Below, one piece after another: positions 1 to 64,000 of a stretch of 64,000 bases of DNA; positions within the stretch are counted from its first letter, which is position 1; each line of letters begins with the position of its first letter. The notes under the pieces are model-generated. The model did no database searches. It was not told where the DNA came from and was given only the letters and a program-made list of their open reading frames with translations. The position numbers and the translations under genes were made by a program. The DNA is from Arenicellales bacterium (GTDB taxonomy: Bacteria > Pseudomonadota > Gammaproteobacteria > Arenicellales > JAJDZL01), in contig OZ243952.1 in NCBI GenBank assembly GCA_965214615.1, positions 2,573,734 through 2,637,733 of the forward strand, given 5' to 3'.

Positions 1-350
1 CATCATCGTCTTCAACTTCAACTGTCGCCGACGATACCGAGCCCACCGTATAGCCATTTCCCGAATCCACGGTCGCGACGACAGTACTATCCGGTTCATC
101 CACAGCATCAGCAACCGTGCTGACACGCAGGGTCCCCGTTCCCGCGTTTTGGCTGCCAGCAACCGGTATGATTACCTGTTTGGATCCGATTCCAGAAGCC
201 GCAGTGACGCTGCCGCTCTCGCCGACTATGACATCTACAGTGAGGTTTGACGCCGGTGCAGGTGTTGCAGTCACTGTGAAACTCGCGTCCGTCCCCTCCG
301 TCGCAGGTGACGTGCCAGGGGCGATTGTGATATTCGGGTTCGCCGGATTG
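1..350 (-). repeat. Super-repeat SR17 (partial: A module only, continues beyond the window)
   Basis: This A module ends ...NGYTVGSVSSATVEVEDDD at 58..2. It is ~92% identical at nucleotide level to the A module of SR15 (1-150 vs 6331-6480). Confidence 0.7.
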
Positions 351-3300
351 TCATTGTCCAGAATAAAGGCGCTCCAGTGAAGAAGACGTGCCGAATCATC
401 AGGCGGCGTACTCGGATCGATCGTAATTTGTTTTTCCCCAGGATCACTTCTTAGCGAGAAGTTGAAAACCTCAGTCGATTCGACTTCATTGTCCTCGGTC
501 GCCGTAAAGGAAACCGACTTTTTTGTTTCTCCGGGAGCGAAAACGGCATCGAATCTAGTTTGCCCATTCTGCAACCTGTAATCGTTGACTTGATGAGCAG
601 ATTTCGTGCCTGGTGGACAAGGTGGAGTATTTAAAAAATCACAAGCATACAGATTAAATTCGAGTTCTTTTTCTGTACTCGCTGCCGGGGTCAAAGTTAT
701 CTCAATAGTTCCGCGCTCACCTTCGGTGACAGTTGGAACCTCAACTTTGAGTTTCCGCAAAGCCGAACCTGTGATGTCGTTCACTGTGACATCGAAACTG
801 TTCATCGAAGCGCTTGCGTGAGGAGCCGCGCCGCTCATTACGTTCGTGCCTAATGTAGGTTCACCGAATGCAGTGGTCGAACCGAGTGCAATCTCGAAGG
901 TCTCCCGATTCGCTCCGTTGCCTTCTGCCGTATTGTCGACTTGCGCCCACAATACCAGGATCGCAGACTGCGCTGCGGCATCTTCAAAACGCACAACCGG
1001 TGTCGAAGTGCTGCTGCCCGAAAGATTGACACCAGTGTTAATCGTCGCTCCGTGTTTTTCCCCCACGACCCAGTCAGCCGTGGTCACGCCAGTGCCGCCG
1101 ATGTCGAGCGGTACATCGACAATCTCACCTGCGGTCAGCTCTCGTGCCAGTGTTACTTTGAACTCAATCGACTGACCCTCATCGATAGCACCTGAGCCTG
1201 TGCGCGACAGGCTCACCACCACCGGGTCTGCGTCCGTTATGGTGCCGGTTGCGCCAAGAGTGACACTGCCACCGTCAAGAGTTGCATTCACAGGAGATGA
1301 AAGCCGGACTTTCACTGTCTCGTCAACGACTTCGTTTATTCCGTCATTCAGGACGGTGATGTCAATGTATTGGGTCGTTTCACCTGCGCCAAAGGTCAGT
1401 GTGCCTGCAGTCAGTGCACTATAGTCAACTCCCTGAGTTGCTGTGCCACCGGAAATCTCAGCATAATCGACAGTCACCTTCTTGCTACTTCGCGGCGCAA
1501 GCGTGACTGTGAACCGCAATGTCGAAGCGGTACCGTTGGTACCTTCGACAACACTCGGATCATCGATGGACAGCACCGGTTCATTATCGTCGTCTGTAAT
1601 TGAGAAGGCCACGGTGCCTGAACCGGCAGCGCCGCCACCGAGATTCGTACCTGAATCGGCATCCAGAGTGCCCAAACCCAGTGTCACCGACTCGTCTACC
1701 TCGTCGATCCTGTCGTTGACTGCTTGAATTGAAAGTGTTGCACGCCCCAAAGCTCCAGCTACGCTGGTAAAAACAATGGTCGGTGGCTGCTTCGCGATGT
1801 CAGCACTCGAAAGATTCTTGTAGCTGACTCCTTTAGGGATGACTGTGTCAAACGTGTAATCAGTACTTAATCGGTAATCTGTGAGGAATTCGGCAGCCCC
1901 TCCAAATATGAGTGGCACCTCCAGCATTTCATCGCCTTTAAGCACACGGCCAAGCTCGACTGTGAAATTCGTTCTTCCACGATTTGTACCGCCTCTCTCG
2001 GTAATTGCGGTTCCAACCGGAGACGAAAGCGTGACCTCGGTCGCATCGCTGTCAACAAGCTCAATACTGTGGCTGGTCGTGGTGCCAAGCTTGGCGTGAG
2101 CATCAGCGCCAAGATCCACGGAAAACGCTTCCACCAGTTCATCATCATTGTCATCAGTGAGTGTGACAATGATGTTCTTACTCACATCATCCTTGCCGAA
2201 AACGAAGCTCGTCATCGTAGTCGCAGTAAAATCACTGCCGCCTATCGCAGTACCGTCAACGGTGGTATAGCTGAGCGTCGCATCCACCAATGTAGTACCG
2301 GTCTTGGCAACGCTAAGCGTCACCGTACCGTCATCTTCGGCTACAGTGGTAGAAGATGTCGAAAATTCAAAACTTGGCACATCATCTGCATCGGTAATGG
2401 TGCCAATGGCTGAACGCGCGCTTGAGTTCAAGCTGAAGTGGGTCGTGCTATCGAGTGTCAAGGTAAGATAATGATCACTCTCGTAGGTTTGGTCATTGGT
2501 CGTCGCAATGCTCACGGTACCGCTTCGCTGACCTTGGGCGATGGTCAGTGTCGCATTGCTAGCCGCTGTATAGTCTGCACTGGTTGCAACCTGATAAGCC
2601 GCATCTGTCGGGTGGCTGCGCCCATCCGATGTCGAATAGACGATGTCCACACCCCCGCTTGGCGCGGCCCCCGGAAGCGTCACAGTGAATTCCACCGCAT
2701 TGCCCTCTGGCGCGCTGGCGGCGGTCACACTGATACCGGCATCATCGTCCAAAATCGGTATGGCAACCGAACCGGTGGCGTTGATTCCGCCCGACAACCC
2801 TGACGAAGAAGGCGCCCGGGCGCTTGTTCCGTAGGCAATGTTCAGCGTGCGAGCCATCTGGTCGCTGTTGTCAACCGCAGTAAATGTCAGTGTCGCAGTC
2901 CTTCCACCTGAACTTGAAAAAATTAAAGCCGGATGCTGGGCGCTGTGCGGGCTTTGCGTATTGAGCGTGACACCGGTGCTGCCATCTGTTAATCCATAGG
3001 TGTAATGTGTGGTTGCCGTTGCACCGGTCACCGCAAGCGGAACTGTCACACTTTCTCCGTCAGCCAATTGTCTTCCAAGCGTCACGGTCACATCTGCCGT
3101 GCCACCGTCCTCGGCTATACCCCCTGAACCTGAACGCGCAAGTGTCACGGTGGTGGCATCGTTGTCTTGAACTTCAACCGTCGCCGAAGGGGGTTCGACC
3201 ACCGTATAGCCGCTTCCTGATTCCACGGTCGCGACGATTGCGCCATCGAGTTCATCAACTTTGTCGCCATCCGTGCTGACAGTCAGCGTCGCTGTGCCCG

Positions 3301-6300
3301 CGTTTTGGCTGGTTGCAGACGGTATGATCACCTGTTTCGACCGGATGCCACCAGCGGGTGTAAAATTTCCTACCTCGCTGACCGCGACATCTACAGTGAG
3401 GTTTGCCGTTGGCGCAGGCGTTGCTGTCACTTGGAAACTCGCATCCGTCCCCTCGGTCACCGGCGACGTGCCAGAAGAAATCGTAATGTAGGGATTCGCC
3501 GGGTTATCATTGTCCAGGATAGCAACATGCCAAAAACGCCAAGGCCTTTCAGCATCATCCGGTGTAATCGCATAATCAGGCGGTGTACTCGGATGGATCT
3601 CTATTTTATTCGAATGTTCAGGGTATTGCAGTATGGCAATATATTCAGTCGATTCGACTAAACTGTCATCGGTCGTCGTAAAGGTGAATGACTGCTTCGT
3701 CTCGCCGGCGGCAAACATGACGAATTGGTACGATTGGTCATATTCTGATATGATGGAATAGTCAGCGCCATATGATGCAGGTTTCGTACCCGGCGGGCAA
3801 GGAGTGTATGAGCCGCAAGATGATCCATCAAATCCAAATATAGTTAGCTCGTCAAACGATCGACTTAAAGTCATTTCAACAGTGCCGCTCCCGCCTTCGA
3901 TAACAACGGCCGGGACATCAACCCTAAGTGTCCGCTTGACCGACCCCGTGATGTCGTTCACCACGACCTCGAAACTGTTCATCGAAGCGCTTGCGTGAGG
4001 AGCAGCGCCGCGCTTTACGTTCGTACCGAATGCAGGATTACCGAATGCAGTGTTCGATCCGAGTGCAACCTTGAAAGTCTCCAGAGTCGTTCCTGCGCCC
4101 TCAGCGGTGTTGTCGACATTTGCCTCGAGAATCAATGTCGCAATCTTGGCTCCTGCGTTTTTAAAACGTATCACCGGTGTCGAAGTGTTCGTGCTTGAGA
4201 GGCTGACACCACTGTTTAATGTCGCACCTGCTTTCTTGCTAAGATTCCAGTCCGCGGTGGTCACGCCCGTGCCACCGATATCAAGTGGCACATCAACTAT
4301 CTCATCTGCAACCAACACCCGGGACAACGTTACCGTGAGCTCTACCGTCTGACCCTCATCTATAGCCCCTGACCCTGACCGCGCCAAACTAACCTCGACC
4401 GGGTCATGGATGATGGTACCGGTTCCGTCAACGGTAACGCCGCCACCATTTAAAGATGCATTCACCGGAGATGAAAGCTGAACTTTCACAGTTTCATCCA
4501 TGAGTTCATGTTGGCCATCATTAAGCACTGTAATGTCAATGTATTTGGTCGTTTCGCCCGCTGCAAAAGTCAGTGTGCCCGCAGTCAGCGCTCTATAGTC
4601 AACTCCTTGCGTTGCCGTTCCACCTGAAGTCTCAGCATAATCCACGGTCACTTGCCGAGAGCTGGCAGCGGAGAGCTCTACCGTGAACCGTAAAGTCGAA
4701 GTAGTCCCGCTCACACCTTCGCCAACGCTCGGAGCGTCGATGGACAGTACCCGCCCGTCATCATCTTCAATTGCGAAGCTCACCATGCCTGATCCGGCGG
4801 CACCGCCGGCGAGGCTGACGTCTGAATTCACAATCAAAGTACCTAAACCGATGGTCACCGACTCTTGCGCTTCGTCGACGGAGTCGTCAATTGCCTTAAG
4901 GCCAAGTATCGCAAGCTTCGATGCTCCAGCCACACCGGAAAAAACGATGGTCGGCGGCTGGTTCACAAGATCAGTACTCGCAAGATTCTTGTAACGCACT
5001 CCTTTTGGAAGCGAAGTGAATCCTTTAAACGCGTAATCAACGGTCAAGCTGTAGTCTTCGCCGAAGACAGCATCGCCTCCAATATCAAGGGGCACCTCGA
5101 TCGTTTCGTCACCTGTCAGTGCGTGGCTAAGCTCGACTGTAAACGTCGTCCTTCCGCCTGTAGTGCTTCCGTCCTCGGTGATTGTGACCCCCGGGGACGA
5201 AAGCGTTACCCCAACCGGATCGTTGTCAGTAATCTCAATGGCGTGACTGGCCATGCTGCCAAGCTTGGCGTGTTCGCCCGCGGTGATATCTACGGTGAAC
5301 GATTCTGTCGGTTCATCGTCAGCATCATCGGTTATAGCCACAGTGATATCCTTGCTCGTATCGTTCTTGCCGAAAACAAGGTCTGTACTCTTGATCAAAG
5401 TGAAATCACTACCGCCCGTCGCGGTTCCGTCAACGGTGATATAGCTGACCGTCGCATCAAGCGGCGTGGCACCGGTCTTTTCGACGGTAAGTGTCAACGT
5501 ACCATCATCTTCTGCTGCATTGGTAGAGCTTGTCGAAAATTCAAAACTTGGCGCATCATCGTCATCGGTAATGGTACCAGTGGCTGAATTCGCATTTTGG
5601 TTTAAGCTGAAGTGATTCGTACTGTTGAGCGTCAACGTAAAATAATGATCGCTCTCGTAGATCTGATCATCTGTCGTTGCAATGCTCACGGTACCGCTTT
5701 GCTCACCTTGGGCGATGGTCAGTGTCGCCCCGCTTGCTGTCGTATAGTCTGAACTAGTCGCACTCTGATAGACCGGGTCTTGCGACTGTGCGCGCCCATC
5801 CGATGTCGAATAGACGATGTCTACACCCCCGCTTGGCGCAGCCTGCGGCAGCGTCACAGTGAATTCCACCGCATTGCCTTCTGGCGCGCTGGCGTCGGTC
5901 ACGCCGACCCCCGCATCATTGTCCAAGATCGATATGGCAACCGAACCGGTGGTGCTGATACCGCCCGATAGCCCAGTCCAAGAAGGTGCCCGGGTGCCTG
6001 TTCCTAAGGCAATGTTTAGCGTGCGTGCCGTCTGGTCGGCGTTATCAACTGCAGTGAATCTCAGTGTCGCGGTCTTTGCACCTGAACTTGAAAAGATTAC
6101 AGCCGGATTCTGAGCACCGTGCGGGCTTTGCGTATCGAGTGTGATACCGGTGCTGCCATCTGTCAATACATAGGTGTAATGCGTGGTTGCCGTTGCACCT
6201 GTCACCGCAAGAGGAACCGTCACACTTTCACCTGCAACCAAATGCCTTCCAAGCGTCACGGTCACATCTGCCGTACCGCCGGCCTCGGCGACCGCACCTG

Positions 6301-9300
6301 AACCTGAACGCGCAAGTGTCACAGTTGTAGCATCATCGTCTTCAACTTCAACTATCGCCGACGATGCCGTACCCACCGTATAGCCATTTCCCGAATCCAC
6401 AGTCGCGACAACAGTACCATCCGGTTCATCCACAGCATCAGCAACCGTGCCGACACTCAGGGTCCCGGTTCCCGCGTTCTGACCTGCAGCCGGTATGACG
6501 ACCTGTTTGGATCCGATTCCAGAAGCCGCAGTGACATTGCCGCTCTCGCCGACTATGACATCTACAATGAGGTTTGACGCCGGTGCAGGTGCTGCAGTCA
6601 CTGTGAAGATCGCATTCGTCCCCTCCGTCACAGGTGACGTGCCAGGGGCGATTGTGATATTCGGGTTCGCCGGGTTGTCATTGTCCAGGATAAAGCCGCT
6701 CCAGTGAAAAAGACGTCCCGAACCATCAGACGGCGTACTCGGATCGATCGTAATTTGTTGACTATCAGGATGATCTTTTAGTGCGAAGTTAAAAACCTCG
6801 GTCAATTCGACTTCATTGTCCTCGGTCGTTGTAAAGGAAATCGATTTTTTTGTTTCTCCAGAAGCGAAGACAGCATCGTATTTATTCATCCCACCTTGTA
6901 GCGTGAAATCGTTGATTTGATGCGCAGAATTTGTGCCTGGTGGACAAGGTCTATGTATGGCATCACAAGCGTATAGAATAAATTCGATTGTTTTTGCTAC
7001 ACTTGCTGCTGGGGTCAAAGTCAACTCAATAGTTCCGCTCTCACCTTCGGTGACAGTCGGCACAACAACGCTGAGCGTTCGTTTCTTGATTTCATTATCT
7101 GTAATTGCGAAACTTAAGGAGCCGGATCCTGACGCACCACCACCGAGATTCGTACCCGAATTCGCATCCAAAGTACCCAAACCAACTATCACCGATTCGT
7201 GCCCCTCGTTTTTTACAGAGTCATCGATAGATCTGATGGCGAGTGTCGTATCCCTCGATGCTTGCGCGACTGCAGTAAAAACAATGGTCGGCGGGCGTTT
7301 TACAGGGTCATTGCTCGAAAGATTCCTGTAGGAAACACCATTGGGATCTTTTATGTTCCCCCCTCCTACCAGGTAATCCCTGTCCAATTTGTAATCCACT
7401 CCAAAGGTAGCATCACCTGAAAAGTTAAGTGGCACCTCAAGCGTTTCATCACCTGCAAGTGCGCGGCCAAGCTGAACTGTAAATATCGCGCTTCCGTCCT
7501 CGGCGATTGCGGCCCCAACCGAGGATGAAAGCGTTACCTCAATCGCATCGTTATCAGCAATCTCAATGGCGTGACTGGTAGTGCTGCCAAGCCTGGCGTG
7601 TTCACCTGCGGCGATATCTACGTTGAACGATTCTGTCGGTTCATCGTCAGCGTCATCGTTTAGAGTCACGGTGATATTCTTGCTCGCATCGCGCTTGCCG
7701 AAAACAAGGTCGGTACTCTTGACCAAAGTGAAATCACTGCCGCTCGTCGCGGATCCGTCAACGGTGATATAGCTAACCGTCGCATCAAGCAGCGTGGCAC
7801 CGATCTTCTTGATGGTGAGCGTCACCGTTCCATCATCTTCGGCTGCAGAGGTAGAGGTTGTCGAAAATTCAAAACTTGGCGCATCATCGTCATCGGTAAT
7901 GGTGCCAGTGGCTGAATTCGCTCTTTGGTTTAGGGAGAATCGACTCGTTCTGTCAAGCGTCAACGTAAAATAATGATCGCTCTCGTAGATCTGATCATCT
8001 GTCGTTGCAATGCTCACGGTACCGCTTCGCTGACCTTGGGCGATGGTCAGTGTCGCACTGCTCGCTGCTGTATAGTCTGCACTGGTTGCAACCTGATAAG
8101 CCGCATCTGTCGACTGTCCGCGGCCATTTGATGTCGAATAGACGATGTCCACACCCCCGATTGGCGCAGCCTGCGGCAGTGTCACAGTGAATTCCACCGC
8201 GTCGCCCTCCGGCGCGCTGGCGTCGGTCACGCTGACCCCCGCATCATTGTCCAAGATCGATATGGCAACCGAACCGGTGGCGCTGATACCGCCCGATAGC
8301 CCAGTCGAAGAAGGTACCCGGGCACCTGTTCCATAGGCAATGTTCAGCGTGCGTGCCGTCCGGTCGCTGTTATCAACTGCAGTGAATCTCAGTGTCGCGG
8401 TCTTTGCACCTGAACTTGAAAAGATGACAGCCGGTTTCTGGGCGCTGTGCGGGCTTTGCGTATTGAGCGTGACACCTGTGCTGCCATCTGTCAATACATA
8501 GGTGTAATGTGTGGTTGCCGTTGCACCTGTCACCGCAAGCGGAACTGTCACACTTTCACCTGCAACCAATTGTCTTCCAAGCGTCACAGTTACATCCGCC
8601 GTTCCGCCGTCCTCGGCAACCGCACCTGAACCTGAACGCGCAAGTGTCACAGTTGTAGCATCATCGTCTTGAACTTCAACTGTCGCCGACGATGCCGTAC
8701 CCACCGTATAGCCACTGCCTGAGTCCACGGTCGCATGGATAGCACCATCCGGCTCATCCACAAAATCATCAACTGTGCTGATAATCAGCGTCGCAGTGCC
8801 CGCGTTGTGGCCGCCTGCCACTGGTATGATTACCTGTTTGGATCTGATCCGTGCTTTAGCGAAATTGCCGGTCTCACTGACTTTCACATCTACAGTAAGA
8901 TTTGTCTCAGGCGCAGGAGTTGCGGTCACCGTGAAGCTCGTATTTGCCCCTTCCGTCACAGATGACATGCCAGGGGCAATAGTGATGTTCGGGTTCGCCG
9001 GGTTATCGACGTCCAAGATAAAGGCGTTCCAGTGAAGAAGACGTCCAGAATCATCAGGCGGCGTACTGGGATCGATCGAAACTCCCTTGTCGTCAGGATT
9101 ATTTCTCAACCTGACGTTAAAAACCTCGGTCGTTTCGACTAAATTGTCGAGGACCGTGGCAATGGAAAACGACTTTTCTGTTTCTCCAGGAGCGAAGACA
9201 GCATCGAACACAGTATTACCACTGCCCTGTAGCCCGTAATCGTTGCCTAAATGCGCAGATTTCGTGCCTGGTGGACAAGGCGGAGTATTTAAGGCATCAC

Positions 9301-12300
9301 AAGGGTATAAACCAAAATTGAGTGTTATTTGTTCACTCGCTGCCGGGCTCAATGTTATTTTAATTGTGCCGCTCTCACCTTCGGTGATAGTCGGCACTTC
9401 AACTTTGAGCATTCGCTTCGTGATGTCATTGACGGTGACATTGAAACTGTTCCTGGCAGCGCTTGTGTGGGGGACAGCACCGCCTGCAACATTGGACTCA
9501 AGTGCATCTGCATTAAATGCCGAATTCGAACCGAGCGAAACCTTGAAGGTTTCTGAATCCGCTCCGCTGCCCTCTGCGGTGTTGTCAACCAGAGTCTCCA
9601 ATACCAGCGTCGCGGTCCACGCTCCCGCCCCCTTGAAACGCACAGTTGGAGACGAGGTGTCGGTGCCGAAAATAGTAATTCCTGTGTTGAAACTTAAACC
9701 TGTTTTTTTGCTCACGGACCAATCAGCCGTAGTCACGCCTGTTCCGCCGATTTCTAGCGGCACATCTATGATCTCACCTGCGACCAACGCCCGAACCAGC
9801 TTTACTGTGAATTCAACCGTCTGACCCTCATCGATGGTGCCTGAACCTGTTCGCGCAAGGCTCACCAAAGTCGGATCATTATCAGTAATGGTGCCTGTGG
9901 CTTCAAGGGTGTCACCTCCGCCTTTGAAAGTCGCATTGACTAAATTTGAAAGCTGTATTGCCACAGTCTCTTCGGTGGGGTCGTCGATGGCATCATCGAC
10001 AACAGTGATATCAATAAATTTGGTCGTCTCACCCACAGCAAAAGTCAGTGTTCCGGCGCTTAGTGCTTCGTAGTCTTGTCCCTGAGTCGCCGTATCGCCG
10101 GCAGTCTCAGAAAAATCGACGGTCACTGCCTCAGCGGCCGTCCCCGCGAGTGTCACCTTAAACTGCATGTTGCCATCCTCGGTAACGCTCGGGTCGTCAA
10201 TGGACAGCACCGGCAATGCATCGTTGTCTCTTATTGTGAAACCTATCTCACCCGAACCGATTGCCCCGCCATCAAGGTTCGTACCCGAATTCCCATCCAA
10301 AGTGCCCAAACCCACTGTGATCGATTCAGTCGACTCAATAAGCAGGTCGTTTTGGATCCACAAAAGCAGAACCGCGCGCTGTGACGCATTCGCCACGCCC
10401 GAAAATTTCACGGTTGGCGGTTTGTTCTTGTGGTCTGCGCTGTCAAGATTCATGAAGCTAACACCCGTATAGGACGATTCGGATAGACTAAGCGTATAGT
10501 CGAGACCGAACGTGGCATCACCTCCAAAAACAAGCGGTACAGCCAATGTCTCATCGCCGGTGAGCGCACGGTTGAGTTCTATCGTCACGGCAAAGCTTCT
10601 TTCCGCTTCCCGCGGTGAGGAGCCATTAAATCTGGATGAGAGCGTTACCTTGGTTGCATCGTTGTCGGTAATCTCGATGCTTTGACTGGACAGGTTGCCA
10701 AGCTTGGCGTGTTCACCTTCGCTGATGTCTACAGTGAACGATTCTGCCGGTTCATCATCGTCATCATCCGCTACAGTCACGGTAATATCCTTGCTCGTAT
10801 CGTCCTTGCCGAAAACAAGGTCTGCACTCCTGATTAAAGTGAAATCGTTACCGCTGCCGCCCGTCGCGGTTCCATCAACGGTGATATAGCTCAGTGTCGC
10901 ATCAAGCAGCGTTGTGCCAGTCTTTTGCACAGTGAGTGTCGCCGTACCATCACCTTCGTCTACAGCGCTGGAAGATGTCGAAAATTCAAAACTTGGCACA
11001 TCACCTTCATCGGTAATGGTACCAATGGCTGAATTCGCACTTTGGTTTAAGCTGAAGTGATTCGTGCTGTCGAGCGTCAACGTAAAATAATGATCACTCT
11101 CATAGGTTTGGTCATTGGTCGTCGCAATACTCACGGTGCCGCTTCGCTGACCTTGGGCGATGGTCAGTGTCGCCCCACTTGCTGTCGTATAGTCTGAACC
11201 ACTCGCACTCTGATAGACCGCGTCTGTCGACTCGCCGCGTCCATCCGATGTCGAATAGACGATGTCCACACCCCCGCCTGGCGCATCCTGCGGAAGTAAT
11301 ACAGTGAATTCCACCGCATTGCCCTCTGACGCGCTTGCGTCAGTCACGCCGATGCCAGCCTCATCGTCGACGATGGGTATGGTGAGCGATCCAGTCGCGC
11401 TAATACCACCGGAAAGCCCAATCGAAGACGGCGCTCGGGCGCCTGTTCCGTAGGCAATGTTCAACGTGCGGGCTGTCTGATCGTTGTTGTCAACTGCAGT
11501 AAATCTCAGTGTCGCGGCCTTCGCACCGGCATCTGAAAAAATGACAGCCGGAATCTGCATACTGTGCGGGTTCTGCGTATTGAGCGTGACGCCGGTACTG
11601 CCATCTGTCAATACATAGGTGTAATGTGTGGCTACCGTTGCACCTGTCACCGCAAGCGGAACTGTCACACTCTCACCGTCGACCAATTCTCTGCCAAGCG
11701 TCACGGTTACATCCACCGTTCCACCGTCCTCGAAAATGCCGCCTGACCCAGTACGCGCAAGTGTCACGGTTGTCACATCGTCATCCAAAACATCAACTGT
11801 CGCCGAGGTTGATGTTCCCAGCGTATATCCGGTACCGGAGTCCAGGGTCGCAAGGATAGCGCTATTGAGTTCGTCGACCGTGTCAGCTATCGTGCTGATG
11901 GTCAGTGTCGCGGTTCCCTCGTTCTGGCTGCCTGCAGCCGGGACAGTCACCTGTCTCGAACCGACACCATCACTGGCAGCAACATTGCCAGACTCGCTGA
12001 CAGAAACATTGACAGTGAGATCTGTCGCCGGCGCAGGTGCCGCTGTCACTGTGAAACCCGCGCCCGTCCCTTCCGTCACAGGTGACGTGCGAGGGGCAAT
12101 GGTGATGTTTGGGTTGTTCGGGTTGTCATTATCCAAAATACGGGCGAGCCAGTACGCTTCTGTCCCATAGGTACCGCCGCTTGTTGGATAAAAACCGTAA
12201 GGCGGTGTATTTGAATCTAAAGTGGCTTCACCGGGAAAGAGCAAACGCAAAGAGATAATAAAAACCTCAGTTGGCTCAACCTCGCTGTCATCGGTTGTCG

Positions 12301-15300
12301 TGAACGCAAACGTCTTGCTCGTCTCGCCCGGGGCGAAAATTAAGGGGCGGGGAGGATAAGATGGCAACTGGAAGTCCTCAAATGATGCTGTACCGACATC
12401 TGGCGGGCAGTCATTCGAATCGGGCCCGGTGCAATTGAGCCTGCCAATGAAGAGACCGATTTCGATACTTCGGCTTGCTGGTTGGCTTAAAGTGAGCTTG
12501 ACTGCACTGCTTTCACCCTCAACAACAGTTGGAGCCTCAACCTTGAGCGTCGGAACAGGCGCTACGGCATCATTTACCTGTAAGTCGAAGCTGTGCAGTG
12601 CAGCATCTGCGTTGCGTCTGGCGCCGCCGCTGACATCCGTACGGCGAGAATCCGAGTCGAATTCCGTGTCTGAACCAAGGTTAAGCGTGAATATTTCGGC
12701 ACCCGCGTCGCCGCCTTCTGCAACATTGTCGATGCTCGTCTGAAGCAAAAGGGTTGCAGTTCTGGCACCCGAACCTTTAAAACGTACCACCTGGTTTCTT
12801 TCATCATAAGCAACTGCGGGCAAGTTGACTCCCAAGTTAATACTCGAACCAGACTTCTTGGACATAGACAAATCGTGCCACCAAAGTCTACCGCCACCAT
12901 TGATGCGCAGCGGCACATCAATAATCTCACCTGCGACCAACTCTCGAGACAGCGTTATTGTAAATTCGATTGACTCACCTTCATCGATGGCGCCCGAACC
13001 CACACGTGCGAGGCTCACCACCGTGGGATCATCGTCAAAGATCTCGACTGTTGCAGAAGCAACACTGCCAGTTGTGTAACCGGTGCCAGGATCTACATTC
13101 GCAATGATGGAGATCCCATGGGGTTTGTCCACCTCGTCGGTCGTCGTGCCAACGGCAAACGACGCTGTTCCTGCGCTGTTCCCCGATGCCGGAATGGTCA
13201 CCTGCCTGGCTCCGGCTTCGCCGTTTACGGCACCGCCGCCGATATCGTTCACCGTGATATCCACTGTGACATTGGAATTTGGCGTCGGTGTCGCTGTCAC
13301 TGTAAATGTCGCAGCCGTCCCTTCAGACACAGGTGACTTGCCAGCGGCAATGCTGATGTTCGGGTTCGCCGGGTTGTCATTGTCATGGATGTCGACATGC
13401 CAGTGAGGAATGCCGTTGTAGGTGCCATCGGAGGGCGTAGTGGAATCGATAACCGCTTCGTTTGACTCAAGGTCAAATATTCGAAACCAAAATCTCTCAG
13501 TCGATTCAATCGCGTTGTCGTCAATTACGCTAAACGAGATCGTCTTCGATGTCTGACCGGGGGCAAAACTCAGCGACACACCAGAAGTGAAGGCACCGGA
13601 AAAATCCTGAAAGCTTGCCGCATTCGAACCTTGGATGGTCGAAGCCCACACTGTAATGCCGATTGGTACGGTTGCCGCCTCACTCAAAGTGAGCTCAATG
13701 GTACCGGTCTCACCCTCGGCGATGGCCGGGATCTTAACGCTGAGCGTGGGTACAGCTGATGCAACATCGTTGACCGTAACATCGAAGCGATTCATCGAGG
13801 CACTCGCATTTGGCTTGGCCCCGCCACCGACATTCGTGCCAAGCGTGTTCGCACCAAACGCCGTGTCTGATCCAAGTGCAATTGTGAAATTTTCCGCACC
13901 GGCTTCACCGCCTTCCGATAGATGGTCGAATCGCGCCTCGAGCACCAAGGTTGCGGTTTTTGCTTTCACGCCTTCGAAACGCACCAATGGAATCGATGTG
14001 TTCGCAGCGGAAAGGCTGACACCGGTATTAAGACCCGAACCAGACTTTGCTGAAAGTCTCCAGTCGGACACAGTCACGCCCGAACCGCCGATATCGAGCG
14101 GAACATCGATAATCTCGCCTGCAATCAGCTCGCGCGCCGCGGTTACGGTGAACTCGACTGTTTCACCCTCTTTAATCGTACCTGTGCCTACCCGAGCGAG
14201 ACTCACCACCGTGGGATCACCATCTACAATCTCGACCGTCGCCGAGGACGCAGTACCCACCGTGTAGCCTGTGCCTGACTTTAGATCTGCGGTAACAGCA
14301 CCACTGATACTGCCAGTGGACTCGTCCACTGCGTCCGCAGCGGTTCCAATAGCCAGTGTTGCCGTACCGGCATTGGCCCCGGTTGCGGGGATGACCACCT
14401 GTTTCGATCCGGTTTGGCCGCTTGCAGCGACATTTTCAACATCGCTGACGCTCAGATTCACGGTGATATTTGCCGCCGGTGCAGGCGTAGCTGTCACCGT
14501 AAAGGATGCGTCCGTCTCCTCCGTTACAGGCGATGCGCCAGGGGCAATAGTAATGCTCGGATTTGCCGGATTATCATTGTCATGAATGCGGACATACCAG
14601 TACGGATTGGATCCGATTGTAAAGCCGTCAGCCGGTGTGTTCGAATCGATTGTCGCTTCGGTGGAATCCAGAGACCCTATCAAAAATTCGAAAATCTCTG
14701 TCGTTTCAGCCGCGTTGTCAGCGGTGGTCGCGAATGAAAGAGATTTGGTTATCTCGGCCGGTGCAAACGTTAGATTGACGGGTATTCGGGAAAAATTACT
14801 GGTAAAGTCCGAGTCATACTGCGCGGCTTCAGTACCTGTTGGGCAAGGCGGTATGGAAGCAGATGTACAAAGAGATTTGACGGCTACAACTTCAAATGGA
14901 ATTGATTTTTCTGCCGGTCGGCTCAAGGTGAGCACAATGGTTCCGCTGTCACCCTCGATCACCGTCGGAATGTCGACCTTGAGTTTCGGCACGGCCAACC
15001 CTTTGATGTCATTGACCTTAATGTCAAAACGGTTCTTCGAAAGTGTCGAATTCGGGTCAGCGCCACCGTCAACATTGGTCCCGAGCGTATTTGCATCGAA
15101 TGCCGCATTCGAACCAAGTGCAATCTCGTAGGTCTCCAGATTCGCTCCACCGCCCTCTGCGGTGTTGTCAACTTTAGCCCCTAATAACAACGTTGCAGTT
15201 TGCGCTCCCGCGCCCGAAAATCGCACAACTGATGACGAAGTGTTGGCCGCTGGCAGACTGACACCTGTGTTTAGGCCCATTGCGGGATTCTCACCCACAA

Positions 15301-18300
15301 ACCAGTCAGCGGCAGTTACGCCTGTACCGCCGATTTCGAGTGGCACATCGATAATCTCACCTGCAAGCAGGGTACGGGACAACGTTACCGTGAACTCAAC
15401 TGTCTGACCCTCATCCATGGCACCTGAGCCTGTTCTCGCCAGAGTTGCAATCGTCGGATCAGCATCAGTAATGGTGCCGGTGCCATCCAGGGTAGCTCCG
15501 CCGCCGGTTAATTTTGCATTGACTGGGTTTGAAAGCTGCACCGCTACAGTCTCATCCGCGGTCTCGTCAATGTCATCGTCGAAAACAGTGATGTCGATGT
15601 GCTGAGTCGTCTCACCCGCACTAAAGGTCAGTGTTCCGGCAGTCAGCGGTTTATAGTCAACTCCTTGGGTTGCCGTTCCACCGGAAATCCCGGCATAATC
15701 GACGGTCACTTCCTTGCCGCCCACCGGGGCAAGTGTGACCGTGTACCGCAATGTCGAAGTAGCGCCGTTTGTACCTTCGGCAACACTGGGAGCATCGATG
15801 GACAGCGCCGGTTCATCATCGTTGTCAACAATTGAAAAGGTCACAGTGCCTGAACCGGCGGCGCCGCCATCAAGGTTCGTGCCTGAATTGGCATCCAGGG
15901 TGGCTAAATCTATTGTCACCGACTCGAGTTCTTCGTCGGATGAGTCGTCAATTGCACGAAGGCCGAGTATCCCAAGCTTCGAAGTTAGAGGCAAGTTGGT
16001 AAAGATGATGGTCGGCGGTTTGTTGACAGGATCATCACTCGCAAGATTCTTGAAGAAAACAACTGGGGAATCACTTGAACCCGAGCTTGCGAAGTTGTAA
16101 TCCGTGGTCAATTCGTAATCACGGCCGAAGACAGCATCACCTGAAAAGACCAGTGGTATCTCAAGCGCTTCATCACCTGTAAGTACACGGCTAAGCTCGA
16201 CTGTAAAATTCGTTCTTCCGCCACTTGTGCCTCCCAGCTCGGTAATTGTGGCTCCAACCGGAGACGAAAGCGTCACCTCAATCGGATCGTTGTCAGTAAT
16301 CTCAATGCTGTGACTAGACAGGTTGCCAAGTTTGGCGTGTTCGTCTGCAGTGATATCTACGGTGAACGATTCTGCCAGTTCATCGTCAGCATCATCAGTA
16401 ACAGTTACAGTGACATCCTTGCTCGTATCGTCTTTAAGGAAAATAAGGTCTGTACTCTTGATCAAAGTGAAATCACTATCGCCCGTCGCAGTTCCGTCAA
16501 CGGTTTTATAGCTGAGCTGAGCATAGAGTAGCGTGGTACCGGTCTTTTCGACGGTGAGCGTCAACGTACCATCATCTTCGGCTGCGACGGCAGAGGATGT
16601 CGAAAATTCAAAACTTGGCACATCATCCTCATCGTTAATGGTGCCAATGGCTGATTTCGCACTTTGGTTTATGCTGAAGTGATTGGTACTGTTGAGTGTC
16701 AACGTAAAATAATGATCGCTCTCGTAGATCTGATCACCTGTCGTCGCAATGCTCACGGTTCCGCTTCGCTGGCCTTGGGCGATGGTGAGCGTCGCACTAC
16801 TCGCCGCCGTATAGTCTGAACTTGTCGCAACCTGATAGGCCGCGTCTGTCGACTCGCCGCGTCCGTCCGATGTCGAATAGACAATGTCCACACCCCCGCC
16901 TGGCGCTGCCTGCGGAAGCGTCACAGTGAATTCCACCGCATTGCCCTCTTGTGCGCCTGCGTCGGTCACACTGATGCCGGCATCATCATTCAAAATCGGT
17001 ATGGCAGCCGAACCGGTGGCATTGATACCGCCCGACAACCCTGACGAAGAAGGCGCCCGGGCGCTTGTTCCGTAGGCAATGTTCAGCGTGCGAGCCATCT
17101 GGTCGCTGTTGTCAACCGCAGTGAATGTCAGTGTCGCGGTCCTTGCACCTGAACTTGAGAAAATCACTGCCGGATTCTGGGCGTTGTGCGGGCTTTGCGT
17201 ATTGAGCGTGACACCGGTGCTGCCATCTGTCAATACATAGGTGTAGTGTGTGGTTGCCGTTGCACCGGTCACCGCAAGCGGAACCGTCACACTTTCCCCC
17301 GCAACCAATTGCCTTCCAAGCGTCACTGTCACATCTGCCGTACCGCCGTCCTCGGCAACCGCACCTGAACCTGAACGCGCAAGCATCACAGTTGTGGCAT
17401 TGTAGTCCTGAACTTCAATGGTCGCCGACGATGTCGCAGTAGCTACCGTATAGCCACTGCCTGAGTTCACGGTCGCGAGGATAGCACCATCCGGCTCATC
17501 CACAGCATCGGCAACTGTGCTGACAATCAGTGTCGCAGTGCCTGCATTGCTGCGACCAGCTGCGGGGACGGTCACTTGCTTGGAACCGATTCCACCGGCC
17601 GCAGTGACATTGCCACTTTCACCGACTGTGACACCGACAGTAAGATTTGTCGTCGGCGCAGGCGTTGCCGTCACTTGAAATCTCGCATCCGCCCCCTCCG
17701 TTACAGGTGAAGCGATAGGGGAAATGGTAATGTTGGGATTCGCCGGGTTGTCATTGTCCAGGATGCGGGCTTGCCAGTGATCACGCACATCCGTAACATC
17801 TGGCGGCGTACTGGGATCGAACGCAACTCCCTTAGAATTGAAGAGATCTATCCAAAGGTCAAAAACCTCAGTCGGTTCGACTGCACTGTCATCGGTGGTC
17901 GTAAAGGAGAGTGACTTTTTCGTCTCACCAGGAGCAAACTTGATATGAAACTCGTTGGGAAACCTGGCGTTAATCTGGCTTGGTTCTGGTTGCATGGTAA
18001 AGTCAACATCGGGTGTCGCAGGTTTCGTACCCGCTGGACACGGGGCTGTGGTACTAATACCGCAAACCCTTACATTGACTATGGGTGCGATTTGCTTATC
18101 CATTGGTCGATTTAAAGTAAATTCAATAGCACCGCTGTCACCCTCGGTGACAGTTGGAACCTCAACTTTCAGCAACGGCAAGGCAGATCTGTCGTTAACC
18201 GTCACATCGAAGCTGTTCAATTCACCAGCCGTGTTCGGGTCTGCACCGCCGCCGACATTGGTGCCAAGTTTGGAATCATCAAATGCAGTGTTCGCACCGA

Positions 18301-21300
18301 GTGCAATCGTGTAAGTCTCCTGATTCGTTCCGCCGCCCTCCGCATGATCGTCGTGTTTCGCCTCCAAAGTCAGCGTCGCAGTCTTAGCTCCGACACCCTC
18401 AAAACGCACCACTGGCGTAGAAGTGGTTTCCCCGTATAGTGTGACACCGGTATTGAGACTCGCGCCAGCCTTCTTGGACAAACCCCAGTCGGCCGGTGTC
18501 ACACCCGCACCGCCAATGTCGAGTGGCACATCAATAATGTCACCGAAAATCAGCGTCCGGGCGAGTGTTACCGTGAACCCAACCGTCTCGCCCTCATTAA
18601 TGGCGCCTGAGTCTGTTCGCGCAAGGCTCACCAAGGTCGGATTACCGTCACTGATTGTGCCTGTGCTGTCCAAAGTTACACCGCCACCTGTCAATGTTGC
18701 ATTGACCGCAGATGAAAGTCGCACTGCTACAGTCTCGTCGATGCTTTCGTCAACGGAATCATCGAGGACGGTAATATCGATGTATTTGATCGTCTCGCCC
18801 GCGGCAAAAGTCAGTGTTCCGGCGCTAAGCGCTTCGTAGTCGACTCCCTGAGTCGCCGTGCCGCCTGAAATTTCGGCGTAGTCGACAGTAACGCTGCGAG
18901 TACTGGCGGGCGTGAGAGTCACCGCAAATCGTAAACTCGCATTACCGCTATCGGCGCCCTCAACAACACTTGGCGAATCAATGGATAGCGTTGGGTAGTC
19001 GTCGTCTGTAATTTCGAAGATCACCGTACCTGAACCGGTTGCGCCGCCGTCGAGGTCCGTGCCCGAACTCGCATTGAGAGTTCCCAGACTGACCGTTAAC
19101 GATTCTGAATCCTCCTCGACAGTATCTTCGATGGGTTCGAGGGCTAGAGAAGCAAGACGTAAGGCACCTGCCACGCCGGTAAAGACAATAGTCGGCGGCT
19201 TATTGACATGATCGGTGCTGGTAAGATTCAAGAATTGAACACCTTTGGGAATCACACTCCCGGAATGCTCTGTAATTTCGGTGCTAAGGGCGTAATCGAT
19301 ACCAAAATCGGCATCACCTCCAAAAGCAAGCGGCACAGCGAGCGTCTCGTCATCCCTGAGAGTGCGACCTAACTCGACTGAAAAAGTGGCTAGTTGACGA
19401 GGAGCCGACTCACCGAAGGACTTATTAGCTGCAGACAGTATCGTGACCTGAGTCGCATCGTTGTCCGTAATTTCGATTGTGCGGCTGGATGTGCTCCCTA
19501 GGCGAGCGTGAGTGCCTGCGATCAGATCCACGGTGAACGTTTCTGTCGGCTCATCATCAGCGTCATCACTGAGACTCACAGTGATGTCCTTGCTGGAATC
19601 ATCCTTGCCAAAAACAAGGTCTGCACGCTTGATGGCGGTGAAGTCAATATCCGACGTTGCGGTTGCGGCGACCGTAGTATAGCTAAGCGTTGCATCCACC
19701 AGCGTTGTGCCAGTCTTTTGCACAGTGAGTGTCGCCGTACCATCACCTTCGTCTACAGCGCTGGAAGATGTCGAAAATTCAAAACTTGGCACATCACCTT
19801 CATCGGTAATGGTACCAATGGCTGAATTCGCACTTTGGTTTAAGCTGAAGTGATTGGTGCTGTCGAGCGTCAACGTAAAAAAATGATCACTCTCGTAGGT
19901 CTGATCATCTGTAGTCGCTATACTCACGGTGCCGCTTCGCTGACCTTGAGCGATGGTCAGTGTTGCCTCGCTTGCCGCCGTATAATCTGAACTTGTCGCA
20001 ACCTGATAGGCCGCATCTGTCGACTCGCCGCGACCGTCCGATGTCGAATAGACAATATCCACACCCCCGCCTGGCGCCGCCTGCGGCAGTGTCACGGTGA
20101 ACTCCACCGCACTGCCCTCCGGCACGCGGGCACCGGTCACACTGATTCCGGCATCGTCGTCGACAATGGGCACGGAGACGGATCCGTGCGTACTGACACC
20201 ATCAGAACCCCTCGAAAATAAAGGTGCCCGGGAACCGGTCCCAAAATTTATGACAATCGTGCGGGCACTTTGGTCGTTATTATCAACTGCGCTAAACGTT
20301 AGCGTTGCAGTGCGTGCATCAGCACCTGAGAACCTCACTGCCGGATCTTGACTGCTGTGCAGGCCGCTCGTTTCAAGATACACGCCGGTGTCATCTTCAC
20401 TGAGGATATAGCTGTAGTGGGTTGTCACCGATGCACCCGTTACTGTAAGCGGCACCGTCACACTTTCCCCCGCAACCAGTGCTCTGCCAAGCGAGACAGT
20501 CACATCAGCCATGCCACCGTCCTCGGCAATGCCACCTGAACCTGTACGCGTGAGTGTGATAGTTGTTGGATCGTCGTCGTCAACCTCAACTGCAGCCAAG
20601 GATGCTGCACTGACCGTATAGCCGGCACCCGAATGCAAACGAGCGGTAATGGTGCTAGTGGACTCGTCCACTGTATCAGCAACGGTGCTGACAGTTAATT
20701 TCGCGGTGCCTGCATTCAGGCTGCCCGAAGCCGGAATTTGCACCTGCTTCGAGCCGGTCGAACTATTTGCTGCGACATTGCCGGTTTCGCTCACCGTGAG
20801 ATTCACGGTAGTATTTACACTAGGTGCCGGTGTTGCAGTCACTGTGAAAGCCGCATTCGTCCCCTCGGTCACCGGTGATGCGTCAGGAGTGATGGTGATG
20901 TTCGGGTTCGCCGGGTTGTCATTGTCCAGAATGCGAACATGCCAATAAAAATCAATATCCGAAAAGTCAGGCGGGGTGCTCGGGTCGATCGTAGCTTCCA
21001 AGTTGTTGGGCATGCCCATGAAAAATAGGAAAACCTCTGTCGATTCAATCGCATTGTCATCAATCGTTGTTAAGGGGATCGACTTTTTCACCTGACCCGG
21101 CTCAAACCTCAGCGTGAAAGTCGATGGTACACCGACAAAGTCGATGTCCAATTCCGCACGTTCAGTACCCGTCGGACACGGAGGGCTGTCAAAAAGATTG
21201 CAAACCCAGAAAATATAATTGATCGTAACAGGCTTGGTCGATGCTCGGCTTAGGGTGAGATCAATCGTACCTTGGTCCCCTTCGGTGACGACCGGCACAT

Positions 21301-24300
21301 CAACCCTGAGCGTCGGTGGAATTATCGCGGCATCATTGACCGTGACATCGAAGCTGTTCCTAGCACCACTTGAATGCGGGTCAGCACCGCCATCGACATT
21401 GGTGCCAAGCGTGCTTGCATCGAACGCTGAATTCGAACCAAGTGAGATCTCGAATATCTCCTGATTCGCCGAGCCGCCTTCTGCAGTATTGTCAATCTGT
21501 GGCTCCAAAACCAGTGTCGCAGTCTCGGATCCAGCATTCGCAAAACGCACTACCGGCGATAAGGAGTTCTCGCCGGAAACAGTAACACCGGTGTTAAACC
21601 CCGTACCGGACTTCGCAACCAGCGACCATTCGGACGCGGTTACGCCCGTACCGCCGATCGTGAGCGGAACATCAATGATCTCATCTGCGATCAACGACCG
21701 GGACAGCGTTACTGTAAATTCAATCGTCTCGCCTTCGTCAATAGCCCCGGATCCTACGCGAGCAAGACTCACCACCGTGGGAGTGTCGTCTTTCATCTCG
21801 ACTTTCGCCGATGATAAAGTGCCCACTGTATAGCCGGTGCCTAAATCAACAGTCGCAACAATAGCACCTGCTTGACCAGGCAACTCGTCCAGCGAGTCGG
21901 CGACAGTGCCAACACTGAGTTGCGCGCTACCTGCGTTAAGACCAGACGCTGGAATGACTACCGACTTTGACCCGGTTTGGCCACTGGCCGCAGAGTTACC
22001 GACATCACTTACAGTAATATCCACCGTGAGGTTCGCTGTTGGCACCGGTGTCGCGGTGACCGTGAAAATCGCAGGCGATCCCTCCGCCACCGACGTGCCG
22101 GGAGCGATGGTGACATTCGGGTTCGCCGGATTGTCGTTGTCCAAAATTCGAATGAACCAGTAGGATTCAGCCGAAACAGTGCCGTCGGGCGGTGTCGTCG
22201 AATCAATTGCCGCTTCGGTAGAATTCAGATTGGCAAGGCGAAACACAATGACTTCAGTCGACTCAATTTCGCTGTCATCAACCGTTGTAAGCGAGTATGT
22301 CTTGAACTTCTCGCCCGGGGCGAACGTCACAGTGGTTGATGACTGAGGCGCATCAGTAGAATAATCCGAGGAATCGCTCGCGTCTTTGGCACCCTGTGGA
22401 CAGGGGATGCCTACAGAGCACCGGCTTGTTGAAAGATCTATGGAAATCGACTGACTTGCCGCCCGGCTCAATGTAAGATCAATGGTGCCGTTCCCACCCT
22501 CGGTGACAGTTGGGACCTCGACCTTGAGCGTCGGTGTCGCCGACCCTATGATGTCATTGACCGCGATGTCGAAACTGTTCATTGCGTCAGTCGTATGCGG
22601 ATCAGCGCCACCACCGACATTGGTACCCAGCGTGCCTGCGTCGAACGCTGCATTCGAACCAAGTGCAATCTCGTAGGTCTCCAGATTCGTTCCACCGCCC
22701 TCGGCAGTGTTATCAATCCTTGCTCCCAATACCAGCGTCGCAATTTCGGCTGCTCCATTTTCAAATCGCACCACAGGTGAGGAAGTGCCGGTGCCAAGTA
22801 GGCTGACACCTGTATTTAGGCCAGTGCCGGGTTTGCGACCTAGAAACCAGTCGCCCGCGGTTACGCCTGTACCACCGATGTTCAGCGGCACATCGATAAT
22901 CTCGGCGGCAATCAGTGCACGGGACAGCGTTACCGTAAACTCAGCCGTCTGCCCCTCGTCAATGGCACCCGAGTCTATTCGCGCAAGACTCACCACTGTC
23001 GGGTCGTTGTCAGTTATAGCGCCGGTGCCGGCAAGTGTGACACCACCGCCGGCAAATGTTGCATTGACTGCATTTGAAAGCCGGACTTTCATCGTCTTGG
23101 TGATTGACTCATCAAGGGCATTGCTGTCAAGAACCATTACATCAATATGTTGTGTTGTCTCACCTGAAGCAAAAGTCAAGGTTCCGGAAGTCAGCGCTGT
23201 GTAGTCGACTCCTTGAGTAGCTGTACCACCGGTAATCTCAGCATAATCGGCAGTCACCTCCTTGCCACTCGCCGGCGTGAGCGTTGCCGTGAACCGCAAA
23301 GTGTTTCCTTCACCGGCACTCGGTGAATCAATGGACAGCGCCGGTTCATCATCGTTGTCTGTTATTGAGAAGGCCACGGTGCCTGAACCGGTCGCGCCGC
23401 CGCCGAGATTCGTACCTGAATTCGCATCCAGAGTGCCCATACCCAGTGTCACCGACTCGTCTGTCTCGTCGAACCTGTCGTTGACAGCTCGTATTGAAAG
23501 CGTTGCACGCCGCGAAGCTCCAACCGGGCCGGTAAATACAATGGTCGGCGGCAGGTTTACAATGTCAGCACTCGAAAGATTCTTGTAGCTGACTCCCTTA
23601 GGGATGAAGTCATCTGCCCCACGTGTGTAATTGGTACTTAATATGTAATCTGTGAGAAATTCGGCAGCCCCTCCAAATATGAGTGGCACCTCCAGCGTTT
23701 CATCGCCTTCGAGCGCACGGCCAAGCTCGACTGTGAAATTCGCTCTTCCGCCACTTGTGCCTCCCATCTCGGTAATTGCGGTTCCAACCGGAGACGTAAG
23801 CGTTACCTCGGTCGCATCGCTGTCGGCAAGCTCAATACTGTGGCTGGTCGTGGTGCCAAGCTTGGCGTGAGCATCAGCGCCAAGATCCACGGAAAACGCT
23901 TCCGCCGGTTCATCATCATTGTCATCAGTGAGTGTGACAATGATGTTCTTGCTCACATCATCCTTACCGAAAATAAACTCCGTCTTCGCAATTGCAACAA
24001 AATCACCGCCGCCTATCGCAGTACCATCAACGGTGGTATAGCTGAGCGTCGCATCCACCAATGTAGTGCCGGTCCTGGCAACGCTAAGCGTCACCGTACC
24101 GTCATCTTCGGCCGCAGTGGTAGAGGATGTCGAAAATTCAAAACTCGGCACATCATCCTCATCGGTAATGGTGCCAACCGCGGAACTCGCGCTTGAGTTC
24201 AAGCTGAAGGGGTTCGCGCTGGCAAGTGTCAAGGTAAGATAATGATCACTCTCGTAGGTTTGGTCATCGCTCGTCGCAATGCTCACGGTGCCGCTTTTTT

Positions 24301-27300
24301 CACCTTCGGCAATAGTGAGCGTCGCACTGCTCGCCGCCGTATAGTCTGCTGCGCCGGTTGCAACCTGATGGGCCGCGTCTGCCGACTGTCCGCGTCCGTC
24401 CGATGTCGAATAGACGATGTCCACACCCCCGCTTGGCGCGGCTTGCGGAAGAGTCACGGTGAATTCCACCGCATCGCCTTCCGGCGCGCTCGCGTCGGTC
24501 ACGCCCACCCCCGCATCGTCGTCTAAAATGGGCACGGACACAGACCTACCCGGGCTGATGCCACCCGAAAGCCCTGACGAGGATGGTCCGAATTGCACTC
24601 CCCCTGTCCCAAACCTGACAAGCAGCGTGCGCTCTGTCTGGTCATTGTTATTGACAGCGGTGAATGTGAACTTTGCCTGTTTCGCTCCTGCGCCTGTGAA
24701 ATTCACTACCGGATTGTCGGCGAAAAATGGAAATTCATCCGTATAAAGAGTCACACCCGTACCGCCTTCGAATACGTAAGTGTAGTGGGTTGCGTGTGTC
24801 GCGCCCGTAAACACGACCGGTGCTCTCACACTTTCTCCAGCGACCAGTGGTCTTCCAAGCGTTACGGTGACATCCACCGTACCGCCGTCTTCAGCAATGC
24901 CCCCTGAACCTGAACGCGCAAGTGTCACGGTTGTGGCATCGTTGTCTTGAACTTCAACCGTCGCCGAAGGGGGTTTGCCCACCGTATAGCCGCTTCCTGA
25001 GTCTACCGTCGCGACGATAGCGCCATCGAGTTCATCAACTTTGTCATCATCCGTACTGACAGTCAGCGTCGCTGTGCCCGCGTTTTGGCTGGTTGCAGAC
25101 GGTATGGTCACCTGTTTGGAACCGATACCGCCAGCGGCAGTAAAACTACCCGCCTCGCTGACCGCGACATCTACAGTGAGATTTGCCGTCGGTGCCGGCG
25201 TTGCTGTCACTTGGAAACTCGCGTCCGTCCCCTCGGTCACCGGCGATGTGCCAGAAGAAATGGCAATGTTGGGATTCGCCGGGTTGTCATTGTCCAGGAT
25301 AGCAGCATGCCAATGAGGATAATCCACTGAATCATCAGGCAGTGTACTCGGATCGATCTCAATTTCGTTCGCATTAAAATCACCGAATAGCAAAAGGTAA
25401 AAGATCTCAGTCGATTCGACTGAACTGTCATCGGTCGTCGTATAGGGGATTGACTTTTTCGTCTCACCGGGGGCAAACCCGACTAGAAGTGGCGGATACC
25501 TTGCTTGCACGGAAAAGTCAACGTCAAGCGATGCAGGTTTCCTACCCGGTGGACAAGGAGAGGTATAACTTGTACCGCATTCATCAATTCCAAAATTAAA
25601 CACTAGTCTCTTATCCGCCGGTCGACTCAAAGTCAGTTCAATAGCGCCGCTTTCACCCTCGGTGACGGTTGGGATATCAATCCTAAGTGTCGGCTTGACC
25701 GACCCTGTGATGTCGTTCACTACGACTTCGAAACTGTTCATCGCAGCACTTGCGTGCGGATCGGCACCGCCGAGAACGTTAGTGCCAAGCGTATTGGCAT
25801 CGAAATCTGCATTCGACCCCAGTGCGATCTCAAAGGTCTCCTGATTCGCTCCGCCACCCTCTGCGGTATTGTCAATCTTAGCCCCTATCAACAATGTCGC
25901 AATTTGCGCTCCCGCACCTTCAAAACGTAGAACCGGCGTCATAGTGCCTGTGTTGGAAAGACTGACACCGGTATTAATCGCCATTCCGGATTTCGTTACC
26001 AGGGACCAGTCTGCCGTTGTCACACCTGTGCCGCCGATTTTCAGTGGCACATCGATAATCTCACCCGCAATCAACGTCCGGGCCAGCGTTACCGTGAATT
26101 CAAATGCCTTGCCCTCATCAATGGCCCCTGAGCCTGTTCGCGCAAGACTCACCACTGTCGGGTCGTTGTCAGCAATGGTTCCTGTGCCATCGAGCGTATT
26201 GCCGCCGCCCATAAGACTTGCATTGACTGCATTTGAAAGCTGAACTTTCATCGTCTTGCCGATTGACTCGTCAATGGTATTGCTGTCAAGAACCGCTACA
26301 TCAATATGCTGTGTCGTCTGCCCTGGAGTAAAAGTCAAAGTTCCGGCTGTCAACGCAGTGTAGTCCACTGCTTGAGTTGCTGTACCACCAGCAATCTCAG
26401 CATAATCGACAGTAACTTCCTTGCCACTCATCGGCGTGAGCGTTACCGTGAACCGCAAGGTGCCGCCCTCGGCAGCACTCGGGGCATCGATGGACAGTAC
26501 CGGCGAACCACTCCAGTCGTTGATTGTAAGGCCTACAGTGCCTGAACCGGTCGCACCGCCGCCGAGATTTGTACCGGATTTCTCGTCCAAAGTGCCTAAC
26601 TCAACTGTCAGTGACTCATCGTTTTCATCGATATCATCAAATCGGATATTGATAACAATCGAAGCGCTGCGCACCGCGTTGTCCTCACCTGAAAAAACAA
26701 TGGTTGGCGGATTGTCCGTAAGGTTTGTGCTCCCAAGATTCATAAAGCGAACACCCGGGATTTTTGAACCGAATGCCGAAACCCAATAATCCGCGCCAAA
26801 CGTCGCAGCGCCTCCAAAAACAAGCGGTACAGCCAATGTCTCATCGCCTGTGAGCGCACGGTTAAGTTCTATGGTTACAGCATAGTTTCGATCGGTTTCC
26901 CCCGTGTTGATGCCATCAAATCTCGATGAGAGCGTCACCTCGGTCGCATCGTTGTCGGTAATCTCGATGCTGTGACTGACTGTGCTGCCAAGCTGACTGT
27001 GGGCATCTGCACTGAGCACCGCGCCAAACGCCTGAACCGGTTCATCTGCCGTATCATCGACAAGGCTTACTGTGATATCTTTGCTCACATCGTCCTTGCC
27101 AAATACGAGTTTCGCATCTTTGATTGCAATAAAATCGCTGCCGCCTGTTGCAGTATTGTCGACCGTGGTAAAGTTAAGCGTCGAATCTAGCAGTGTGGTA
27201 CCGGTCTTCTCAACGGTCAGCGTCAGCGTCCCATCACCTTCGCTCGCAGTGGTAGAGGCTGTCGAAAATTCAAAACTTGGCACATCATCTTCATCGGTAA

Positions 27301-30300
27301 TGGTGCCAATCGCAGAACTCGCACTTGGATCAATGCTGAAGTGATTGGTGCTGTCGAGCGTCAACTTAAAATAATGGTCACTCTCGTAGGCTTGGTCATC
27401 CGTCGTCGCAATACTCACGGTGCCGCTTCGCTGGCCTTGGGCGATGGCGAGTGTTGCCCCGCTTGCCGCCGTATAGTCTGAACTTGTCGCAACCTGATAG
27501 TCCGCATCTGTCGACTGCGCGCGCCCATCTGAAGTCGAGTAGACGATGTCCACACCGCCGCTTGGCGCTGCCTGCGGAAGCGTCACAGTGAATTCCACCG
27601 CATTACCCTCTGCAGCGCTGGCGGCCGCCAGGCTGATTCCGGCATCATCATCGACAATCGGTATCGCTATCGAACCGGCAGCGTTGATACCGCCAGAAAG
27701 TCCGGTTGAAGATGGTGCTCGGATACCTGTCCCGTAGGCAATGTTCAATACGCGGGAAGTCTGGTCGTTATTGTCAACCGCAGTGAATCTCACTGTCGCG
27801 GTTTTCGCGCCGGCACCTGAGAAAATCACCGCCAAATTCTGGCTACTGTGCGGGAGCTTCGTGTCATGAGCCACACCCGAACCACCATCTGTGAGCACAT
27901 AGGTGTAATGTCTCCGCACCGTTGCACCCGTCACTGAAAGAGGAACCGTCACACTTTCACCGTCGACCAATTCTCTGCCAAGCGTCACGGTTACATCCAC
28001 CGTACCTCCGTCCTCAGCAACCCCACCTGAGCCTGAACGAGCGAGCGTCACGGTTGTCGCATCGTCATCCAAAACATCAACCGTCGCCGAGGATGATGTT
28101 CCCGGCGTATATCCGGAACCGGAGTCCAGGGTTGCAAGGATAGCGCCATTGCGTTCATCGACTGTGTCATCTATCGTGCTGACGGTCAGTGTCGCGGTTC
28201 CCTCGTTCTGGCTGCCTGCAGCCGGGATAGTCACCTGTTTCGAACCGACATCATTGCTGTCAGCAATATTGCCAGTCTCGCTGACGGAAATATCTAAAGT
28301 GAGATCTGTCGCCGGCGCAGGTGCCGCTGTCACTGTGAAACCCGCGGCCGTCCCTTCCGTCACAGGGGACGTGCCAGGGGCAATAGTGATGTTTGGATTC
28401 GCCGGGTTGTCATTGTCCAAAATACGGATGAACCAGTAAGCATTTACATCGGCGGAACCGCCACTAAATGCATAAAAGCCGGCAGGCGGTGTTTTTGAAT
28501 CTATTGTGGCTTCAGTAGGATGGAGATCAAGCATAGAAATATGAAAAATCTCAGTTGACTCAACCGTGCTGTCATCGCTCGTTGTGAACGCGAACGTCTT
28601 GCTCGTTTCACCCGGGTCAAACGTATATAGGGTTGTGGTGCGTGGAAAAGATGACGAATTGTAGTCCCCAGGCCGCCTAGCTGTACCGACATCTGGCGGG
28701 CAGATTTCCTCTGAAAATCTATCGCAGTCAATCGAGCCAACATAGACTCTGAAACTGATACTTCGGCTTGATGGTCGGCTTAAAATGAGCTTGATTGCAC
28801 CACTGTCACCCTCAATAACAGTTGGAGCCTCAACCTTGAGCGTCGGAACAGGCACAACGGCATCATTGACCTGTAAGTCGAAGCTGTGCATTGCAGCATC
28901 TGCGTTGCGTCTGGCCCCGCCGCCGACATTCGTACGGCGAGAATTCGCGTCGAATGCCATGTCTGAACCAAGGTTAAGCGTGAATGTTTCACCACCCGCG
29001 TCGCCGCCTTCTGCAACATTGTCGATTCTCGTCTGAAGTAAAAGGGTTGCAGTTCTGGCACCCGAACCTGCAAAACGTACCACCCGGGTTCTTTCACTAA
29101 AATGAACTTCAGGCAAATTGACTCCCGAGTTAATACTCGAACCAGACTTTCTTGAAACAGACAAATCGCGCCACCATCCACTACCGCCGCCATTGATGCG
29201 CAACGGCACATCAATAATCTCACCTGCGACCAACTCTCGAGACAGCGTCACTGTAAACTCAACCGCCTCGCCTTCGTCGATAGCGCCCGACCCCACCCGT
29301 GCGAGACTCACCACCGTCGGTTCATCGTCGGTGATCTCGGCGATCGCAGAAGTCGAACTGCCCGTTTTGTAGCCGGAGCCGGAATTCACAGTCGCAACGA
29401 TGGCGGTGCCTTTGGGGTTGTCCATCTCGTCGTTCGCCGTGCCGACAGTAAAAGAGGCTGTGCCGGCGCTGTTTCCCGATGCCGGAATGGTCACCTGCCT
29501 GGCTCCGGTTTGGCCGCTTGCAGCACCGCCGCCAATATCGCTCACCGTGACATTTACAGTGATATTGGCACTTGGCGTCGGTGTCGCTGTCACCGTGAAC
29601 CTTGCACCTGTTCCCTCGGCAGGAGCAGCACCGGCAGCGATCGCGATGCTCGGGTTCGCCGGGTTGTCGTTGTCGTGAATGCGAACAAACCAATAAGCTT
29701 CAGATACCGTGGTTCCATCAGCTGGCGTACCCGCATCGAAGACAAGGTCCTTAGTTGAATTAAGCAAGTCCAGGACAAACAGGAAAGCCTCAGTTGACTC
29801 ATTGCTGTTGTCGTCAGTCGTCGCAAAGGAAATGGTCTTGACTGTCTCCCCGGGTGTAAAAGTTATTGACCCTGATGAAAAAGACAAGTCACTTGCTGTG
29901 GACGCCGCGTTCGTGCCCTGGGGACACGGAATGCTCGTTGTGCACTGACTTGCAGAGTAGTTGACAACGATTGACTGATTTACTGTATGACTCAGCGCAA
30001 TGGCTATCGTGCCGCTTTCGCCTTCGATAACGGCCGGAACATTAACTTTAAGCTTCGGTACAGCCGATGCTGCGGTGATGTCGTTGACCACAATGTCGAA
30101 ACTGCTCATTGCAGCAACCGGATTCGGGACAGCACCGCCATCCACATTGGTCCCAAGCGCACCTGCACTGAACGCTGCCTTTGTGCCGAGCGCAACATCA
30201 ATGGTTTCCAGATTCGTTCCGCCGCCCTCTGCAATGTTGTCAATCGGCGTCCCTAACACCAGTGTCGCAACTTTGGCGCGCGCACCGCTAAAACGCACGA

Positions 30301-33300
30301 CCGGAGTCGAAGTGCCGGTGCCGGAAAGACTGACACCCGTGTTGAGACTTGCACCGGCCTTTCCCAGCAAAAACCAGTCGGCAGTAGTCACGCCCGCACC
30401 GCCAATGTCGAGTGGCACGTCGACAATCTCGCTTGCAATCAGTTCTCGAACCAGTGTTACCGTGAATTCAATTTTCTGACCCTCGTCAATGGCACCTGAG
30501 CCTGTTCGCGCCAGACTCACTACTGTCGGATTAACGTCAATGATGGTGCCCATGCTGTTGAGAGTGATACCACCGCCTTCCAACGTTGCATTGTCTGCAG
30601 ATAACAGCTGCACAGTTACAGTTTCATCCATGGATTCGTCACTGTTATCGTCTAAAACAGTGATACTGATGTTTCGCGTCGTTTCACCCGCAGGAAAAAT
30701 CAACGTACCGGCGGGCAATTCATCGTAGTCAACTCCCGATGTTGCCGTACCGCCTGAAATCTCAGCATAATCGACGCTCACATCCTTTTCGCTTTGCGGT
30801 GTCAGCGTTACCGTGAACTGTAATTTGTTGCCCTCGGTGGTACTCGGGGCGTCAATCGACAGCACCGGCAAATCATCGTTGTCTTCAATTGGGAAGTCTA
30901 CCAGGCCAGAACCTGTCACACCTCCATCGAGGTTCATCGCCAAACTTGCATCAATGGCACCCAGTCCAACTATCACCGATTCCAGGTCCGTCTCATCAAC
31001 GGCATCGTCGATGCTCTTGACGGTCAGCACTGCGCGCCGCGAAGCATTGGCCGCACCGGAAAATGAGACGGTCGGCGGTTCATTGACAAGGTCAGTGCTA
31101 TCAAGATTGGTGTATGAAACACCGCTCAGCGCGACTCCCGACAGTGTGTAATCGCTGCCTAGGCTGGCATCTCCCCAAACAACAAGCGGTACAGAAAGTT
31201 TCTCATCGCCTGTAAGCGCACGGTTCAAATCGATTATGAGAGTCGTTTCACCGTCTTCGGCGATTGCGCTTTCAGCCGCAGATGAAAGCCTCACTCGAGT
31301 TGCATCATTGTCCGCAATCTCAATACTGTGACTAGATGCGGTGTCAAGTCGGGCACCGGCAGTCGCAATGAGGTCTACGGTAAACGCTTCTGTCATCTCA
31401 TCGGCAGCATCATCGCGGAGTGTCACAGTCAGTTCCTTGCTCGTGTCGTCCTTGCCGAATACGAGATCTGTACTCTTGATCACAGTGTAGTCACTGCCGC
31501 CGGTCGCAGTTGCGTCGAAGGTGGCATAGCTTAATGACGCATCAAGCAGTGTGGTACCGGTTTTCTCGACAGTAAGTGTCACTGTGCCATCACCTTCGTT
31601 CGCAGCGGTAGAGGGTGTCGAAAAACCAAATCTCGGCAAATCTTGTTCATCGGTGATGGTGCCAATTGCAGTATTCGCACTGAGATTCAAGCTGAAGTGA
31701 TTCGTACTGTCGAGCGTCAGCGTAAAATAATGATCACTCTCGTAGGTTTGATCATCTGTCGTTGCGATGCTTACGGTACCGCTTCGCTGACCTTGGGCGA
31801 TCGTGAGCGTCTCGCTGCTTGCCGAAGTGTAGTCCGCAGTGGTCGCCACCTGATGGGACGCGTCACTTTGCTCCCCGCGTCCGTTCGATGTCGAATAATC
31901 GATGCCCACACCCCCGCTTGGTGCCGCCTGCGGAAGCGTCACAGCAAACTCCACCGCATTGCCCTCTGCCGCCTGTGCGCCGGTTACGCTGATCATGTTT
32001 TCATCGTCAATAATCGGCACAGCAACAGAACCGGTTGTGGTGAGTCCACCGGAAAGTCCAGATGAGAAAGGAGCACGAACACCAGTCCCGTAGTCGACAC
32101 TTAACGTGCGAGCCGTCTGGTCGCTGTTGTCAACACCAGTAAACCTCAATATCGCACCCCTGGCACCGACACCAGAAAATATCACCGCAGGATTCTGCGT
32201 GTTGTGAGGTGACAAAGCGCTGAGCGAAATAGAATCACTGTCATCGGTCAGAGCGTAAGTGTAGTGCGTGCCCACTGTTGCACCGGTCACCACAAGCGGA
32301 ACTGTCACACTTTCACCTGCTGCCAATTGTCTTCCAAGCGTTACGGCAACATCCACAGTACCGCCGTCCTCAGAAATACCAGCCGAACCTTCCCGAGCGA
32401 GCATCACTGTCGTAGAATCGTCGTCTTCTACCTCAACCGTCGCTGAAGCCACAGCGCCCACTCTATATCTGTTACCAGGTTTTATGCTCGCGACAATCCT
32501 ACCGGTGGGCTCGTCTACTGTGTCTGCAGTAGTGACAGTCAGTGTTGCCGTACTTGCATGGCCCGTTGATGCCGGTACACTCACCGACTGTGAACCAATT
32601 TGTTTGCTGGCAGCGCCAGTGATAACCTCACTTATCGCTACGTTCACGTCAATGCCTGCCGCAGGCGCCGGGACTGCGGTCACAATGAAGGTGGCGTCTG
32701 TCCCCTCCGTAACTGGTGAATCACCAGGAGCGATGGTGACGTTTGGGTTGGCCGTGCTGTCATTGTCCACAATACGTACATACCAGTAAGCATCTGCGCC
32801 AGCAGAGTTTCTGCCTTTGCTCACGTCAGGCAGAGTTGACAAATCGATAGCAGCCTTGGAAGGATCAAGGGAATTGAGCGCAAAGTAAAAGACCTCGGTC
32901 AACTCCACGTCACTATCGTCACTCGTCGTGTAAAGCAAAGATTTGTATGTCTCACCGGGGGCGAATGTCAAACTGATTGAGGATTGAGAAAAATCGGTGG
33001 AGAAATCTTCACCCAGCTTTGCTTTTCCCGTGTCCTCTGGACACCGGGGAGCCAATGCATCCGAGCATACGAGACTCCTGACAAAAAATTGAACAGGATC
33101 GCTCACCGGATGACTTAAAACGAGTTCAATTACCCCTTTTTCACCTTCGGTGACGGCTGGAACCTTAACCTTTAGCGTCGGCGCGGACGAAGTGGCGGTG
33201 GTGTCGTTCACCTTGATTTCGAAACTGTTCATCGCAGCGCTCGCGTGCGGGTCGGCTCCGCCCCCAACATTGGTGCCAAGCACCTGTGCATCAAACGCCA

Positions 33301-36300
33301 AGTTCGAACCGAGCGAAACCTCCAAGGTTTCAGCACCCGCACCATCACCTTCTGCGAGATTGTCAGCTGGCACCCCTAGCACCAGGGTGGCAGTCTTGGT
33401 ACCCTCACCTCTGAGACGCACCATCGGCGTCGAAGTGTTTATGCCCGAGAGACGAACACCGGAATTCAGACCTGTACCAGGCTTGTCAGAAAGACCCCAA
33501 TCGTCGGTGGTTATTCCCATACCGCCAATAAGCAGCGGAACATCAATAATCTCACCGCCAACCAAAGCTCGAGACAAATCTATAGTAAACTCGACAGACT
33601 GTCCTTCGTCGACAGCACCTGATCCTACACGATTGAGGCTTACCACCGTGGGATCCTCGTCGTTAACGGCGACCGAAGCCGAGGACGACGTACCCACTAT
33701 ATAGCCGGCGCCTGCATCTAGAGTCGCAACAATATCGGGAGTGGCGCCAGTGGAGTAGTCTGTGCCATCGATGGTAGGGACGGTAAATGTCGCTGTTGTC
33801 GAACCCGCTAAAATAGACGACTGCCTCGAACGGGTCCCACCGCGGAGGGCATCGCTCGCCGTAAGATCCACAGTGAAGCTCGCAGTCGGCGCTGGCGTCG
33901 CGGTCACGGTGAAGGTCGCGGGCAATCCTTCTGCAACCGCAGAGTCGTTTGAAGCGATCGTAACGATAGGATTCGCTGAATTGTCGTTATCTTGTATGTA
34001 AACATTCCATAGAGGCCTTTGAGGCTGAATAAAGGTGTTGAAACTGTCAGGCGGCGTAGCGGAATCAATGGTGAATGGGCCAGCAAGTTCGAACACGAAA
34101 ACCTCTGTCGGTTCGCTTACATTGTCGTCGGTGATCGTGAACGGGACAGTCTTGGTCGTAACGCCTCGATTGAACACAAGCGTTCGATCTTGGAGGGAAA
34201 ACGAATAGTCGTTGGACGAAGCAGTAGTGGTACCGGAAATATCAACAACCGCAACAAGTCCTACCAACTGCTCTTCCGGAGGGTGACTCAGAGTAAATTT
34301 GAGGGTGCCGCTGTCACCTTCGGTAAATGTCGGGTATTCTACCTTGAGTGTCGGCACGCCAACTGCTGCAACATCGTTTACCTTGACTTCAAAGCGGTGC
34401 ATTGCGGGATTTGGATGCGGATTCGCACCACCACCGACATTGGTGCCCAGCGTGTTCGAGCCAAACGCCTCGCTAGAACCGAGCGCGAGCGCAAAAGTCT
34501 CAAAGTTCGACCCATTACCCTCCGCAGTGTAGTCACGTTTTGCTGTGAGTATCAGTGTCGCGGACTTGGCACCCGCTCCGGTGAAAATTACCACTGGAGT
34601 TGAACTTAGAAGACGCGATAAACTGACGCCTTTATTGAGTTTGGCATCAGAGTGTTTAGAAAGATTCCAATCGGCAGGCACTACCCCCGCGCCGCCGATC
34701 TCCAGCGGTACATGGACAATCTCACCAGCCTTCAGTGCTCGACCCAGCGTTACCTTGAATTCAACCGCCTCACCCTCGTCAATGGGACCAAAACCTGTCC
34801 GTGCGAGACTGACGACCGTAGGGTCACCGTCTTCAATCTCAACTGACGCGGAAATCGATTTTGCAATCGTGTAGCCGGTTCCCGAATCCACGGTCGCGAC
34901 GATGGTGCCGACGGTACCAGTGGGGTCGTCTACTCCGTCAGACGTACGGACGCTGAATGTCGCTGTATTCGCTGCCGCCGGAAACAACACCTGCTTCGAT
35001 CCGATCTCTGCGCTCGGCGCTCCATTGCCGGTCCCACTGACCATCATATTTACGTTAAAACTGTCTGCTGGAGTTGGCGTCGCAGTCAACGTAAAGGTCG
35101 CAGGGGATCCCTCTGTTACTGACGATGTGCCAGGAGCTATGGTGATATTTGGGTTTTTCGGGTTATCGTTGTCCAAAATACGGACATACCAGTAAGCTTC
35201 TACATCACCGGACCCGCCGCCACTTGTTGACAAAAAGCCGTAAGGCGGTGTTTTTGGATCTATTGTGGCTTCACTGGGGTGGAGACCCTGCAAACCGATC
35301 AAAAAAACTTCAGTGGACTCAACCGTGCTGTCATCGGTCGTCGTGAACGCAAACGTCTTGCTCGTTTCACCCGGGGCAAACGTATAACTGGTTGTGGTTA
35401 CTGGAAAAGATGCCGACTTGTAGTCCGCAGACCATGTAGCTTCATCGACACCTGGCGGGCAGACAGACGATGAGATTTGACTGCAACCAGCCCCGACAAA
35501 AAAGAGTCTGATATCGATACTTTGGCTTACTGGTCGGCTTAAAGTGAACTTGATTGTACCGCTGTCACCCTCAACAACAGTTGGAGCCTCGACTTTGAGC
35601 GTCGGAACAGGCAATACGAAGTCATTGACCTGTAACTCGAAGCTGTGCATTGCAGCATCCGTGTTGCGCCTGGCACCACCGCCGACATTGGTAAGGCGAG
35701 AATTCGCGTCGAATGCCGTGTCTGAACCAAGGATAAGCGTGAATGTTTCGCCACCCGCGTCGCCGCCTTCTGCAACATAGTCAATGTTCGTCTGCAGCAA
35801 AAGGGTTGCAGTTCTGGCTCCAGAATCTCTAAAACGCACCACCTTCGTTCTTTCAAAAACAGAAACTTCGGGCAAAGTGACTCCCGAGTTGATACTCGAA
35901 CCAGACTTCTTGGAAACAGACCAATCGCGCGACCAATTACTACCGCCGCCATTGATGCGCAACGGCACATCAATAATCTCACCTGCGACCAACTCTCGAG
36001 ACAGTGTCACTGTAAACTCAGCCGTCTCACCTTCGGTGACAGCGCCCGAACCCACGCGTGCGAGGCTCACCACTGTGGGATCATCGTCGGTGATCTCAAC
36101 CGTAGCCGAGGACGATGTACCCACTGTATAACCGGTTCCTGAATTCAAGGTCGCAACGACAGTACCACTGCTCCCTTTAGGCTTATCCACATCGTCTTGC
36201 ACTGTCCCGATGGTAAATGTCGCCGAACCCGCATTGTTCCCTGATGCTGGAATGGTCACTTGTCTCAAGATAGACTGATTGGTACCCTGGCTGCCTTCCC

Positions 36301-36487
36301 CAACGTTCACTTTGAGGTTTGATGTCGGCACTGGTGTAGCAGTCACCGTGAAGGACGCTGAAGCCCCCTCTGATACCGATGCGGAATCGGCGGCAATGGT
36401 AACTGTCGACGAAGCCGACGCATTTGATGTATTTGCGAGTACTGCGAGAAGTACCGCCAATACCACAAATTGCAGGAATTTATGCAT
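1..36487 (-). CDS. Giant secreted Calx-beta-like tandem-repeat surface protein (putative Ca2+-dependent adhesin). At least 12,162 aa lie in the window and the 3' end lies beyond coordinate 1
   Basis: My own minus-strand translation starts at ATG 36487: MHKFLQFVVLAVLLAVLANTSNASASSTVTIAADSASVSEGASASFTVTATPVPTSNLKVNV... The same frame (first base of each codon at a coordinate = 1 mod 3) still reads ...NGYTVGSVSSATVEVEDDD at 58..2. Spot translations are all in this frame: 1441-1480 KVTVDYAEISGGTA, 1801-1850 DTVIPKGVSYKNLSSA, 5371-5461 LDATVSYITVDGTATGGSDFTLIKSTDLVFGK, 7081-7141 GGASGSGSLSFAITDNEIKK, 8571-8690 ATVEVQDDDATTVTLARSGSGAVAEDGGTADVTVTLGRQ. The ORF track lists no minus ORF in this frame anywhere in 1-36487, which fits a single unterminated ORF. 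The GTATxGxD[FY] motif and D-rich module ends (DDD, DNDN) are the Calx-beta signature. Confidence 0.9.
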   Translation of the reverse strand, partial: MHKFLQFVVLAVLLAVLANTSNASASSTVTIAADSASVSEGASASFTVTATPVPTSNLKVNVGEGSQGTNQSILRQVTIPASGNNAGSATFTIGTVQDDVDKPKGSSGTVVATLNSGTGYTVGTSSSATVEITDDDPTVVSLARVGSGAVTEGETAEFTVTLSRELVAGEIIDVPLRINGGGSNWSRDWSVSKKSGSSINSGVTLPEVSVFERTKVVRFRDSGARTATLLLQTNIDYVAEGGDAGGETFTLILGSDTAFDANSRLTNVGGGARRNTDAAMHSFELQVNDFVLPVPTLKVEAPTVVEGDSGTIKFTLSRPVSQSIDIRLFFVGAGCSQISSSVCPPGVDEATWSADYKSASFPVTTTSYTFAPGETSKTFAFTTTDDSTVESTEVFLIGLQGLHPSEATIDPKTPPYGFLSTSGGGSGDVEAYWYVRILDNDNPKNPNITIAPGTSSVTEGSPATFTLTATPTPADSFNVNMMVSGTGNGAPSAEIGSKQVLFPAAANTATFSVRTSDGVDDPTGTVGTIVATVDSGTGYTIAKSISASVEIEDGDPTVVSLARTGFGPIDEGEAVEFKVTLGRALKAGEIVHVPLEIGGAGVVPADWNLSKHSDAKLNKGVSLSRLLSSTPVVIFTGAGAKSATLILTAKRDYTAEGNGSNFETFALALGSSEAFGSNTLGTNVGGGANPHPNPAMHRFEVKVNDVAAVGVPTLKVEYPTFTEGDSGTLKFTLSHPPEEQLVGLVAVVDISGTTTASSNDYSFSLQDRTLVFNRGVTTKTVPFTITDDNVSEPTEVFVFELAGPFTIDSATPPDSFNTFIQPQRPLWNVYIQDNDNSANPIVTIASNDSAVAEGLPATFTVTATPAPTASFTVDLTASDALRGGTRSRQSSILAGSTTATFTVPTIDGTDYSTGATPDIVATLDAGAGYIVGTSSSASVAVNDEDPTVVSLNRVGSGAVDEGQSVEFTIDLSRALVGGEIIDVPLLIGGMGITTDDWGLSDKPGTGLNSGVRLSGINTSTPMVRLRGEGTKTATLVLGVPADNLAEGDGAGAETLEVSLGSNLAFDAQVLGTNVGGGADPHASAAMNSFEIKVNDTTATSSAPTLKVKVPAVTEGEKGVIELVLSHPVSDPVQFFVRSLVCSDALAPRCPEDTGKAKLGEDFSTDFSQSSISLTFAPGETYKSLLYTTSDDSDVELTEVFYFALNSLDPSKAAIDLSTLPDVSKGRNSAGADAYWYVRIVDNDSTANPNVTIAPGDSPVTEGTDATFIVTAVPAPAAGIDVNVAISEVITGAASKQIGSQSVSVPASTGHASTATLTVTTADTVDEPTGRIVASIKPGNRYRVGAVASATVEVEDDDSTTVMLAREGSAGISEDGGTVDVAVTLGRQLAAGESVTVPLVVTGATVGTHYTYALTDDSDSISLSALSPHNTQNPAVIFSGVGARGAILRFTGVDNSDQTARTLSVDYGTGVRAPFSSGLSGGLTTTGSVAVPIIDDENMISVTGAQAAEGNAVEFAVTLPQAAPSGGVGIDYSTSNGRGEQSDASHQVATTADYTSASSETLTIAQGQRSGTVSIATTDDQTYESDHYFTLTLDSTNHFSLNLSANTAIGTITDEQDLPRFGFSTPSTAANEGDGTVTLTVEKTGTTLLDASLSYATFDATATGGSDYTVIKSTDLVFGKDDTSKELTVTLRDDAADEMTEAFTVDLIATAGARLDTASSHSIEIADNDATRVRLSSAAESAIAEDGETTLIIDLNRALTGDEKLSVPLVVWGDASLGSDYTLSGVALSGVSYTNLDSTDLVNEPPTVSFSGAANASRRAVLTVKSIDDAVDETDLESVIVGLGAIDASLAMNLDGGVTGSGLVDFPIEDNDDLPVLSIDAPSTTEGNKLQFTVTLTPQSEKDVSVDYAEISGGTATSGVDYDELPAGTLIFPAGETTRNISITVLDDNSDESMDETVTVQLLSADNATLEGGGITLNSMGTIIDVNPTVVSLARTGSGAIDEGQKIEFTVTLVRELIASEIVDVPLDIGGAGVTTADWFLLGKAGASLNTGVSLSGTGTSTPVVRFSGARAKVATLVLGTPIDNIAEGGGTNLETIDVALGTKAAFSAGALGTNVDGGAVPNPVAAMSSFDIVVNDITAASAVPKLKVNVPAVIEGESGTIAIALSHTVNQSIVVNYSASQCTTSIPCPQGTNAASTASDLSFSSGSITFTPGETVKTISFATTDDNSNESTEAFLFVLDLLNSTKDLVFDAGTPADGTTVSEAYWFVRIHDNDNPANPSIAIAAGAAPAEGTGARFTVTATPTPSANITVNVTVSDIGGGAASGQTGARQVTIPASGNSAGTASFTVGTANDEMDNPKGTAIVATVNSGSGYKTGSSTSAIAEITDDEPTVVSLARVGSGAIDEGEAVEFTVTLSRELVAGEIIDVPLRINGGGSGWWRDLSVSRKSGSSINSGVNLPEVHFSERTRVVRFAGSGARTATLLLQTRIDNVAEGGDAGGETFTLNLGSDMAFDANSRRTNVGGGARRNADAAMHSFDLQVNDAVVPVPTLKVEAPTVIEGDSGAIKLILSRPSSRSISFRVYVGSIDCDRFSEEICPPDVGTARRPGDYNSSSFPRTTTLYTFDPGETSKTFAFTTSDDSTVESTEIFHISMLDLHPTEATIDSKTPPAGFYAFSGGSADVNAYWFIRILDNDNPANPNITIAPGTSPVTEGTAAGFTVTAAPAPATDLTLDISVSETGNIADSNDVGSKQVTIPAAGSQNEGTATLTVSTIDDTVDERNGAILATLDSGSGYTPGTSSSATVDVLDDDATTVTLARSGSGGVAEDGGTVDVTVTLGRELVDGESVTVPLSVTGATVRRHYTYVLTDGGSGVAHDTKLPHSSQNLAVIFSGAGAKTATVRFTAVDNNDQTSRVLNIAYGTGIRAPSSTGLSGGINAAGSIAIPIVDDDAGISLAAASAAEGNAVEFTVTLPQAAPSGGVDIVYSTSDGRAQSTDADYQVATSSDYTAASGATLAIAQGQRSGTVSIATTDDQAYESDHYFKLTLDSTNHFSIDPSASSAIGTITDEDDVPSFEFSTASTTASEGDGTLTLTVEKTGTTLLDSTLNFTTVDNTATGGSDFIAIKDAKLVFGKDDVSKDITVSLVDDTADEPVQAFGAVLSADAHSQLGSTVSHSIEITDNDATEVTLSSRFDGINTGETDRNYAVTIELNRALTGDETLAVPLVFGGAATFGADYWVSAFGSKIPGVRFMNLGSTNLTDNPPTIVFSGEDNAVRSASIVINIRFDDIDENDESLTVELGTLDEKSGTNLGGGATGSGTVGLTINDWSGSPVLSIDAPSAAEGGTLRFTVTLTPMSGKEVTVDYAEIAGGTATQAVDYTALTAGTLTFTPGQTTQHIDVAVLDSNTIDESIGKTMKVQLSNAVNASLMGGGNTLDGTGTIADNDPTVVSLARTGSGAIDEGKAFEFTVTLARTLIAGEIIDVPLKIGGTGVTTADWSLVTKSGMAINTGVSLSNTGTMTPVLRFEGAGAQIATLLIGAKIDNTAEGGGANQETFEIALGSNADFDANTLGTNVLGGADPHASAAMNSFEVVVNDITGSVKPTLRIDIPTVTEGESGAIELTLSRPADKRLVFNFGIDECGTSYTSPCPPGRKPASLDVDFSVQARYPPLLVGFAPGETKKSIPYTTTDDSSVESTEIFYLLLFGDFNANEIEIDPSTLPDDSVDYPHWHAAILDNDNPANPNIAISSGTSPVTEGTDASFQVTATPAPTANLTVDVAVSEAGSFTAAGGIGSKQVTIPSATSQNAGTATLTVSTDDDKVDELDGAIVATVDSGSGYTVGKPPSATVEVQDNDATTVTLARSGSGGIAEDGGTVDVTVTLGRPLVAGESVRAPVVFTGATHATHYTYVFEGGTGVTLYTDEFPFFADNPVVNFTGAGAKQAKFTFTAVNNNDQTERTLLVRFGTGGVQFGPSSSGLSGGISPGRSVSVPILDDDAGVGVTDASAPEGDAVEFTVTLPQAAPSGGVDIVYSTSDGRGQSADAAHQVATGAADYTAASSATLTIAEGEKSGTVSIATSDDQTYESDHYLTLTLASANPFSLNSSASSAVGTITDEDDVPSFEFSTSSTTAAEDDGTVTLSVARTGTTLVDATLSYTTVDGTAIGGGDFVAIAKTEFIFGKDDVSKNIIVTLTDDNDDEPAEAFSVDLGADAHAKLGTTTSHSIELADSDATEVTLTSPVGTAITEMGGTSGGRANFTVELGRALEGDETLEVPLIFGGAAEFLTDYILSTNYTRGADDFIPKGVSYKNLSSADIVNLPPTIVFTGPVGASRRATLSIRAVNDRFDETDESVTLGMGTLDANSGTNLGGGATGSGTVAFSITDNDDEPALSIDSPSAGEGNTLRFTATLTPASGKEVTADYAEITGGTATQGVDYTALTSGTLTFASGETTQHIDVMVLDSNALDESITKTMKVRLSNAVNATFAGGGVTLAGTGAITDNDPTVVSLARIDSGAIDEGQTAEFTVTLSRALIAAEIIDVPLNIGGTGVTAGDWFLGRKPGTGLNTGVSLLGTGTSSPVVRFENGAAEIATLVLGARIDNTAEGGGTNLETYEIALGSNAAFDAGTLGTNVGGGADPHTTDAMNSFDIAVNDIIGSATPTLKVEVPTVTEGGNGTIDLTLSRAASQSISIDLSTSRCSVGIPCPQGAKDASDSSDYSTDAPQSSTTVTFAPGEKFKTYSLTTVDDSEIESTEVIVFRLANLNSTEAAIDSTTPPDGTVSAESYWFIRILDNDNPANPNVTIAPGTSVAEGSPAIFTVTATPVPTANLTVDITVSDVGNSAASGQTGSKSVVIPASGLNAGSAQLSVGTVADSLDELPGQAGAIVATVDLGTGYTVGTLSSAKVEMKDDTPTVVSLARVGSGAIDEGETIEFTVTLSRSLIADEIIDVPLTIGGTGVTASEWSLVAKSGTGFNTGVTVSGENSLSPVVRFANAGSETATLVLEPQIDNTAEGGSANQEIFEISLGSNSAFDASTLGTNVDGGADPHSSGARNSFDVTVNDAAIIPPTLRVDVPVVTEGDQGTIDLTLSRASTKPVTINYIFWVCNLFDSPPCPTGTERAELDIDFVGVPSTFTLRFEPGQVKKSIPLTTIDDNAIESTEVFLFFMGMPNNLEATIDPSTPPDFSDIDFYWHVRILDNDNPANPNITITPDASPVTEGTNAAFTVTATPAPSVNTTVNLTVSETGNVAANSSTGSKQVQIPASGSLNAGTAKLTVSTVADTVDESTSTITARLHSGAGYTVSAASLAAVEVDDDDPTTITLTRTGSGGIAEDGGMADVTVSLGRALVAGESVTVPLTVTGASVTTHYSYILSEDDTGVYLETSGLHSSQDPAVRFSGADARTATLTFSAVDNNDQSARTIVINFGTGSRAPLFSRGSDGVSTHGSVSVPIVDDDAGISVTGARVPEGSAVEFTVTLPQAAPGGGVDIVYSTSDGRGESTDAAYQVATSSDYTAASEATLTIAQGQRSGTVSIATTDDQTYESDHFFTLTLDSTNHFSLNQSANSAIGTITDEGDVPSFEFSTSSSAVDEGDGTATLTVQKTGTTLVDATLSYTTVAATATSDIDFTAIKRADLVFGKDDSSKDITVSLSDDADDEPTETFTVDLIAGTHARLGSTSSRTIEITDNDATQVTILSAANKSFGESAPRQLATFSVELGRTLRDDETLAVPLAFGGDADFGIDYALSTEITEHSGSVIPKGVQFLNLTSTDHVNKPPTIVFTGVAGALRLASLALEPIEDTVEEDSESLTVSLGTLNASSGTDLDGGATGSGTVIFEITDDDYPTLSIDSPSVVEGADSGNASLRFAVTLTPASTRSVTVDYAEISGGTATQGVDYEALSAGTLTFAAGETIKYIDITVLDDSVDESIDETVAVRLSSAVNATLTGGGVTLDSTGTISDGNPTLVSLARTDSGAINEGETVGFTVTLARTLIFGDIIDVPLDIGGAGVTPADWGLSKKAGASLNTGVTLYGETTSTPVVRFEGVGAKTATLTLEAKHDDHAEGGGTNQETYTIALGANTAFDDSKLGTNVGGGADPNTAGELNSFDVTVNDRSALPLLKVEVPTVTEGDSGAIEFTLNRPMDKQIAPIVNVRVCGISTTAPCPAGTKPATPDVDFTMQPEPSQINARFPNEFHIKFAPGETKKSLSFTTTDDSAVEPTEVFDLWIDLFNSKGVAFDPSTPPDVTDVRDHWQARILDNDNPANPNITISPIASPVTEGADARFQVTATPAPTTNLTVGVTVGESGNVTAAGGIGSKQVTVPAAGRSNAGTATLIVSTVADAVDEPDGAILATVNSGSGYTVATATSSATIEVQDYNATTVMLARSGSGAVAEDGGTADVTVTLGRQLVAGESVTVPLAVTGATATTHYTYVLTDGSTGVTLNTQSPHNAQNPAVIFSSSGARTATLTFTAVDNSDQMARTLNIAYGTSARAPSSSGLSGGINATGSAAIPILNDDAGISVTDAGAQEGNAVEFTVTLPQAAPGGGVDIVYSTSDGRGESTDAAYQVATSSDYTAASSATLTIAQGQRSGTVSIATTGDQIYESDHYFTLTLNSTNHFSINQSAKSAIGTINDEDDVPSFEFSTSSAVAAEDDGTLTLTVEKTGTTLLYAQLSYKTVDGTATGDSDFTLIKSTDLIFLKDDTSKDVTVTVTDDADDELAESFTVDITADEHAKLGNLSSHSIEITDNDPIEVTLSSPVGATITELGGTSGGRTNFTVELSRVLTGDEALEIPLVFSGDAVFGRDYELTTDYNFASSGSSDSPVVFFKNLASDDPVNKPPTIIFTNLPLTSKLGILGLRAIDDSSDEELESVTIDLATLDANSGTNLDGGAAGSGTVTFSIVDNDDEPALSIDAPSVAEGTNGATSTLRYTVTLAPVGGKEVTVDYAGISGGTATQGVDYKPLTAGTLTFSAGETTQHIDITVFDDDIDETADETVAVQLSNPVNAKLTGGGATLDGTGTITDADPTIATLARTGSGAMDEGQTVEFTVTLSRTLLAGEIIDVPLEIGGTGVTAADWFVGENPAMGLNTGVSLPAANTSSSVVRFSGAGAQTATLLLGAKVDNTAEGGGANLETYEIALGSNAAFDANTLGTNVDGGADPNSTLSKNRFDIKVNDIKGLAVPKLKVDIPTVIEGDSGTIVLTLSRPAEKSIPFEVVAVKSLCTSASIPPCPTGTEAAQYDSDFTSNFSRIPVNLTFAPAEITKSLSFATTADNAAETTEIFEFLIGSLDSTEATIDSNTPADGFTIGSNPYWYVRIHDNDNPANPSITIAPGASPVTEETDASFTVTATPAPAANITVNLSVSDVENVAASGQTGSKQVVIPATGANAGTATLAIGTAADAVDESTGSISGAVTADLKSGTGYTVGTASSATVEIVDGDPTVVSLARVGTGTIKEGETVEFTVTAARELIAGEIIDVPLDIGGSGVTVSDWRLSAKSGSGLNTGVSLSAANTSIPLVRFEGVKAKTATLVLEARFDHLSEGGEAGAENFTIALGSDTAFGANTLGTNVGGGAKPNASASMNRFDVTVNDVASAVPTLSVKIPAIAEGETGTIELTLSEAATVPIGITVWASTIQGSNAASFQDFSGAFTSGVSLSFAPGQTSKTISFSVIDDNAIESTERFWFRIFDLESNEAVIDSTTPSDGTYNGIPHWHVDIHDNDNPANPNISIAAGKSPVSEGTAATFTVTATPTPNSNVTVDITVNDIGGGAVNGEAGARQVTIPASGNSAGTASFAVGTTTDEVDKPHGISIIANVDPGTGYTTGSVASATVEIFDDDPTVVSLARVGSGAIDEGESIEFTITLSRELVAGEIIDVPLRINGGGRLWWHDLSMSKKSGSSINLGVNLPAVAYDERNQVVRFKGSGARTATLLLQTSIDNVAEGGDAGAEIFTLNLGSDTEFDSDSRRTDVSGGARRNADAALHSFDLQVNDAVAPVPTLKVEAPTVVEGESSAVKLTLSQPASRSIEIGLFIGRLNCTGPDSNDCPPDVGTASFEDFQLPSYPPRPLIFAPGETSKTFAFTTTDDSEVEPTEVFIISLRLLFPGEATLDSNTPPYGFYPTSGGTYGTEAYWLARILDNDNPNNPNITIAPRTSPVTEGTGAGFTVTAAPAPATDLTVNVSVSESGNVAASDGVGSRQVTVPAAGSQNEGTATLTISTIADTVDELNSAILATLDSGTGYTLGTSTSATVDVLDDDVTTVTLARTGSGGIFEDGGTVDVTVTLGRELVDGESVTVPLAVTGATVATHYTYVLTDGSTGVTLNTQNPHSMQIPAVIFSDAGAKAATLRFTAVDNNDQTARTLNIAYGTGARAPSSIGLSGGISATGSLTIPIVDDEAGIGVTDASASEGNAVEFTVLLPQDAPGGGVDIVYSTSDGRGESTDAVYQSASGSDYTTASGATLTIAQGQRSGTVSIATTNDQTYESDHYFTLTLDSTNHFSLNQSANSAIGTITDEGDVPSFEFSTSSSAVDEGDGTATLTVQKTGTTLLDATLSYITVDGTATGGSGNDFTLIRSADLVFGKDDTSKDITVTVADDDDDEPAESFTVDISEGEHAKLGNLSSQSIEITDNDATKVTLSSRFNGSSPREAERSFAVTIELNRALTGDETLAVPLVFGGDATFGLDYTLSLSESSYTGVSFMNLDSADHKNKPPTVKFSGVANASQRAVLLLWIQNDLLIESTESITVGLGTLDGNSGTNLDGGAIGSGEIGFTIRDNDALPVLSIDDPSVTEDGNMQFKVTLAGTAAEAVTVDFSETAGDTATQGQDYEALSAGTLTFAVGETTKFIDITVVDDAIDDPTEETVAIQLSNLVNATFKGGGDTLEATGTITDNDPTLVSLARTGSGTIDEGQTVEFTVKLVRALVAGEIIDVPLEIGGTGVTTADWSVSKKTGLSFNTGITIFGTDTSSPTVRFKGAGAWTATLVLETLVDNTAEGSGADSETFKVSLGSNSAFNADALESNVAGGAVPHTSAARNSFNVTVNDITKRMLKVEVPTITEGESGTIKITLSPAASEQITLNFGLYPCDALNTPPCPPGTKSAHLGNDYGLQGSGNTVFDAVFAPGETEKSFSIATVLDNLVETTEVFNVRLRNNPDDKGVSIDPSTPPDDSGRLLHWNAFILDVDNPANPNITIAPGMSSVTEGANTSFTVTATPAPETNLTVDVKVSETGNFAKARIRSKQVIIPVAGGHNAGTATLIISTVDDFVDEPDGAIHATVDSGSGYTVGTASSATVEVQDDDATTVTLARSGSGAVAEDGGTADVTVTLGRQLVAGESVTVPLAVTGATATTHYTYVLTDGSTGVTLNTQSPHSAQKPAVIFSSSGAKTATLRFTAVDNSDRTARTLNIAYGTGARVPSSTGLSGGISATGSVAISILDNDAGVSVTDASAPEGDAVEFTVTLPQAAPIGGVDIVYSTSNGRGQSTDAAYQVATSADYTAASSATLTIAQGQRSGTVSIATTDDQIYESDHYFTLTLDRTSRFSLNQRANSATGTITDDDDAPSFEFSTTSTSAAEDDGTVTLTIKKIGATLLDATVSYITVDGSATSGSDFTLVKSTDLVFGKRDASKNITVTLNDDADDEPTESFNVDIAAGEHARLGSTTSHAIEIADNDAIEVTLSSSVGAAIAEDGSAIFTVQLGRALAGDETLEVPLNFSGDATFGVDYKLDRDYLVGGGNIKDPNGVSYRNLSSNDPVKRPPTIVFTAVAQASRDTTLAIRSIDDSVKNEGHESVIVGLGTLDANSGTNLGGGASGSGSLSFAITDNEIKKRTLSVVVPTVTEGESGTIELTLTPAASVAKTIEFILYACDAIHRPCPPGTNSAHQINDFTLQGGMNKYDAVFASGETKKSISFTTTEDNEVELTEVFNFALKDHPDSQQITIDPSTPSDGSGRLFHWSGFILDNDNPANPNITIAPGTSPVTEGTNAIFTVTAAPAPASNLIVDVIVGESGNVTAASGIGSKQVVIPAAGQNAGTGTLSVGTVADAVDEPDGTVVATVDSGNGYTVGTASSAIVEVEDDDATTVTLARSGSGAVAEAGGTADVTVTLGRHLVAGESVTVPLAVTGATATTHYTYVLTDGSTGITLDTQSPHGAQNPAVIFSSSGAKTATLRFTAVDNADQTARTLNIALGTGTRAPSWTGLSGGISTTGSVAISILDNDAGVGVTDASAPEGNAVEFTVTLPQAAPSGGVDIVYSTSDGRAQSQDPVYQSATSSDYTTASGATLTIAQGEQSGTVSIATTDDQIYESDHYFTLTLNSTNHFSLNQNANSATGTITDDDDAPSFEFSTSSTNAAEDDGTLTLTVEKTGATPLDATVSYITVDGTATGGSDFTLIKSTDLVFGKNDTSKDITVAITDDADDEPTESFTVDITAGEHAKLGSMASHAIEITDNDPVGVTLSSPGVTITEDGSTTGGRTTFTVELSHALTGDETIEVPLDIGGDAVFGEDYSLTVDYAFKGFTSLPKGVRYKNLASTDLVNQPPTIVFSGVAGASKLAILGLKAIDDSVDEAQESVTIGLGTLIVNSDVSLAGGAAGSGMVSFAIEDDDGRVLSIDAPSVGEGVSGTTSTLRFTVELSAASSRQVTVDYAETSGGTATQGVDYRALTAGTLTFAAGETTKYIDITVLNDGQHELMDETVKVQLSSPVNASLNGGGVTVDGTGTIIHDPVEVSLARSGSGAIDEGQTVELTVTLSRVLVADEIVDVPLDIGGTGVTTADWNLSKKAGATLNSGVSLSSTNTSTPVIRFKNAGAKIATLILEANVDNTAEGAGTTLETFKVALGSNTAFGNPAFGTNVKRGAAPHASASMNSFEVVVNDITGSVKRTLRVDVPAVVIEGGSGTVEMTLSRSFDELTIFGFDGSSCGSYTPCPPGTKPASYGADYSIISEYDQSYQFVMFAAGETKQSFTFTTTDDSLVESTEYIAILQYPEHSNKIEIHPSTPPDYAITPDDAERPWRFWHVAILDNDNPANPYITISSGTSPVTEGTDASFQVTATPAPTANLTVDVAVSEVGNFTPAGGIRSKQVIIPSATSQNAGTATLTVSTDGDKVDELDGAIVATVESGSGYTVVEPPSATVEVQDNDATTVTLARSGSGGIAEDGGTADVTVTLGRQLADGESVTVPLAVTGATATTHYTYGLTDGSTGVTLNTQSPHSAQHPALIFSSSGGRTATLTFTAVDNSDQMARTLNIAYGTSARAPSSSGLSGGINATGSVAIPILDDDAGISVTAASAPEGNAVEFTVTLPGAAPSGGVDIVYSTSDGRSHPTDAAYQVATSADYTAASNATLTIAQGQRSGTVSIATTNDQTYESDHYLTLTLDSTTHFSLNSSARSAIGTITDADDVPSFEFSTSSTTVAEDDGTVTLSVAKTGTTLVDATLSYTTVDGTAIGGSDFTATTMTSFVFGKDDVSKNIIVTLTDDNDDELVEAFSVDLGADAHAKLGTTTSHSIELVDSDATEVTLSSPVGTAITERGGTNRGRTNFTVELGRVLKGDEMLEVPLIFGGAAEFLTDYRLSTDYTFDTVIPKGVSYKNLSSADIAKQPPTIVFTSVAGALGRATLSIQAVNDRIDEVDESVTLGLGTLDADSGTNLGGGAAGSGTVAFSITDDDNEPVLSIDDPSVVEGTNGTASTLRFTVTLAPRSSKKVTVDYAEISGGTATQGVDYSALTAGTLTFGAGETTQYIDITVLNDGINEVVDETVKVRLSSPVNATLDGGSVTLGATGTITDADPVVVSLSRTGSGAIDEGQSIEFKVTLARELTAGEIVDVPLDIGGTGVTTADWVVGEKHGATINTGVNLSGSSTSTPVVRFEDAAAQSAILVLWAQVDNTAEGNGANRETFEIALGSTTAFGEPTLGTNVMSGAAPHASASMNSFDVTVNDITGSALRKLKVEVPTVTEGERGTIEITLTPAASTEKELEFNLYACDFLNTPPCPPGTKSAHQVNDYRLQNGQTRFDAVFAPGETKKSVSFTATEDNEVESTEVFNFSLRSDPGEKQITIDPSTPPDDSARLLHWSAFILDNDNPANPNITIAPGTSPATEGTDASFTVTATPAPASNLTVDVIVGESGSVTAASGIGSKQVIIPVAGSQNAGTGTLRVSTVADAVDEPDSTVVATVDSGNGYTVGSVSSATVEVEDDD
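351..3505 (-). repeat. Super-repeat SR16 (long: A-H)
   Basis: Junction motifs at ~3505 and ~350. C-module marker ORF 2643..2834. The H copy reads LYACDFLNTPPCPPGT (606-652). Confidence 0.7.
3506..6675 (-). repeat. Super-repeat SR15 (long: A-H)
   Basis: Approximate module limits: A 6352-6675, B 5925-6350, C 5560-5925, D 5225-5560, E 4765-5225, F 4400-4765, G 3950-4400, H 3506-3950. C-module marker ORF 5817..6113. The H copy reads DGSSCGSYTPCPPGTK (3781-3830). Confidence 0.7.
6676..9000 (-). repeat. Super-repeat SR14 (intermediate: A-B-C-D-E-H; modules F and G missing in frame)
   Basis: The unit is only ~2.33 kb. The E module end runs straight into an H module: ...GGASGSGSLSFAITDNEIKKRTLSVVVPTVTEGESG (7141 downward). 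Antisense ORF 6933..7331 uniquely fuses the H-type and E-type shadow motifs. C-module marker ORF 8145..8336. Confidence 0.75.
9001..12120 (-). repeat. Super-repeat SR13 (long: A-H)
   Basis: Junction motifs at ~12120 and ~9000. C-module marker ORF 11262..11453. Confidence 0.7.
12121..13372 (-). repeat. Super-repeat SR12 (short: A-G-H), subfamily Sa
   Basis: The G variant is VPLRINGGGRLWWHDLSMS (12861-12915) and the H copy has GRLNCTGPDSNDCPPD (12395-12445). Off-frame marker ORF 12574..12930. Confidence 0.75.
13373..14570 (-). repeat. Super-repeat SR11 (short: A-G-H)
   Basis: Junction motifs at ~14570 and ~13372. The H copy (ELTLSEAATVPIGITVWASTIQGSNAASFQDF, 13600-13700) lacks the Cys pair. 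Confidence 0.7.
14571..17745 (-). repeat. Super-repeat SR10 (long: A-H)
   Basis: Junction motifs at ~17745 and ~14570. C-module marker ORF 16884..17075. Confidence 0.7.
17746..20912 (-). repeat. Super-repeat SR9 (long: A-H)
   Basis: Junction motifs at ~20912 and ~17745. A divergent C-module marker ORF lies at 20097..20351. Confidence 0.7.
20913..22128 (-). repeat. Super-repeat SR8 (short: A-G-H)
   Basis: Junction motifs at ~22128 and ~20912. No C-module marker ORF lies inside it. Confidence 0.7.
22129..25280 (-). repeat. Super-repeat SR7 (long: A-H)
   Basis: Junction motifs at ~25280 and ~22128. C-module marker ORF 24417..24746. The H copy reads TSRCSVGIPCPQGAKD (22381-22430). Confidence 0.7.
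25281..28402 (-). repeat. Super-repeat SR6 (long: A-H)
   Basis: Junction motifs at ~28402 and ~25280. C-module marker ORF 27546..27737. Confidence 0.7.
28403..29660 (-). repeat. Super-repeat SR5 (short: A-G-H), subfamily Sa
   Basis: The G variant is VPLRINGGGSGWWRDL (29161-29210) and the H copy has VYVGSIDCDRFSEEICPPDV (28690-28745). Off-frame marker ORF 28780..29223. Confidence 0.75.
29661..32752 (-). repeat. Super-repeat SR4 (long: A-B-C-D-E-F-G-H)
   Basis: Junction motifs at ~32752 and ~29660. The C module is marked by antisense ORF family member 31902..32093 (MPTPPLGAACGSVT...). Confidence 0.7.
32753..33978 (-). repeat. Super-repeat SR3 (short: A-G-H)
   Basis: Junction motifs at ~33978 and ~32752. 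The H copy reads FFVRSLVCSDALAPRCPEDTG (33028-33090). Confidence 0.7.
33979..35160 (-). repeat. Super-repeat SR2 (short: A-G-H)
   Basis: Bounded by H->A junction motifs at ~35160 and ~33978. Its H copy (KFTLSHPPEEQLVGLVAVVDISGTTTASSNDYS, 34200-34300) lacks the Cys pair. Confidence 0.7.
35161..36412 (-). repeat. Super-repeat SR1 (short: A-G-H), subfamily Sa
   Basis: It directly follows the signal peptide. The G module has the variant VPLRINGGGSNWSRDW (35921-35970) and the H module has CSQISSSVCPPG (~35450-35490). Off-frame marker ORF 35539..35982. It ends at the H->A junction (..LDNDNPKNPN) at ~35160. Boundaries are +/-15 nt. Confidence 0.75.
36413..36487 (-). other. Sec-type signal peptide of the giant protein (about 23-25 aa)
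   Basis: MHK (positive n-region), FLQFVVLAVLLAVLA (hydrophobic core), NTSNA|SA (small-x-small cleavage motif). There is no lipobox cysteine. Confidence 0.6.
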
Positions 36488-36505
36488 GCCCCAATTTGCG
36501 GGGGA

Positions 36506-36515
36506 GGGGGGGGGG
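36506..36515. repeat. Homopolymeric G10 tract (C10 on the coding strand) in the leader of the giant gene, preceded by a G5 run at 36500-36504
   Basis: Read directly: 36500-36516 = gggggaggggggggggt. It lies 19-28 nt upstream of ATG 36487 and downstream of an in-frame ATG at 36544. That upstream ATG is itself preceded by an in-frame TGA at 36545-36547. Confidence 0.9.
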
Positions 36516-37161
36516 TGACGAGGAAGGAGTAAAACGCCCCACATTCATAACGATTTGGACGATCAGTCCGACGACATCGTTCAAAGCGCGCAGGTTTGGC
36601 CAATACCGCCTTTCAGAACGAAGAAACTCAATGCCGGTGATTGATCCGTTATGATCTGTATTATCCGCCTGTGCGTTGAGATTGCGATTCGTAAATGCAC
36701 AATTGCATCCTGCCTCAATGCTGATCCCAAATACTCTGGCCTGTGCTTTTGTGCTGATCGTAACCATCACTGGATTCTTCACCGAGAGTCTTTTGACTCT
36801 CCAACTTAAGGTAGTACGAAAGCAATCGACTTACCGATTGCGAAATATAGTAATTATGTTGAAATATTGTTGAGCAATCTTATTAAAGTGACAAAATCAC
36901 CCCACACCCCAATTGACGGGATTAGTTAAACCTGAGTTTGGCCATTTGTCGTAAAAACGTTGCCGGGCGGACAAGCCACTCCGTAAAGATTAGCTACCTC
37001 TATGGCGTATTCTGACAATGGCGATATGACGCGAACATTTTATAGCGGGCGGGGAGAATTGCCAACCGCTTTTCATGAAATATTTATTACCTTTCCATAT
37101 TCAAAAATCGACTCACGCAAGCATGATTATGCGCAACGGCACCTTACAAAAAGGAGATTCC

Positions 37162-37876
37162 ATGAAATTTGACTTCGCAATCAAGCACGTATTCAACACC
37201 GACCCAAGAGCAGTCGCTTCGTATCTGCGATACGTCGTTTCGCCTGAGCTTCTCGCCGCTCTCGAACTGCCCACCTTGCGTCGCGTACCGTCGGACTGGG
37301 TGAGCACGAATCTGGTGCAGCGCTTCGGCCTGGGTGGTCGACTACCGGGGCGACAGTCACACGCTGGTGGTGTTCTTTCATTTCGAGTTCCAGTCCCGGA
37401 TCGATCCGGGCATGCCGTTTCAGATGCTCACTTACGCGGGACTGCAGTATGAGGCGCTGTGGAAGGTGCGCGGCAAGACCGATTTCGGCAAAGGCCTGAT
37501 GCCGACCGTGATTGAGACGATGTTAGAACCTGGCAGCGAGGAGATTGCAAGGTATCGGCCAAGTCACCGCTACGTCGTCGTTGAAGAGGTCGAACTGCTC
37601 AAGCGCGGCGAGGCGCACCCGGGCGATTTTGCCGGAGCGCTCATGTTGCTGCGCCATCACGATGAAGCTGATGAGAAGTTGATCGAAGCGGTGCAATTCA
37701 TCCAGGAGAATGCGGACGAAGAGTCTGAGGCATATCAGGAATTGGCGAACGAGACGGCGAAGCGGATAATTGACTCCAACCGGGAGGTCAGATCAATGAA
37801 ACAATTGAAACAGGATGTGCATGACATGCGGAGCAATGTACCAATCCACAGTACAGGAGAAATGCGGGTTAGGTGA
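37162..37876 (+). pseudogene. Rpn/YhgA-like (PD-(D/E)XK) recombination-promoting nuclease/putative transposase, frameshifted
   Basis: An AAGGAG ribosome-binding site (37151-37156) precedes ATG 37162. The N-terminal part MKFDFAIKHVFNTDPRAVASYLRYVVSPELLAALELPTLRRVPSDWVSTNLVQRF is in the frame of ORF 37075..37452. The catalytic core ...VVDYRGDSHTLVVFFHFEFQSRIDPGMPFQMLTYAGLQY continues in the +1 frame (ORF 37334..37876). The E-x-Q-S/D-x-x-M-P-x-R/Q-M-L-x-Y pattern is typical of the Rpn family. The frame switch is around 37320-37335. Confidence 0.55.
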
Positions 37877-37909
37877 ATTGGGGGAAGACCCTGACTTGTA
37901 TCTGTTGCG

Positions 37910-38224
37910 TTATAGAGCGATTTGCTCAAGAGGCTGGATACCGCCAATGTTGACACTTGTAGCCGCTACGTCATAGGTATTTTGCAAATTGAGCCAAAAC
38001 TGTGGCGTTGATCCGAAAAAACGAGACAGACGCACTGCGGTGTCGACGGTGATCGGCGAAGTCTCCTTAACTATTCGCTCAATTCTACTACGCGGCACTC
38101 CTATTCGTTTGGCAAGATCGCCTGCGCTCATCTCTAGCGGCATAAGAAATTCACACTTCAATATTTCTCCTGGATGACTAGTTTGTTTCAACACAACCAG
38201 AACCTCGTCCTCAGTGGTAATCAA
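37910..38224 (-). CDS. higA: HigA-family antitoxin (XRE-type HTH)
   Basis: HPGEILKCEFLMPLEMSAGDLAKRIGVPRSRIERIVKETSPITVDTAVRLSRFFGSTPQFWLNLQNTYDV matches the HigA/VapI consensus (HPGE.L.EEFL.PLG.S...LA..LGV.R..I..I..G.R.IT.DTALRL...FGTS..FWLNLQ..YDL). The start is TTG at 38224 and overlaps the higB remnant stop by 14 nt. Confidence 0.85.
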   Translation of the reverse strand: MITTEDEVLVVLKQTSHPGEILKCEFLMPLEMSAGDLAKRIGVPRSRIERIVKETSPITVDTAVRLSRFFGSTPQFWLNLQNTYDVAATSVNIGGIQPLEQIAL

Positions 38225-38297
38225 TTATTTCAACGTCTTCTGGACCTTGATCTGTCCAAACGAAACAAATTCTCCACTGATCATTGATGCGAATGAA
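38211..38297 (-). pseudogene. higB: higB toxin remnant: only the last 28 codons remain, 5'-truncated at the tRNA
   Basis: The minus-strand translation FIRINDQWRICFVWTDQGPEDVEIIDYH* equals the C-terminus of HigB 'killer protein' family toxins (...INDQWRICFRW..G...DVEIVDYH). The roughly 65 N-terminal codons are missing. The frame runs straight into the CCA end of tRNA-Ala at 38298. Confidence 0.75.
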
Positions 38298-38373
<76 letters not shown>

Positions 38374-38424
38374 AAATCGCTGCGCGTGACCGATGCCTGC
38401 GGCATCGGCGGCTATTGTACTAAG

Positions 38425-38453
38425 CCTGCGAAAACCTGCGGATATTTTTCGCA
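38425..38453 (-). terminator. Inverted repeat between gltX and tRNA-Ala; weak candidate terminator or processing hairpin
   Basis: CTGCGAAAA (38425-38433) and TTTTCGCAG (38445-38453) are perfect reverse complements around an 11-nt loop. On the minus strand a shorter CTGCG/CGCAG hairpin is followed by GTTTTC. This is not a textbook GC stem plus U-run. Confidence 0.25.
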
Positions 38454-38540
38454 GCGCCATTATAAGTCAGTTTCAAATTCCTGTTCCCAACCAGATTCCG
38501 CCCTCCACAACACGACTCGGCCGGACCGCTGAATGCAATG

Positions 38541-39956
38541 TCAATCGCCCGCTTTGTCCGCAATCCACTCAATTGCACAATCAAGCCGCCGCTTCGACAC
38601 GTCCGCTCCAATCAGCTTGATTGTCACATCGATCCCCGGGGAAACAGTCCCTCCCGTCAAAGCGACCCGCGCAGGCTGGGCGATCGCGCCGAATTTCACC
38701 CCGTTGCTTTCGACAATTTCGCTCAAGACCGCATGAATGCCGTCCTTGCCCCACTCATCGATCCGGTCAAGACTGTCGCGCAACTGTGTCAATAGCGAAG
38801 CGGCTTCGGCGGTCAGATGCTTGCGCGCCGCAGACTCGTCGTATTCGCCGATGTCCTGAAAAAAATACCGGCTCTGGTCGACCAGTTCGCCGATTGTCTT
38901 GGAACGCGTCTTTTGAACTTCGACAACCTCGGCCAAATCCGGACCCGAAGATTCCGTATCGATTCCCCGGGAGGCGAACGCCGCCTGTGCCGCTCCGGCA
39001 AGCCGATCCGCATCCGCAGACATGATGTGCTGATGGTTGATCCACTCGAGCTTTTTCTCATCAAGCGACGCAGGCGATCGGTGTATGCGGCCCGCATCGA
39101 ACAACTCGATCAACTCATCGACACTGAATATTTCCTTATCGCCATGAGACCAGCCCAGGCGGGCCAAGTAATTCAGCATCGCTTCGGGCAAATATCCCCG
39201 GTCGCGATATTCCAGCACACTGGGCGGATTGTCCCGCTTGGAAATCTTCTTGCCCTGAGACGATAGAATCATCGGAACATGCCCGAAGCGCGGGGACTGC
39301 GCACCGAATGCCCGATACAGGTTGATCTGACGAGGCGTATTGTTCAAATGATCATCGCCGCGCAGCACATGGGTGATACCCATGCCCAACTCGTCAACTA
39401 CAACCGAAAAGTTGTACGTCGGCGATCCGTCGGAGCGGATGATGATCAAGTCATCCAATTCGCTGTTGCTATAGGTGACGCTGCCTTGCACAAGGTCGTC
39501 AACCACCACATCGCCTTGCAGCGGATTCTTGAATCTGATCACCGTGCTCCCATCTTCGGCCGGCTGAATTCCGCGGTCCCGGCAACGGCGGTCGTATCTT
39601 GGCTTCGCACCTTGGCGCTCCATTGTCTTTCTCAGCTCGTCCAGTCGCTCCCGGGTACATTCGCAATAGTAGGCGTCGCCCTGCTCGACAAGCTTGCGCG
39701 CCTCAAGCCGGTATGCCGCCCCGCGCTCGGACTGGAACATCGGCGGCTCATCCGGCACCATCCCGAGCCAGTCAAGGGTTTCAAGGATTAGCGAAGTGAA
39801 CTCATCGGACGAGCGCACACGATCGGTATCCTCGATTCGAAGCAGGAATTTTCCGCCCTGCTTGCGTGCGAACAGCCAGGAAAAAAGCGCGGTGCGCACC
39901 GATCCGATATGGATCACGCCAGTCGGGCTCGGAGCGAATCGGGTCACAACAGACAT
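38541..39956 (-). CDS. gltX: Glutamate--tRNA ligase
   Basis: 471 aa. MSVVTRFAPSPTGVIHIGSVRTALFSWLFARKQGGKFLLRIEDTDRVRS carries the class-I HIGH motif region, and KISKRD is the KMSKS-type motif. Confidence 0.95.
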   Translation of the reverse strand: MSVVTRFAPSPTGVIHIGSVRTALFSWLFARKQGGKFLLRIEDTDRVRSSDEFTSLILETLDWLGMVPDEPPMFQSERGAAYRLEARKLVEQGDAYYCECTRERLDELRKTMERQGAKPRYDRRCRDRGIQPAEDGSTVIRFKNPLQGDVVVDDLVQGSVTYSNSELDDLIIIRSDGSPTYNFSVVVDELGMGITHVLRGDDHLNNTPRQINLYRAFGAQSPRFGHVPMILSSQGKKISKRDNPPSVLEYRDRGYLPEAMLNYLARLGWSHGDKEIFSVDELIELFDAGRIHRSPASLDEKKLEWINHQHIMSADADRLAGAAQAAFASRGIDTESSGPDLAEVVEVQKTRSKTIGELVDQSRYFFQDIGEYDESAARKHLTAEAASLLTQLRDSLDRIDEWGKDGIHAVLSEIVESNGVKFGAIAQPARVALTGGTVSPGIDVTIKLIGADVSKRRLDCAIEWIADKAGD

Positions 39957-40012
39957 TGCGGCAACTTAAGGAATTGGTGATAAGGGCTTATGAATACTTG
40001 CGAAAACGCAAT

Positions 40013-40954
40013 CTATCGCGCGGCGGCCGATACTTTGCATTCAAGCGCCTCGACGATGTCGTGATGATACGCCTTTTCATCAAATCTGCACAGCTCCTGA
40101 AGCCCTGTCGGGCTGGTAACGTTGATTTCAATCAGCTTTCCGCCGATTACGTCGATTCCAGCATAAAAGATTCCCTGATCGCTCAGACCCTGCCTGATTC
40201 TGCGGCAGATGGCATGATCGACCTCGTCCAATTCAGAACGGACCGCAACTCCGCCCTGATCCAGATTATTCAACTCCCTGCCCTCGGCATGCACACGCAA
40301 GATTGCTCCGACCGGCTCGCCGTCGAGCAAATGGATGCGCTTGTCTCCATGCGCCGCAGCGCTAAGATACTCCTGGGCAATCACCCAATGCCTTCCGTTG
40401 CTGGTGATCTGATCAATCATCGATTCGTCATCGCCGGATCCGTAAAACACGATGCCCTCGCCGCCGTGACCGTCAACAGGCTTAAGCGTCAAGCGGCCGC
40501 GAGATGCTTCAAAGCGCAAAATTTCCTCCTTGCTCCGCGTCACCAGGGTGGCCGGGGAGATGTCGGGATAGCAAAGCGCTGCAAGCTTTTCATTCCAGTT
40601 TCTTATCCCTTCCGGACGGTTGACGATAACCGTGGTGCCGCCAATCAGATCCAGCAGCAATGTCGCGTACAGATAGCTGCGATCAACAGGCGGATCCGTG
40701 CGAACAACGATCGCATTCATCCCGGAAAGCACGGCACGTTCTTCGGTCAATACTGAAAATGGATGCTCCGGAGAATCATGCACGGCAACGCTCTGGACAT
40801 GCGCGGATACCACGCCGTCAATCACCTGCATCGAGTTTTGATTAAAATAGAATACTTTGTGACCGCGCTGATAAGCGGCAAGCATCAGATAATAGGACGT
40901 ATCCTTGTATGCTTTTACGGACTCCAAGGGGTCCATCAGAAATGCGAGATTCAT
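40013..40954 (-). CDS. gshB: Glutathione synthetase (ATP-grasp)
   Basis: MNLAFLMDPLESVKAYKDTSYYLMLAAYQRGHKVFYF aligns with the E. coli GshB N-terminus (MIKLGIVMDPIANINIKKDSSFAMLLEAQRRGYELHY). The listed ORF starts 11 codons earlier at 40987, and I prefer the ATG at 40954. Confidence 0.85.
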   Translation of the reverse strand: MNLAFLMDPLESVKAYKDTSYYLMLAAYQRGHKVFYFNQNSMQVIDGVVSAHVQSVAVHDSPEHPFSVLTEERAVLSGMNAIVVRTDPPVDRSYLYATLLLDLIGGTTVIVNRPEGIRNWNEKLAALCYPDISPATLVTRSKEEILRFEASRGRLTLKPVDGHGGEGIVFYGSGDDESMIDQITSNGRHWVIAQEYLSAAAHGDKRIHLLDGEPVGAILRVHAEGRELNNLDQGGVAVRSELDEVDHAICRRIRQGLSDQGIFYAGIDVIGGKLIEINVTSPTGLQELCRFDEKAYHHDIVEALECKVSAAAR

Positions 40955-41092
40955 TGCGCAGCAGCCCGACACAGTCAAATTGGACAAATTTTATACCAAA
41001 CAACGTCAGCCAGTGACTTGTCAAGCCAACTCGAAGATGCGTACCTGATCGCCCGTCCTCGCGCAGCCACAATCGAAAACCGGAGCCCAAAC

Positions 41093-42772
41093 GTGACATC
41101 CGCCACCAATTTCATTCGCCAGAAAATCGATGAGGACATCGCCTGCAACAAGCATGGCGGCCAAGTCGTGACTCGGTTTCCGCCGGAGCCGAACGGCTAT
41201 CTGCATATCGGCCACGCCAAATCCATCTGCCTGAATTTCGGGATTGCGAAAGACTACGGCGGCCGGTGTAACTTCAGATTCGATGACACGAATCCGGGCA
41301 AGGAAAATATCGACTATGTGAACTCGATCATCGAGGATGTCCGCTGGCTCGGCTACGGAAAAGATGAGCCGCTGCATGCATCCGGCTATTTTGAACGGCT
41401 TTACGGCTTTGCCGTCGAATTGATCGAAAACGGCACCGCCTACGTGGACAGCCTGACGCCCGAGCAAATGCGGCAATACCGCGGAACCCTGACCGAGCCA
41501 GGCGTCGACAGCCCCTACCGGAACCGTTCGGCCGAGGAGAATCTCGATCTGTTCCGACGCATGCGCAGCGGCGAATTTGCCGACAACGAGCACGTGTTGC
41601 GCGCAAAAATCGACATGAGCTCGGGAAATATCAACATGCGCGATCCGGTCATCTACCGCATCCGGCATCTGGCGCATCCGATAACCGGCACAAAATGGTG
41701 CATCTATCCGATGTACGACTTCGCCCATGCGCTGTCCGACGCAATCGAAGGCGTAACCCATTCGCTGTGCACTATGGAATTCGAGGATCATCGCCCCTTG
41801 TACGACTGGTGCATCGACAATGTCAGCGCCCCAAGCAAACCGGAACAGACTGAATTTTCCCGCCTGTCGCTCGAATACACAGTGCTCAGCAAGCGGCTTC
41901 TGACCCGACTCGTCGAGGACAAGCTGGTCGACGGCTGGGACGACCCGCGCATGCCCACGATCTCCGGCCTGCGCAACCGCGGCTATACGCCGAATTCGAT
42001 TCGCGAATTCTGCAGCCTGATCGGCATCACAAAGAAATTCAACGAAGTCGAAATGCCGGTTCTGGAAAATACAATACGCCAGGAACTCGACCGCGATGCC
42101 CCGCGCACGATGGCCGTAATGCATCCGATACGCGTCGTCATTGAGAATTTTCCAGACGAACAAGTCGACTGGCTCGAAGCTCAGAACCATCCGAAGCGCC
42201 CCGAAGCCGGAACCCGCACGATTCCCTTCAGCAAGGAAATATACATTGACGCCGACGATTTCAGGCTTGAGCCGGAAAAGAATTTTTTCCGTCTCGCACC
42301 CGGCGTCGAAGTAAGACTTCGCTACGCCTATCTGATTACATGCGTAGAAGCGGTGACCGACGAAACCGGAAGCGCAGTCGTAGAGCTTAGGTGCCGCTAC
42401 GACCCGCAAAGCCGCGGCGGCGTGGCTCCGGACGGGCGAAAGGTCAAAGGCACGATACACTGGGTCGACGCAAGGCATAGCGCGCCGGCGCACATACACC
42501 TGTATGAACACCTGTTCACCGTCGCCAACCCGGGCGCGCAGAAGGATCGCGAATTCCGGGAACTGATCAATCCGCACTCTCACGTCGTAAACATCAATGC
42601 GCGCGTCGAACCGGACGCAGCGAACGCGCCCGAATTGAGCCGATTCCAATTTGAACGAAACGGCTACTACTATCTGCGCCGAGCGGGCGGCAACGGCAAG
42701 CCGGCCGAATTCGTCCGCACCGTCTCTTTGCGGGATTCGCGCGGCAAGGCCGCTAGGCGCCAATCCGGCTGA
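41093..42772 (+). CDS. glnS: Glutamine--tRNA ligase
   Basis: ORF 40763..42772 carries a 110-codon spurious N-terminal extension that overlaps gshB. The in-frame GTG at 41093 gives (M)[51 protein letters not shown], which is collinear with the E. coli GlnS N-terminus (..[48 protein letters not shown]). Confidence 0.9.
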   Translation: [559 protein letters not shown]

Positions 42773-42793
42773 GCATGAATCGGGGCGGATCCT

Positions 42794-43258
42794 GTGAAAC
42801 TTAGAACATCGGAGCCGTGGATGCCGGCCGACGAGTACGGACATTCGCTGCGCGGACTGACGATCAATCTGCTGGTCAGCGACATGGAGGACGCGCTGCA
42901 ATTCCAGACTCGGGTTATCGAGGCATCGATCGTCTATTCGGATCCCGATTTCGCCGTCCTCGGCGGATACGGCAGCGAGTGGATGCTGCATGCGGATCAT
43001 GCCTATGACGGCAATGTCCTATACGGATTCGTCAAAAATGCAGAGGCCCGCGGAATCGGAATCGAGTTGCGGCTGCACGGATGCGATCCGGATCAGGCTG
43101 CAATGCGGGCGCGGAATCATGGATTCATCGTCATCGCAGATGCCGCGGACAAGCCGCACGGACTCCGGGAAAGCTACATCGCCGACAACGACGGATATAT
43201 CTGGGTCCCTGACGTTCCGACGCAGACCCGTAGCGTAAACCCATCTGAACAACCTTAA
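42794..43258 (+). CDS. VOC (glyoxalase/bleomycin-resistance/dioxygenase) superfamily protein
   Basis: 154 aa with a GTG start. The C-terminal ...PHGLRESYIADNDGYIWVP resembles the VOC-fold signature (..R.....DPDG..W). The assignment is by motif only. Confidence 0.5.
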   Translation: MKLRTSEPWMPADEYGHSLRGLTINLLVSDMEDALQFQTRVIEASIVYSDPDFAVLGGYGSEWMLHADHAYDGNVLYGFVKNAEARGIGIELRLHGCDPDQAAMRARNHGFIVIADAADKPHGLRESYIADNDGYIWVPDVPTQTRSVNPSEQP

Positions 43259-43276
43259 GCGCCTGAAGCAGCAAGC

Positions 43277-43285
43277 TGTGATAGA
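43277..43285 (+). promoter_or_regulatory. Candidate extended -10 promoter element (TGaTAGAAT) upstream of sohB
   Basis: ctgTGaTAGAATcc lies 34 nt upstream of the sohB start at 43319. No good -35 element is present, which is acceptable for extended -10 promoters. Confidence 0.25.
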
Positions 43286-43318
43286 ATCCTGCGCCTACCC
43301 AACTGAGCGACTGCACCT

Positions 43319-44353
43319 GTGGAATATTTAGCCCAATACGCTGTTTTCTTCGCAAAAGCACTGACTGTTTTTGCGTTTGTTGTCATTCCCATACTTTTGA
43401 TCGGGGCGATCTCGTCACGCCAGCGCGAACACCAGAAGGAACACCTCGAGGTCAATCACCTCAATCAGCGATACGAGGCGATGTCCAACTCGATCCAGTC
43501 CATTCAAATGCCGAAAAAGCAGTTCAAGGAGCAGCAGAAAAAGCACAAGAAGGAGCAAAAGAAAAAGCACAAGCAAGCCTCGGCAGACCAAGCCGACCGA
43601 AAGCGGGTCTGCATGCTGAACTTCGAAGGGGATGTCCAGGCATCGCAAATCGACAAGATGCGCGAGGAAATCACCGCGATACTCACGCTTGACGACAAGC
43701 CGGACGAGGTGGTGATCAAGATTGAAAGCATGGGCGGCGCCGTGCATGCGTACGGGCTGGCCGCATCGCAGCTGGCGCGCATCAAGGACAAGGGCATCGC
43801 GCTGACAGTCGCAGTGGACAAGGTGGCGGCCAGCGGCGGCTATCTGATGGCCTGCGTCGCCGACAAAATCATCGCCGCACCATTCGCTGTGCTCGGATCT
43901 GTCGGCGTACTGGCGCAGATCCCCAACTTTCACCGCGCACTCAAGGAGCATAACGTCGACTATCACGAATTTACCGCCGGCGAGTACAAGCGCACCGTAA
44001 GCATGTTTGCCGAACCGACCGAAAAGGGCAAGGCAAAGCTGAAGGAAGACATCGAGCAGGTGCACGATCTTTTCAAGGATTTTGTCAAATCGTACCGGCC
44101 GCAGATTGATCTGGATAAGGTCGCTACAGGCGAGCATTGGCACGGGACCAAGGCGATCGAATTGAATCTCGTCGACGAATTGCGCACCAGCGACGACTAT
44201 CTGCTCGAGTCAAGTTCCGACGCCGATATCTACGAAATCAAGTTCGTGCGCAAGCAGAGTTTTGCAGAACGCCTGAAGCCGTCTGTAGAGGGCGCGTTGC
44301 GGCTGCTGGCCGGACGGCACTCGAATTCTATCAATCCCATGGGCAGAATCTAG
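43319..44353 (+). CDS. sohB: Peptidase S49 family inner-membrane protease SohB
   Basis: The protein has an N-terminal TM segment and a Lys-rich linker (KKQFKEQQKKHKKEQKKKHK). The S49 core follows: VDKVAASGGYLMACVADKIIAAPFAVLGSVGVLAQIPNFHRALKEHNVDYHEFTAGEYKRT. Confidence 0.85.
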   Translation: MEYLAQYAVFFAKALTVFAFVVIPILLIGAISSRQREHQKEHLEVNHLNQRYEAMSNSIQSIQMPKKQFKEQQKKHKKEQKKKHKQASADQADRKRVCMLNFEGDVQASQIDKMREEITAILTLDDKPDEVVIKIESMGGAVHAYGLAASQLARIKDKGIALTVAVDKVAASGGYLMACVADKIIAAPFAVLGSVGVLAQIPNFHRALKEHNVDYHEFTAGEYKRTVSMFAEPTEKGKAKLKEDIEQVHDLFKDFVKSYRPQIDLDKVATGEHWHGTKAIELNLVDELRTSDDYLLESSSDADIYEIKFVRKQSFAERLKPSVEGALRLLAGRHSNSINPMGRI

Positions 44354-44363
44354 ACGTACCAAA

Positions 44364-44891
44364 GTGATTTATGCGCTTGACAATGGCGAGCCGCAGTACG
44401 GTGAAAACGTATTTGTAGCGCCGTCGGCAACCGTGATCGGAGACGTCGTGCTCGGAAACGATGTTGGCGTATGGTTCGGCGCGGTCATTCGCGGCGACAA
44501 CGACAGGATTACAGTCGCAGACGGTTCCAATATCCAGGATTGCTGCGTACTGCATACGGACCCCGGCATACCGCTCGAAATTGAATCGAATGTCACCGTC
44601 GGACACAAGGCCATGCTTCACGGATGCCGCATCGGCGCGGGCAGCCTGATCGGAATCAATGCAGTCATCCTCAATCATGCAACGATCGGACGCAACTGCC
44701 TGATCGGCGCGAACGCCCTGATCAGCGAAGGAAAGAACATACCGGACCACAGCGTGGTCGTCGGTTCGCCAGGTCGCGTGGTCCGTCAGCTAAGCGAAAA
44801 GGAAATGCAAATGTTCGACCGGTTCAACAAATCGTACATCGACAAGATCGCACGCTACAAGAACAGCCTGAGGAGCGTTTCGAATGTCTGA
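44364..44891 (+). CDS. Gamma-carbonic-anhydrase-like / hexapeptide-repeat (LbH) protein (YrdA/PaaY type)
   Basis: VFVAPSATVIGDVVLGNDVGVWFGAVIRGDNDRITVADGSNIQDCCVLHTD...VTVGHKAMLHGCRIG shows the left-handed beta-helix repeats and the conserved His residues of the family. Confidence 0.8.
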   Translation: MIYALDNGEPQYGENVFVAPSATVIGDVVLGNDVGVWFGAVIRGDNDRITVADGSNIQDCCVLHTDPGIPLEIESNVTVGHKAMLHGCRIGAGSLIGINAVILNHATIGRNCLIGANALISEGKNIPDHSVVVGSPGRVVRQLSEKEMQMFDRFNKSYIDKIARYKNSLRSVSNV

Positions 44892-45888
44892 CAAGGCAAA
44901 CAGGGAAATGAACGTTATCGAAGTCGCCGCACCTGGCGGACCGCAGGCGCTGTCAATCGGCAAGCGGCCCATTCCCCGGCCTCAGCCCGGAGAAGTGCTG
45001 ATCAAGGTCGCCGCAAGCGGGCTGAACCGGGCCGATGCGATGCAAAGAAACGGCAACTATCCGCCCCCTCCCGGAGCATCCGACCTGCTCGGGCTCGAGG
45101 TTTCGGGCACCGTCGCCGAGGTAGCGCAGGATGTCAGCGGATTGAAAATCGGCGATCGGGTTTGCGCGCTGATTGCCGGCGGCGGCTACGCGCAGTACTG
45201 CACCGCTCCCGCATCGTCGTGCCTGCCGGTTCCGGACTCGGTCAGCATCATCGATGCCGGCGCGATACCTGAGACATTCTTCACCGTTTGGGCCAACATC
45301 TTCATGCTCGGCAGACTCGCGCAAGGCGAATCGTGCCTTATCCATGGAGGCGCAAGCGGAATAGGGACTACCGGCATTCAGCTGGCGCGCGCCTTCGGCG
45401 CACGGGTATTCGCAACAGCCGGAAGCGACGACAAGTGCACACGATGCGTTGAGCTTGGCGCCGATGACGCAATCAACTACAAATCATCCGACTTCGTCGA
45501 AAAAATACGCGAAGCGACAGACGGACGCGGGGTGGATGTCATACTGGATATCGTTGCCGGAGAATACATGGCCCGCAATATCAAGTGTCTGGCGAAGTTC
45601 GGCCGGCTCGTGATCATTGCCACGCAAGGCGGATTCAAGGCTCAGATCAACGCCTTGCCAATCATGACCAGACGCCTGACGATTACCGGATCCACATTGC
45701 GGCCTCGGCCGCTCGATGACAAGGCGCAAATCGCCCGCCAATTGCACGAAAAAGTTTGGCCGCTTCTGGAACAGGGAGTGCTCGGCCCGGTAGTCGATAC
45801 CGTGTATCCGTTCGAACAGGCCCGGCAGGCCCACGGGCATCTGGATTCGGGCGACTACGTCGGAAAGATCGTGCTGCGCCACGACTGA
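44884..45888 (+). CDS. NAD(P)H:quinone oxidoreductase (zeta-crystallin/PIG3-type MDR)
   Basis: GEVLIKVAASGLNRADAMQRNGNYPPPPGASDLLGLEVSGTVAEV and the GGASGIGT nucleotide-binding motif support the call. ATG 44884 overlaps the upstream stop by 8 nt. An alternative start is ATG 44908 (MNVIEV). Confidence 0.8.
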   Translation: MSDKANREMNVIEVAAPGGPQALSIGKRPIPRPQPGEVLIKVAASGLNRADAMQRNGNYPPPPGASDLLGLEVSGTVAEVAQDVSGLKIGDRVCALIAGGGYAQYCTAPASSCLPVPDSVSIIDAGAIPETFFTVWANIFMLGRLAQGESCLIHGGASGIGTTGIQLARAFGARVFATAGSDDKCTRCVELGADDAINYKSSDFVEKIREATDGRGVDVILDIVAGEYMARNIKCLAKFGRLVIIATQGGFKAQINALPIMTRRLTITGSTLRPRPLDDKAQIARQLHEKVWPLLEQGVLGPVVDTVYPFEQARQAHGHLDSGDYVGKIVLRHD

Positions 45889-45946
45889 TCGCACTGCGGC
45901 ATCGCTCCCCTACAACCACACCGGATCGCGCTGCGATAGTCCCGCT

Positions 45947-46807
45947 TTGCTAAAGATATTCAACGAACCTGCTCCTGCGTCACGGTGGTGCGACCGCCAT
46001 CGCGCACTGAATCACTCGATCGGCTACGTGCCGACGATGGGTTCGCTGCACGACGGACACCTGTCATTGCTGCGGCGCTCGATCGAGGAGAACGACGTCA
46101 CTTGCGCCAGCATCTTCGTCAACCCGCTTCAATTCAATAGCGCGCGCGACTACCAGATTTATCCGCGAGAACTTGAATCAGACTACGAAATTCTCAGACA
46201 GGCAGGATGCGACATGGTGTTCGGCGGAAACATGTCGAACATGTTCGAACGCTCGGAATTCACCGGAGAAATCAAGATGCTCAGGCCGGGACCCTACGCA
46301 AAGGGGCTGGAAGGAGAATTCCGCCCGGGACACCTCCAAGGGGTATGTACCGTGGTCGATCGCCTGTTTCGCATCGTCGGAAAATGCCGAGCCTATTTCG
46401 GCGAAAAAGACTATCAGCAGCTGCTGGTGGTTCGCGATCTGGCGGAACGCATCGGATACCCTCAGGTCGTCGGCTGCAAGTGCGTGCGAGACCCGGACGG
46501 ACTCGCTCTTTCTTCGAGAAACAGTCTGCTTAGCCGCAGACAGCACAAAACCGCGCTGTGCATCAGCCGCGCGCTGTCTGCCGTCAAAGACACCTGGGAG
46601 CGCGGAGAGCGCGACGCATCTGTACTGCAGAGCGTCATGCTCGCCAAACTTGACAAGCCCGGCGTCAAAGTGGACTACGCCGAACTGCGCGACCCGGAAA
46701 GCTGGCTGGACGCTCCTTGCGAACACTTAGAGCGCGCGGTCGCCCTGATCGCGGCCTATGTCGGCGATGTGCGGCTAATAGACAACTTGAGGCTGGACGC
46801 CGATTAG
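45947..46807 (+). CDS. panC: Pantoate--beta-alanine ligase
   Basis: IGYVPTMGSLHDGHLSLLRRS...ASIFVNPLQFN is the PanC signature. The start is TTG. Confidence 0.9.
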   Translation: MLKIFNEPAPASRWCDRHRALNHSIGYVPTMGSLHDGHLSLLRRSIEENDVTCASIFVNPLQFNSARDYQIYPRELESDYEILRQAGCDMVFGGNMSNMFERSEFTGEIKMLRPGPYAKGLEGEFRPGHLQGVCTVVDRLFRIVGKCRAYFGEKDYQQLLVVRDLAERIGYPQVVGCKCVRDPDGLALSSRNSLLSRRQHKTALCISRALSAVKDTWERGERDASVLQSVMLAKLDKPGVKVDYAELRDPESWLDAPCEHLERAVALIAAYVGDVRLIDNLRLDAD

Positions 46808-48328
46808 TCAGTTGTCCTCGCTTCCGCGTCTGAAGTGGAATTGCGCTCCGTCGCGAATCGCCTGCGGCCAGCGGGCGGTGATCGTTTTCATCCGGGTATA
46901 GAATCGCACTCCTTCCGGTCCATGCATGTAGTGGTCGCCGAACAGCGACCGCTTCCAGCCGCCGAAACTGTGGAACGCGACAGGTACCGGTATCGGCACA
47001 TTGACTCCGACCATGCCGATTCTGGCATTCGTCGTGAACCGCTGGGCCAGTCCGCCGTCGCGGGTAAAAATGGCAGCGCCATTGCCATACTCGTGCTCGT
47101 TGACCATCTGCTCGGCAGCCTCGTAGCTGTCAGCCCTGACAACGCACAGCACCGGTCCGAAAATTTCGTCCTGATAGATCTTCATATCCGGCGTGACATG
47201 ATCAAACAGGCAGCCACCGAGAAATGCGCCCTGTTCATGGCCTTCCAATGAGAATCCCCGACCGTCGACGACAAGCTGCGCTCCCTCCTCGACTCCCAGA
47301 TCAACGTAGGATCTGACCTTGGTGCAATGTTCGGGAGTGACAAGCGGTCCCATTTCCGCATCGGGATCCGTATACGGCCCCACGCTCAGCTCGCGCACCC
47401 GCGGCGTCAATCGTGCGACCACTTCATCCGCTGTTTCATCGCCGACTGCGACAACCACGGAGATGGCCATGCAGCGCTCCCCGGCCGAGCCGTATCCTGC
47501 ACCGATGGCTGCATCAGCAACCTGGTCCATATCGGCATCCGGCATGACCACCATGTGATTCTTGGCGCCGCACAGAGCCTGGACGCGCTTGCCGCATCCG
47601 GTACCCGTCTTGTAGATGTACTCTCCGACCGCGGTTGAACCGACAAAGCTGATCGCATCCACTTTCGGATGGGTCAGCAAGGCGTCTACCGCAACCTTGT
47701 CGCCGATGACTACGTTCAATACTCCGTCCGGCAGACCCGCCTGCTTCATGAACTCTGCAAGCAGCAGCGGACACGACGGGTCCTTCTCCGACGGCTTGAG
47801 TACGAACGTATTTCCGCATGCAATTGCAACCGGAAACATCCACATCGGCACCATCGCCGGAAAGTTAAAAGGGGTAATGCCTGCGCAAACACCGACCGGC
47901 TGACGCACAGAATACATTTCAACGCCTCGGGCCACTCTTTCGGACATCTCGCCCTTGAGCATTTGCGGTATGCCGCATGCGAATTCCACGATTTCAAGTC
48001 CGCGGCCGATGGATCCTTTTGCATCGGGAATCGTCTTGCCGTGCTCCTCGGATACCGCTTCTGCCAACACATCGATGTTTTCGCGGACGATCGCTCTGAA
48101 ATCGAACAGAACTTGCGCCCGCGCCGCTGGCGGCACGGCGGCCCACCCCGGCAAGGCGTAGGCGGCGACTTCGACCGCCGCATTGACCTCCTGGACCGAT
48201 GCATACGGAACCTGCTTGGTCACGATGCCTAGCGCAGGGTTGTAGATATCACCGTATCTGCCGCTCGCGCCCTCGACGCGCTGACCGTTAATGAAATGAT
48301 GCAGGGTTTGATTTACTTGTGCGTCCAT
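46808..48328 (-). CDS. mmsA: CoA-acylating methylmalonate/malonate-semialdehyde dehydrogenase
   Basis: 506 aa. HFINGQRVEGASGRYGDIYNPALG...FVLKPSEKDP...CGAKNH matches the aldehyde dehydrogenase superfamily and the MmsA pattern. It abuts the panC stop convergently with no spacer. Confidence 0.85.
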   Translation of the reverse strand: MDAQVNQTLHHFINGQRVEGASGRYGDIYNPALGIVTKQVPYASVQEVNAAVEVAAYALPGWAAVPPAARAQVLFDFRAIVRENIDVLAEAVSEEHGKTIPDAKGSIGRGLEIVEFACGIPQMLKGEMSERVARGVEMYSVRQPVGVCAGITPFNFPAMVPMWMFPVAIACGNTFVLKPSEKDPSCPLLLAEFMKQAGLPDGVLNVVIGDKVAVDALLTHPKVDAISFVGSTAVGEYIYKTGTGCGKRVQALCGAKNHMVVMPDADMDQVADAAIGAGYGSAGERCMAISVVVAVGDETADEVVARLTPRVRELSVGPYTDPDAEMGPLVTPEHCTKVRSYVDLGVEEGAQLVVDGRGFSLEGHEQGAFLGGCLFDHVTPDMKIYQDEIFGPVLCVVRADSYEAAEQMVNEHEYGNGAAIFTRDGGLAQRFTTNARIGMVGVNVPIPVPVAFHSFGGWKRSLFGDHYMHGPEGVRFYTRMKTITARWPQAIRDGAQFHFRRGSEDN

Positions 48329-49100
48329 GTCCTGTCACTGTGGTTTGTTTGACTGTGGCGAAAGTATACCAAACAGCGACGCGATTCAGTGGACGCCGAC
48401 GATTCATCGACCCGCACGAACAATCCTCGCACCGACATCAAAGGCCCAGCCCGCTGACAGCAATGTCCGTTCAGGCAATGCCGCTTACCGTTCTTGGCAG
48501 ACGGCAAAGGCACTGCCCGCCCCAGACACTCCTACGCTTCGATCAGCGGGCATGCCGCTTTTGCAATATAGTTTCTAATATATTGCACTGCAGTAATCAA
48601 TTTAAAAGCAATTTTCTATTGATGTCCATTCTCATCTATCGCTAATTATGTGTCGTTTAAGCAATATCTAGATCACTTTATTTTTCGCGAATGATCAGAA
48701 ACCCGAAAAAATGTCTTGCAACATCGCAGATCCGTTGCGAATGATTCGGACAAGACTCAGGTACAGTTTAACTTTATGATATTGCGTGTTCTTTTTCCGA
48801 CATCGCAATCCAAGCGGGCAGTCCGTAGAGACAATCCGACCAGAATTCCGCCACAGTTCGCTGCAGCGCGACCGGGTTGGAACCAATCGAACTTGATGCG
48901 CAATGCGCCTGCCTCGCAAGAATCTGCAAGAAAATTCCGGACATGCAAGCATCGCATGATAATTTTTGATTTGATGCTATATCTTTTGCATTGCACAATG
49001 TTGCGCATAGGATAAAATACGAAGCCAGAAGCATGGTAATGGGTGCTAATCATCCATAGATTCGTGCCAGCAATTGAACCCGTTCATAGGAGGATGCCAA

Positions 49101-50543
49101 ATGAAATCATTTATCAAATTATTCGTTGCGGCCATATTGACGGCATCATGGGTCAGCGCTGCAGCAGATGAAATGTCTGCAGCCGGCGAACCCGTCATCG
49201 GAGAGGAGGAAGCAGTACTGACTATTGCGCCTAATGTGCCGCCGCCGATCACCCGGGATCACGCGACCAAGGTCATCGTGAATCTTGAGACTCGGGAATT
49301 GCGCGGACGCCTTGCCGACGGAGTCGAATATACTTTTTGGACATTTGGCGGCGTTGTGCCGGGGAAGTTCATCCGGATCCGCGAAGGCGATCTTGTTGAA
49401 TTCCACCTTCACAATCACCCGGACAGCCGCATGCCGCACAACATCGACCTTCATGCTGTGACCGGACCGGGCGGAGGCGCTACATCCTCATTTACCGCTC
49501 CCGGCCATTCTTCAACCTTCTCATTCAAGGCTCTAAATCCAGGGCTGTATGTGTATCACTGCGCGACAGCTCCGGTGGGAATGCATGTGGCAAACGGCAT
49601 GTACGGCCTGATTCTTGTGGAACCCAAAGACGGATATCCGCCGGTTGACCGGGAATACTACGTCATGCAGAGCGAGTTCTACACCAAGGGAAGCAACGGT
49701 GAACGCGGCTATCAGCCGTTCAGCATGGAAAAGGCCATTGCAGAAGATGCCGACTATGTCGTGTTCAACGGTTCGGTGGGCGCGCTGACCGGCGACAACG
49801 CGATGACGGCAAAGACCGGGGAGACTGTGCGGCTGTATGTCGGAAACGGCGGCCCGAACCTTGTCTCGTCATTTCATGTAATCGGCGAAGTGTTTGACAA
49901 GGTGTACATCGAGGGCGGCGATCTTGTGAATCGCAATGTGCAATCAACCCTGGTTCCTGCCGGAGGTTCTACGATCGTCGACATGGAAATGCAGGTGCCG
50001 GGACGAATTATTCTGGTTGACCATTCGATCTTCCGGGCATTCAACAAGGGCGCTCTGGGCATGATTGAAGTCGCAGCAAATGAGGAAGCGATGCCGCAGG
50101 AGCTTTCGACAATAGTCTATTCGGGCAAGACTTCCGATGACATCTACCGACCCGAAGGCGGGGCGATTCTCGATCTTCAAGAAGAGCAGACCCGTCGCAC
50201 GGCATCAACCCAGATGGACCAGATTGAGTTTGGCAAGCAAGTGTACAACCAGGTTTGCGCTGCATGCCATCAGCCTGACGGAACGGGCATCGGTACCGTG
50301 TTTCCGCCACTGGCCAATTCGGACTGGCTCATCGATGCGGCAGATCAGGCTATCGCGGCTGTTATCCATGGACTGTCTGGAAAGATCACCGTCAATGGCG
50401 TTGACTACAGTGGCGTAATGCCTGCGATGACCAGCCTGTCTGACGAAGATGTGGCAAACGTACTGACCTACGTCTACAACACGTGGGGCAACCCGGGCGG
50501 CCGTATCAATGTAAGCGACGTGGCAGCGGTCAGAGGGCACTAG
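49101..50543 (+). CDS. nirK: Copper-containing nitrite reductase with a C-terminal cytochrome c domain
   Basis: AGGAGG at 49088-49093 precedes ATG 49101, giving [22 protein letters not shown] (signal peptide). The cupredoxin core reads [23 protein letters not shown]...[26 protein letters not shown], with the type-1/type-2 Cu ligand motifs. The C-terminal [11 protein letters not shown]...PPL is a CxxCH heme c site. Confidence 0.9.
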
Positions 50544-50616
50544 ACTGATTCGTCATGCGCTAATTCTTCTTGCGGCGGCTGCATTCAATGCCCATGCCGA
50601 GCAGCCGCCGCAGGGG

Positions 50617-51366
50617 ATGATCGAAGTGCCGGAGGGACGCTACGAACCTCTGTACTCCAGCAGCGACGCCGATTTGGCAGGCGAAGAAAACGCCACCGAA
50701 GTCGTCGCGCGGTTTTTTCTGGATGAGCGGGCAGTCACAAACGCGCAGTATCTGGATTTCGTCGAACACAATCCTAAATGGCGGCGATCCGATGTGCCCG
50801 GACTGTTCGCCGACGACAGCTATTTGTCACACTGGAACAGCGACGGGGAACTTGGCGGCCCGACGCTTGCCGAACTTCCGGTGGTCAATGTGTCCTGGTT
50901 CGCCGGAACCGCCTACTGCCGCTGGAAGGGCAAGCAGCTGCCTACTGTAGCGCAATGGGAACGCGCCGCTTCTGCGAGCGAAACAATGGACAACGCCCGC
51001 AACGACGCGGAATTCTCTCAACGCATTCTAGACTGGTATGCCTCGCCGGCCGATCAGCCGCTGGCCGAACGCGCGAAGAAAACCACCTATCGCAATCTGT
51101 ACGGCGCATGGGACATGCATGGTCTTATCTGGGAATGGACACGCGACTTCAACACTGCGATCGTCACCGGCGAATCGCGCGGAGATTCGGGACTGCAGCG
51201 CCAGCTTTTCTGCGCAAGCGGGTCGATCGGCGCAGCCGATGCCAGAGACTACGCTTCGTTCATGCGGTTCGCGTTTCGCTCAAGCCTTGAAGGAAACTAT
51301 GCGGTCGGGTCTCTAGGGTTTCGCTGCGCGATGATGCCGACAGGCAATTCATCGGACGGCAATTGA
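50617..51366 (+). CDS. nirV: Formylglycine-generating-enzyme (FGE/SUMF1) family protein, NirV-like
   Basis: VNVSWFAGTAYCRWKGKQLPTVAQWERAA...YGAWDMHGLIWEWTRDF...GSLGFRCA is an FGE-sulfatase fold motif, and the gene sits immediately 3' of nirK. The first canonical start is ATG 50617. The in-frame sequence from 50545 encodes a signal-peptide-like LIRHALILLAAAAFNAHA|EQ (see findings). Confidence 0.8.
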   Translation: MIEVPEGRYEPLYSSSDADLAGEENATEVVARFFLDERAVTNAQYLDFVEHNPKWRRSDVPGLFADDSYLSHWNSDGELGGPTLAELPVVNVSWFAGTAYCRWKGKQLPTVAQWERAASASETMDNARNDAEFSQRILDWYASPADQPLAERAKKTTYRNLYGAWDMHGLIWEWTRDFNTAIVTGESRGDSGLQRQLFCASGSIGAADARDYASFMRFAFRSSLEGNYAVGSLGFRCAMMPTGNSSDGN

Positions 51367-51371
51367 TTCCG

Positions 51372-51390
51372 GCCCGTATTCGGCACGGGC
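51372..51390. terminator. Small GC hairpin between the convergent nirV and SCO genes
   Basis: GCCCGT (51372-51377), a 7-nt loop, then ACGGGC (51385-51390). There is no clear U-run. Confidence 0.25.
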
Positions 51391-51454
51391 GATTCATGAG
51401 TGCGCCATCTCTTGTGCTCCGAGCGAAAGCCGAACTGCGCCCTGCCGTGCAGGC

Positions 51455-52084
51455 TTATTCAGTCAGCATGCCGCGTATCGCGGCGGCAGAATTCTCAGGG
51501 GGAAGGCCCAGACCGTTTTGCTGATGCGCGGGTACTCCCTTGGAATCGAGAACAAAGATGACGTTCGAGTGTGCAAAGTCGCCATTGGCAAGCGGCTTTA
51601 TACGAATTCCCAGAGCGACTGCCAGTTCCAATTCGGAGCCTTGATCTTTGGGGGCGTAGAAGTCCCATTGACCGATTTCCTTGTCCATGCGGTATAGATT
51701 GAGCTGTTCCGGCTTGTCTCTGGCGTAGTCCATGGAAAACAGTGTGAATTGCACATCGCGCGCTTCGTTGCCCAGTTCCCGCTCGATATTCAGCATATCG
51801 TTGACGATCAACGGACATGCGTGATCGCATGCGGTGTAGATCATTGCGCCCACGGTGGGCTTTCCGGCAAGCGCTGCAGACAGAGTCTTTGGCTGGCCGT
51901 CATGATTGAGCCATAGCGAATCCAAGTGAAATACGGAGTATTCGGATATCGCATCGGCGGCCAACTGACCGTGACCGCTGTGGTCGCCATGCCCGCCAAG
52001 TTCCACTTCGGATTGGCCTGTCGCCGCAACACTCCAGCCGGCACTGAGCAGCAATGAGAAAAAATACGGAGTTAATCGATTCAT
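51455..52084 (-). CDS. SCO1/SenC family copper chaperone / thiol-disulfide protein
   Basis: I prefer ATG 52084 (M53 of listed ORF 51455..52240), which gives MNRLTPYFFSLLLSAGWSVAA (signal/anchor). A His-rich stretch GGHGDHSGHG follows, then the CxxxCP motif (YTACDHACPLI). Confidence 0.75.
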   Translation of the reverse strand: MNRLTPYFFSLLLSAGWSVAATGQSEVELGGHGDHSGHGQLAADAISEYSVFHLDSLWLNHDGQPKTLSAALAGKPTVGAMIYTACDHACPLIVNDMLNIERELGNEARDVQFTLFSMDYARDKPEQLNLYRMDKEIGQWDFYAPKDQGSELELAVALGIRIKPLANGDFAHSNVIFVLDSKGVPAHQQNGLGLPPENSAAAIRGMLTE

Positions 52085-52194
52085 CAAGCATTCACTCTTT
52101 CTTGCCCAGGCAGAACTTGTCATATGATTTAACGCATGGCAATGGCCAGTCCGAGGCACACGAAGCGAGTATCTGCAACCACTGTGGCTGGATC

Positions 52195-52539
52195 TCAGTT
52201 GCCTTCTAGTTGGCTTTTCAGTTCCGAAATCGAATTGCAACTCAGTCCGGTGTATCGGGCGACTGTCTCGTCTTCGACACCGTCGCGGAGCATGTTCGCC
52301 GCAGCCTCTATTCGACCTTGTTCTCTACCTTCCGCTCTACCTTCCGCTCTACCTTCCGCTCTACCTTCCGCCCTACCTTCCGCCCTACCTTCCGCCCTAC
52401 CTTCCTCTCGACCTTGCTCTATCAAATCCTTGTCTGATTCCAGCAATACGAACAATTCGTTTTTCCTATTCATACGACTCGTGCCTAGATTCACTGAAAA
52501 TCGCGAGTCAAACTGTATTGAGGTCGCGACGGCATCCAT
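52195..52539 (-). CDS. Free-standing Rpn C-terminal-domain fragment with an expanded (EGRA)n repeat. It is either a remnant or a small RpnS-like protein
   Basis: ...LLESDKDLIEQGREEGRAEGRAEGRAEGRAEGRAEGRAEGREQGRIEAAANMLRDGVEDETVARYTGLSCNSISELKSQL is paralogous to the last ~60 aa of the adjacent intact Rpn (..LLESDKDLIQEGRVEGRAEGLNEAAANMLRDGVEDETVARYTGLASKTISNLKRKL). A possible real start is ATG 52473 (MNRKNELF). Confidence 0.45.
   Translation of the reverse strand: MDAVATSIQFDSRFSVNLGTSRMNRKNELFVLLESDKDLIEQGREEGRAEGRAEGRAEGRAEGRAEGRAEGREQGRIEAAANMLRDGVEDETVARYTGLSCNSISELKSQLEGN
52325..52396. repeat. 12-nt tandem repeat: 6 near-perfect copies (3x ctaccttccgct + 3x ctaccttccgcc) plus degenerate flanking copies
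   Basis: Read directly. On the minus strand it encodes (AEGR)n inside ORF 52195..52539. The intact paralog at ~52790-52815 has only 2 units. Confidence 0.9.
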
Positions 52540-52650
52540 GCCGAATTGATCCGGGACACTTCACGGGGCATTTCGAGCGCGCGTCGGATTTGGCGTGTAG
52601 CAATTGGAACCGTGAGCCTAAGGCACGAACTCAACGACGTCGAACGGCTG

Positions 52651-53598
52651 TCAGGCGCCGTTAAGCTTGCGCTTCAGATTCGAAATCGTCTTCGAAGCAA
52701 GCCCTGTGTATCGGGCGACTGTCTCGTCTTCGACACCGTCGCGGAGCATGTTCGCCGCAGCCTCGTTCAAACCCTCTGCTCGTCCCTCTACTCGTCCTTC
52801 CTGTATCAAATCCTTATCTGATTCCAACAATGCGGGCATAATTCTCTTCTCCTTTTCGACGACTCGCGTCTCTATATCAATCAGTCTATCCCAATTATAG
52901 TCAGACCGCATTTTCAAAATGTAGCGCATCACAGCACGCATGAGCCACGTGCGATCATCGTTTTCGAGCTTCAGACTGCGAGTTACAATGCCGGCAACTA
53001 CGTCATCGGTCAAATCCCAGATTCGTTGCAAAATGCAAATTACGATTCCAATCGGCAAATTGTACGCCCGACGTTGCATTGCTTCGTCGTGCACATTCAA
53101 AAGCAAGCTGCAAAAATGAAACTTCATCAATTTGCCGCCAAGCTCGTCGGCTAACGCCGATGGCGGCCCTTCTACTGTTTCAAAATATTCCAGCGGCCGA
53201 TTCCACTGACGCTCGACTCCGTTGTACAGCACTACCGCTAAAATCCACGCGTCCGGATGCTGGCGACGAACCTCGCGCAAGTAGCCGGAAAGCTGGAGCA
53301 AAGTATTGCTGTCACGCACAGACTTGTGCTCGACAACAACTACCAGTTCGCGCGACTCGTCTAGCGGAACGCTGCGTACTGAGCCGATCACATCAGCGAC
53401 CTGCTCTGCTCCCCGCCTGTCGAAGCGCGAAGTTGGCATCGTTTTAACCGCGTCAAGATCAAGTTCGCGCAATGAAGCCTCGGAAAGAAAGACGCGCAGC
53501 AAATGCTTGAAATATTTGCTTTGTCCGAAAACATCGCGAATCAACTTGTCATGCGGCTTGCTGCCTGACTCGGCCTGGGCATGTGTGACTTCAACCAT
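52651..53598 (-). CDS. Rpn family (YhgA-like, PD-(D/E)XK) recombination-promoting nuclease/putative transposase, intact
   Basis: The protein shows PHDKLIRDVFGQSKYFKHLLRVFL (the HD..FK N-terminal motif of the family), then ...LVVVVEHKSVRDSNTLLQLSGYL (E-H-K/Q-S core) and a C-terminal EGR-repeat/HTH-like tail. I prefer ATG 53598, which is preceded by AGAGGG. The listed ORF starts at 53637. Confidence 0.75.
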   Translation of the reverse strand: MVEVTHAQAESGSKPHDKLIRDVFGQSKYFKHLLRVFLSEASLRELDLDAVKTMPTSRFDRRGAEQVADVIGSVRSVPLDESRELVVVVEHKSVRDSNTLLQLSGYLREVRRQHPDAWILAVVLYNGVERQWNRPLEYFETVEGPPSALADELGGKLMKFHFCSLLLNVHDEAMQRRAYNLPIGIVICILQRIWDLTDDVVAGIVTRSLKLENDDRTWLMRAVMRYILKMRSDYNWDRLIDIETRVVEKEKRIMPALLESDKDLIQEGRVEGRAEGLNEAAANMLRDGVEDETVARYTGLASKTISNLKRKLNGA

Positions 53599-53840
53599 CT
53601 TGCTGCCCTCTAAGCCGACGGAGCCGGAACCAAGCAAAATTTACTGTGCCGTGCGCAACCTTTCGTCGATGACAGACTAACACCCGTCATAACTTCAATG
53701 CCATCACGTTCCGCTTTCCGCGACCGATCGTCATGTCTTTAGTCATTCGCATAAGCAATGTCTATCGACTGTGTCTCGGATTTCGGCAACACCCGCATAA
53801 CTCCCAGCCCCGATTGGCAGCCAGCGACGCAGCGCCTCGG

Positions 53841-55145
53841 TCAATCCAAAGCGCTTTGCAGATAGCCAAGAATCTCGTCGACGTGATTTCGCTCCGAAAT
53901 AAGCGGAGGCGCAACCAGCAGTGCATCGCCTGTCGCTTTGACGTGCATTCCTGCATGAAACAGTTTTTTCTGCATTTCAAGACCGGCATTGCCCGCTGGG
54001 CCGTTCGGCTTCAGGTCGATTCCTGCAAGCAGGCCGTACCCGCGGATATCCGTAACTTGCGAACAGTCCTGCAAGGAATACATCGCATCCAGGAAATAGT
54101 CCGAAAGCGCCGCTGCGCGGTCAAACAGATTTTCCTTCTCGTAGATGTCCAAAGTTGCCAGCCCGGCCGCACACGCCGCAGGATGGCCCGAATAGGTGTA
54201 GCCATGAAAAAATTCGACGCCGTTGCCTTCGGATTGATCGACGATGGTGTCGTAGACATCGTCCGACACCGCAACAGCACCCATCGGCTGCGCGGCATTG
54301 GTCAAAGCCTTGGCCATCGTAATCATGTCGGGCACGACTTCGAAGCTTTGCGACGCGAACGGCTTGCCTGTCCGGCCAAAGCCGCAAATCACCTCGTCAA
54401 AAATCAGCAGGATGCCATGCTCGTCGCATATTTCACGCAACCGGGCCAAATACCCTTTCGGAGGCACGAGGCAGCCGGTGGAGCCTGCGATCGGCTCGAC
54501 GATGCACGCCGCAATCGTATCGGCACCAAAATTCTGCACAGCCCGCTGCAGGTCATCGGCAAGGTAGGCTCCGGTTTCAGGCTGGCCGCGGACGAATCGG
54601 TTTTCGGGCAGCCAGGTGTGGCGCATGTGCGAAACTCCCGCCATGCCCAGACCGAATACATTCCGATTCTTGACCATTCCGCTCAGTGCAGTGCCGCCCA
54701 TGTTCACGCCGTGATAGGCGCGCTCACGCGATACGAAGCGCTGACGCCCTCCTTCCTTGCGCGCATGGTGATACGCCAACGCAATCTTGATGACCGTCTC
54801 AACCGCTTCAGAACCGGAATTCACAAAAAAGACCCGGTCGAGTCCTTCGGGCGTGATTTTTGCCAGACGGCTTGCAAAATTGAACGAATGCTCATGGCCA
54901 AGCTGGAAAGGGGCCGTATAGGCGAGTTCAAGCAGTTGCCGGTGTACGGCATCGGCAATTTCCTTGCGGCTGTGACCTGCGGCGCAGCAGAACAGCCCTG
55001 ACGAACCGTCGAGAATCCGCCTGCCTTCGGGTGAAAAAAGATAGACTCCCTCGCCTCGTGCGACCAGACGGGGATCGGATTTAAAATCACGGTTGCCGGT
55101 AAACGGCATCCAATGATTGGAAAGTATTTCTGAAGCGTATCGCAT
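53841..55145 (-). CDS. Class-III (omega) aminotransferase. The family includes beta-alanine--pyruvate and taurine--pyruvate aminotransferases
   Basis: 434 aa. HWMPFTGNRDFKSDPRLVARGEGVYLFSPEGRRILDGSSGLFCCAAGHSRKEI resembles omega-amino acid:pyruvate aminotransferases (HWMPFTANRQFK..PR.....G.......GR.ILDG.AGLWC.NAGH.R.EI). It is divergent from ald-xsc-pta. Confidence 0.8.
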   Translation of the reverse strand: MRYASEILSNHWMPFTGNRDFKSDPRLVARGEGVYLFSPEGRRILDGSSGLFCCAAGHSRKEIADAVHRQLLELAYTAPFQLGHEHSFNFASRLAKITPEGLDRVFFVNSGSEAVETVIKIALAYHHARKEGGRQRFVSRERAYHGVNMGGTALSGMVKNRNVFGLGMAGVSHMRHTWLPENRFVRGQPETGAYLADDLQRAVQNFGADTIAACIVEPIAGSTGCLVPPKGYLARLREICDEHGILLIFDEVICGFGRTGKPFASQSFEVVPDMITMAKALTNAAQPMGAVAVSDDVYDTIVDQSEGNGVEFFHGYTYSGHPAACAAGLATLDIYEKENLFDRAAALSDYFLDAMYSLQDCSQVTDIRGYGLLAGIDLKPNGPAGNAGLEMQKKLFHAGMHVKATGDALLVAPPLISERNHVDEILGYLQSALD

Positions 55146-55522
55146 GGGTGAATCGGCCTTGAACCCGATGATTGAAGATCATTGAATGGTGCTTGTAAAA
55201 TTCCCTGCCTCTATGCCGGCGGAAATGCGGATGCCGCGAGCCCGAGCATCACCCCGGATCGCATGGCAGCCGATGTTCTTATTGTAGGATAATTTTGGAT
55301 TGTGTTTCTTTCGGGATTGCGGAAAGACCGCTGAATCGACGCTGGTGATGCATGCAAATTCGACTTTGCGCGGCGATGCCGGATCAACTGGTCTACGCGT
55401 GCCATTGCAAATGCGATACGAATCACCGACCGGCAAAAACCGTAAGTATAATGGCACGCTCGCGAAACATTCTGCGACACAATTTTTCCGCTATTGAAAG
55501 CATTTATTGACAAGGAGGCATC

Positions 55523-56644
55523 ATGAAAATCGGAGTTCCAAAGGAATCCAAAATTGAAGAATACCGCGTCGGGCTGGTGCCCGGATGCGTTCGCGAACTG
55601 GTTGAACGGGGACATGAGGTCGCCGTCGAGACCAATGCAGGAATCGGACTGCACGCAACCGACGACCAGTATCGCTCTGCCGGAGCCTCGATCGTCGAAT
55701 CCGCCTGTGATGTATTTTCCAGCGCCGATATGATCATCAAGGTGAAAGAGCCTCTCGCGCATGAACGCAAATTGCTGCACGAAGGGCAAATTCTTTTCAC
55801 CTATCTGCATCTGGCCCCGGATGCCGAGCAGACCCGCGACCTCGTCGACAGCGGAGCGGTCTGCATTGCCTACGAAACCGTCACCTCAGGCAAGGGCACG
55901 CTGCCATTGCTGGCTCCGATGTCAAAAGTCGCCGGGCGAATGGCCGTGCAGGAAGGCGCATGGTGCCTGGAACGCACGCACGGAGGACGGGGCATGCTGC
56001 TTGGCGGCGTTCCGGGAGTCGATCCGGCAAAGGTCGTGATCATCGGCGGCGGGGTTGTCGGCACCCACGCAACACATATCGCCGTAGGCATGGGAGCCGA
56101 TGTATGGGTGCTGGATAAGAGCACCGATGTACTGGAAAACCATTGGAGACAGTTCGGCCGGTCCACAAACGCCGTCTTTTCAACCCGCGAATCGCTCGAA
56201 ACGCACCTGCAGGACGCAGACCTGGTGATCGGAGCGGTTCTGGTTCCAGGCGCACAGGCGCCGCGCGTGGTGAGTAAGGACATGATCGGCCACATGCGGC
56301 CGGGTTCGGTCATCGTCGATGTCGCCATCGATCAAGGCGGATGCTTTGACACCTCGCGCCCCACCACGCACTCCGAGCCGACCTATGAAGTCGACGGCGT
56401 CGTGCACTACTGCGTCACCAATATGCCCGGCGCAGTGCCCCGAACATCGACCCATGCGCTGAACAACGTCGTGCTTCCCTACGCCATCGAACTGGCGGAC
56501 AAAGGCTATCGGCAGGCGCTGAATGACAATGACCACCTGCGCGAAGGCCTGAATGTGCACAAGGGAAAAGTTACCTACAGGCAAGTCGCAGAAAACCTAA
56601 ACTACGACTACTGTCCGGCGTCCGAAGCCATCAATGCACACTAG
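55523..56644 (+). CDS. ald: Alanine dehydrogenase
   Basis: MKIGVPKESKIEEYRVGLVPGCVRELVERGHEVAVETNAGIG...VVIIGGGVVGTHA, with an AGGAGG ribosome-binding site just upstream. Confidence 0.92.
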   Translation: MKIGVPKESKIEEYRVGLVPGCVRELVERGHEVAVETNAGIGLHATDDQYRSAGASIVESACDVFSSADMIIKVKEPLAHERKLLHEGQILFTYLHLAPDAEQTRDLVDSGAVCIAYETVTSGKGTLPLLAPMSKVAGRMAVQEGAWCLERTHGGRGMLLGGVPGVDPAKVVIIGGGVVGTHATHIAVGMGADVWVLDKSTDVLENHWRQFGRSTNAVFSTRESLETHLQDADLVIGAVLVPGAQAPRVVSKDMIGHMRPGSVIVDVAIDQGGCFDTSRPTTHSEPTYEVDGVVHYCVTNMPGAVPRTSTHALNNVVLPYAIELADKGYRQALNDNDHLREGLNVHKGKVTYRQVAENLNYDYCPASEAINAH

Positions 56645-56701
56645 CGGACGCCGAAAGCAGACACATTTGATATTTTCACCCATTCAATCAAGAGTTCAAT
56701 T

Positions 56702-58453
56702 ATGCCTTTAATGACTTCAAGCGAATCATTCGTCGAGACACTAGTGTCATACGGCGTTACCGATGTCTTCGGCATCGTCGGGTCGGCCTATATGGATGCG
56801 CTCGACATCTTTCCCGCCGCAGGCATCCGGTTCATACCGACCGTGCATGAGCAGGGATCTGCGCATATGGCCGACGGATTTGCCCGGGTAAGCGGCCGCC
56901 ACGGCGTATGCATCGCGCAAAACGGCCCGGGAATCACAAACTTCGTCACCGCAATCGCAGCCGCCTACTGGGCGCACTCGCCTGTTGTGGCGATCACGCC
57001 CGAAACCGGAAGCGGCACCATGGGACTCGGCGGATTCCAGGAAACCGAGCAGCTGCCCATCTTTTCCAAGATCACCAAGTATCAGGCGCACGTCAGCGGG
57101 CCCCAGCGGATGGCGGAATTTACCGCCCGCTGCTTCGATCTGGCCATGTCTGAACGAGGCCCGACGCAACTGAATATTCCGCGGGACTACTTCTACGGCG
57201 ATGTCAATATCGACGTTCCCAACCCGCAGGTCATCGAACGCGGTGCCGGAGGCGGCAACTCACTCGCAGACGCGGCACGGCTTCTGGCAGACGCGGAGTT
57301 TCCAGTAATTCTGGCCGGCGGCGGCGTAATCATGGCCAACGCTGTCGATTCATGCGTCGAACTGGCCGAATACCTGTCTGCGCCCGTAGTCAACAGCTAC
57401 CTGCACAACGATTCATTCCCGGCCCGTCACCCGCTGTGGGCCGGCCCGCTGGGCTATCAGGGATCGAAAGCCGGCATGAGGCTGATCTCCAAAGCCGATG
57501 TAGTACTGGCGCTCGGCACCAGGCTGGGGCCGTTCGGCACGCTGCCGCAGCACGGGATGGACTACTGGCCCAAGGATGCCAAAATCATCCAGGTCGATGT
57601 CGATCATCAGAAAATCGGACTTGTAAAGAAGATCTCGGTCGGCATATGCGGCGATGCAGGCGAATCGTCGCGCGCCATCTTGGAACAGCTGAAAAACCGC
57701 GAACATATCGCCTGCCTGCAGAACAGGGATTCCAGGCTGAAGGAAATCGCCGGGGAAAAGGCGAACTGGGAGTCCGAACTGAACGACTGGACTGAGGAGC
57801 GCGACGAGTGGAGCCAGTCGATGTGCGCAGAGGACGAAGGCATGCTGCACCCGCGCCAGGTGCTCCGTGAACTCGAAAGGGCGACGCCTTCGAATGCTGC
57901 AATCTCTACCGACATCGGCAACATCTGCTCGGTCTCCAACAGCTATCTGAGGTTCGACAGGCCGCGCAGCTTTTTCGCCGCGATGAGCTTCGGAAACTGC
58001 GGATATGCCTTTCCCGTCATCATGGGTGTCAAGGTTGCGGCGCCGGACCGCCCGGCAATCGCCTATGTCGGCGACGGTGCCTGGGCCATGAGCATGGGAG
58101 AGATTCTCACCTGCGTGCGCGAGCAGATTCCGGTGACCCCTGTCGTATTCAACAACCGTCAGTGGGGAGCCGAGAAGAAGAATCAGGTCGATTTCTACGG
58201 CCGCAGATTCGAAGGCGTGAATCTTGACAATCCAAGCTGGGCCAAGATTGCACAGTCCATGGGAGCCGAAGGCATAATCGTCGACAAGCTTGACATGGTG
58301 GGCGATGCGTTGCGCGAAGCGTGCGCAGCACAGCGCGAAGGCAAGACGACGGTGGTCGAGGTGATGTGCACCCGTGAACTGGGCGACCCGTTCCGCCGCG
58401 ATGCGCTGAGCGCACCGGTCCGCCACCTTGAAAAATACAAGCAGTACGTCTAG
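56702..58453 (+). CDS. xsc: Sulfoacetaldehyde acetyltransferase (ThDP-dependent)
   Basis: 583 aa. The stretch QNGPGITNFVTAIAAAYWAHSPVVAITPETGSGTMGLGGFQETEQLPIFSKITKYQAHVSGPQRMAEF...QLNIPRDYF follows the pattern I recall for Xsc (GQNGPGITNFVT...AYW.H.P....TP....G.GGFQE.EQ......RMAE....Q.NIPRD). It is followed by pta, as in known xsc-pta operons. Confidence 0.8.
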   Translation: MPLMTSSESFVETLVSYGVTDVFGIVGSAYMDALDIFPAAGIRFIPTVHEQGSAHMADGFARVSGRHGVCIAQNGPGITNFVTAIAAAYWAHSPVVAITPETGSGTMGLGGFQETEQLPIFSKITKYQAHVSGPQRMAEFTARCFDLAMSERGPTQLNIPRDYFYGDVNIDVPNPQVIERGAGGGNSLADAARLLADAEFPVILAGGGVIMANAVDSCVELAEYLSAPVVNSYLHNDSFPARHPLWAGPLGYQGSKAGMRLISKADVVLALGTRLGPFGTLPQHGMDYWPKDAKIIQVDVDHQKIGLVKKISVGICGDAGESSRAILEQLKNREHIACLQNRDSRLKEIAGEKANWESELNDWTEERDEWSQSMCAEDEGMLHPRQVLRELERATPSNAAISTDIGNICSVSNSYLRFDRPRSFFAAMSFGNCGYAFPVIMGVKVAAPDRPAIAYVGDGAWAMSMGEILTCVREQIPVTPVVFNNRQWGAEKKNQVDFYGRRFEGVNLDNPSWAKIAQSMGAEGIIVDKLDMVGDALREACAAQREGKTTVVEVMCTRELGDPFRRDALSAPVRHLEKYKQYV

Positions 58454-58465
58454 AACGTTCCTGGC

Positions 58466-59443
58466 TTGGGCTCTAAAGGTCTACACGCCCGCACTGTCGT
58501 ATTTGCAGAAGCGGCGGACGAGCGAATGCTCCGTGCCGCCGCTATTGCTCAATCTGCCCATGGCGTAGCGCCAATCCTGACCGGCGCCGAAGCCGACATT
58601 CTCGCCGTCGCGGCGGCGCATAGCCTGGATGTCGGCAACCTTGAAATCTGCGACCCGGCAAAAGACTCCCGAATCGGCGAACTGATCGAGGTCGCAGCAA
58701 GCGGTCCCCGGAAACTGAGCCCGGCAATCGCAGCGCGCATGCTGCGAAAACCGCTGATGTACAGCGCCTGCCTGGTTCGTGCGCAGCGCGCTCAGGCGAT
58801 GGTCGCCGGAGCGTCAGTGCCGACAGCAAAGGTGCTGGAGGCAGGACTCATAATGATCGGCGCGCAGCAGGGCATAGGCACGCCGTCAAGCTACTTCGCG
58901 ATGCATTTGCCCGCCAACGGCAATGCACAAAGGCGCACAGTCCTTTTTGCCGACTGCGCAGTCAATGTGAATCCAACCGCCGAGCAACTCGCAGACATCG
59001 CTATTTCGACAGCCCGCAATGCACGGCACATCCTTGAATCACAGCCGCGCGTGGCAATGCTCTCGTTCTCATCCAGAGGCAGCGCGCGCCACGAACTTGT
59101 CAGCAAAGTCGTCGAAGCAACTGCCATCGTCGCCGAACGTGACCCGAACCTTCTGATTGACGGCGAGCTTCAATTCGACGCAGCCTTCGACCCCAGGGTC
59201 GCCGAACTGAAACTTGGCGGACAAGGGGAACAGGCGGTCGCAGGCTGCGCCAATGTGTTCATATTTCCGGATTTGAACTCTGGAAACATCGGCTACAAGA
59301 TTGCGCAATATCTAGCCGGCGCCAAGGCGATCGGGCCTGTACTGCAAGGATTCGCTCACCCGGTCAGCGACTTGTCGCGCGGCGCTACGGTCGACGATAT
59401 CGTTGAAACCACCAAGCTGCTGCTTGCCGCATCCGGCCCGTAG
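58466..59443 (+). CDS. pta: Phosphate acetyltransferase (short form)
   Basis: FADCAVNVNPTAEQLADIAISTA...AMLSFSSRGSARHE...IDGELQFDAAF...ANVFIFPDLNSGNIGYKIAQ...GPVLQGFAHPVSDLSRG matches the PTA_PTB family motifs. Confidence 0.88.
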   Translation: MGSKGLHARTVVFAEAADERMLRAAAIAQSAHGVAPILTGAEADILAVAAAHSLDVGNLEICDPAKDSRIGELIEVAASGPRKLSPAIAARMLRKPLMYSACLVRAQRAQAMVAGASVPTAKVLEAGLIMIGAQQGIGTPSSYFAMHLPANGNAQRRTVLFADCAVNVNPTAEQLADIAISTARNARHILESQPRVAMLSFSSRGSARHELVSKVVEATAIVAERDPNLLIDGELQFDAAFDPRVAELKLGGQGEQAVAGCANVFIFPDLNSGNIGYKIAQYLAGAKAIGPVLQGFAHPVSDLSRGATVDDIVETTKLLLAASGP

Positions 59444-59464
59444 GGACATCCGGCTCGGCGCGAC

Positions 59465-60604
59465 TCACCTTTCGTCAATGGGAACGTAGTCGCGCGGCGG
59501 CGGTCCGTTGTAGACGGTCAGGGGCCGAATCAGAATATTGGCTTCGAGCTGTTCGATGATCTGGCTGAACCAGCCCGGGGTGCGCCCTATTGCAAATATG
59601 GGCACGAACAAGTCTTCCGGAATGCCGTGCAGGTGATAGACGACGCCGGAATAGAAGTCGACATTGACGTTCACGCCGTGACGCGCATAGGGCTTCATCG
59701 CTTCGACCAGCGCCTGAAGAATCTCATACCAGTGAGGCTGGCCCATTTCGATCGACAGTTTCTGCACCCCCTCCTTCATATGCCGGGCGCGCGGGTCTTC
59801 TGCGCGATAGACGCGGTGGCCGAACCCCATCACCGCTTCGCGGTTGGCGCGCTTGGTTTTGACGTATTCGGCCGCATTCTCCGGCTTGCCGACTTCCTGC
59901 GCCATTTTCATGACATTTTCAGCGGCACCGCCGTGGGCGGGACCCGAAAGAGCGGCAATCGCCGCGGTCATGGATGCGTAGACGTTCGCATCGGTGCCGG
60001 TAACCACCCTTGCAGTAAATGAAGAAGCATTCGATCCGTGCTCGGCATGCAGTATCAGGTCCTTGTCAAACAGCTGCGCCGCATCCTGACTTGGCGCCTC
60101 GCCCTTTAAAAGGTACAGGAAATGGGCGGCATGGCTCAGATCGGCTGACGGGCTGACAGGATCCCTGCCATTTCGAATGTTGTCATGCGCCGCGACGATC
60201 ATCGGCACCTTCGACGTCAGTCGAATTGCCGCGTCGACAACCGCATCGGCACGGCTGTCGTCCGGATTGTCCTCCAATGCGCCCAATGCGGAAACGCAGG
60301 TGCGCAGCACTTCCATCGGGTGCGCGTGCCTGACTGCTCCGATGATGTCGATGATTTGATCAGGCAGCATTCTCTCCTGCCTGAGGCGTTCGTCGAAACG
60401 GCTCAGCTGCTCGCGGTCAGGGAGACCGCCATGCAGCAGCAGGTATGCCGTCTCTTCGAAATTCGAATGCGCGGCAAGATCGTGGATCGAGTATCCACGA
60501 TAGCGCAAATCTCCGGCACGTCCGTCAATGGATGAAACGGCCGAGCGGGCGAAATACACTCCCTTGAGGCCGCGATGCAGTTCGGTCTTGGTTACTTCTT
60601 TCAT
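59465..60604 (-). CDS. Citrate synthase / 2-methylcitrate synthase family enzyme (small type)
   Basis: 379 aa. GLKGVYFARSAVSSIDGRAGDLRYRGYSIHDLA...HAEHGSNASSF...GFGHRVYRAEDPRA are the citrate synthase catalytic His/Asp motifs. Confidence 0.85.
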   Translation of the reverse strand: MKEVTKTELHRGLKGVYFARSAVSSIDGRAGDLRYRGYSIHDLAAHSNFEETAYLLLHGGLPDREQLSRFDERLRQERMLPDQIIDIIGAVRHAHPMEVLRTCVSALGALEDNPDDSRADAVVDAAIRLTSKVPMIVAAHDNIRNGRDPVSPSADLSHAAHFLYLLKGEAPSQDAAQLFDKDLILHAEHGSNASSFTARVVTGTDANVYASMTAAIAALSGPAHGGAAENVMKMAQEVGKPENAAEYVKTKRANREAVMGFGHRVYRAEDPRARHMKEGVQKLSIEMGQPHWYEILQALVEAMKPYARHGVNVNVDFYSGVVYHLHGIPEDLFVPIFAIGRTPGWFSQIIEQLEANILIRPLTVYNGPPPRDYVPIDER

Positions 60605-60645
60605 GCGTATTCAATGTTCGATTGTTGTAGAAAATGTACCCTGCG

Positions 60646-61041
60646 CTACCGCCATTCAGAGTGCTGCGGCAATTCGTCGCCAATGTCGTACCAGTCGGGC
60701 TTGTGGCTGACCCAGATGTGGCCGTTCGCCTTGAACCCCAGATCGCCGTCAAGCGCGCCGATACGTAGAATTACATCGTCCGGATCGCGGTCGCATCGAG
60801 CAAATACATGAGTGCCGCAATTGCTGCAAAAATAGCGTGTTTTCCCTGGCGATGATTGATACTTGGACAGGACATCCTGACCCTGGATCACTGTGAAGCC
60901 GGATTCGGCAGTCAAGGCGCTCGAACCGTATGCTGTTGCGTGCACCTTTCGGCACGTGCGGCAATGGCAGTGATGAAAACGGCGTATCGGCGCGAGGACT
61001 TCGAAGCCGACCGCTTTGCACAAGCAAGTGCCTGTATGCAT
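60646..61041 (-). CDS. GFA (glutathione-dependent formaldehyde-activating / CENP-V) family protein
   Basis: CLCKAVGFEV...HCHCRTCRKVHATAY...FCSNCGTHVF shows the Zn-binding Cys clusters of the GFA fold. Confidence 0.8.
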   Translation of the reverse strand: MHTGTCLCKAVGFEVLAPIRRFHHCHCRTCRKVHATAYGSSALTAESGFTVIQGQDVLSKYQSSPGKTRYFCSNCGTHVFARCDRDPDDVILRIGALDGDLGFKANGHIWVSHKPDWYDIGDELPQHSEWR

Positions 61042-61074
61042 ATCGTATTCCCTCCGGGTTGACTGGATTGCGGG

Positions 61075-61788
61075 CTAATCGTCGAAAACAACCGTGACCC
61101 GACGGTTCTTGCGCCCTTTCTTTTCTATCTTTTCGATTCGCACCGGCCCGATTTCGGACGAATCAGCGACATGCGTCCCGCCGCATGGCTGCAAGTCGAT
61201 CCCCTTGAAATGCACCAGGCGCACCATGCCGGCGCCCCGCGGCGGCTGAACCGCCATGGTCCTGACAAGCTTCGGATTGGCGTCGAGCTCCTCATCGGAA
61301 ATCCACCGGATGTCGCAGGCGCTTCGCTTGAGCACCAGCCGGTTCAAAGACTGCTCCAGCTGACGCTTGTCGACCGTCTGTTCCATGTCAAAGTCCAATC
61401 TGCCCCGGTCGGGATAGATCTGTCCTCCGGTCACCTGGGCCGGAATCAGCGCGCACAGCAGGTGCAGGCAGCTGTGCATTCGCATCAGGCGATGCCGGCG
61501 GTCCCAGTCAATTTCAAGATGGAGGCCGGCAGCGGGTTCGGGCAGCGGCGACTCGGCGCTGCAATAATGAAGGATCTCGCCGGTATCGCGGCTGCGCCTG
61601 GTATCGACTATGTCGATTTGCTCGCCGTTGCTCAATGTCGCCCAGCCCTGATCTCCCGGCTGACCGCCGCCTGTCGGATAAAACACCGTTCGGCTCGCTG
61701 CAAAGGCATGCGATTGCGGATCTGCAGCTGAGACAACCGCGGTGCATGCTCTGGCATACGGGTCGGATTGAAACAGTTCCTTTGCCAC
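61075..61788 (-). CDS. AlaX-type alanyl-tRNA editing protein (Thr/Ala-tRNA synthetase second additional domain)
   Basis: The in-frame GTG at 61788 is preceded by AAGGA and gives (M)AKELFQSDPYARACTAVV...FYPTGGGQPGDQG...MRMHSCLHLLCA...QPCGGTHV (the HxxxH and CxxxH Zn motifs). The longer listed ORF (to 62160) would overlap the upstream gene by 350 nt. Confidence 0.8.
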   Translation of the reverse strand: MAKELFQSDPYARACTAVVSAADPQSHAFAASRTVFYPTGGGQPGDQGWATLSNGEQIDIVDTRRSRDTGEILHYCSAESPLPEPAAGLHLEIDWDRRHRLMRMHSCLHLLCALIPAQVTGGQIYPDRGRLDFDMEQTVDKRQLEQSLNRLVLKRSACDIRWISDEELDANPKLVRTMAVQPPRGAGMVRLVHFKGIDLQPCGGTHVADSSEIGPVRIEKIEKKGRKNRRVTVVFDD

Positions 61789-61807
61789 GAACCTGATTCC
61801 TTGAACA

Positions 61808-64000
61808 CTAGGCTTTCGGCCGTACAGACTTCGGATCGTACATGGGGCGCAGCGATGCGCGGGCCGCATATCTTTCGCCTGCCACTTCGATCTCGAATGA
61901 TCCGGACTCGATAAGCTGGGAAGTGACGCCGTCGCCGCAATTGACGTATCCGAGCGCAACGCTGGCGCCGAGCGTGTATCCGTACATGGCCGATGTAGTG
62001 CGTCCGACAAACTGTCCGTCGCGGTAGATCGGCTCCTCGTGATAAAGCAAGGGCTCGGGATTTTCAAGCGCAAACTGGACAAGCCGCCTGGTCTGCGGCT
62101 TTTCGCGCTGGGCCGCCAGCGCATCGCGTCCGATAAATCCGCCGGGCTTGTCCCAGGCAACCGCGAATGCCAGTCCTGCCTGAAGCGGCGTATCTTCGTC
62201 GGATATGTCGTGGCCCCAGTGCCGGAATGCCTTTTCGATGCGAAGGGAATTCAGCGCATGGTAGCCGCAATGCTTCAGTCCGTACTGCGCTCCCGCCTGG
62301 ATGATTTCATCATACACGTGCTGCGCGAACTCGCTGGGCATATACAGTTCCCAGCCCAGTTCGCCGACGTAGGTAATGCGCGACGCGCGAACCTGGGCAT
62401 ATCCGGCTTCGATTTCCTTTGAAGTCAGAAACGGAAACGCCCTGTTGGACAGGTCTGCCGATGTGACCTGCGACAGCAGGTCGCGCGAGCGCGGCCCCAT
62501 GATGGAAAGCACCGAGTAGCTCGAGGTGACGTCGGTGGTTACGACTCGCAAGTCCTGGGCGAGATTGCGCCGCAGCCAGTCATGGTCGCGCACCTGGGCG
62601 GCCGCCGACGTCACAATCAGATACTGATCCTGTGCCAGACGCTTGACCGTCAGATCCGCTTCAATGCCTCCCCGGTCATTGAGCCACTGGGTGTACACCA
62701 CGCGGTCTACATCGACCGATACGTCGTTGGCGCATATCCGATTCAGAAACACTTCGGCATCGGCGCCTTGGACGAGGATTTTTGCGAACGAGGTAAGATC
62801 GAAAATGCCGACCCCGTTTCGCACCGCTTCGTGCTCGGCGCGCGCGTATTCAAACCAGTTCTGGCGGCCATAGCTGTATCGGTATTGCGGCTCGACTCCC
62901 TGGGGTGCATACCAGTTCGGCCGCTCCCAGCCGCAGGTCTCGCCAAAGCATGCTCCGTGGTGCGCGAGTCGGTCGTGCAATGGCGACTTTCTCACGTTGC
63001 GGGCGGTCTCGACCTGCCGAAACGGCCAGTGCATCGCATAGAGCAGGCCAAGGGTCTCGGAAATTCTGTCGCACAGGTATCTGCTGTTGTTCTGGAACGG
63101 ATGGACTCTGCGAATATCCACATCCCAGTAGTCGAGCAGCGGGCGGTCGCTGGTAATCCATTCGGCGATCACTTTTCCGGCTCCGCCGGACGACTGGACT
63201 CCGATCGAATTGAAACCGGCGGCCACATAGAAGCCTTTCAGTGAGGGAGATTCTCCCAGATAGTACCGATCGTCCGGGGTGAAGCTCTCAGGGCCGCAGA
63301 AGAAGGTGTGGATGCCGACATCCGCCAGAGACGGAATCCGGTGCAGCGCGTTGTTGAGAGCATCTTCGAACTGGTCCCAGTCTTCCGGAAGCTGATCGAA
63401 GCAGAAGTCTTCGGGTATTCCCTGCATGCCCCACGGCTTGGCCTTTGGCTCGAAAGCGCCGACCAGCAGCTTGCCTGCATCTTCCTTGTAATAGGTAAAT
63501 CCGTTCGGGTCGCGCATCGAAGGCAGCTGCGGTGCAAGTCCGGGGATGGGCTCGGTGACGACGTAATAGTGCTCCGCAGCATGCAAAGGCACTTCGACGC
63601 CGCACATCAGGCCGATTTCGCGCGCCCACATGCCACCGCAATTGACCACAAACCGGGCCTGAATATCGCCCATTTCGGTTCTCACGCCTGTCACTGCTCG
63701 TCCGCGGGTCGATATGCCGGTGACTTTTACATTTTCGAATATTCTTGCGCCGCGCTGGCGGGCGCCTTTGGCATAGGCCTGAACCATATCCAAAGGGTTA
63801 ATCTGGCCATCCTTTGGAACGAACACGCACCCGACGAGATCGTCGATGTTCAGAATCGGGTATTTTTCCAGAGCCTCCTGCGGCGTGATGACATTGGCTT
63901 CAACACCGAAGGATCTTGCCATCGATGCCGTTCGCTTGAGCTCCTCAAACCGTTCGGCATCCGACGCCACCGCAAGCGAGCCATTCTGCCTGTAGCCGGT
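61808..64000 (-). CDS. FAD-dependent dimethylglycine/sarcosine-dehydrogenase-family oxidoreductase with a C-terminal GcvT (aminomethyltransferase) folate-binding domain; 5' end beyond the window
   Basis: The frame stays open up to 64000 (TGYRQNGSLAVASDAERFEELKR...). FFCGPESFTPDDRYYLGESPSLKGFYVAAGFNSIGVQSSGGAGK is the DAO domain end. The GcvT-like C-terminal half (..GVGIFDLTSFAKILVQG..) follows. Confidence 0.8.
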   Translation of the reverse strand, partial: TGYRQNGSLAVASDAERFEELKRTASMARSFGVEANVITPQEALEKYPILNIDDLVGCVFVPKDGQINPLDMVQAYAKGARQRGARIFENVKVTGISTRGRAVTGVRTEMGDIQARFVVNCGGMWAREIGLMCGVEVPLHAAEHYYVVTEPIPGLAPQLPSMRDPNGFTYYKEDAGKLLVGAFEPKAKPWGMQGIPEDFCFDQLPEDWDQFEDALNNALHRIPSLADVGIHTFFCGPESFTPDDRYYLGESPSLKGFYVAAGFNSIGVQSSGGAGKVIAEWITSDRPLLDYWDVDIRRVHPFQNNSRYLCDRISETLGLLYAMHWPFRQVETARNVRKSPLHDRLAHHGACFGETCGWERPNWYAPQGVEPQYRYSYGRQNWFEYARAEHEAVRNGVGIFDLTSFAKILVQGADAEVFLNRICANDVSVDVDRVVYTQWLNDRGGIEADLTVKRLAQDQYLIVTSAAAQVRDHDWLRRNLAQDLRVVTTDVTSSYSVLSIMGPRSRDLLSQVTSADLSNRAFPFLTSKEIEAGYAQVRASRITYVGELGWELYMPSEFAQHVYDEIIQAGAQYGLKHCGYHALNSLRIEKAFRHWGHDISDEDTPLQAGLAFAVAWDKPGGFIGRDALAAQREKPQTRRLVQFALENPEPLLYHEEPIYRDGQFVGRTTSAMYGYTLGASVALGYVNCGDGVTSQLIESGSFEIEVAGERYAARASLRPMYDPKSVRPKA

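Follow-up and report, generated by a model that had tools for sequence, protein, structure and literature searches.

Bacterial proteins of 10,000 amino acids or more are rare yet documented, the longest cases coming from Omnitrophota (85,804 amino acids) and from a Chlorobium episymbiont (36,805 amino acids). Among bacterial "huge proteins," only one class is larger than that of surface proteins. BapP of Pseudoalteromonas tunicata is an experimentally supported Ca2+-dependent outer-membrane adhesin that combines Calx-beta with cadherin-like repeats, and Calx-beta-like domains together with cadherin-like repeats have also been reported in LapA (PMC12153261). Calx-beta proteins of the "eukaryotic-like" kind are reported to be enriched in sponge symbionts (PMC11706023). 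No description of autotransporters with a Calx-beta passenger was found in the literature searched, and such a family may be undescribed.

The stretch of DNA analyzed here (the window, 64,000 nt) lies on a single contig of 3,244,837 bp in a chromosome-level assembly, and more than half of it is occupied by one gene on the minus strand. An earlier note on this DNA had proposed an unterminated 36.5-kb open reading frame (ORF) encoding at least 12,162 amino acids and more than 1.2 MDa, which translation bears out, and had called proteins of this size rare in bacteria. The rarity holds, with the qualification that larger proteins are on record, as given above; the window protein is thus an exceptionally large member of a kind that is rare in bacteria but has been described before. 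It is probably a very long, acidic, Ca2+-stiffened surface adhesion fiber that would be exported by Sec and by a C-terminal type Va autotransporter barrel of its own, as judged from the sequence comparisons presented below.

Results

Extent of the giant ORF

The giant ORF (2..36487, minus strand) runs from the ATG at 36487 to coordinate 2 through 12,162 codons, and its translation retrieved no stop, the number that had been predicted for this frame. The other five frames contain between 285 and 758 stops each over the same span, and since stops are expected at approximately 4 to 5% of random codons, chance is excluded as the origin of the open frame. The visible protein has a mass of 1.243 MDa and a pI of 4.1 and is composed of 13% Thr, 11% Ala, 10% Ser, 10% Gly, 9% Val, and 8% Asp, with 0.23% Cys, in agreement with the acidic, Thr/Ser/Gly/Asp/Val-rich protein described earlier. 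Its final module extends precisely to the edge of the window, showing that the ORF is cut there and that its 3' end lies past coordinate 1, as had been supposed. The list of ORFs over positions 1 to 36400 contains 139 ORFs of 60 to 240 amino acids, close to the approximately 150 antisense artifacts mentioned in the earlier note, but lacks the giant ORF because ORFs running off the source sequence are omitted, which is also how that note had read the list.

The nearest in-frame stop upstream is located at 36547 and is directly followed by an alternative ATG at 36544, which would add 19 residues. The ATG at 36487 is the likelier start, because a textbook signal peptide begins there and the 19-residue extension is poorly conserved between strains.

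Internal repeats of the gene are 66 to 86% identical at the DNA level. The longest exact direct repeat spans 156 nt, the best long self-match reaches 86% over 751 nt, and segmental duplicates of 6 to 7 kb are only 72 to 74% identical, so the repeats are too diverged to have been collapsed or expanded by an assembler. Paralogous segments of the gene differ mainly at synonymous positions (dN/dS of 0.26 to 0.54), which indicates purifying selection on the giant frame ever since its segments were duplicated.

A second copy from the same species

An independent contig of the same species, 143 kb long and of metagenomic origin (ENA ERZ25070917, ctg123249_42x_l; here locus L081), carries the same gene in the same surroundings. 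Its upstream gene order is that of the window (panC, adh, hexapeptide transferase, S49 peptidase, glnS, gshB, gltX, tRNA-Ala, and a helix-turn-helix gene), its flanks are 99.2% identical to those of the window, and its giant gene is co-linear at 94.9% identity over 22.9 kb (window 37144 to 14293). The encoded orthologue (P0121) is co-linear from residue 1, and its flanking genes are identical. On this contig the gene was called as two, of 4,071 and 10,453 amino acids, just as the earlier note had warned that automated pipelines fragment genes of this size. Pairwise alignment places the break in a patch of approximately 400 nt (24202..24599, minus strand) that is intact in the window and in which indels of −5, −2, +9, and +1 nt break the frame of L081; beyond the patch, translation returns to the original frame and continues through 10,453 open codons.

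Fused across the patch, the L081 copy has approximately 14,555 codons. On that measure the full window protein should comprise about 14,500 amino acids, of which about 2,400 probably lie beyond coordinate 1. By arithmetic that is no more than suggestive, this remainder could accommodate, for example, modules E-F-G-H-I-B-J, one more long unit, and about 430 further amino acids. An exact pattern made of window positions 1 to 100 gave no match in genome and metagenome contig collections, and a scan of JGI metagenome proteins with the last 403 amino acids retrieved nothing.

Three independent lines of evidence, that is, the age of the repeats, their dN/dS, and the co-linear second assembly, show that the giant ORF is a real, intact, selected single gene and that its assembly is correct; the assembly artifact that the earlier note had named as a possible objection is contradicted by the divergence of the repeats and by the second contig. 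It is extremely unlikely that the gene is nonworking, whether because a shorter repeat gene was misassembled or because a pseudogene in decay is by chance still open. Such a reading could be argued from the indel patch that breaks the same-species copy, from the atypical GC3 of the giant gene (0.53, versus 0.61 to 0.73 in neighbor genes), and from an expression that is predicted only. However, 36.5 kb without a stop is incompatible with decay, purifying selection is seen between strains as well as between paralogous segments, the frame of the second copy resumes after the patch, and two assemblies agree on repeats that are too diverged to be confused.

Between the two strains, the giant gene shows a dS of 0.06 to 0.10 and a dN/dS of 0.38 to 0.54, compared with a dS of 0.01 to 0.03 and a dN/dS of 0 to 0.25 in the neighbor genes. 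Its divergence is mosaic, with flank-like blocks (dS of ∼0.013) alternating with blocks in which dS rises up to 0.26, a pattern typical of an exposed surface molecule shaped by recombination or gene conversion. Such mosaic evolution, faster than that of the neighbor genes, is expected of a molecule that faces a host, a surface, or phages.

The N terminus

Amino acids 1 to 25 (36413..36487, minus strand) have the features of a Sec-type signal peptide, composed of MHK, the stretch FLQFVVLAVLLAVLA, and NTSNASA, which is followed by SS. The putative cleavage point lies between the signal sequence MHKFLQFVVLAVLLAVLANTSNASA and SS. Judged by eye and by hydropathy, the signal has a positive n-region, a 15-residue hydrophobic core with a mean Kyte-Doolittle value of 2.9, and A-S-A at positions −3/−1. 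It is the sole strongly hydrophobic stretch among the 12,162 amino acids and is kept in P0121, in line with the Sec export that had been proposed.

This start bears on the alternative of a giant RTX adhesin similar to LapA, MpIBP, or SiiE, which would follow the type I pathway. It would be exported in one step through ABC, MFP, and TolC components by means of a C-terminal signal encoded past the window edge and be retained in the outer membrane by an N-terminal plug. Giant Ca2+-binding beta-sandwich extender regions are a hallmark of RTX adhesins, LapA itself is the protein reported to contain Calx-beta-like domains (PMC12153261), and weak, subthreshold matches to Pfam LapA domains were obtained for two of the module types described below (23.9 bits for type F and 16.3 bits for type I, with a cutoff of 27). 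Against this, the window protein begins with a typical cleavable Sec signal, and its first module, of type A, starts at residue 22, which leaves no room for an N-terminal retention module. ABC, MFP, and TolC genes are also absent from the 27 kb upstream.

The 5' leader contains a C10-T-C5 tract (36500..36515, minus strand), 13 to 28 nt upstream of the start codon, that varies between strains, the L081 copy being 6 nt shorter and interrupted. No clean change in homopolymer length that would speak for phase variation was seen in this poly-C tract, where the strains differ by the 6-nt indel plus substitutions.

Organization of the module array

An iterated, self-built HMM resolved amino acids 22 to 12,162 (2..36424, minus strand) into exactly 92 contiguous beta-sandwich modules of 107 to 154 amino acids, separated by gaps of at most 24 amino acids. 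All-against-all clustering, with a consensus for each type, distinguished ten module types, which were further compared by Pfam and hhalign. From the N terminus the modules follow each other in the order ABC ABD ABC AEFGHIBC ABC AEFGHIBJ AEFGHIBC ABJ AEFGHIBJ AEFGHIBC ABC ABC AEFGHIBJ AEFGHJ AEFGHIBJ AEFGHIBJ A. This order is built from super-repeats of two patterns, A-B-C and A-E-F-G-H-I-B-C/J, with seven short ones of 3 modules, nine long ones (eight of 8 modules and one of 6), and a trailing A at the window edge. The short A-B-C unit at amino acids 2274 to 2692 (28412..29668, minus strand) and the E-F-G-H-I part of the long A-E-F-G-H-I-B-J unit at amino acids 2693 to 3733 (25289..28411, minus strand), which was delimited by module typing, were used for structure modeling. 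The super-repeats originated by nested duplication and diverged afterwards under purifying selection.

The consensus sequence of every module type presents an acidic cluster in its second half, resembling D-D-x-x-D-E, and an acidic D/N-x-D end. Of the 91 junctions between modules, 58 carry at least two Asp or Glu residues within 10 amino acids. The 28 cysteines of the visible protein are all found in 14 C-x5-7-C pairs, with the two residues 6 to 8 positions apart; there is one pair per C- or J-type module, as the consensus sequences of these types also show, and no cysteine elsewhere. The first pair is C335...C343 (35459..35485, minus strand). Autotransporter passengers are not known to tolerate disulfides in secretion other than those of tightly spaced Cys pairs, and the C-x5-7-C pattern fits an autotransporter passenger.

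Two clans of beta-sandwiches

The Pfam Calx-beta family (PF03160) matches two 5,000-amino-acid chunks of the protein with 421 and 485 bits, far above the cutoff of 27, which upholds the Calx-beta assignment of the earlier note. Single modules of types G (71.6 bits), I (39.0 bits), D (32.1 bits), and F (31.6 bits) also pass this cutoff, whereas types C, J, and H remain below it and types A, B, and E gave no Pfam match. The best canonical module is of type G (amino acids 3065 to 3183; 26939..27295, minus strand) and accounts for the 71.6-bit match, which covers the full length of the family (1-119/119).

Profile comparison with hhalign groups types A, C/D/J, F, G, and I, together 59 modules, in a Calx-beta clan with links of 86 to 98%; the links to type I are 94% for A, 98% for C, 97% for G, and 92% for F. 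Types B, E, and H, with 33 modules, form a second clan, linked at 98 to 99% among themselves, and the best link between the two clans, B to F, is weak at 45%. Sequence and profile searches revealed no Pfam or PDB relative of the B/E/H clan, and a profile search of the PDB with type A retrieved nothing significant. By these profiles, 59 modules are classed as Calx-beta-like and 33 as a separate sister beta-sandwich clan. The earlier figure of about 92 Calx-beta-like modules is therefore right as a count of beta-sandwiches but too high for Calx-beta, as it includes the 33 modules of the second clan.

The AlphaFold2 model of A-B-C (mde3cc3134d14) is all-beta, with three sandwiches and a mean pLDDT of 81. 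Its Foldseek matches comprise integrin leg domains, the CBD12 tandem of NCX1/CALX, an archaeal S-layer protein, and a mastigoneme. In the model of E-F-G-H-I, modules E, H, and I are confident, and at least one module of the model superimposes on CBD1 of NCX1 (3gin; TM of 0.77, RMSD of 2.9 Å, 31% identity), on the Calx-beta domain of integrin beta4 (3fq4; TM of 0.78 to 0.81), and on CBD1 of CALX (3e9t; TM of 0.82). Modules F and G were modeled poorly, although they are among the best Pfam matches.

Terminal domains of related proteins

An exhaustive search retrieved 3,472 relatives, of which the largest among the matches listed has 7,836 amino acids. Another search for homologous proteins gave matches of up to 2,275 amino acids, without the near-identical relative of 4,071 amino acids. 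Domains were analyzed in 247 fetched sequences of the 3,472. A conserved terminal domain of approximately 400 amino acids is present in 110 of the 247, almost always ending at the last residue, and is preceded by a junction with the motif W-[LM]-x-R-F-G-R. This domain matches the autotransporter barrel of NCBIfam (TIGR01414) with 21 to 23 bits (cutoff of 16), and 5 of 11 sequences match Pfam PF03797, the best with an E value of 6.6e-9. The barrel family is divergent, with most members below the Pfam cutoff, and a profile search of the PDB with the relatives' barrel gave nothing significant. Where a relative combines A-type with B-type modules, the barrel is present in 79 of 132 cases. One relative, P0173, has an N-terminal inverse-autotransporter barrel (PF11924, 127.5 bits) in place of the C-terminal one, so that anchoring is not uniform in the family.

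Neither the visible 12,162 amino acids contain an RTX nonapeptide motif nor any of the 247 relatives a tandem RTX run, and PEP-CTERM-like and LPXTG-like C-terminal motifs are likewise absent from both. The autotransporter barrels in which relatives end, the confinement of all cysteines to tight pairs, and the lack of RTX repeats point to a giant type Va autotransporter rather than to a type I RTX protein, and the latter is, in our assessment, very unlikely.

A second alternative shares the Sec signal and differs in the anchor. The window protein could be a Sec-exported fiber or matrix protein without a barrel of its own, released or loosely attached and leaving the cell by type II secretion or another route, like an S-layer-like coat, a biofilm matrix, or a surface protein of motility, for which cyanobacterial SwmB is an example. 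Such an arrangement agrees just as well with the signal peptide and the repeat array, the fold matches include the archaeal S-layer protein and the mastigoneme filament, 137 of the 247 relatives have no barrel, and single-repeat giant proteins such as SwmB are listed by West-Roberts et al. On the other hand, a terminal barrel is the commonest ending among relatives with the same module types, and many of the barrel-less relatives look truncated; P0124 breaks off in the linker that follows the junction motif, and both ends of P0187 fall inside the module array. Type II secretion genes are also absent from the visible flank. The junction motif, searched as W-[LMV]-x-R-F-[GA]-R, is absent from the visible 12,162 amino acids, as expected if the barrel lies further on and equally compatible with no barrel. 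We consider the barrel-less arrangement unlikely, though a serious competitor, and favor the type Va autotransporter, whose barrel is predicted for the window gene from relatives that are 35 to 45% identical at the module level.

Among the matches of the homologous-protein search (up to 2,275 amino acids), those with a named source all come from series of metagenome-assembled genomes (MAGs), and those that could be traced (Candidatus Synechococcus spongiarum, SB06xx bins, and IRC4) are sponge associated.

Location beside a tRNA gene

The 27 kb upstream of the giant gene contain housekeeping genes (gltX, gshB, glnS, an S49 peptidase, panC, dehydrogenases, citrate synthase, and others) and no secretion-system genes. 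Toward the giant gene the order is gltX, tRNA-Ala(GGC), a small Xre-type helix-turn-helix gene, and the giant gene itself. The tRNA-Ala(GGC) (38298..38373, minus strand; identified by ARAGORN and by a 60.1-bit match to Rfam tRNA) is also present in L081 and forms the upstream boundary of the variable region in which the giant gene is located. The helix-turn-helix ORF of 104 amino acids (37910..38224, minus strand) matches Pfam HTH_3 with 34.3 bits and was called as an 83-amino-acid gene on the ENA contig. The ORFs at 37075 to 37876 were considered as a broken YhgA/Rpn-like gene, which was rejected since tblastn gave no match to the intact copy at 52651 to 53637.

By gltX, the closest genomes (57 to 63% identity) are MAGs of Arenicellales assembled to chromosome level. 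L001 and L002, the two closest of these relatives, have the upstream gene order of the window, and no giant ORF follows gltX in the Arenicellales relatives. Even L001 and L002 do not carry the same genes after gltX, and in L001 the interval holds a type I restriction-modification island. The absence of the giant gene from both and the restriction-modification system in the same interval make the locus look like a variable, island-prone site beside a tRNA gene.

Discussion

We infer the terms "adhesin" and "Ca2+ stabilized," both used in the earlier note, from homology and from the acidic motifs. In the favored scheme, the unfolded chain would cross the inner membrane via Sec and be brought to the surface by a type Va autotransporter barrel at its C terminus, encoded beyond coordinate 1, and the modules would fold one by one outside the cell. 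The acidic clusters within the modules and at their junctions (D-D-x-x-D-E and x-D-x-D) would bind Ca2+ and stiffen the chain, with rigidity arising from junction Ca2+ in the manner of cadherins, of NCX CBD12, and of RTX adhesins. The resulting rod is estimated at approximately 0.4 to 0.5 μm, assuming about 4.5 nm per module, and may hold the cell to a surface, a host matrix, or other cells. If this is true, a single 12-stranded barrel and the Bam machinery must thread a polypeptide of approximately 1.4 MDa, and the extracellular, Ca2+-driven folding of successive modules would work as a ratchet. If the barrel is confirmed, the family constitutes a natural test of the limit of passenger length in type V secretion.

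A further step would be to regard the window protein as the largest type Va autotransporter yet seen, of approximately 14,500 amino acids and with more than 100 beta-sandwich modules (Calx-beta plus B/E/H), from a family that is widespread, undescribed, and enriched in sponge microbiomes; for this combined statement we see the arguments as evenly balanced. It is more speculative still, and in our view very unlikely, that the array mimics a sponge host's aggregation factors, which are rich in Calx-beta.

This single gene accounts for no less than 1.1% of the 3.24-Mb chromosome and probably for about 1.3%, a share that implies a heavy investment by the cell. It provides a clean, independently confirmed case of a protein of more than 12,000 amino acids that is missed by ORF lists or split by gene callers. 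The gene and its relatives hint at a large, uncharacterized family of autotransporter-anchored Calx-beta fibers, the traceable named members of which come from sponge microbiomes.

Comparison with known systems

With type Va autotransporters, the window protein shares the Sec signal, the few and tightly paired cysteines, and, through its relatives, the C-terminal barrel (TIGR01414/PF03797). Classical type Va passengers are beta-helices, a form that is typical but not obligatory, whereas the passenger here consists of beta-sandwich modules; its size would be far above that of typical autotransporters, and the barrel is predicted from relatives. A passenger of approximately 1.4 MDa would be about twice the longest barrel-bearing relative seen (7,836 amino acids). 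Both the fold and the size of the passenger count against type Va. In comparison with type Ve inverse autotransporters such as intimin and invasin, no PF11924 domain lies between the signal peptide and module A of the window protein.

The Calx-beta proteins of eukaryotes, that is, NCX1 and CALX (CBD1-CBD2), integrin beta4, ADGRV1/VLGR1, and the sponge aggregation factors, belong to the same PF03160 family. The window protein shares the fold of the CBD1 and integrin beta4 domains (TM of 0.77 to 0.82, 20 to 31% identity), is arranged in tandem as in CBD12, and has conserved acidic clusters. While these eukaryotic proteins contain 1 to 35 such domains, the window protein is bacterial and has at least 59 Calx-beta modules interleaved with 33 of another clan, with Ca2+ binding being putative. 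Its domains place it alongside the "eukaryotic-like" Calx-beta proteins that are reported to be enriched in sponge symbionts (PMC11706023).

Six uncharacterized giant relatives (P0122, P0125, P0128, P0139, P0150, and P0165) have, together with P0121, the signal peptide and the same module types, with A alternating with B/E/H. These six are about half as long (6,300 to 7,800 amino acids) and simpler, with an A-H or A-B alternation, and among the giant relatives compared, the 8-module A-E-F-G-H-I-B-C/J unit is found only in P0121.

BapP likewise comes from a marine gammaproteobacterium, carries a Sec/SPI signal, and is built from tandem Calx-beta sandwiches of 108 to 141 amino acids in several repeat classes (PMC12153261). 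BapP has an N-terminal beta-propeller and only 12 sandwiches, whereas the window protein lacks a propeller, contains no fewer than 92 modules, and follows another super-repeat logic. LapA, MpIBP, and SiiE are acidic, Ca2+-rigidified strings of about 100 Ig-like modules that reach MDa size and hold an adhesive tip far from the cell. They have no Sec signal, are secreted by type I systems, and carry C-terminal RTX repeats, in contrast to the Sec signal and the RTX-free visible portion of the window protein, which by analogy with them probably works in the same way.

Genomic setting and strain divergence of the giant gene

The giant gene on the minus strand lies downstream of gltX, with tRNA-Ala(GGC) and then a gene for an Xre-type HTH protein between them (window 1-38373 region), and its GC3 is 0.53, compared with 0.61 to 0.73 in the neighboring genes. 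An Arenicellales relative with the same upstream synteny (L001, 11,400-20,640) carries type I restriction-modification genes in the interval that corresponds to the giant gene. The site appears to be a tRNA-associated hot-spot of DNA acquisition.

Comparison with the co-linear copy on an independent metagenome contig of the same species (L081; ENA ERZ25070917, ctg123249_42x_l) revealed a mosaic divergence of the giant gene between strains (window 14293-36487 versus L081 10001-32216). The dS per 1.5-kb block ranges from 0.013, a value similar to that of the flanks, up to 0.26, and this distribution suggests recombination or gene conversion among the repeats. Within 400 nt of L081 (21907-22306, versus window 24202-24599), indels of −5, −2, +9 and +1 nt first disrupt and later restore the reading frame, owing to either sequencing error or a real lesion. 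Because these indels break the frame, the giant gene of L081 is called as two proteins of 4,071 and 10,453 aa.

The 5′ leader presents a C10-T-C5 tract on the minus strand (window 36500-36515), located 13 to 28 nt 5′ of the start codon, which could modulate expression of the giant gene. On the same-species ENA contig, the tract is interrupted and shorter by 6 nt (CCCACCCCTCTCCC); the difference between the strains is not a clean homopolymer length change.

Other genes and ORF listings

A YhgA-like putative transposase (window 52651-53637, minus strand; Pfam Transposase_31, 51 bits) is surrounded by housekeeping genes, and the unannotated ORFs at window 37075-37876 are unrelated to it. The window 49074-52240 region encodes a 489-aa protein with multicopper-oxidase domains and a C-terminal cytochrome c, adjoining an FGE-sulfatase-like gene and a SCO1/SenC copper chaperone; the three genes possibly form a copper-enzyme cluster.

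A 659-aa ORF on the minus strand (window 41021-43000), with no Pfam match, lies antisense to glnS (40763-42772, plus strand) and is almost certainly a shadow ORF. This makes a second place in the window where the listing of long ORFs is misleading. Retrieval of giant proteins is systematically difficult; the longest match listed by the protein homologue search was 2,275 aa, and a near-identical relative of 4,071 aa was missed.

Membrane anchors in the module family

P0173, a giant relative of 7,620 aa with similar modules, does not end in a classical barrel; its N-terminus carries a barrel of the inverse-autotransporter type instead (PF11924, 127.5 bits). The module family is therefore paired with both type Va (classical C-terminal-barrel autotransporter) and type Ve (inverse autotransporter) anchors.

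Follow-up and report, generated by a model that had tools for sequence, protein, structure and literature searches.

The locus described here raises the question of how a single bacterial gene that is composed of super-repeats of two sizes has been built, and whether the interleaving of the two sizes reflects the function of the encoded fibre or the history of its duplications. In the window (the whole stretch of DNA that was analysed; 64 kb), the minus strand carries one uninterrupted frame (positions 2-36544; 12,181 codons), which contains the giant gene (Table 1). The visible protein comprises at least 12,162 amino acids (1.24 MDa; pI 4.1; rich in Thr, Ala, Ser and Gly) and is built wholly of modules of about 110-155 amino acids, arranged head to tail and linker-free, with an acidic [IV]x[IV]xDxD motif at each module boundary; cysteine is confined to one module type, termed H. 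The start and the signal peptide are backed by the orthologue P0248, whose N-terminus is MPKLLKFVVLAVLLAVLASASNASA; the N-terminus is a classical n-h-c signal with ASA, conserved in the orthologue, and the signal peptide is the only strongly hydrophobic segment found in the visible protein by hydropathy scan. As the orthologue totals about 14.5 thousand amino acids (kaa), its length suggests about 14.5 kaa also for the full giant protein, with a C-terminal part of about 2.4 kaa beyond the window.

The remainder of the window (36.5-64 kb) contains the tRNA-Ala and HTH genes listed in Table 1, gltX, gshB, glnS, sohB, panC and other housekeeping or metabolic genes, and one gene of the YhgA-like transposase family. 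In the relative L011, the same tRNA is followed by PhdYeFM/PIN and Fic genes.

Table 1. Features of the giant gene and its neighbourhood (positions in the window).
Feature	Position	Strand	Basis or remark
Giant gene	2..36487	-	ATG at 36487; 12,162 codons visible; open at left window end, C-terminus beyond window
Sec-type signal peptide MHKFLQFVVLAVLLAVLANTSNASA	36413..36487	-	hydropathy scan and sequence, judged by eye
Unit 1, short A-G-H	35207..36421	-	junction profile, tiling
Unit 2, short A-G-H, H without Cys pair	34022..35206	-	junction profile, tiling
Unit 3, short A-G-H	32798..34021	-	junction profile, tiling
Unit 4, long A-B-C-D-E-F-G-H	29705..32797	-	junction profile, tiling
Unit 5, short, S1/S5/S12 subfamily	28451..29704	-	spacing, tiling, tree
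Unit 6, long	25319..28450	-	spacing, tiling
Unit 7, long	22172..25318	-	spacing, tiling
Unit 8, short	20960..22171	-	spacing, tiling
Unit 9, long, reference unit	17792..20959	-	spacing, tiling; Pfam Calx-beta in 4 stretches, 131.7 bits
Unit 9, module A	20564-20902	-	
Unit 9, module B	20150-20563	-	
Unit 9, module C	19787-20149	-	
Unit 9, module D	19451-19786	-	
Unit 9, module E	18992-19450	-	
Unit 9, module F	18635-18991	-	
Unit 9, module G	18176-18634	-	
Unit 9, module H	17735-18175	-	
Unit 10, long	14612..17791	-	spacing, tiling
Unit 11, short, H without Cys pair	13412..14611	-	spacing, tiling
Unit 12, short, S1/S5/S12 subfamily	12164..13411	-	spacing, tiling, tree
Unit 13, long	9041..12163	-	spacing, tiling
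Unit 14, intermediate A-B-C-D-E-H, without F and G	6713..9040	-	spacing, tiling
Unit 15, long	3542..6712	-	spacing, tiling
Unit 16, long	386..3541	-	spacing, tiling
Unit 17 start, junction and A module	2..385	-	cut by window end
Small HTH_3 (XRE-type) protein gene	37910..38224	-	between tRNA and giant gene; conserved in orthologous locus
tRNA-Ala(GGC)	38298..38373	-	between gltX and giant gene; marks variable slot holding giant gene

The super-repeats were delimited with a profile of the junction between them, made from 13 copies and searched at the protein level. It yielded 16 strong matches to the junction plus the following A module (110-168 bits), at amino acids 447, 842, 1250, 2281, 2699, 3743, 4792, 5196, 6252, 7312, 7712, 8128, 9169, 9945, 11002 and 12054, and a 17th A module, without a junction, at the N-terminus; at the DNA level, the 24-nt junction motif (up to 3 mismatches) was observed 11 times with 0 expected. 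The first-pass annotation, made from the sequence alone, had counted 16 copies as well, and its positions agree with the profile within a few bases. The motif it had used is real; however, it is the H-to-A version of the boundary motif common to all modules. Units 1 to 16 measure 405, 395, 408, 1031, 418, 1044, 1049, 404, 1056, 1060, 400, 416, 1041, 776, 1057 and 1052 amino acids, i.e. seven units of 395-418, eight of 1031-1060 and one of 776 amino acids, in agreement with the claimed bimodal spacing with one intermediate, in the same order.

Tiling of the units by phmmer, for which unit 9 supplied the eight query modules, was free of gaps: every unit reads AGH (short, S), ABCDEFGH (long, L) or ABCDEH (M), in the order S-S-S-L-S-L-L-S-L-L-S-S-L-M-L-L followed by an A module, and the order A(BCDEF)GH is invariant across the 16 units. 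As a grammar, the modules follow one fixed chain, A-B-C-D-E-F-G-H, in which two skips are allowed: from A to G, giving the short unit, and from E to H, giving the lone ABCDEH unit. The earlier description of the short unit as exactly A-G-H, i.e. a long unit minus B-F, and of a two-tier syntax that is strict and non-random within units is upheld; its account of the intermediate unit is corrected, in that this unit consists of A to E plus H and lacks F and G. When the 92 modules were compared all-vs-all by BLASTP and clustered by average linkage, unsupervised, exactly eight module types were obtained at k=8, where the silhouette had its maximum (0.49); eight was also the number in the first-pass annotation. 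The C module is by far the best conserved type (80% median identity). A family of antisense open reading frames, put forward earlier as an independent marker of C, is indeed present in nine of nine C modules and nowhere else; it does not constitute independent evidence, however, because it mirrors, on the opposite strand, the coding sequence of the module type that is conserved best (GGVDI stretch).

Profile-profile comparison by hhalign linked B, E and G with one another (probabilities 98.5-99.3%), F with H (98%), D with F (97%), C with F (95%) and A with F (78%); B, E and G had no link to C, D or F, and the best link across these groups was E-H (70%). Judged by such profile similarity, there are two module classes, {B,E,G} and a Calx-beta-like class {C,D,F,H} with the more distant A. 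Calx-beta (PF03160) is the sole Pfam family matched in the giant protein besides a weak match to a LapA domain (PF20579); in the long unit it reaches the score given in Table 1 against a gathering cut-off of 27, and in the short unit 29.6 bits, located in the H module. The H profile matches the first Calx-beta domain of NCX1 (CBD1; 1.5e-7), and the F module aligns with the CBD1 acidic loop. The B, E and G modules (about 150 amino acids; one third of all modules) had no match in Pfam and no sequence match in the PDB, and they represent a domain class outside both databases with about 1,850 cluster representatives, many giant proteins among them. The H modules carry an inserted Cys-x6-9-Cys-Pro-Pro-Gly loop.

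An AF2 model of the short unit (pLDDT 77.5) is all-beta with three domains, and a Foldseek search with this model returned NCX1 CBD12 (3us9), integrin legs and alpha-2-macroglobulin. The model of a whole long unit was left out of the fold search because of its low confidence (pLDDT 66, and below 40 in the C module). A beta-sandwich fold is predicted for every module. In the alignment with NCX1 CBD1, the acidic clusters of the E-F loop and the C-terminal DxD clusters fall in the region of its Ca2+ site, and the conserved acidic loops probably bind Ca2+.

The repeat copies are old and under purifying selection. The longest exact DNA repeat within the gene is 156 nt, paralogous tracts share 64-86% DNA identity, and the copies show dN/dS values of 0.19-0.30 with dS mostly above 1. 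The nearest partner of each module sits in another unit; a clade of S1, S5 and S12 is supported by bootstrap values of 80-100, a split between S and L is unsupported in the module trees, and the trees of A and H conflict. Duplication and conversion have thus left the copies with a mosaic history. Per-module trees had been proposed earlier for telling whether whole super-repeats or single modules duplicate; by per-module identities, S5-L6(A-C) versus S12-L13(A-C) is the lone clear block duplicate. A 7.3-kb paralogous tract (amino acids 2004-4397 versus 7442-9817) was considered as one source of both S11 and M14 and rejected, in that the modules closest to G11/H11 and to those of unit 14 lie elsewhere. 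The junction as an anchor of gene conversion was likewise rejected: only CCG-GCG and one GAC were unusually uniform at synonymous positions, and its other codons were at expectation.

Both skips join exactly at domain boundaries, and the first module left out in each skip is of the class to which the next retained module belongs (B resembling G; F resembling H); for these reasons, block duplication with in-phase deletion is the likeliest origin of the grammar. Multi-module blocks would have duplicated, the S and ABCDEH units would have come from deletion in phase, or from recombination between the starts of paralogous modules, later gene conversion would have scrambled which copies are closest, and purifying selection would keep each copy foldable. 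B/G chimeras were not visible in the short units, nor was an F/H chimera in unit 14; the junctions fall at linkers, and the G modules of short units are G-like from their first residues. Because no chimeric module is visible, it is the positions of the breakpoints that point to deletion. The opposite direction, with S ancestral and B-F an inserted cassette, could also apply. Selection for in-phase products would yield the same picture of breakpoints.

The comparison with a related strain that the first-pass annotation had suggested is provided by the orthologue P0248/L012 from another assembly, which is 89.7% identical, collinear and syntenic. Its units 1-10 follow the same order, S S S L S L L S L L, and nearly every module has a positional orthologue. 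Against a background of 98-100% identity and a dS of about 0.02 between the two strains, the modules H02, H05 and H09 differ by 14-43% of amino acids with dN/dS of 1.1-1.8, values that are noisy for single modules of about 150 codons; one E module is divergent within the same ranges. In H05, the Cys-bounded loop before the junction is wholly replaced between the strains. Conversion from paralogues in the window was tried as a source of the divergent modules and rejected, as the positional counterpart remains the best or an equal match.

We consider it probable that the gene, which belongs to a gammaproteobacterium, encodes a giant, Sec-exported, adhesin-like fibre of modules, with a grammar derived from block duplication and deletion and a Ca2+-stiffened role at the cell surface. 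The fibre would be extended, like beads on a string, about 0.4 micrometre long and stiffened by Ca2+, and on the outside of the cell it would serve in adhesion or in contact with a matrix. Several other readings were weighed against this one. Mis-assembly is common in long repetitive genes, and on the contig of the orthologue the frame is broken locally within unit 7; nevertheless, the idea that mis-joined or collapsed repeats created the order or number of units is effectively refuted, since an independent contig of another assembly repeats the order of units 1-10 with positional orthology, and in view of the low identity of the copies, the shortness of exact repeats, and a frame that is open over 36.5 kb. 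The conserved order, together with the conservation of C and the purifying selection on all copies, would also fit a fibre in which S and L are distinct segments whose arrangement is selected, e.g. with L as ligand-binding element (C core) and S as spacer or hinge, and the short units are somewhat more frequent toward the N-terminus (P=0.035). The first-pass annotation had gone further and proposed a fibre alternating two structurally distinct segments, which is not supported: the S/L order forms 8 runs versus 8.9 expected (P=0.43), with no alternation or periodicity, S contains no module type that L lacks, one predicted fold class extends throughout, and S and L do not form lineages of their own. 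The two strains are so close (dS about 0.02) that they may share the order through recent common ancestry rather than selection. A selected arrangement of S and L is thus considered unlikely, and the order is most plausibly a conserved trace of the history of the gene rather than a functional alternation.

In RTX adhesins of type I secretion systems (T1SS; LapA, MpIBP, SiiE), acidic beta-sandwich extender rods carry Ca2+ sites at the domain junctions, an N-terminal retention module takes the place of a Sec signal, RTX nonapeptides are found at the C-terminus, and ABC, MFP and TolC genes are adjacent. The giant protein resembles these in length, acidity, beta-sandwich modules and presumed adhesive role. 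Each of its domains has a boundary motif of the Ca2+ type, unit 14 gives a weak LapA-domain match (PF20579, E=0.024; annotated also in several homologues), and the visible part might be the extender of such an adhesin whose RTX repeats and secretion signal lie in the C-terminus beyond the window. We regard this as very improbable: an N-terminal Sec-type signal peptide is present, the RTX motif GGxGxDxUx is absent from the 12,181 visible residues, no ABC, MFP or TolC genes are predicted in the 27 kb of flanking sequence inside the window, and the repeats are heterogeneous, old and diverged rather than near-identical. A link to sponges deserves separate mention. The closest protein relatives are from sponge-derived bins (SB06xx series), the sponge metagenomes LXNI/LXNJ, and MAGs; sponge symbionts from several phyla show an enrichment of Calx-beta domains (PMC9531527, PMC11706023), and sponge aggregation factors are Calx-beta-built and Ca2+-dependent (PMC5400394). 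Because sponge adhesion and self-recognition use such factors, a symbiont fibre could engage or mimic the host system, or could be a phage or host-immunity decoy. That the fibre imitates or engages the sponge aggregation factor, with the strain-variable H modules as recognition surface, would agree with the elevated dN/dS of H02, H05 and H09 (noisy at this module length) and with the occurrence of the nearest relatives and shared cassettes in sponge metagenomes and MAGs of several phyla; Calx-beta giants, however, occur also in non-sponge Planctomycetes and Actinomycetota, and such a role appears decidedly improbable. The broader proposal of a symbiont surface organelle, in which a scaffold of fixed grammar would present a small number of recognition modules specific to the strain, and whose cassettes may be exchanged among unrelated symbiont phyla, is improbable as well. 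If the sponge link were true, the gene would provide a concrete candidate among the poorly understood Calx-beta 'eukaryote-like' proteins of sponge symbionts.

Parts of the grammar recur elsewhere: BCDE(F) blocks, H-junction-A pairs and G-A pairs are found in other proteins, and the smaller proteins with the H-A cassette had no secretion or anchor domain in Pfam. Dozens of relatives of 3-7.8 kaa have grammars of their own (aEaEaE, G.G.G., BCDE.Ff, ae.ae.ae). The giants of the superfamily (P0249-P0317, L007, L008) share modules of the B/E/G class and the A class with the giant gene; among those found, only the orthologue P0248/L012 has the AGH/ABCDEFGH grammar. The C-terminus of the distant relative P0250 contains further mosaic Ig-like modules and is uninformative on anchoring because it ends as a fragment.

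Among known systems, the Calx-beta proteins (PF03160, with NCX1 CBD1/CBD2 as structural reference) resemble C, D, F and H by sequence and A by profile-profile comparison; in contrast to these, the giant protein has at least 92 modules per chain, one third of them unmatched (B, E and G), and a Cys loop in H. The titin A-band likewise has two super-repeat lengths, each with a fixed order of Ig and FnIII domains; there, each kind occupies one continuous block, in step with a physical periodicity. This likeness is an analogy only, as the domains here are unrelated and the mixing of S and L follows no period. In the literature, a search for bacterial 'super-repeat' giant adhesins found nothing. The biofilm-associated protein BAP of A. 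baumannii has seven types of Ig-like repeats (A-G), with a reiterated EFG block and a copy number that varies among strains (PMC4647330). The likeness to BAP, a giant surface-type protein with the same kind of module syntax, is architectural only: no unit matched the Big_3_4 or TDnAGN Ig-like repeats in Pfam, and no homology to BAP was detected. With BAP and the grammars of the relatives in view, the earlier statement that the syntax goes beyond typical giant adhesins is overstated, and the giant gene does not amount to a new kind of system. It differs from BAP in repeats that are far more diverged, a stricter grammar, and a Sec signal at the start. What is noteworthy is the combination of an eight-module chain with two in-phase skips, old and constrained copies, and a conserved order beside a few hypervariable modules, which makes the gene a clean, resolved example of how a megadalton bacterial surface-type protein is constructed and evolves.

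On the minus strand, a frame of 12,181 codons is open from window position 36544 to base 2. The N-terminus of the giant protein encoded in it is the sole strongly hydrophobic segment of the visible part, with the n-h-c layout of a Sec signal peptide; the start of the gene was confirmed by an orthologous protein, P0248, which begins with MPKLLKFVVLAVLLAVLASASNASA. The visible part comprises 12,162 amino acids (1.24 MDa, pI 4.1; Thr 13%, Ala 11%, Ser 10%, Gly 10%, Asp 8%), with the C-terminus outside the window, past its left edge. A C-rich tract (nine C, T, five C; window 36500-36520) is located about 12 nt upstream of the ATG; the orthologue reads ccctccttcccacccctctccc at this position, and the homopolymer, thus specific to the window strain, may be a tract prone to slippage or an artefact of sequencing.

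The protein is built of units that join at a 24-nt junction motif, which occurs 11 times (up to three mismatches) against 0 expected; a protein profile built on the junction and the module after it detected 16 strong copies (110-168 bits), confirming the recurrence described in the first-pass annotation, and one extra A module, N-terminal and lacking a junction. By length, the units fall into seven short (S), eight long (L) and one intermediate (M), in the order already proposed, S S S L S L L S L L S S L M L L; after these a 17th unit begins. When the eight modules of unit 9 (types A to H) were searched against the protein, they tiled it without gaps as AGH (three times), ABCDEFGH, AGH, ABCDEFGH (twice), AGH, ABCDEFGH (twice), AGH (twice), ABCDEFGH, ABCDEH, ABCDEFGH (twice) and A; short units are therefore A-G-H, as had been read from the sequence, and the intermediate unit is a long unit minus F and G. 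All-against-all BLASTP of the 92 modules gave medians of 101-190 bits within types and of at most 54 bits across types, and average-linkage clustering recovered exactly the eight types at k=8, the value with the highest silhouette score.

Every module boundary carries a common motif, [IV]x[IV]xDxD, with two or three residues after it; the junction motif is its H-to-A version with a longer, Pro-rich linker. At the junctions (window 335-359 and 15 others), Pro-Ala is encoded by CCG-GCG in 12-14 of 14 copies, for an expected codon identity of 0.26-0.32, and the synonymous sites beside these codons are at expectation, which leaves a small island of DNA-level uniformity. An antisense ORF family had been put forward as an independent marker of C modules; it is present in all nine of them, but adds no independent support, since it arises simply from reading the most conserved module in reverse.

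Features of the giant gene, its neighbourhood and related loci (window positions, unless a locus of a relative is named)
Feature	Location	Strand	Remark
Giant gene start (ATG)	36487	-	N-terminus MHKFLQFVVLAVLLAVLANTSNASA...
Short units (S)			n=7; 395-418 aa
Long units (L)			n=8; 1031-1060 aa
Intermediate unit (M)			n=1; 776 aa
H05 (H module of unit 5)	28394-28858		strain-variable vs orthologous locus L012
H02	33968-34363		strain-variable vs L012
H09	17735-18175		strain-variable vs L012
E06	26516-26941		strain-variable vs L012
gltX (GluRS)	38541-39956	-	
GlnRS-type class I synthetase	40763-42772	+	
Alternative slot content in a relative	L011 11414-16301		
H-junction-A pair loci	L002 9278-15904; L006 9155-15967; L003 4772-8245; L004		H scores 154-166 bits

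Calx-beta (PF03160) is the sole convincing Pfam family in the units (long unit, 131.7 bits in four stretches; short unit, 29.6 bits). The F module aligns to CBD1 of NCX1, including the acidic DDDIFEEDE loop, and the H profile matches the same domain (E=1.5e-7). In profile-profile comparison C, D and H connect via F (95-98% probability), A is weakly connected (78% to F), and B, E and G fall into a single class (98.5-99.3%). This class of about 150 residues (e.g. window 18176-18634) had no Pfam match, and its combined profile had none among solved structures; the profile retrieved 1,852 cluster representatives at E<=0.001 and 371 at E<=1e-30, many of 3-7.8 kaa and often with 10-35 copies per protein, and on these searches B/E/G appears to be an uncatalogued repeat-domain family. 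All 28 cysteines are located in H modules, two apiece in 14 of the 16. The C-x6-9-C-P-P-G loop that they form has been deleted in H02 and H11. AlphaFold predicted three all-beta domains for the short unit (pLDDT 77.5), with Foldseek matches that include NCX1 CBD12, integrin leg domains and alpha-2-macroglobulin, and a weak all-beta model for the long unit (pLDDT 66). The worst-predicted part of the latter is C09 (window 19787-20149; pLDDT <40), probably a result of the shallow alignment of nine sequences; by Pfam, C is nonetheless canonical Calx-beta, and no other type is as conserved.

The orthologue (ENA ERZ25070917, contig ctg123249) is encoded at a locus syntenic with the window, in the order panC, ADH, hexapeptide transferase, S49 peptidase, glnS, gshB, gltX, HTH gene and giant gene. 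P0248, one of the representatives retrieved with the B/E/G profile, matches residues 20-3984 of the window protein collinearly at 89.7% identity. Almost all modules of the orthologue correspond by position to a window module, and its string over the 22 kb available, S S S L S L L S L L, is the same; an assembly artefact as the source of the unit order is thereby effectively ruled out. The orthologous gene was called as 4,071 plus 10,453 aa, about 14.5 kaa in total, which suggests that about 2.4 kaa of the window's protein are unseen. The split is due to a local frame break in the B/C modules of unit 7 (L012 21800-22310), which may be genuine or an error of sequencing.

Comparison of the two strains shows 97-100% identity (dS 0-0.08) for the majority of modules, with far higher divergence in G01-H01, H02, unit 5, A-E of unit 6, H09 and unit 10. 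H02, H05, E06 and H09 show dN/dS of 1.1-1.8 at 57-86% identity; H05 is the 57% case, and its Cys-bounded loop is wholly replaced. The substitutions are spread over loops with framework residues retained and are therefore not frame errors, and none of the paralogues visible in the window explains the divergent modules. In this comparison, these four are strain-variable modules within a conserved scaffold.

Judged from their sequences, the module copies are old: the longest exact DNA repeat in the array is 156 nt, paralogous tracts are 64-86% identical, and synonymous divergence is mostly saturated. Values of dN/dS of 0.19-0.30 in every module type indicate that each copy was kept functional. 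Kinship is mosaic, with the modules of one unit having their nearest partners in different units (for unit 16: A, D and E in unit 7, B in unit 10, C and H in unit 14), and the A and H trees conflict over units 7, 9 and 10. Short units 1, 5 and 12 group together with good support in the A, G and H trees (bootstrap 80-100); a split of short versus long units was not supported in the trees. Some copied blocks exceed one unit (S5 with the beginning of L6 resembles S12 with the beginning of L13; L7 resembles L16). Both skips (AGH, ABCDEH) join exactly at domain boundaries, and each removes a stretch whose first module shares its class with the one that follows the gap (B/G; F/H). These breakpoint classes fit in-phase deletion through recombination between paralogous module starts, but no chimeric module is visible, and the change may have been either a deletion from long units or an insertion into short ones. 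The unit pattern is best read as a record of block duplication, in-phase deletion and conversion.

The giant gene is located directly downstream of gltX, tRNA-Ala(GGC) and a small HTH gene (window 36488-38540). In a more distant relative with a gltX of 74% identity (L011), toxin-antitoxin (PhdYeFM/PIN) and Fic genes, and no giant gene, occupy the slot that follows gltX and tRNA-Ala(GGC); together with a lower G+C content (spacer 49.6%, giant gene 53.5%, flank 57%), this makes the locus look like a variable, tRNA-adjacent insertion slot. GluRS and GlnRS-type genes are both present and flank gshB; a 659-aa minus-strand ORF (41021-43000) is a shadow of the GlnRS gene. Housekeeping genes further along are interspersed with genes for a multicopper oxidase fused to a cytochrome c domain (49074-50543; NirK-like architecture) and a YhgA-like protein (Transposase_31; 52651-53637).

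Other giants of the superfamily have different grammars (aEaEaE, G.G.G., BCDE.Ff, ae.ae.ae). Fragments assigned to Gammaproteobacteria, Synechococcus, Acidimicrobiaceae and others carry the (A)BCDE(F) block at about 50% identity, and the H-junction-A pair occurs in proteins of 1.1-2.3 kaa from MAGs of Dehalococcoidia and Alphaproteobacteria (Thalassobaculaceae); a cassette common to several phyla hints at horizontal exchange. The sample holding the orthologue also carries giant genes at L007 (ctg114011; 9,722+1,050+922 aa) and L008 (ctg103131; 2,880+1,811 aa), with BCDE and F blocks between module types absent from the window. A scan of JGI-type metagenomes gave just two matches, LXNI and LXNJ, both Mediterranean sponge metagenomes, and several protein relatives derive from the SB06xx series, whose bins are listed with those of sponge-associated Entoporibacteria. 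Calx-beta is reported to be enriched in sponge symbionts of several phyla (PMC9531527, PMC11706023), and sponge aggregation factors are Ca2+-dependent Calx-beta proteins (PMC5400394). The sponge link is a habitat clue drawn from relatives rather than from the source genome.

The two-tier syntax proposed in the first-pass annotation is real, strict within units and conserved, but statistically S and L units follow one another no differently than in a random sequence (8 runs vs 8.9 expected, P=0.43), with a mild N-terminal excess of S units only. An alternation of two structurally distinct segments along the fibre is not borne out, given this order, the short unit being a subset of the long one, and the beta-sandwich nature of all modules. 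The giant protein is best read as a putative Sec-exported bead fibre that would act at the cell surface and is probably stiffened by Ca2+. The suggestion that its syntax goes beyond that of typical giant adhesins is overstated: multi-type module syntax is already documented in A. baumannii BAP (PMC4647330) and is common among the protein's own relatives. Compared with RTX adhesins, it differs in lacking an RTX motif in the visible part and neighbouring T1SS genes on the visible side of the window, in having a signal peptide, and in its old and heterogeneous repeats.

Follow-up and report, generated by a model that had tools for sequence, protein, structure and literature searches.

A cysteine-closed C-D loop in the Calx-beta-like H modules of a giant surface protein from an uncultured gammaproteobacterium

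A giant surface protein of an uncultured gammaproteobacterium is composed of super-repeats, each of which is closed by an H module, a divergent Calx-beta domain that represents a distinct CBD1-like subfamily. In the window (the whole stretch of 64,000 nucleotides that was analysed), the cysteines of this protein are confined to one loop of the H modules, between strands C and D. The reading we favour, and consider reasonably probable, is that an intraloop disulfide staples this moderately variable surface loop of the Sec-exported, CBD1-like module beside a Ca2+-stiffened junction. The Cys-closed C-D loop is apparently an undescribed variant of a well-known domain and no new kind of system, and it reveals no new mechanism.

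The protein is encoded by a minus-strand frame with a visible length of 12,181 aa (Table 1); its C-terminus lies beyond the window start. Translation likely starts at Met19 (window position 36487), behind which a Sec-type signal peptide was read in the sequence (MHKFLQFVVLAVLLAVLANTSNASA), and the orthologous protein P0016 begins at the equivalent Met. N-terminal Sec-type signal peptides were likewise read in P0016 and in the relatives from MAGs. The giant protein is predicted to be Sec-exported and to reach an oxidising compartment. Calx-beta was the sole family matched in a Pfam scan of the giant ORF. An assignment of ORF 37334-37876 as Rpn/YhgA-like found no support in Pfam and was dropped.

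A count over the visible 12,181 aa gave exactly 28 Cys (0.23%), all arranged as 14 pairs with one pair per H module, in 14 of the 16 H modules. The original prediction, according to which modules A-G are Cys-free and the H module holds the only cysteines of the protein, is thus correct for the visible part, and the unseen C-terminal part could hold more. With 18% of the residues belonging to H modules, a random placement of all 28 Cys within H has a probability of ~2e-21, and placement in the two alignment columns one of ~1e-80, so that chance is excluded as an explanation. Successive H modules are separated by ~400 aa (6 intervals) or ~1050 aa (8 intervals), the two distances that had been predicted, and once by 778 aa, which had not.

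The loop has the motif C-x5-7-C-P-[PQEAT]-[GD] in 14 of 16 H modules, with five (3 copies), six (1 copy) or seven (10 copies) residues between the paired Cys. It had been predicted as C-x5-9-C-P-[PQAT]-[GD]; the frame and the number of copies were confirmed, whereas spacers of 8 or 9 residues do not occur and Glu is also found after C-P (H3). Seven copies translated by hand proved correct in sequence and position (e.g. SSCGSYTPCPPGT in super-repeat 15 and Cys codons at 643 and 619 in super-repeat 16), and the interval 3506-3950 singled out beforehand corresponds to the H15 module. In an alignment of the 16 copies, pairwise identity ranged from 40 to 72% and both Cys columns were conserved. Entropy was 2.44 bits in the loop interior (74th percentile of columns) vs 1.57 bits in the rest of the module, i.e. 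the loop interior varies moderately more than its surroundings. As expected from the original prediction, the loop is replaced in super-repeats 2 and 11: H2 and H11 are without the entire loop and both Cys, and carry a short canonical loop. They are not mutual nearest relatives, which looks like two independent losses of the whole loop. Since two H copies work without it, the loop is not essential for the fold.

Table 1. Position of the giant ORF and its H modules in the window, with the loop between strands C and D of each copy.
Feature	Window position	Strand	Loop	Cys codons	Spacer (residues)	Remark
Giant ORF	2..36544	-				16 super-repeats, each closed by an H module
H1	35159..35605	-	CSQISSSVCPPGV	35485, 35461	7	
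H2	33980..34354	-			 	Cys-less; VVDISGTTTA in place of loop
H3	32756..33181	-	CSDALAPRCPEDT	33067, 33043	7	CPED
H4	29660..30058	-	CTTSIPCPQGT	29944, 29926	5	
H5	28403..28846	-	CDRFSEEICPPDV	28726, 28702	7	
H6	25280..25693	-	CGTSYTSPCPPGR	25579, 25555	7	
H7	22127..22534	-	CSVGIPCPQGA	22420, 22402	5	
H8	20912..21316	-	CNLFDSPPCPTGT	21202, 21178	7	
H9	17744..18178	-	CGISTTAPCPAGT	18064, 18040	7	
H10	14567..14989	-	CTSASIPPCPTGT	14869, 14845	7	
H11	13370..13750	-				Cys-less; short canonical turn WASTIQGSNAA in place of loop
H12	12119..12553	-	CTGPDSNDCPPDV	12433, 12409	7	
H13	9002..9415	-	CDALNTPPCPPGT	9301, 9277	7	
H14	6671..7081	-	CDAIHRPCPPGT	6967, 6946	6	
H15	3500..3934	-	CGSYTPCPPGT	3817-3815, 3799-3797	5	Translation SSCGSYTPCPPGT
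H16	344..757	-	CDFLNTPPCPPGT	643-641, 619-617	7	Copy modelled with AF2

H is predicted to adopt a seven-strand, CBD1-like beta-sandwich fold, in line with the Calx-beta-like sandwich proposed at the outset. The AF2 model of H16 reached a pLDDT of 93.2 and a pTM of 0.86, and the best PDB matches found with Foldseek were NCX1 CBD1 (2dpk), CALX CBD1/CBD12 and the Calx-beta domain of integrin beta4, with probability 1.0 and TM 0.6-0.77 for NCX1/CALX CBD1. A profile of the 16 copies matched NCX1 CBD1 with E = 4e-8 (HMMER). Single modules scored around the gathering score of 27 against PF03160 (H4 30.6 bits, H1 21.6 bits), the match spanning ~47-103 of 119 profile positions and thus the C-terminal half only; the NCBIfam search with H returned sub-threshold NCX matches only. 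Compared with Calx-beta PF03160 (NCX1 CBD1 2dpk and 2fws; Drosophila CALX CBD1 3ead and 3rb7), H has the same beta-sandwich fold and shares the motifs GTA...DY, F.PGE..K and DD...E..E.F and the terminal D-x-D. Two features set H apart: its C-D loop contains the Cys-closed insertion of 8-10 residues, and its F-G loop is long and bears a conserved ID.sTPpD...W. CBD1, for its part, is a cytosolic domain that lacks a disulfide.

Relative to canonical Calx-beta domains, the insertion lies just before the GTA...D(Y/F) motif. Strand C is directly followed by Cys1; Cys2 comes 3-7 residues on and is followed by Pro, x-[GD]-T-x-x-A and the conserved D[YF]. This agrees with the predicted site just before the F.PGET.KS..FTT.DD strand: the loop immediately precedes the GT.A...D[YF] / F.PGET.KS..FTT.DD segment in the 16-copy alignment as well as in the profile alignment with CBD1. 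In the H16 model, strands 30-38 and 51-53 flank the loop (residues 39-50), which falls in blocks with pLDDT values of 89-93; these values are no proof of a bond.

In the HMMER profile alignment, H positions 51-60 correspond to CBD1 D413-Y422, and positions 88, 89, 93 and 96 to D446, D447, E451 and E454. The Asp of the GTA...D(Y/F) motif aligns with CBD1 D421, which, like D446, D447, E451 and E454, is a Ca2+ ligand established from the CBD1 structure; the loop thus sits at the predicted Ca2+-binding, inter-domain tip. Invariant positions among the 16 H copies are E12, A54, D59, D89, E93, E96, D134 and D136, which include the DY Asp of the C-D loop, DD..E..E of the E-F loop and the C-terminal DxD. 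The acidic set E12, D59, D88/D89, E93, E96, D134 and D136 is aligned with or presumably equivalent to CBD1 E385, D421, D446/447, E451, E454 and D498-500, and from this correspondence we infer that the H module binds Ca2+.

Among the H-type modules examined, the Cys pair was either complete or absent: 30 modules had both Cys, 3 had none and 0 had one (with both + none, 14+2 in the window and 5+1 in P0016; further nine in MAG loci and those of P0001 and P0002). P0016 is an ortholog with 89.7% identity, in which 5 of 5 pairs are kept even where 0 of 7 residues of the loop interior are identical; its sequence differences extend over entire modules (H1, H2, H5 and the one preceding them) and are not specific to the loop. 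The nine H modules from MAGs of at least three phyla, and those of P0001 and P0002, all show C-x3-5-C-P-[PQ]-[GD]. These cross-phylum relatives share ~42-47% identity. Across all H-type modules the spacer ranges from 3 to 7 residues, and Pro directly follows Cys2 in every Cys-bearing copy examined (14 of 14 window copies, 5 copies of the ortholog and 11 of relatives). The MAGs whose secreted proteins have H as the first domain carry the labels Dehalococcoidia, Poribacteria and Alphaproteobacteria. A protein search with the H profile yielded P0001 and P0002 as the only true H-type proteins, the others being generic Calx-beta without the loop. No H relatives were found in a protein-pattern scan of JGI metagenomes; two JGI loci retrieved with the back-translated pattern TTDD...E.TE.F (L013, L014) were unrelated and spurious.

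All-or-none co-occurrence, a spacer of 3-7 residues on a fixed frame and the Sec signal peptide argue that the paired Cys of H plausibly form a disulfide; closure of a ring with 3-7 intervening residues is sterically possible. Most likely, the two Cys would form one local intraloop bond after export, sequence-consecutive Cys being an easy substrate for DsbA-type oxidation, and a moderately variable omega loop would thereby be fastened at its base. Alternatively, the protein, which at >12,000 aa bears 14 reactive pairs at regular intervals and whose relatives apparently derive from a host-associated community (a presumed habitat), could form intermolecular disulfides with neighbouring giant proteins or with proteins of the host matrix, giving a mucin-like covalent mesh. 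We consider this quite improbable: the two Cys of a pair are invariably separated by 3-7 residues and disappear together, as expected of mutual partners and not of independent cross-linkers, and a short consecutive pair oxidises locally first.

Heme ligation by Cys-Pro dipeptides is known from other proteins. The Pro behind Cys2 in every H-type copy examined, and the conserved acidic ligand set that the loop adjoins, would suit a thiolate metal (Cu/Zn/Cd) or Cys-Pro heme-regulatory-motif-like site beside the Ca2+ cluster, and thiol/disulfide redox chemistry might switch such a site. A metal site had also been among the original suggestions. However, metal sites normally have fixed spacing, whereas the spacer ranges from 3 to 7 (values of 3, 5, 6 and 7); the H module conserves no Cys or His beyond the pair that could act as third or fourth ligand, the protein is predicted to be exported to an oxidising compartment, and no metal-binding family was matched in Pfam or NCBIfam. 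A metal site of fixed geometry was rejected on account of the variable spacer, and we assign little probability to any thiolate or heme site.

Since two copies manage without the loop, and all copies derive from one duplicated module, loop and Cys might also be a neutral relic of the founding H module with no current role. This we regard as improbable. Cys and Pro are invariant among Cys-bearing copies at 36-72% identity, and in relatives at ~42-47%, while the loop interior changes freely, and there is no copy with a single Cys; both observations indicate that the pair is under purifying selection.

Other Ig-like adhesin domains are known to contain disulfide clamps, and a long tandem array of beta-sandwiches is typical of fibrillar adhesins. 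The original prediction had considered a mechanical clamp; the disulfide would then guard H against forced unfolding in a load-bearing adhesin stalk. Topology rules this out: counting both Cys, the bond would enclose 7-9 residues of a single loop (residues 39-47 of the 140-residue domain), linking neither the force-bearing terminal strands nor the two sheets and leaving ~130 residues extensible. The Cys pair is moreover missing from two H copies and from all other module types, and a clamp retains hardly any probability.

The local intraloop disulfide would thus act on a loop at the domain tip that bears the conserved acidic Ca2+-ligand set and abuts the next module. From this location, its probable role would be to stiffen an extra exposed loop and protect it from proteases where H meets A at a Ca2+-stiffened junction, and the loop may be presented as a contact surface. 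The naturally loop-less H2 and H11 offer a handle on what the accessory loop adds to the presumably Ca2+-rigidified junction. A further-reaching proposal, tentative and rather unlikely, assigns to the stapled, sequence-variable C-D loop the recognition of a ligand or host. H would then be an adhesion module passed horizontally between unrelated bacteria that live in one host-associated (probably sponge) community, and whose MAGs carry the labels Gammaproteobacteria, Alphaproteobacteria, Dehalococcoidia and Poribacteria. In smaller proteins H comes as first domain behind the signal peptide, and the giant protein displays the loop 14 times. On this proposal, the adjoining Ca2+ site could make binding Ca2+-dependent. 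Given the moderate loop entropy and the divergence of whole modules in the ortholog, a recognition role is weakly supported. For the same reasons, a hypervariable (CDR-like) loop found moderate support only and was not retained.

Calx-beta repeats build many giant bacterial adhesins and animal adhesion proteins, and are normally cysteine-free. Giant multi-Calx-beta, Ca2+-dependent adhesins include BapP of Pseudoalteromonas tunicata, and Calx-beta-like repeats occur in LapA (PMC12153261). Like the H protein, these are secreted and consist of Calx-beta/Ig-like sandwiches in tandem, whose junctions carry acidic Ca2+ motifs. The H protein differs in the Cys pairs, giant multi-Calx-beta proteins being typically Cys-free or nearly so. 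Among 150 related giant Calx-beta proteins, the median Cys content was 0.06% and 47 had none. Two Cys in the C-D loop were found in 3 of 1,663 other Calx-beta domains, and the C-x(n)-C-P-[PQ]-G motif in 0. No description of the loop was found in Pfam, NCBIfam, PDB or the literature searched, in keeping with the earlier suspicion that it is not a described Calx-beta variant. Three proteins (P0041, P0043 and P0156; VRYTTCPTTLTDAAVLAACGTLAGTATAGTDY) carry a Cys pair at the same site as H, past strand C and ahead of GTA..DY; the C-D site therefore tolerates stapled insertions. Unlike in H, their spacer is 13 residues, the CP[PQ]G frame is missing, the loop sequence is unrelated, and there is one copy per protein, in the N-terminal domain.

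Type IV pilins carry a C-terminal D-region, a disulfide-bonded, sequence-variable surface loop with a documented binding role. The H loop resembles it as a short Cys-closed variable loop on a conserved bacterial surface-fibre scaffold. This is a functional analogy only, as the pilin fold is unrelated to that of H and the documented binding role is the pilin's.

The Cys-closed insertion at the predicted Ca2+-binding tip marks a recognisable Calx-beta subfamily, which can be used to annotate otherwise unrecognised secreted proteins in phylogenetically distant members of one community. Calx-beta proteins, described as 'eukaryote-like', have been reported to be enriched in sponge-associated bacteria, and Calx-beta domains also occur in sponge aggregation factors (PMC5400394, PMC11670116, PMC11706023). 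H and the aggregation factors use the same domain family extracellularly. The H relatives apparently come from a host-associated community, the habitat being presumed. They occur in MAGs of sponge-typical lineages, e.g. Poribacteria, which would fit a sponge origin of the window and the MAGs.

The giant protein is encoded on the minus strand in a single unbroken frame of 12,181 codons (window 36544..2) that runs past the window start. Its likely start is Met19 (window 36487), which is followed by MHKFLQFVVLAVLLAVLANTSNASA, by inspection a Sec-type signal peptide; the first residue of the 89.7%-identical ortholog P0016 is the Met equivalent to Met19. With one H copy as query, a phmmer search of the protein against itself detected 16 full-length H modules. 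The visible 12,181 aa contain exactly 28 Cys (0.23%), all of them in 14 pairs of the pattern C-x5-7-C-P-[PQEAT]-[GD], with one pair in each of 14 of the 16 H modules. The chance of all 28 falling in H modules has a probability of ~2e-21, and of all falling in the two alignment columns ~1e-80. Thus, confinement of the Cys pairs to H was borne out; since the C-terminus lies beyond the window, "only cysteines" holds for the visible part. The hand translations and coordinates of the original prediction were all correct, including the Cys-less second and eleventh copies with replaced loop. The predicted C..C-P frame stood, but no spacer had 8 or 9 residues (all had 5, 6 or 7), and Glu also follows C-P. 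Recurrence of H every ~400 or ~1050 aa held in general, except for one H-to-H interval of 778 aa.

H modules and neighboring features in the window
Feature	Window position	Strand	Remarks
H2	33980-34354		no Cys; short turn where the loop would be
H11	13370-13750		no Cys; short turn where the loop would be
H15	3500-3934		interval of the original prediction; Cys codons at 3817 and 3799
HTH_3/Xre-type (HigA-like) ORF	37910-38224	minus	104 aa; upstream of giant gene
tRNA-Ala(GGC) gene	38298-38373	minus	upstream of giant gene
Multicopper-oxidase/cytochrome c ORF	49074-50543		multicopper-oxidase domains and C-terminal cytochrome c domain in one ORF
422-aa ORF	53733-55001		no Pfam family at E <= 1e-5

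Pfam searches with H matched Calx-beta (PF03160) only, over the C-terminal half of the model; single H modules scored 21.6 and 30.6 bits (gathering threshold 27), and NCBIfam yielded nothing beyond this match. For H16, an AlphaFold2 model based on the 16-copy H alignment reached pLDDT 93.2 and pTM 0.86. Its closest structures in the PDB were the CBD1 Ca2+-binding domains of NCX1 and of Drosophila CALX; CBD2 and the integrin beta4 Calx-beta domain ranked next. Based on this confident model and its closest structures, H is a divergent Calx-beta sandwich, in agreement with the original prediction.

In the H16 model, C39 (first Cys) comes straight after strand 30-38, and C47 (second Cys) lies four residues ahead of mini-strand 51-53. 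HMMER alignment of the H profile placed positions 51-60 on CBD1 D413-G-T-A-N-A-G-S-D421-Y422 and positions 88, 89, 93 and 96 on D446, D447, E451 and E454 (residue numbers derived from the 371-509 construct of 2fws). By this placement, the Cys-closed segment is an insertion in the C-D loop: canonical Calx-beta domains have two or three residues between strand C and "GTA", whereas H has the Cys-closed segment, and the loop of H2 and H11 closely resembles the canonical short form. E12, D59, D89, E93, E96, D134 and D136 are invariant in 16/16 copies, and most of these align with the known CBD1 Ca2+ ligands D421, D447, E451 and E454. For E12 and the terminal D-N-D, E385 and D498-500 are the probable counterparts, as assigned from motif position and established knowledge of the CBD1 structure, not by computed alignment. 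Calx-beta topology brings the A-B, C-D and E-F loops together with the C-terminus at one tip; the Cys loop is therefore a neighbor of the presumed Ca2+ cluster and of the junction to the next module.

Duplication of H is old, with 36-72% identity among the 16 copies outside the loop. In all 14 loop-bearing copies, the two Cys and the Pro that follows C47 or its equivalent are unvarying, and the loop interior varies (2.44 bits vs. a module mean of 1.57). In P0016, 5/5 pairs are kept within 3,971 aligned residues, that of H5 even though 0/7 loop-interior residues are identical; persistence of the pair as a neutral relic is considered less likely. Screening a single genome of each species gave nine more H modules, in MAGs labeled Thalassobaculaceae, Alphaproteobacteria, Dehalococcoidia and Poribacteria, and two further H-type proteins (P0001, P0002) in sample ERZ25070917. 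All 11 carry C-x3-5-C-P-[PQ]-[GD] at the same place. Among the H-type modules examined, 30 have both Cys, 3 neither and 0 one. The copies most similar to H11 are H4, H10 and H7, all loop-bearing; because H2 and H11 are not mutual closest relatives, two separate deletions probably removed the loop together with both Cys.

The fixed frame, the spacer varying freely between 3 and 7 residues and the all-or-none occurrence would all be expected of a disulfide that closes the loop, making a bond between the two H Cys plausible on sequence grounds; a sequence-consecutive pair in an exported protein would be an easy substrate for DsbA-type oxidation. Neither a fixed-geometry metal site nor independent cross-linking thiols would be expected to leave this pattern. 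Intermolecular cross-links are accordingly less likely, as independent thiols need not pair all-or-none. The invariant Cys-Pro would suit a metal or heme site (the original prediction had considered a metal site), but with variable spacing, no further ligands and an extracellular location its probability is low. The mechanical clamp proposed there is contradicted by topology: with both Cys counted, the bond would span only 7-9 of ~140 residues, all in a single loop, and would thus give the sandwich no protection against forced unfolding. Most likely, the pair is a structural staple of an added, exposed, moderately variable loop. The putative staple would fix loop conformation at the Ca2+-binding, inter-domain tip of each super-repeat's last module, with shielding from proteolysis as the likely benefit; the loop might possibly also serve as a contact surface.

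Thousands of multi-Calx-beta giants were retrieved when 1.84 billion representatives were searched with a profile. In the best 150 of these, median Cys content was 0.06%, 47 had no Cys, and the C-x(n)-C-P-x-[GD] motif occurred in the ortholog P0016 only. Of 1,663 other domains spanning the C-D loop region in these 150, 1,643 had no loop Cys, 17 one and 3 two. A few proteins (P0041, P0043, P0156) have a C-x13-C insertion at the same site, unrelated to the H loop, so the site evidently tolerates insertions of a presumably stapled kind. The CP[PQ]G-framed loop itself is specific to the H-module lineage; two scans of JGI metagenomes gave no further H-type members. In agreement with the initial impression of novelty, no such loop was found in Pfam, NCBIfam or the full-text literature on Calx-beta with disulfide, cysteine or adhesin. 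Cys-loop H is a variant within a known domain family and no new kind of system.

Among the H-first genes of the MAGs, DNA identity is 75-91%, beginning at the gene start and mosaic in pattern; their upstream flanks are unrelated save within one genome and in one 99.7%-identical pair. This suggests that H-first secreted proteins are shared horizontally in a single community, probably associated with sponges, although the 32 kb 'Poribacteria' contig may be mis-binned. Calx-beta proteins were reported as enriched "eukaryote-like" proteins of sponge symbionts (PMC11706023). Such cross-phylum sharing is more intriguing than the Cys-loop variant, and feeds the rather improbable reading of H as a shared Ca2+-dependent recognition module.

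The nine MAG loci (L003-L011, match at 3001-3400 in each) encode secreted proteins in which H comes right after an N-terminal signal peptide; their downstream parts gave a single Calx-beta match in 940-1,255 aa. Tandem RRIAGSPD x3 in frame upstream of the signal peptide (L008, 2635-2760) indicates a short DNA tandem repeat upstream of this alphaproteobacterial homologue. The gene calls P0001 and P0002 are short (184 and 230 aa): each opens with a signal peptide plus H, stops abruptly and is followed closely by ORFs of the same strand (L001 10001-11417; L002, ERZ25070917 ctg60426_2x, 6,087 bp). They are probably long-read-frameshift fragments of larger genes (L002 has 2x coverage), or a pseudogene in a 2.5 Mb circular genome. 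P0016 is 97-100% identical to window 28403-35605 over most of ~3,970 aa, falling to 56-72% in H1, H2, H5 and the module before each; these drops, in short (~400 aa) super-repeats only, would represent localized divergence or recombination hot spots.

Most module types A-G had no Pfam match apart from Calx-beta, and several domain families without annotation are present in the giant and MAG proteins. The rest of the window carries housekeeping genes including gltX, glnS, sohB and citrate synthase, with GC of 0.55-0.60 vs. 0.53 for the giant gene. The best named relatives of GltX were gammaproteobacterial MAGs (60-62% identity), which identifies the host as an uncultured gammaproteobacterium; the same citrate synthase is present in the ENA metagenome assembly ERZ25070917. 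Apart from the tRNA and HTH_3 genes, window 36545-38540 holds ~1.4 kb with unsupported ORFs only; the tRNA gene could be an island boundary. The 422-aa ORF overlaps one of 434 aa that runs in the opposite direction, and either may be the real gene. The multicopper-oxidase ORF looks like a fusion of copper nitrite reductase and cytochrome c.

Follow-up and report, generated by a model that had tools for sequence, protein, structure and literature searches.

A slippage-prone C10 tract ahead of a giant Calx-beta gene, a candidate contingency locus not shared with a sister strain

Does a run of ten cytosines lying just ahead of a giant surface-protein gene work as a slipped-strand switch of that gene? 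An earlier, sequence-only reading of the stretch of DNA analyzed here (64 kb in total, hereafter the window) had drawn attention to the run and proposed that expression of the giant gene may be stochastically switched. Membership of the SSR contingency loci can be judged by a hypermutable tract length (a G/C run of about 8-9 or more), by a surface-exposed or environment-interacting gene product and, where transcription is affected through promoter geometry, by a tract position between functional -35 and -10 hexamers. Translational coupling, a further way in which a tract might act, would be indicated by an upstream ORF that ends on a structured main start lacking a Shine-Dalgarno (SD) sequence. 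We considered each of these features in the window and compared them with a related strain.

The product of the giant gene, whose reading frame is still open at the left end of the window (Table 1), is made up for the most part of Calx-beta domains (Pfam PF03160, E 1e-83 to 1e-105 per 3,300-aa segment of the protein). Its most likely start is ATG 36487, to judge from the gene call in the sister contig and from the signal peptide, read by eye, that would follow directly. The 20 nt ahead of this ATG (..CCCCGCAAATTGGGGC ATG) contain no properly spaced SD sequence, the GGGG present there stopping 1 nt short of the ATG, in agreement with the earlier statement that a good SD is missing. With this start, the tract most likely lies outside the ORF, in a leader that would be untranslated. 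The Sec-type signal peptide and the many Calx-beta repeats fit a surface-protein gene of the kind that such switches target, and elevated divergence of the 5' end is in keeping with an exposed product: against the sister strain, dS is 0.29 over the first 400 codons (dN/dS about 0.5), compared with a dS of 0.027 for gltX. By this comparison, the 5' end of the gene is mosaic and fast-evolving. Close relatives of the N-terminal 400 aa are absent from the protein collection (best match 49%), from the GTDB representative genomes and from the JGI metagenome contigs, and such matches as were obtained share only 38-49% identity and come from MAG proteins of several phyla.

Table 1. Positions of the features discussed around the giant-gene start (window coordinates).
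Feature	Coordinates	Strand	Basis or remark
Giant ORF, >12,162 codons, many Calx-beta domains	1..36487	-	Stop-free to left window end; ORF script, Pfam
Sec-type signal peptide MHKFLQFVVLAVLLAVLANTSNA/SASS	36419..36487	-	Read by eye; sister strain MPKLLKFVVLAVLLAVLASASNA
Predicted hairpin around the start codon, stem CGCAAAUUG / CAAUUUGUG	36463..36501	-	Predicted folding
22-codon putative uORF MNVGRFTPSSSPPPLPRKLGHA, then stop	36480..36548	-	Crosses the tract; TAA overlaps the giant start (ATGCATAA); frame computation
Orphan 100-aa ORF (the third ORF)	36480..36782	-	Crosses the tract in the +1 frame; probably not a gene
Most likely giant-gene start ATG, without SD	36485..36487	-	Gene call in the sister contig (L081 13634); signal peptide directly after
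C5 run, one T (36505) from the C10	36500..36504	-	Sister strain CTCCC
Pyrimidine-rich (C/U) leader stretch ACTCCTTCCTCGTCAC10TC5, including the tract	36500..36530	-	Sequence read
C10 homopolymer (G10 on the forward strand)	36506..36515	-	Sister strain TCCCACCCC at the equivalent site
TGA (36547-36545), then in-frame alternative ATG (36544-36542)	36542..36547	-	Tract would be coding (MWGVLLLPRHPPPSPANWG-MHKF)
Best promoter-like site TTGGCA-17-TAAAAT, candidate for the giant gene	37037..37065	-	10/12 consensus match only; would imply a leader of ~540 nt
Decayed copy of a multi-copy YhgA/Rpn-like (Transposase_31) gene, upstream boundary of the leader	37129..37839	+	84% identical to the intact 324-aa paralogue P0180; frameshift and 17-aa deletion
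tRNA-Ala(GGC)	38298..38373	-	gltX housekeeping synteny to one side, variable region from the other side

Direct reading and a script agree that the forward strand at 36500-36516 is GGGGG-A-GGGGGGGGGG-T, that is, on the coding (minus) strand, C10 at 36515-36506, a single T and C5 at 36504-36500, with 18 nt (36505-36488) between the C10 and ATG 36487-36485; the G5-A-G10 pattern (C10-T-C5 on the coding strand) and its distance from the ATG had been described correctly in the sequence-only reading. Apart from this C10, no G/C run in the window exceeds 6 nt; the others counted are G5 (10 occurrences), C5 (27) and C6 (one). Dinucleotide-preserving shuffles produced an equivalent run in 6 of 100 cases, which makes the tract only mildly unusual, and runs of at least 10 occur about once per 400 kb in the gltX loci of other gammaproteobacteria (1.24 Mb). 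The C10 tract is real and rare, though not vanishingly improbable, and what is notable about it is its position and not its existence. It lies in a pyrimidine-rich stretch of the leader that also holds the most purine/pyrimidine-skewed 25-mer of the window (23/25), and no tandem repeats were found around the giant-gene start. A G/C run of 10 bases is intrinsically prone to slipped-strand mispairing, and length polymorphism within a population is to be expected. The C10 at 36506-36515 has the hypermutable length of SSR contingency tracts, and the earlier claim that it falls within the phase-varying range holds, a G/C run of 10 being matched by known cases such as uspA1 (PMC7302503).

The sister strain, a 143-kb ENA metagenome contig (L081), is the sole related strain compared. 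Across 12.4 kb of flanking housekeeping sequence its identity to the window is 99.1%, falling to about 94% in the leader and the initial 8.4 kb of the giant-gene sequence; the order gltX, tRNA-Ala, HTH gene and giant gene is retained. The gene call for the giant protein in L081 begins at the counterpart of ATG 36487, and the leader is also kept. At the tract, GTTTTACTCCTTCCTCGTCACCCCCCCCCCTCCCCCGCAAATTGGGGCATG of the window aligns with GTTTTGCTCCCTCCT and TCCCACCCCTCTCCCGCAAATTGCGGCATG on the two sides of a 6-nt gap, and the L081 site (GCTCCCTCCT, gap, TCCCACCCCTCTCCC) is interrupted, 6 nt shorter and without any run longer than 4. The pyrimidine-rich stretch of L081 measures 25 nt and is still 23/25 pyrimidines, but it holds no homopolymer. 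The surroundings of the tract rank with the leader's most divergent parts (7 substitutions and the 6-nt indel in about 50 nt, against an average of about 5%), which fits weak constraint on the exact sequence; no difference separates the two strains in the 68 nt directly upstream, where both upstream ATGs lie. Shared between them are a C/T-rich leader stretch of 25-31 nt and a predicted hairpin around the SD-less AUG, whereas the homopolymer is not shared. From this alignment, the conserved feature of the translation-start region appears to be the C/U-rich stretch together with the AUG hairpin and not the homopolymer. Since L081 lacks the homopolymer yet keeps the same start and leader, the tract is not a conserved device of the giant gene, "not conserved" here referring to two strains (n = 2). 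The sequence-only reading had proposed to compare tract length across related genomes; the comparison comprises this one relative, in which the start and leader are retained and the homopolymer is absent. GTDB genomes, JGI metagenomes and the protein collection yielded no further copies of the locus, the conserved 30-mer beside the tract had no exact match in metagenome contigs, and cluster look-ups returned only two assemblies of the species-level lineage. In species with functional contingency tracts, some strains often have the tract in an interrupted ("locked") form.

Upstream of the giant gene, a unique leader of 640 nt is followed by the decayed Rpn-like copy, an orphan HigA antitoxin gene (TIGR02607), tRNA-Ala(GGC) and gltX. 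The leader might have been part of the neighboring Rpn-like repeat; this was rejected, as similarity to the intact copies begins at 37129 and positions 36488-37128 are unique. The closest GltX in the GTDB representative genomes is that of an Arenicellales MAG (63% identity), and the host is therefore an uncultured gammaproteobacterium; it is probably host-associated. In 80 gltX loci of other gammaproteobacteria (at most 63% identity) the giant gene never adjoins gltX, and in the next relative, L082 (GltX 74% identity), the place of the giant gene after this tRNA is taken by toxin-antitoxin and Fic genes.

The third ORF in Table 1 was considered as a real gene with a coding tract. As the sequence-only reading had observed, it crosses the tract and a 1-nt contraction fuses it to the giant frame; this is the case at C9, and also at C12. 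Between the window and L081 it has 1 synonymous against 10 non-synonymous substitutions; it belongs to no Pfam or NCBIfam family; and a HMMER search against 1.84 billion representatives returned only its own 95-aa annotation (P0172) plus weak, inconsistent fn3, ankyrin and LRR hits. The candidate was rejected on the 10:1 ratio, the lack of a family and the fact that the repeat hits cannot all be homologous. By its substitution pattern, this ORF evolves as non-coding DNA.

Two further ATGs upstream of the tract would place it inside a reading frame, and the frames that they open change with tract length, as computed for C8 to C12. One of them, ATG 36544, is in frame with the giant ORF and preceded by a TGA, as had been pointed out before and as both the read and the frame computation confirm; the equivalent ATG of L081 is likewise in frame (MWGVLLPPSHPSPANCG-MPK). 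If translation began there, the tract would encode PPPS and a slip of one nucleotide in either direction would be a classical ON/OFF frameshift, like the poly-G in the signal-peptide region of Neisseria pilC. The 6-nt indel preserves the frame in both strains, and the SD cannot discriminate between the two ATGs, since neither has one; the 19-aa extension (MWGVLLLPRHPPPSPANWG), however, would leave the signal peptide, otherwise canonical, at an internal position; it shows little conservation (a 2-codon indel together with 4 non-synonymous and 2 synonymous differences in 19 codons) and is left out by the gene call in the sister contig, which uses the downstream ATG, so that we regard a start at 36544 as very improbable. 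Intragenic poly-G/C frameshift switches are known from Neisseria pilC, from contingency genes of Campylobacter and Helicobacter and from Moraxella mid/hag. The present tract resembles them in its length and in the class of its gene, and would be coding if ATG 36544 were used, but with the most likely start at 36487 it lies 18 nt outside the ORF. The other upstream ATG, 36548, opens a putative 22-codon uORF whose TAA (36482-36480) overlaps ATG 36487-36485, and L081 keeps the arrangement (MNVGRFAPSFPPLSRKLRHA, then stop; overlap ATGCCTAA), the length of the indel being divisible by 3. An upstream ORF ending on an SD-less, structured main start is thus present in the window, the overlap being found in L081 as well. 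The tract might then set the frame of this uORF (ATG 36548 to TAA 36480), which ends on the giant AUG (AUGCAUAA), and slippage would switch translation: at C10, ribosomes reaching the uORF stop would melt the hairpin around the start codon and begin again at the SD-less AUG, at C9 the uORF would be fused in frame to the giant ORF, and at C11 it would run past the AUG as far as 36343, in the third frame, and occlude the start. Such a mechanism would be in keeping with the frames computed for C8-C12, with the retention of the stop/AUG overlap in L081 despite the 6-nt indel and 7 substitutions, with an AUG that is SD-less and in a predicted hairpin in both strains, and with the location of the uORF ATG in the identical 68-nt block. 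It is similar to termination-reinitiation systems (ATGxxTAA-type overlaps) in that the uORF TAA lies 5 nt into the main ORF at an SD-less AUG in a hairpin, in both strains. In contrast to coupling systems, the uORF is putative only and ATG 36548 also has no SD of its own; moreover, an indel that is a multiple of 3 arises by chance in one case of three, the peptide is unconserved across the tract, and the longer ORF in the same frame appears to evolve as non-coding DNA. We therefore consider a uORF switch very improbable, and we know of no described system in which coupling is controlled by a slippery homopolymer.

The tract might instead act on the transcript. Known promoter-spacer homopolymers, such as the C-stretch of Bordetella fim, the poly-G of Neisseria porA and the poly-C of opc, lie between defined -35 and -10 hexamers. 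The window has a C/G homopolymer near the 5' end of a surface-protein gene as these loci do; unlike them, it allows only hexamers of 4/6 and 3/6 matches to be drawn around the tract, namely TCGTCA (36521-36516) and CAAATT (36498-36493) with a 17-nt spacer of C10-T-C5-G, which lie below the threshold of the promoter scan. The -35-like TCGTCA occurs in the window strain only and is deleted in L081; at the sequence level, no conserved hexamers flank the tract. The only promoter-like site with conserved hexamers is TTGGCA-17-TAAAAT, about 540 nt upstream, whose hexamers are unchanged in L081 while 4 of the 17 spacer bases differ. At the RNA level, the hairpin around the start codon is predicted at -15.3 kcal/mol (z = -2.5) in the window and -10.3 kcal/mol (z = -1.75) in L081, and changing the tract from C8 to C12 left both the MFE structure and the probability that the start region is unpaired as they were (0.37 in one context, 0.41 in another). 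Folding of the whole 571-nt leader was no better than that of shuffled sequences (z = -0.56), Rfam at a permissive threshold returned tRNA only, with no known RNA element in the leader, and the RfaH ops site had 0 matches in the leader and matches elsewhere at chance frequency. A Rho-utilization site was also considered and dropped, the C-rich, G-poor patch being only about 35-60 nt and too short.

A functional contingency locus at the transcript level, working by volume control or ON/OFF, would nevertheless have a documented counterpart. In Moraxella catarrhalis, a G(n) tract lies upstream of the uspA1 ORF, and mRNA differs about 20-fold between G10 and G12 (PMC7302503); uspA1 tracts of G8 to G12 phase-vary, and their length differs between strains and within cultures (PMC7302503). 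As in uspA1, a G/C run of about 10 here lies upstream of, not within, the ORF of a large surface adhesin, with a promoter-spacer placement that is not evident in the sequence. The two cases differ in that length varies in uspA1, whereas here no length variant was seen and the sole related strain has an interrupted C/T stretch, and in that the uspA1 host is a mucosal pathogen and the present host an uncultured environmental gammaproteobacterium. Slippage among C9, C10 and C11 could alter promoter geometry or the early transcript, and hence giant-gene mRNA. One version takes TCGTCA-17-CAAATT as the promoter with transcription starting at or beside the ATG, and the resulting leaderless mRNA would also explain the missing SD. 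The G/C run of 10 beside a surface-protein gene, the ATG without SD, hexamers readable at the optimal 17-nt spacing, the local hypervariability of the site between the window and L081, the fitting gene class and the mosaic, fast-evolving 5' end are all consistent with an effect on the transcript, an effect of a kind that is unpredictable from sequence and for which the uspA1 precedent is documented (PMC7302503). The hexamers are, however, poor and unreported by the promoter scan, the -35-like element is absent from L081 although the gene and start are kept, and a better site, conserved in both hexamers, is present about 540 nt upstream; leaderless mRNAs, furthermore, are uncommon in gammaproteobacteria. 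A transcript-level switch thus seems rather unlikely to us, though it is a rival to be taken seriously. It is also conceivable, at a probability that we take to be very small, that an error of assembly or consensus calling in a metagenome-assembled genome has produced the tract, or its exact length, homopolymer length being the commonest residual error of long-read consensus sequences and the name of the sister contig (ctg..._42x_l) pointing to a metagenome assembly. The flanks, however, align cleanly to an independent assembly that is also C-rich at the exact site, and such an error would shift the length by 1 or 2 and not create a 10-mer, although the assembly alone leaves a length uncertainty of +/-1. 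The source annotation P0172 carries the same tract (100% identical), though it comes from the same assembly.

The explanation that we prefer, and to which we give about an even chance, is that the C10 is a real, strain-specific, slippage-prone run in a conserved pyrimidine-rich untranslated leader, with probably little or only a modest effect of its length. Most likely the C10 is of recent origin: base substitution and slippage would have purified and expanded an imperfect C-rich sequence within an older C/U-rich stretch (25-31 nt) common to both strains. Slippage would then be expected to generate length polymorphism in the population, as for other runs of this kind, while a change of 1 nt would cause no frameshift, no recognizable change of a promoter spacer and no predicted change of the start structure. 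The tract appears to be placed away from frame, spacer and structure effects, and slippage therefore most probably results in little or modest expression change and would not constitute an evolved ON/OFF switch; a weak functional consequence of tract length is, on these grounds, the most probable outcome. Several points speak against an incidental C10. The comparison is with one strain only, and functional contingency tracts are often interrupted in some strains. The 6-nt in-frame difference keeps both the in-frame ATG 36544 and the overlap of the uORF stop with the AUG, as expected if frame mattered, and a costly surface protein with a mosaic, diverged 5' end belongs to the class of genes that typically carry such switches. 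In addition, the uspA1 G(n) tract strongly alters mRNA without obvious spacer logic, so that the absence of a mechanism in silico is weak evidence (PMC7302503).

Overall, the proposal that giant-gene expression may be stochastically switched keeps the sequence facts, the gene class and the tract length on its side, and has against it the lack of the run in L081, the position of the tract outside the likely ORF, the absence of a conserved spacer, the same folding from C8 to C12 and the non-coding character of the crossing ORF; none of the analyses lent it positive support. The switch interpretation of the C10 is plausible, neither proven nor refuted. With the tract length and the gene class of SSR contingency loci, and, at the sequence level, without the promoter-spacer placement, the tract may be counted as a candidate member of that group.

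If the tract does switch or tune the giant gene, contingency-locus biology, a matter of mucosal pathogens, would come to include uncultured gammaproteobacteria of environmental or symbiotic habit and a very costly giant adhesin, and tract length in metagenomic reads would provide a simple in situ read-out of the expression state. Were the uORF reading true, the locus would represent a translational-coupling type of phase variation on a gene of at least 36 kb (possibly about 80 kb). If it does not switch, the locus advises caution, as a G/C homopolymer beside a surface-protein gene may be no more than a by-product, in one strain, of a C-rich leader, and a single related genome would then have sufficed to show that the homopolymer is not a conserved element.

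The 5' end of the giant gene, a Calx-beta-rich ORF that starts at an ATG at 36487 on the reverse strand, is mosaic or recombinant, judging by substitution rates between the window strain and its sister strain. Over codons 1-400, the two strains differ with a dS of 0.29 and a dN of 0.13; dS is only 0.02 over codons 1201-1600 and 0.027 in gltX, which lies 2 kb off.

The leader, i.e., the unique sequence upstream of the start codon, contains two blocks of 88 and 68 nt that are identical between the strains and are flanked by sequence that is 5-20% different. The 88-nt block carries a perfect 7-bp hairpin (GAGAGTC-AAAA-GACTCTC), and an Rfam search found no family for either block. The start codon, which lacks a Shine-Dalgarno sequence, is enclosed in both strains by a predicted hairpin (-15.3 kcal/mol in the window, -10.3 kcal/mol in the sister strain). 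The comparison of the two strains gives this hairpin no compensatory support, because a C-to-A change (Gln-to-Lys) removes the closing pair in the sister. The C/T-rich stretch of the sister includes CCTCCTT (CTCCTT in the window), which matches the anti-Shine-Dalgarno core of 16S rRNA exactly, a likeness that may be due to chance.

In the orphan ORF of 100 aa that runs through the C10 tract of the leader, the C-terminal half (residues 40-94) bears a weak likeness to the last part of an fn3-like repeat with a linker (..Y.W..RA.N...FT...P.LP), matching each of several repeats of P0173 with a pairwise E of 7e-4. This half might be a decayed piece of an older adhesin exon, but such an origin is doubtful, since similarly strong matches are found to ankyrin and LRR proteins.

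Features compared in the window, in the sister strain (L081), in sister contigs L083 and L084, and in the next relative (L082); (-), reverse strand
Feature	Coordinates	Remarks
Giant-gene locus compared	window 1-36487 (-); L081 13634-21416; L083 1-1768	
Giant gene, codons 1-400	window 35288-36487 (-); L081 13634 onward	
Start-codon hairpin	window 36463-36501 (-); L081 13620-13658	
Orphan ORF, residues 40-94	window 36483-36662 (-)	
Identical block, 68 nt	window 36531-36598 (-)	
Identical block, 88 nt	window 36720-36807 (-)	
Pyrimidine stretch	L081 13600-13612	
Decayed YhgA/Rpn-like (Transposase_31) gene	window 37129-37839 (+)	immediately upstream of leader
Rpn-family comparison regions	L083 3001-3987; L084 3001-3975	
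HigA-family antitoxin gene	window 37910-38224 (-)	TIGR02607, E 4e-31; beside giant-gene leader
Variable-region edge	window 37557-38373; L081 11584-12400; L082 12577-16301	tRNA-Ala(GGC) after gltX

Intact YhgA/Rpn-like paralogues (312-328 aa) are present in at least three copies in the source genome, and in two sister contigs the giant-gene locus is followed directly, on its 3' side, by one such paralogue. A decayed Rpn-like gene upstream and an intact paralogue downstream thus place members of this family on both sides of the giant locus. The HigA-family gene is predicted to be an orphan antitoxin or a transcription factor; the space between it and the tRNA is too small for a HigB partner. Identity between the strains is 99.1% as far as 37557 and lower beyond, with indels, and in the relative with 74% GltX identity this tRNA is followed by PhdYeFM/PIN and Fic genes instead. 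On this comparison, tRNA-Ala(GGC) next to gltX marks the edge of a variable region, and what lies past it resembles a hot spot for island insertion.

The full giant gene may greatly exceed the part visible in the window. On the sister contig, the region coding for Calx-beta, fn3, and Big_12 domains extends from contig position ~91.4 kb down to 9.3 kb (~82 kb) and is called as several ORFs, the 5'-terminal one of 4,071 aa and the 3'-terminal one of 5,179 aa; the ORF of the window strain continues for at least 12,162 codons without interruption. Either frameshifts or stop codons break up the gene in the sister, or its counterpart in the window is one ORF of record-class size.

In a protein-collection search, the first 400 aa of the giant protein had as their closest relatives, at 38-49% identity, partial proteins from MAGs whose bin names look sponge-associated. 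As these relatives are spread over very different phyla (Acidobacteria, Synechococcus, Acidimicrobiales, Defluviicoccus, and Rhodospirillaceae), they suggest an N-terminal domain type common to taxa of one shared habitat.
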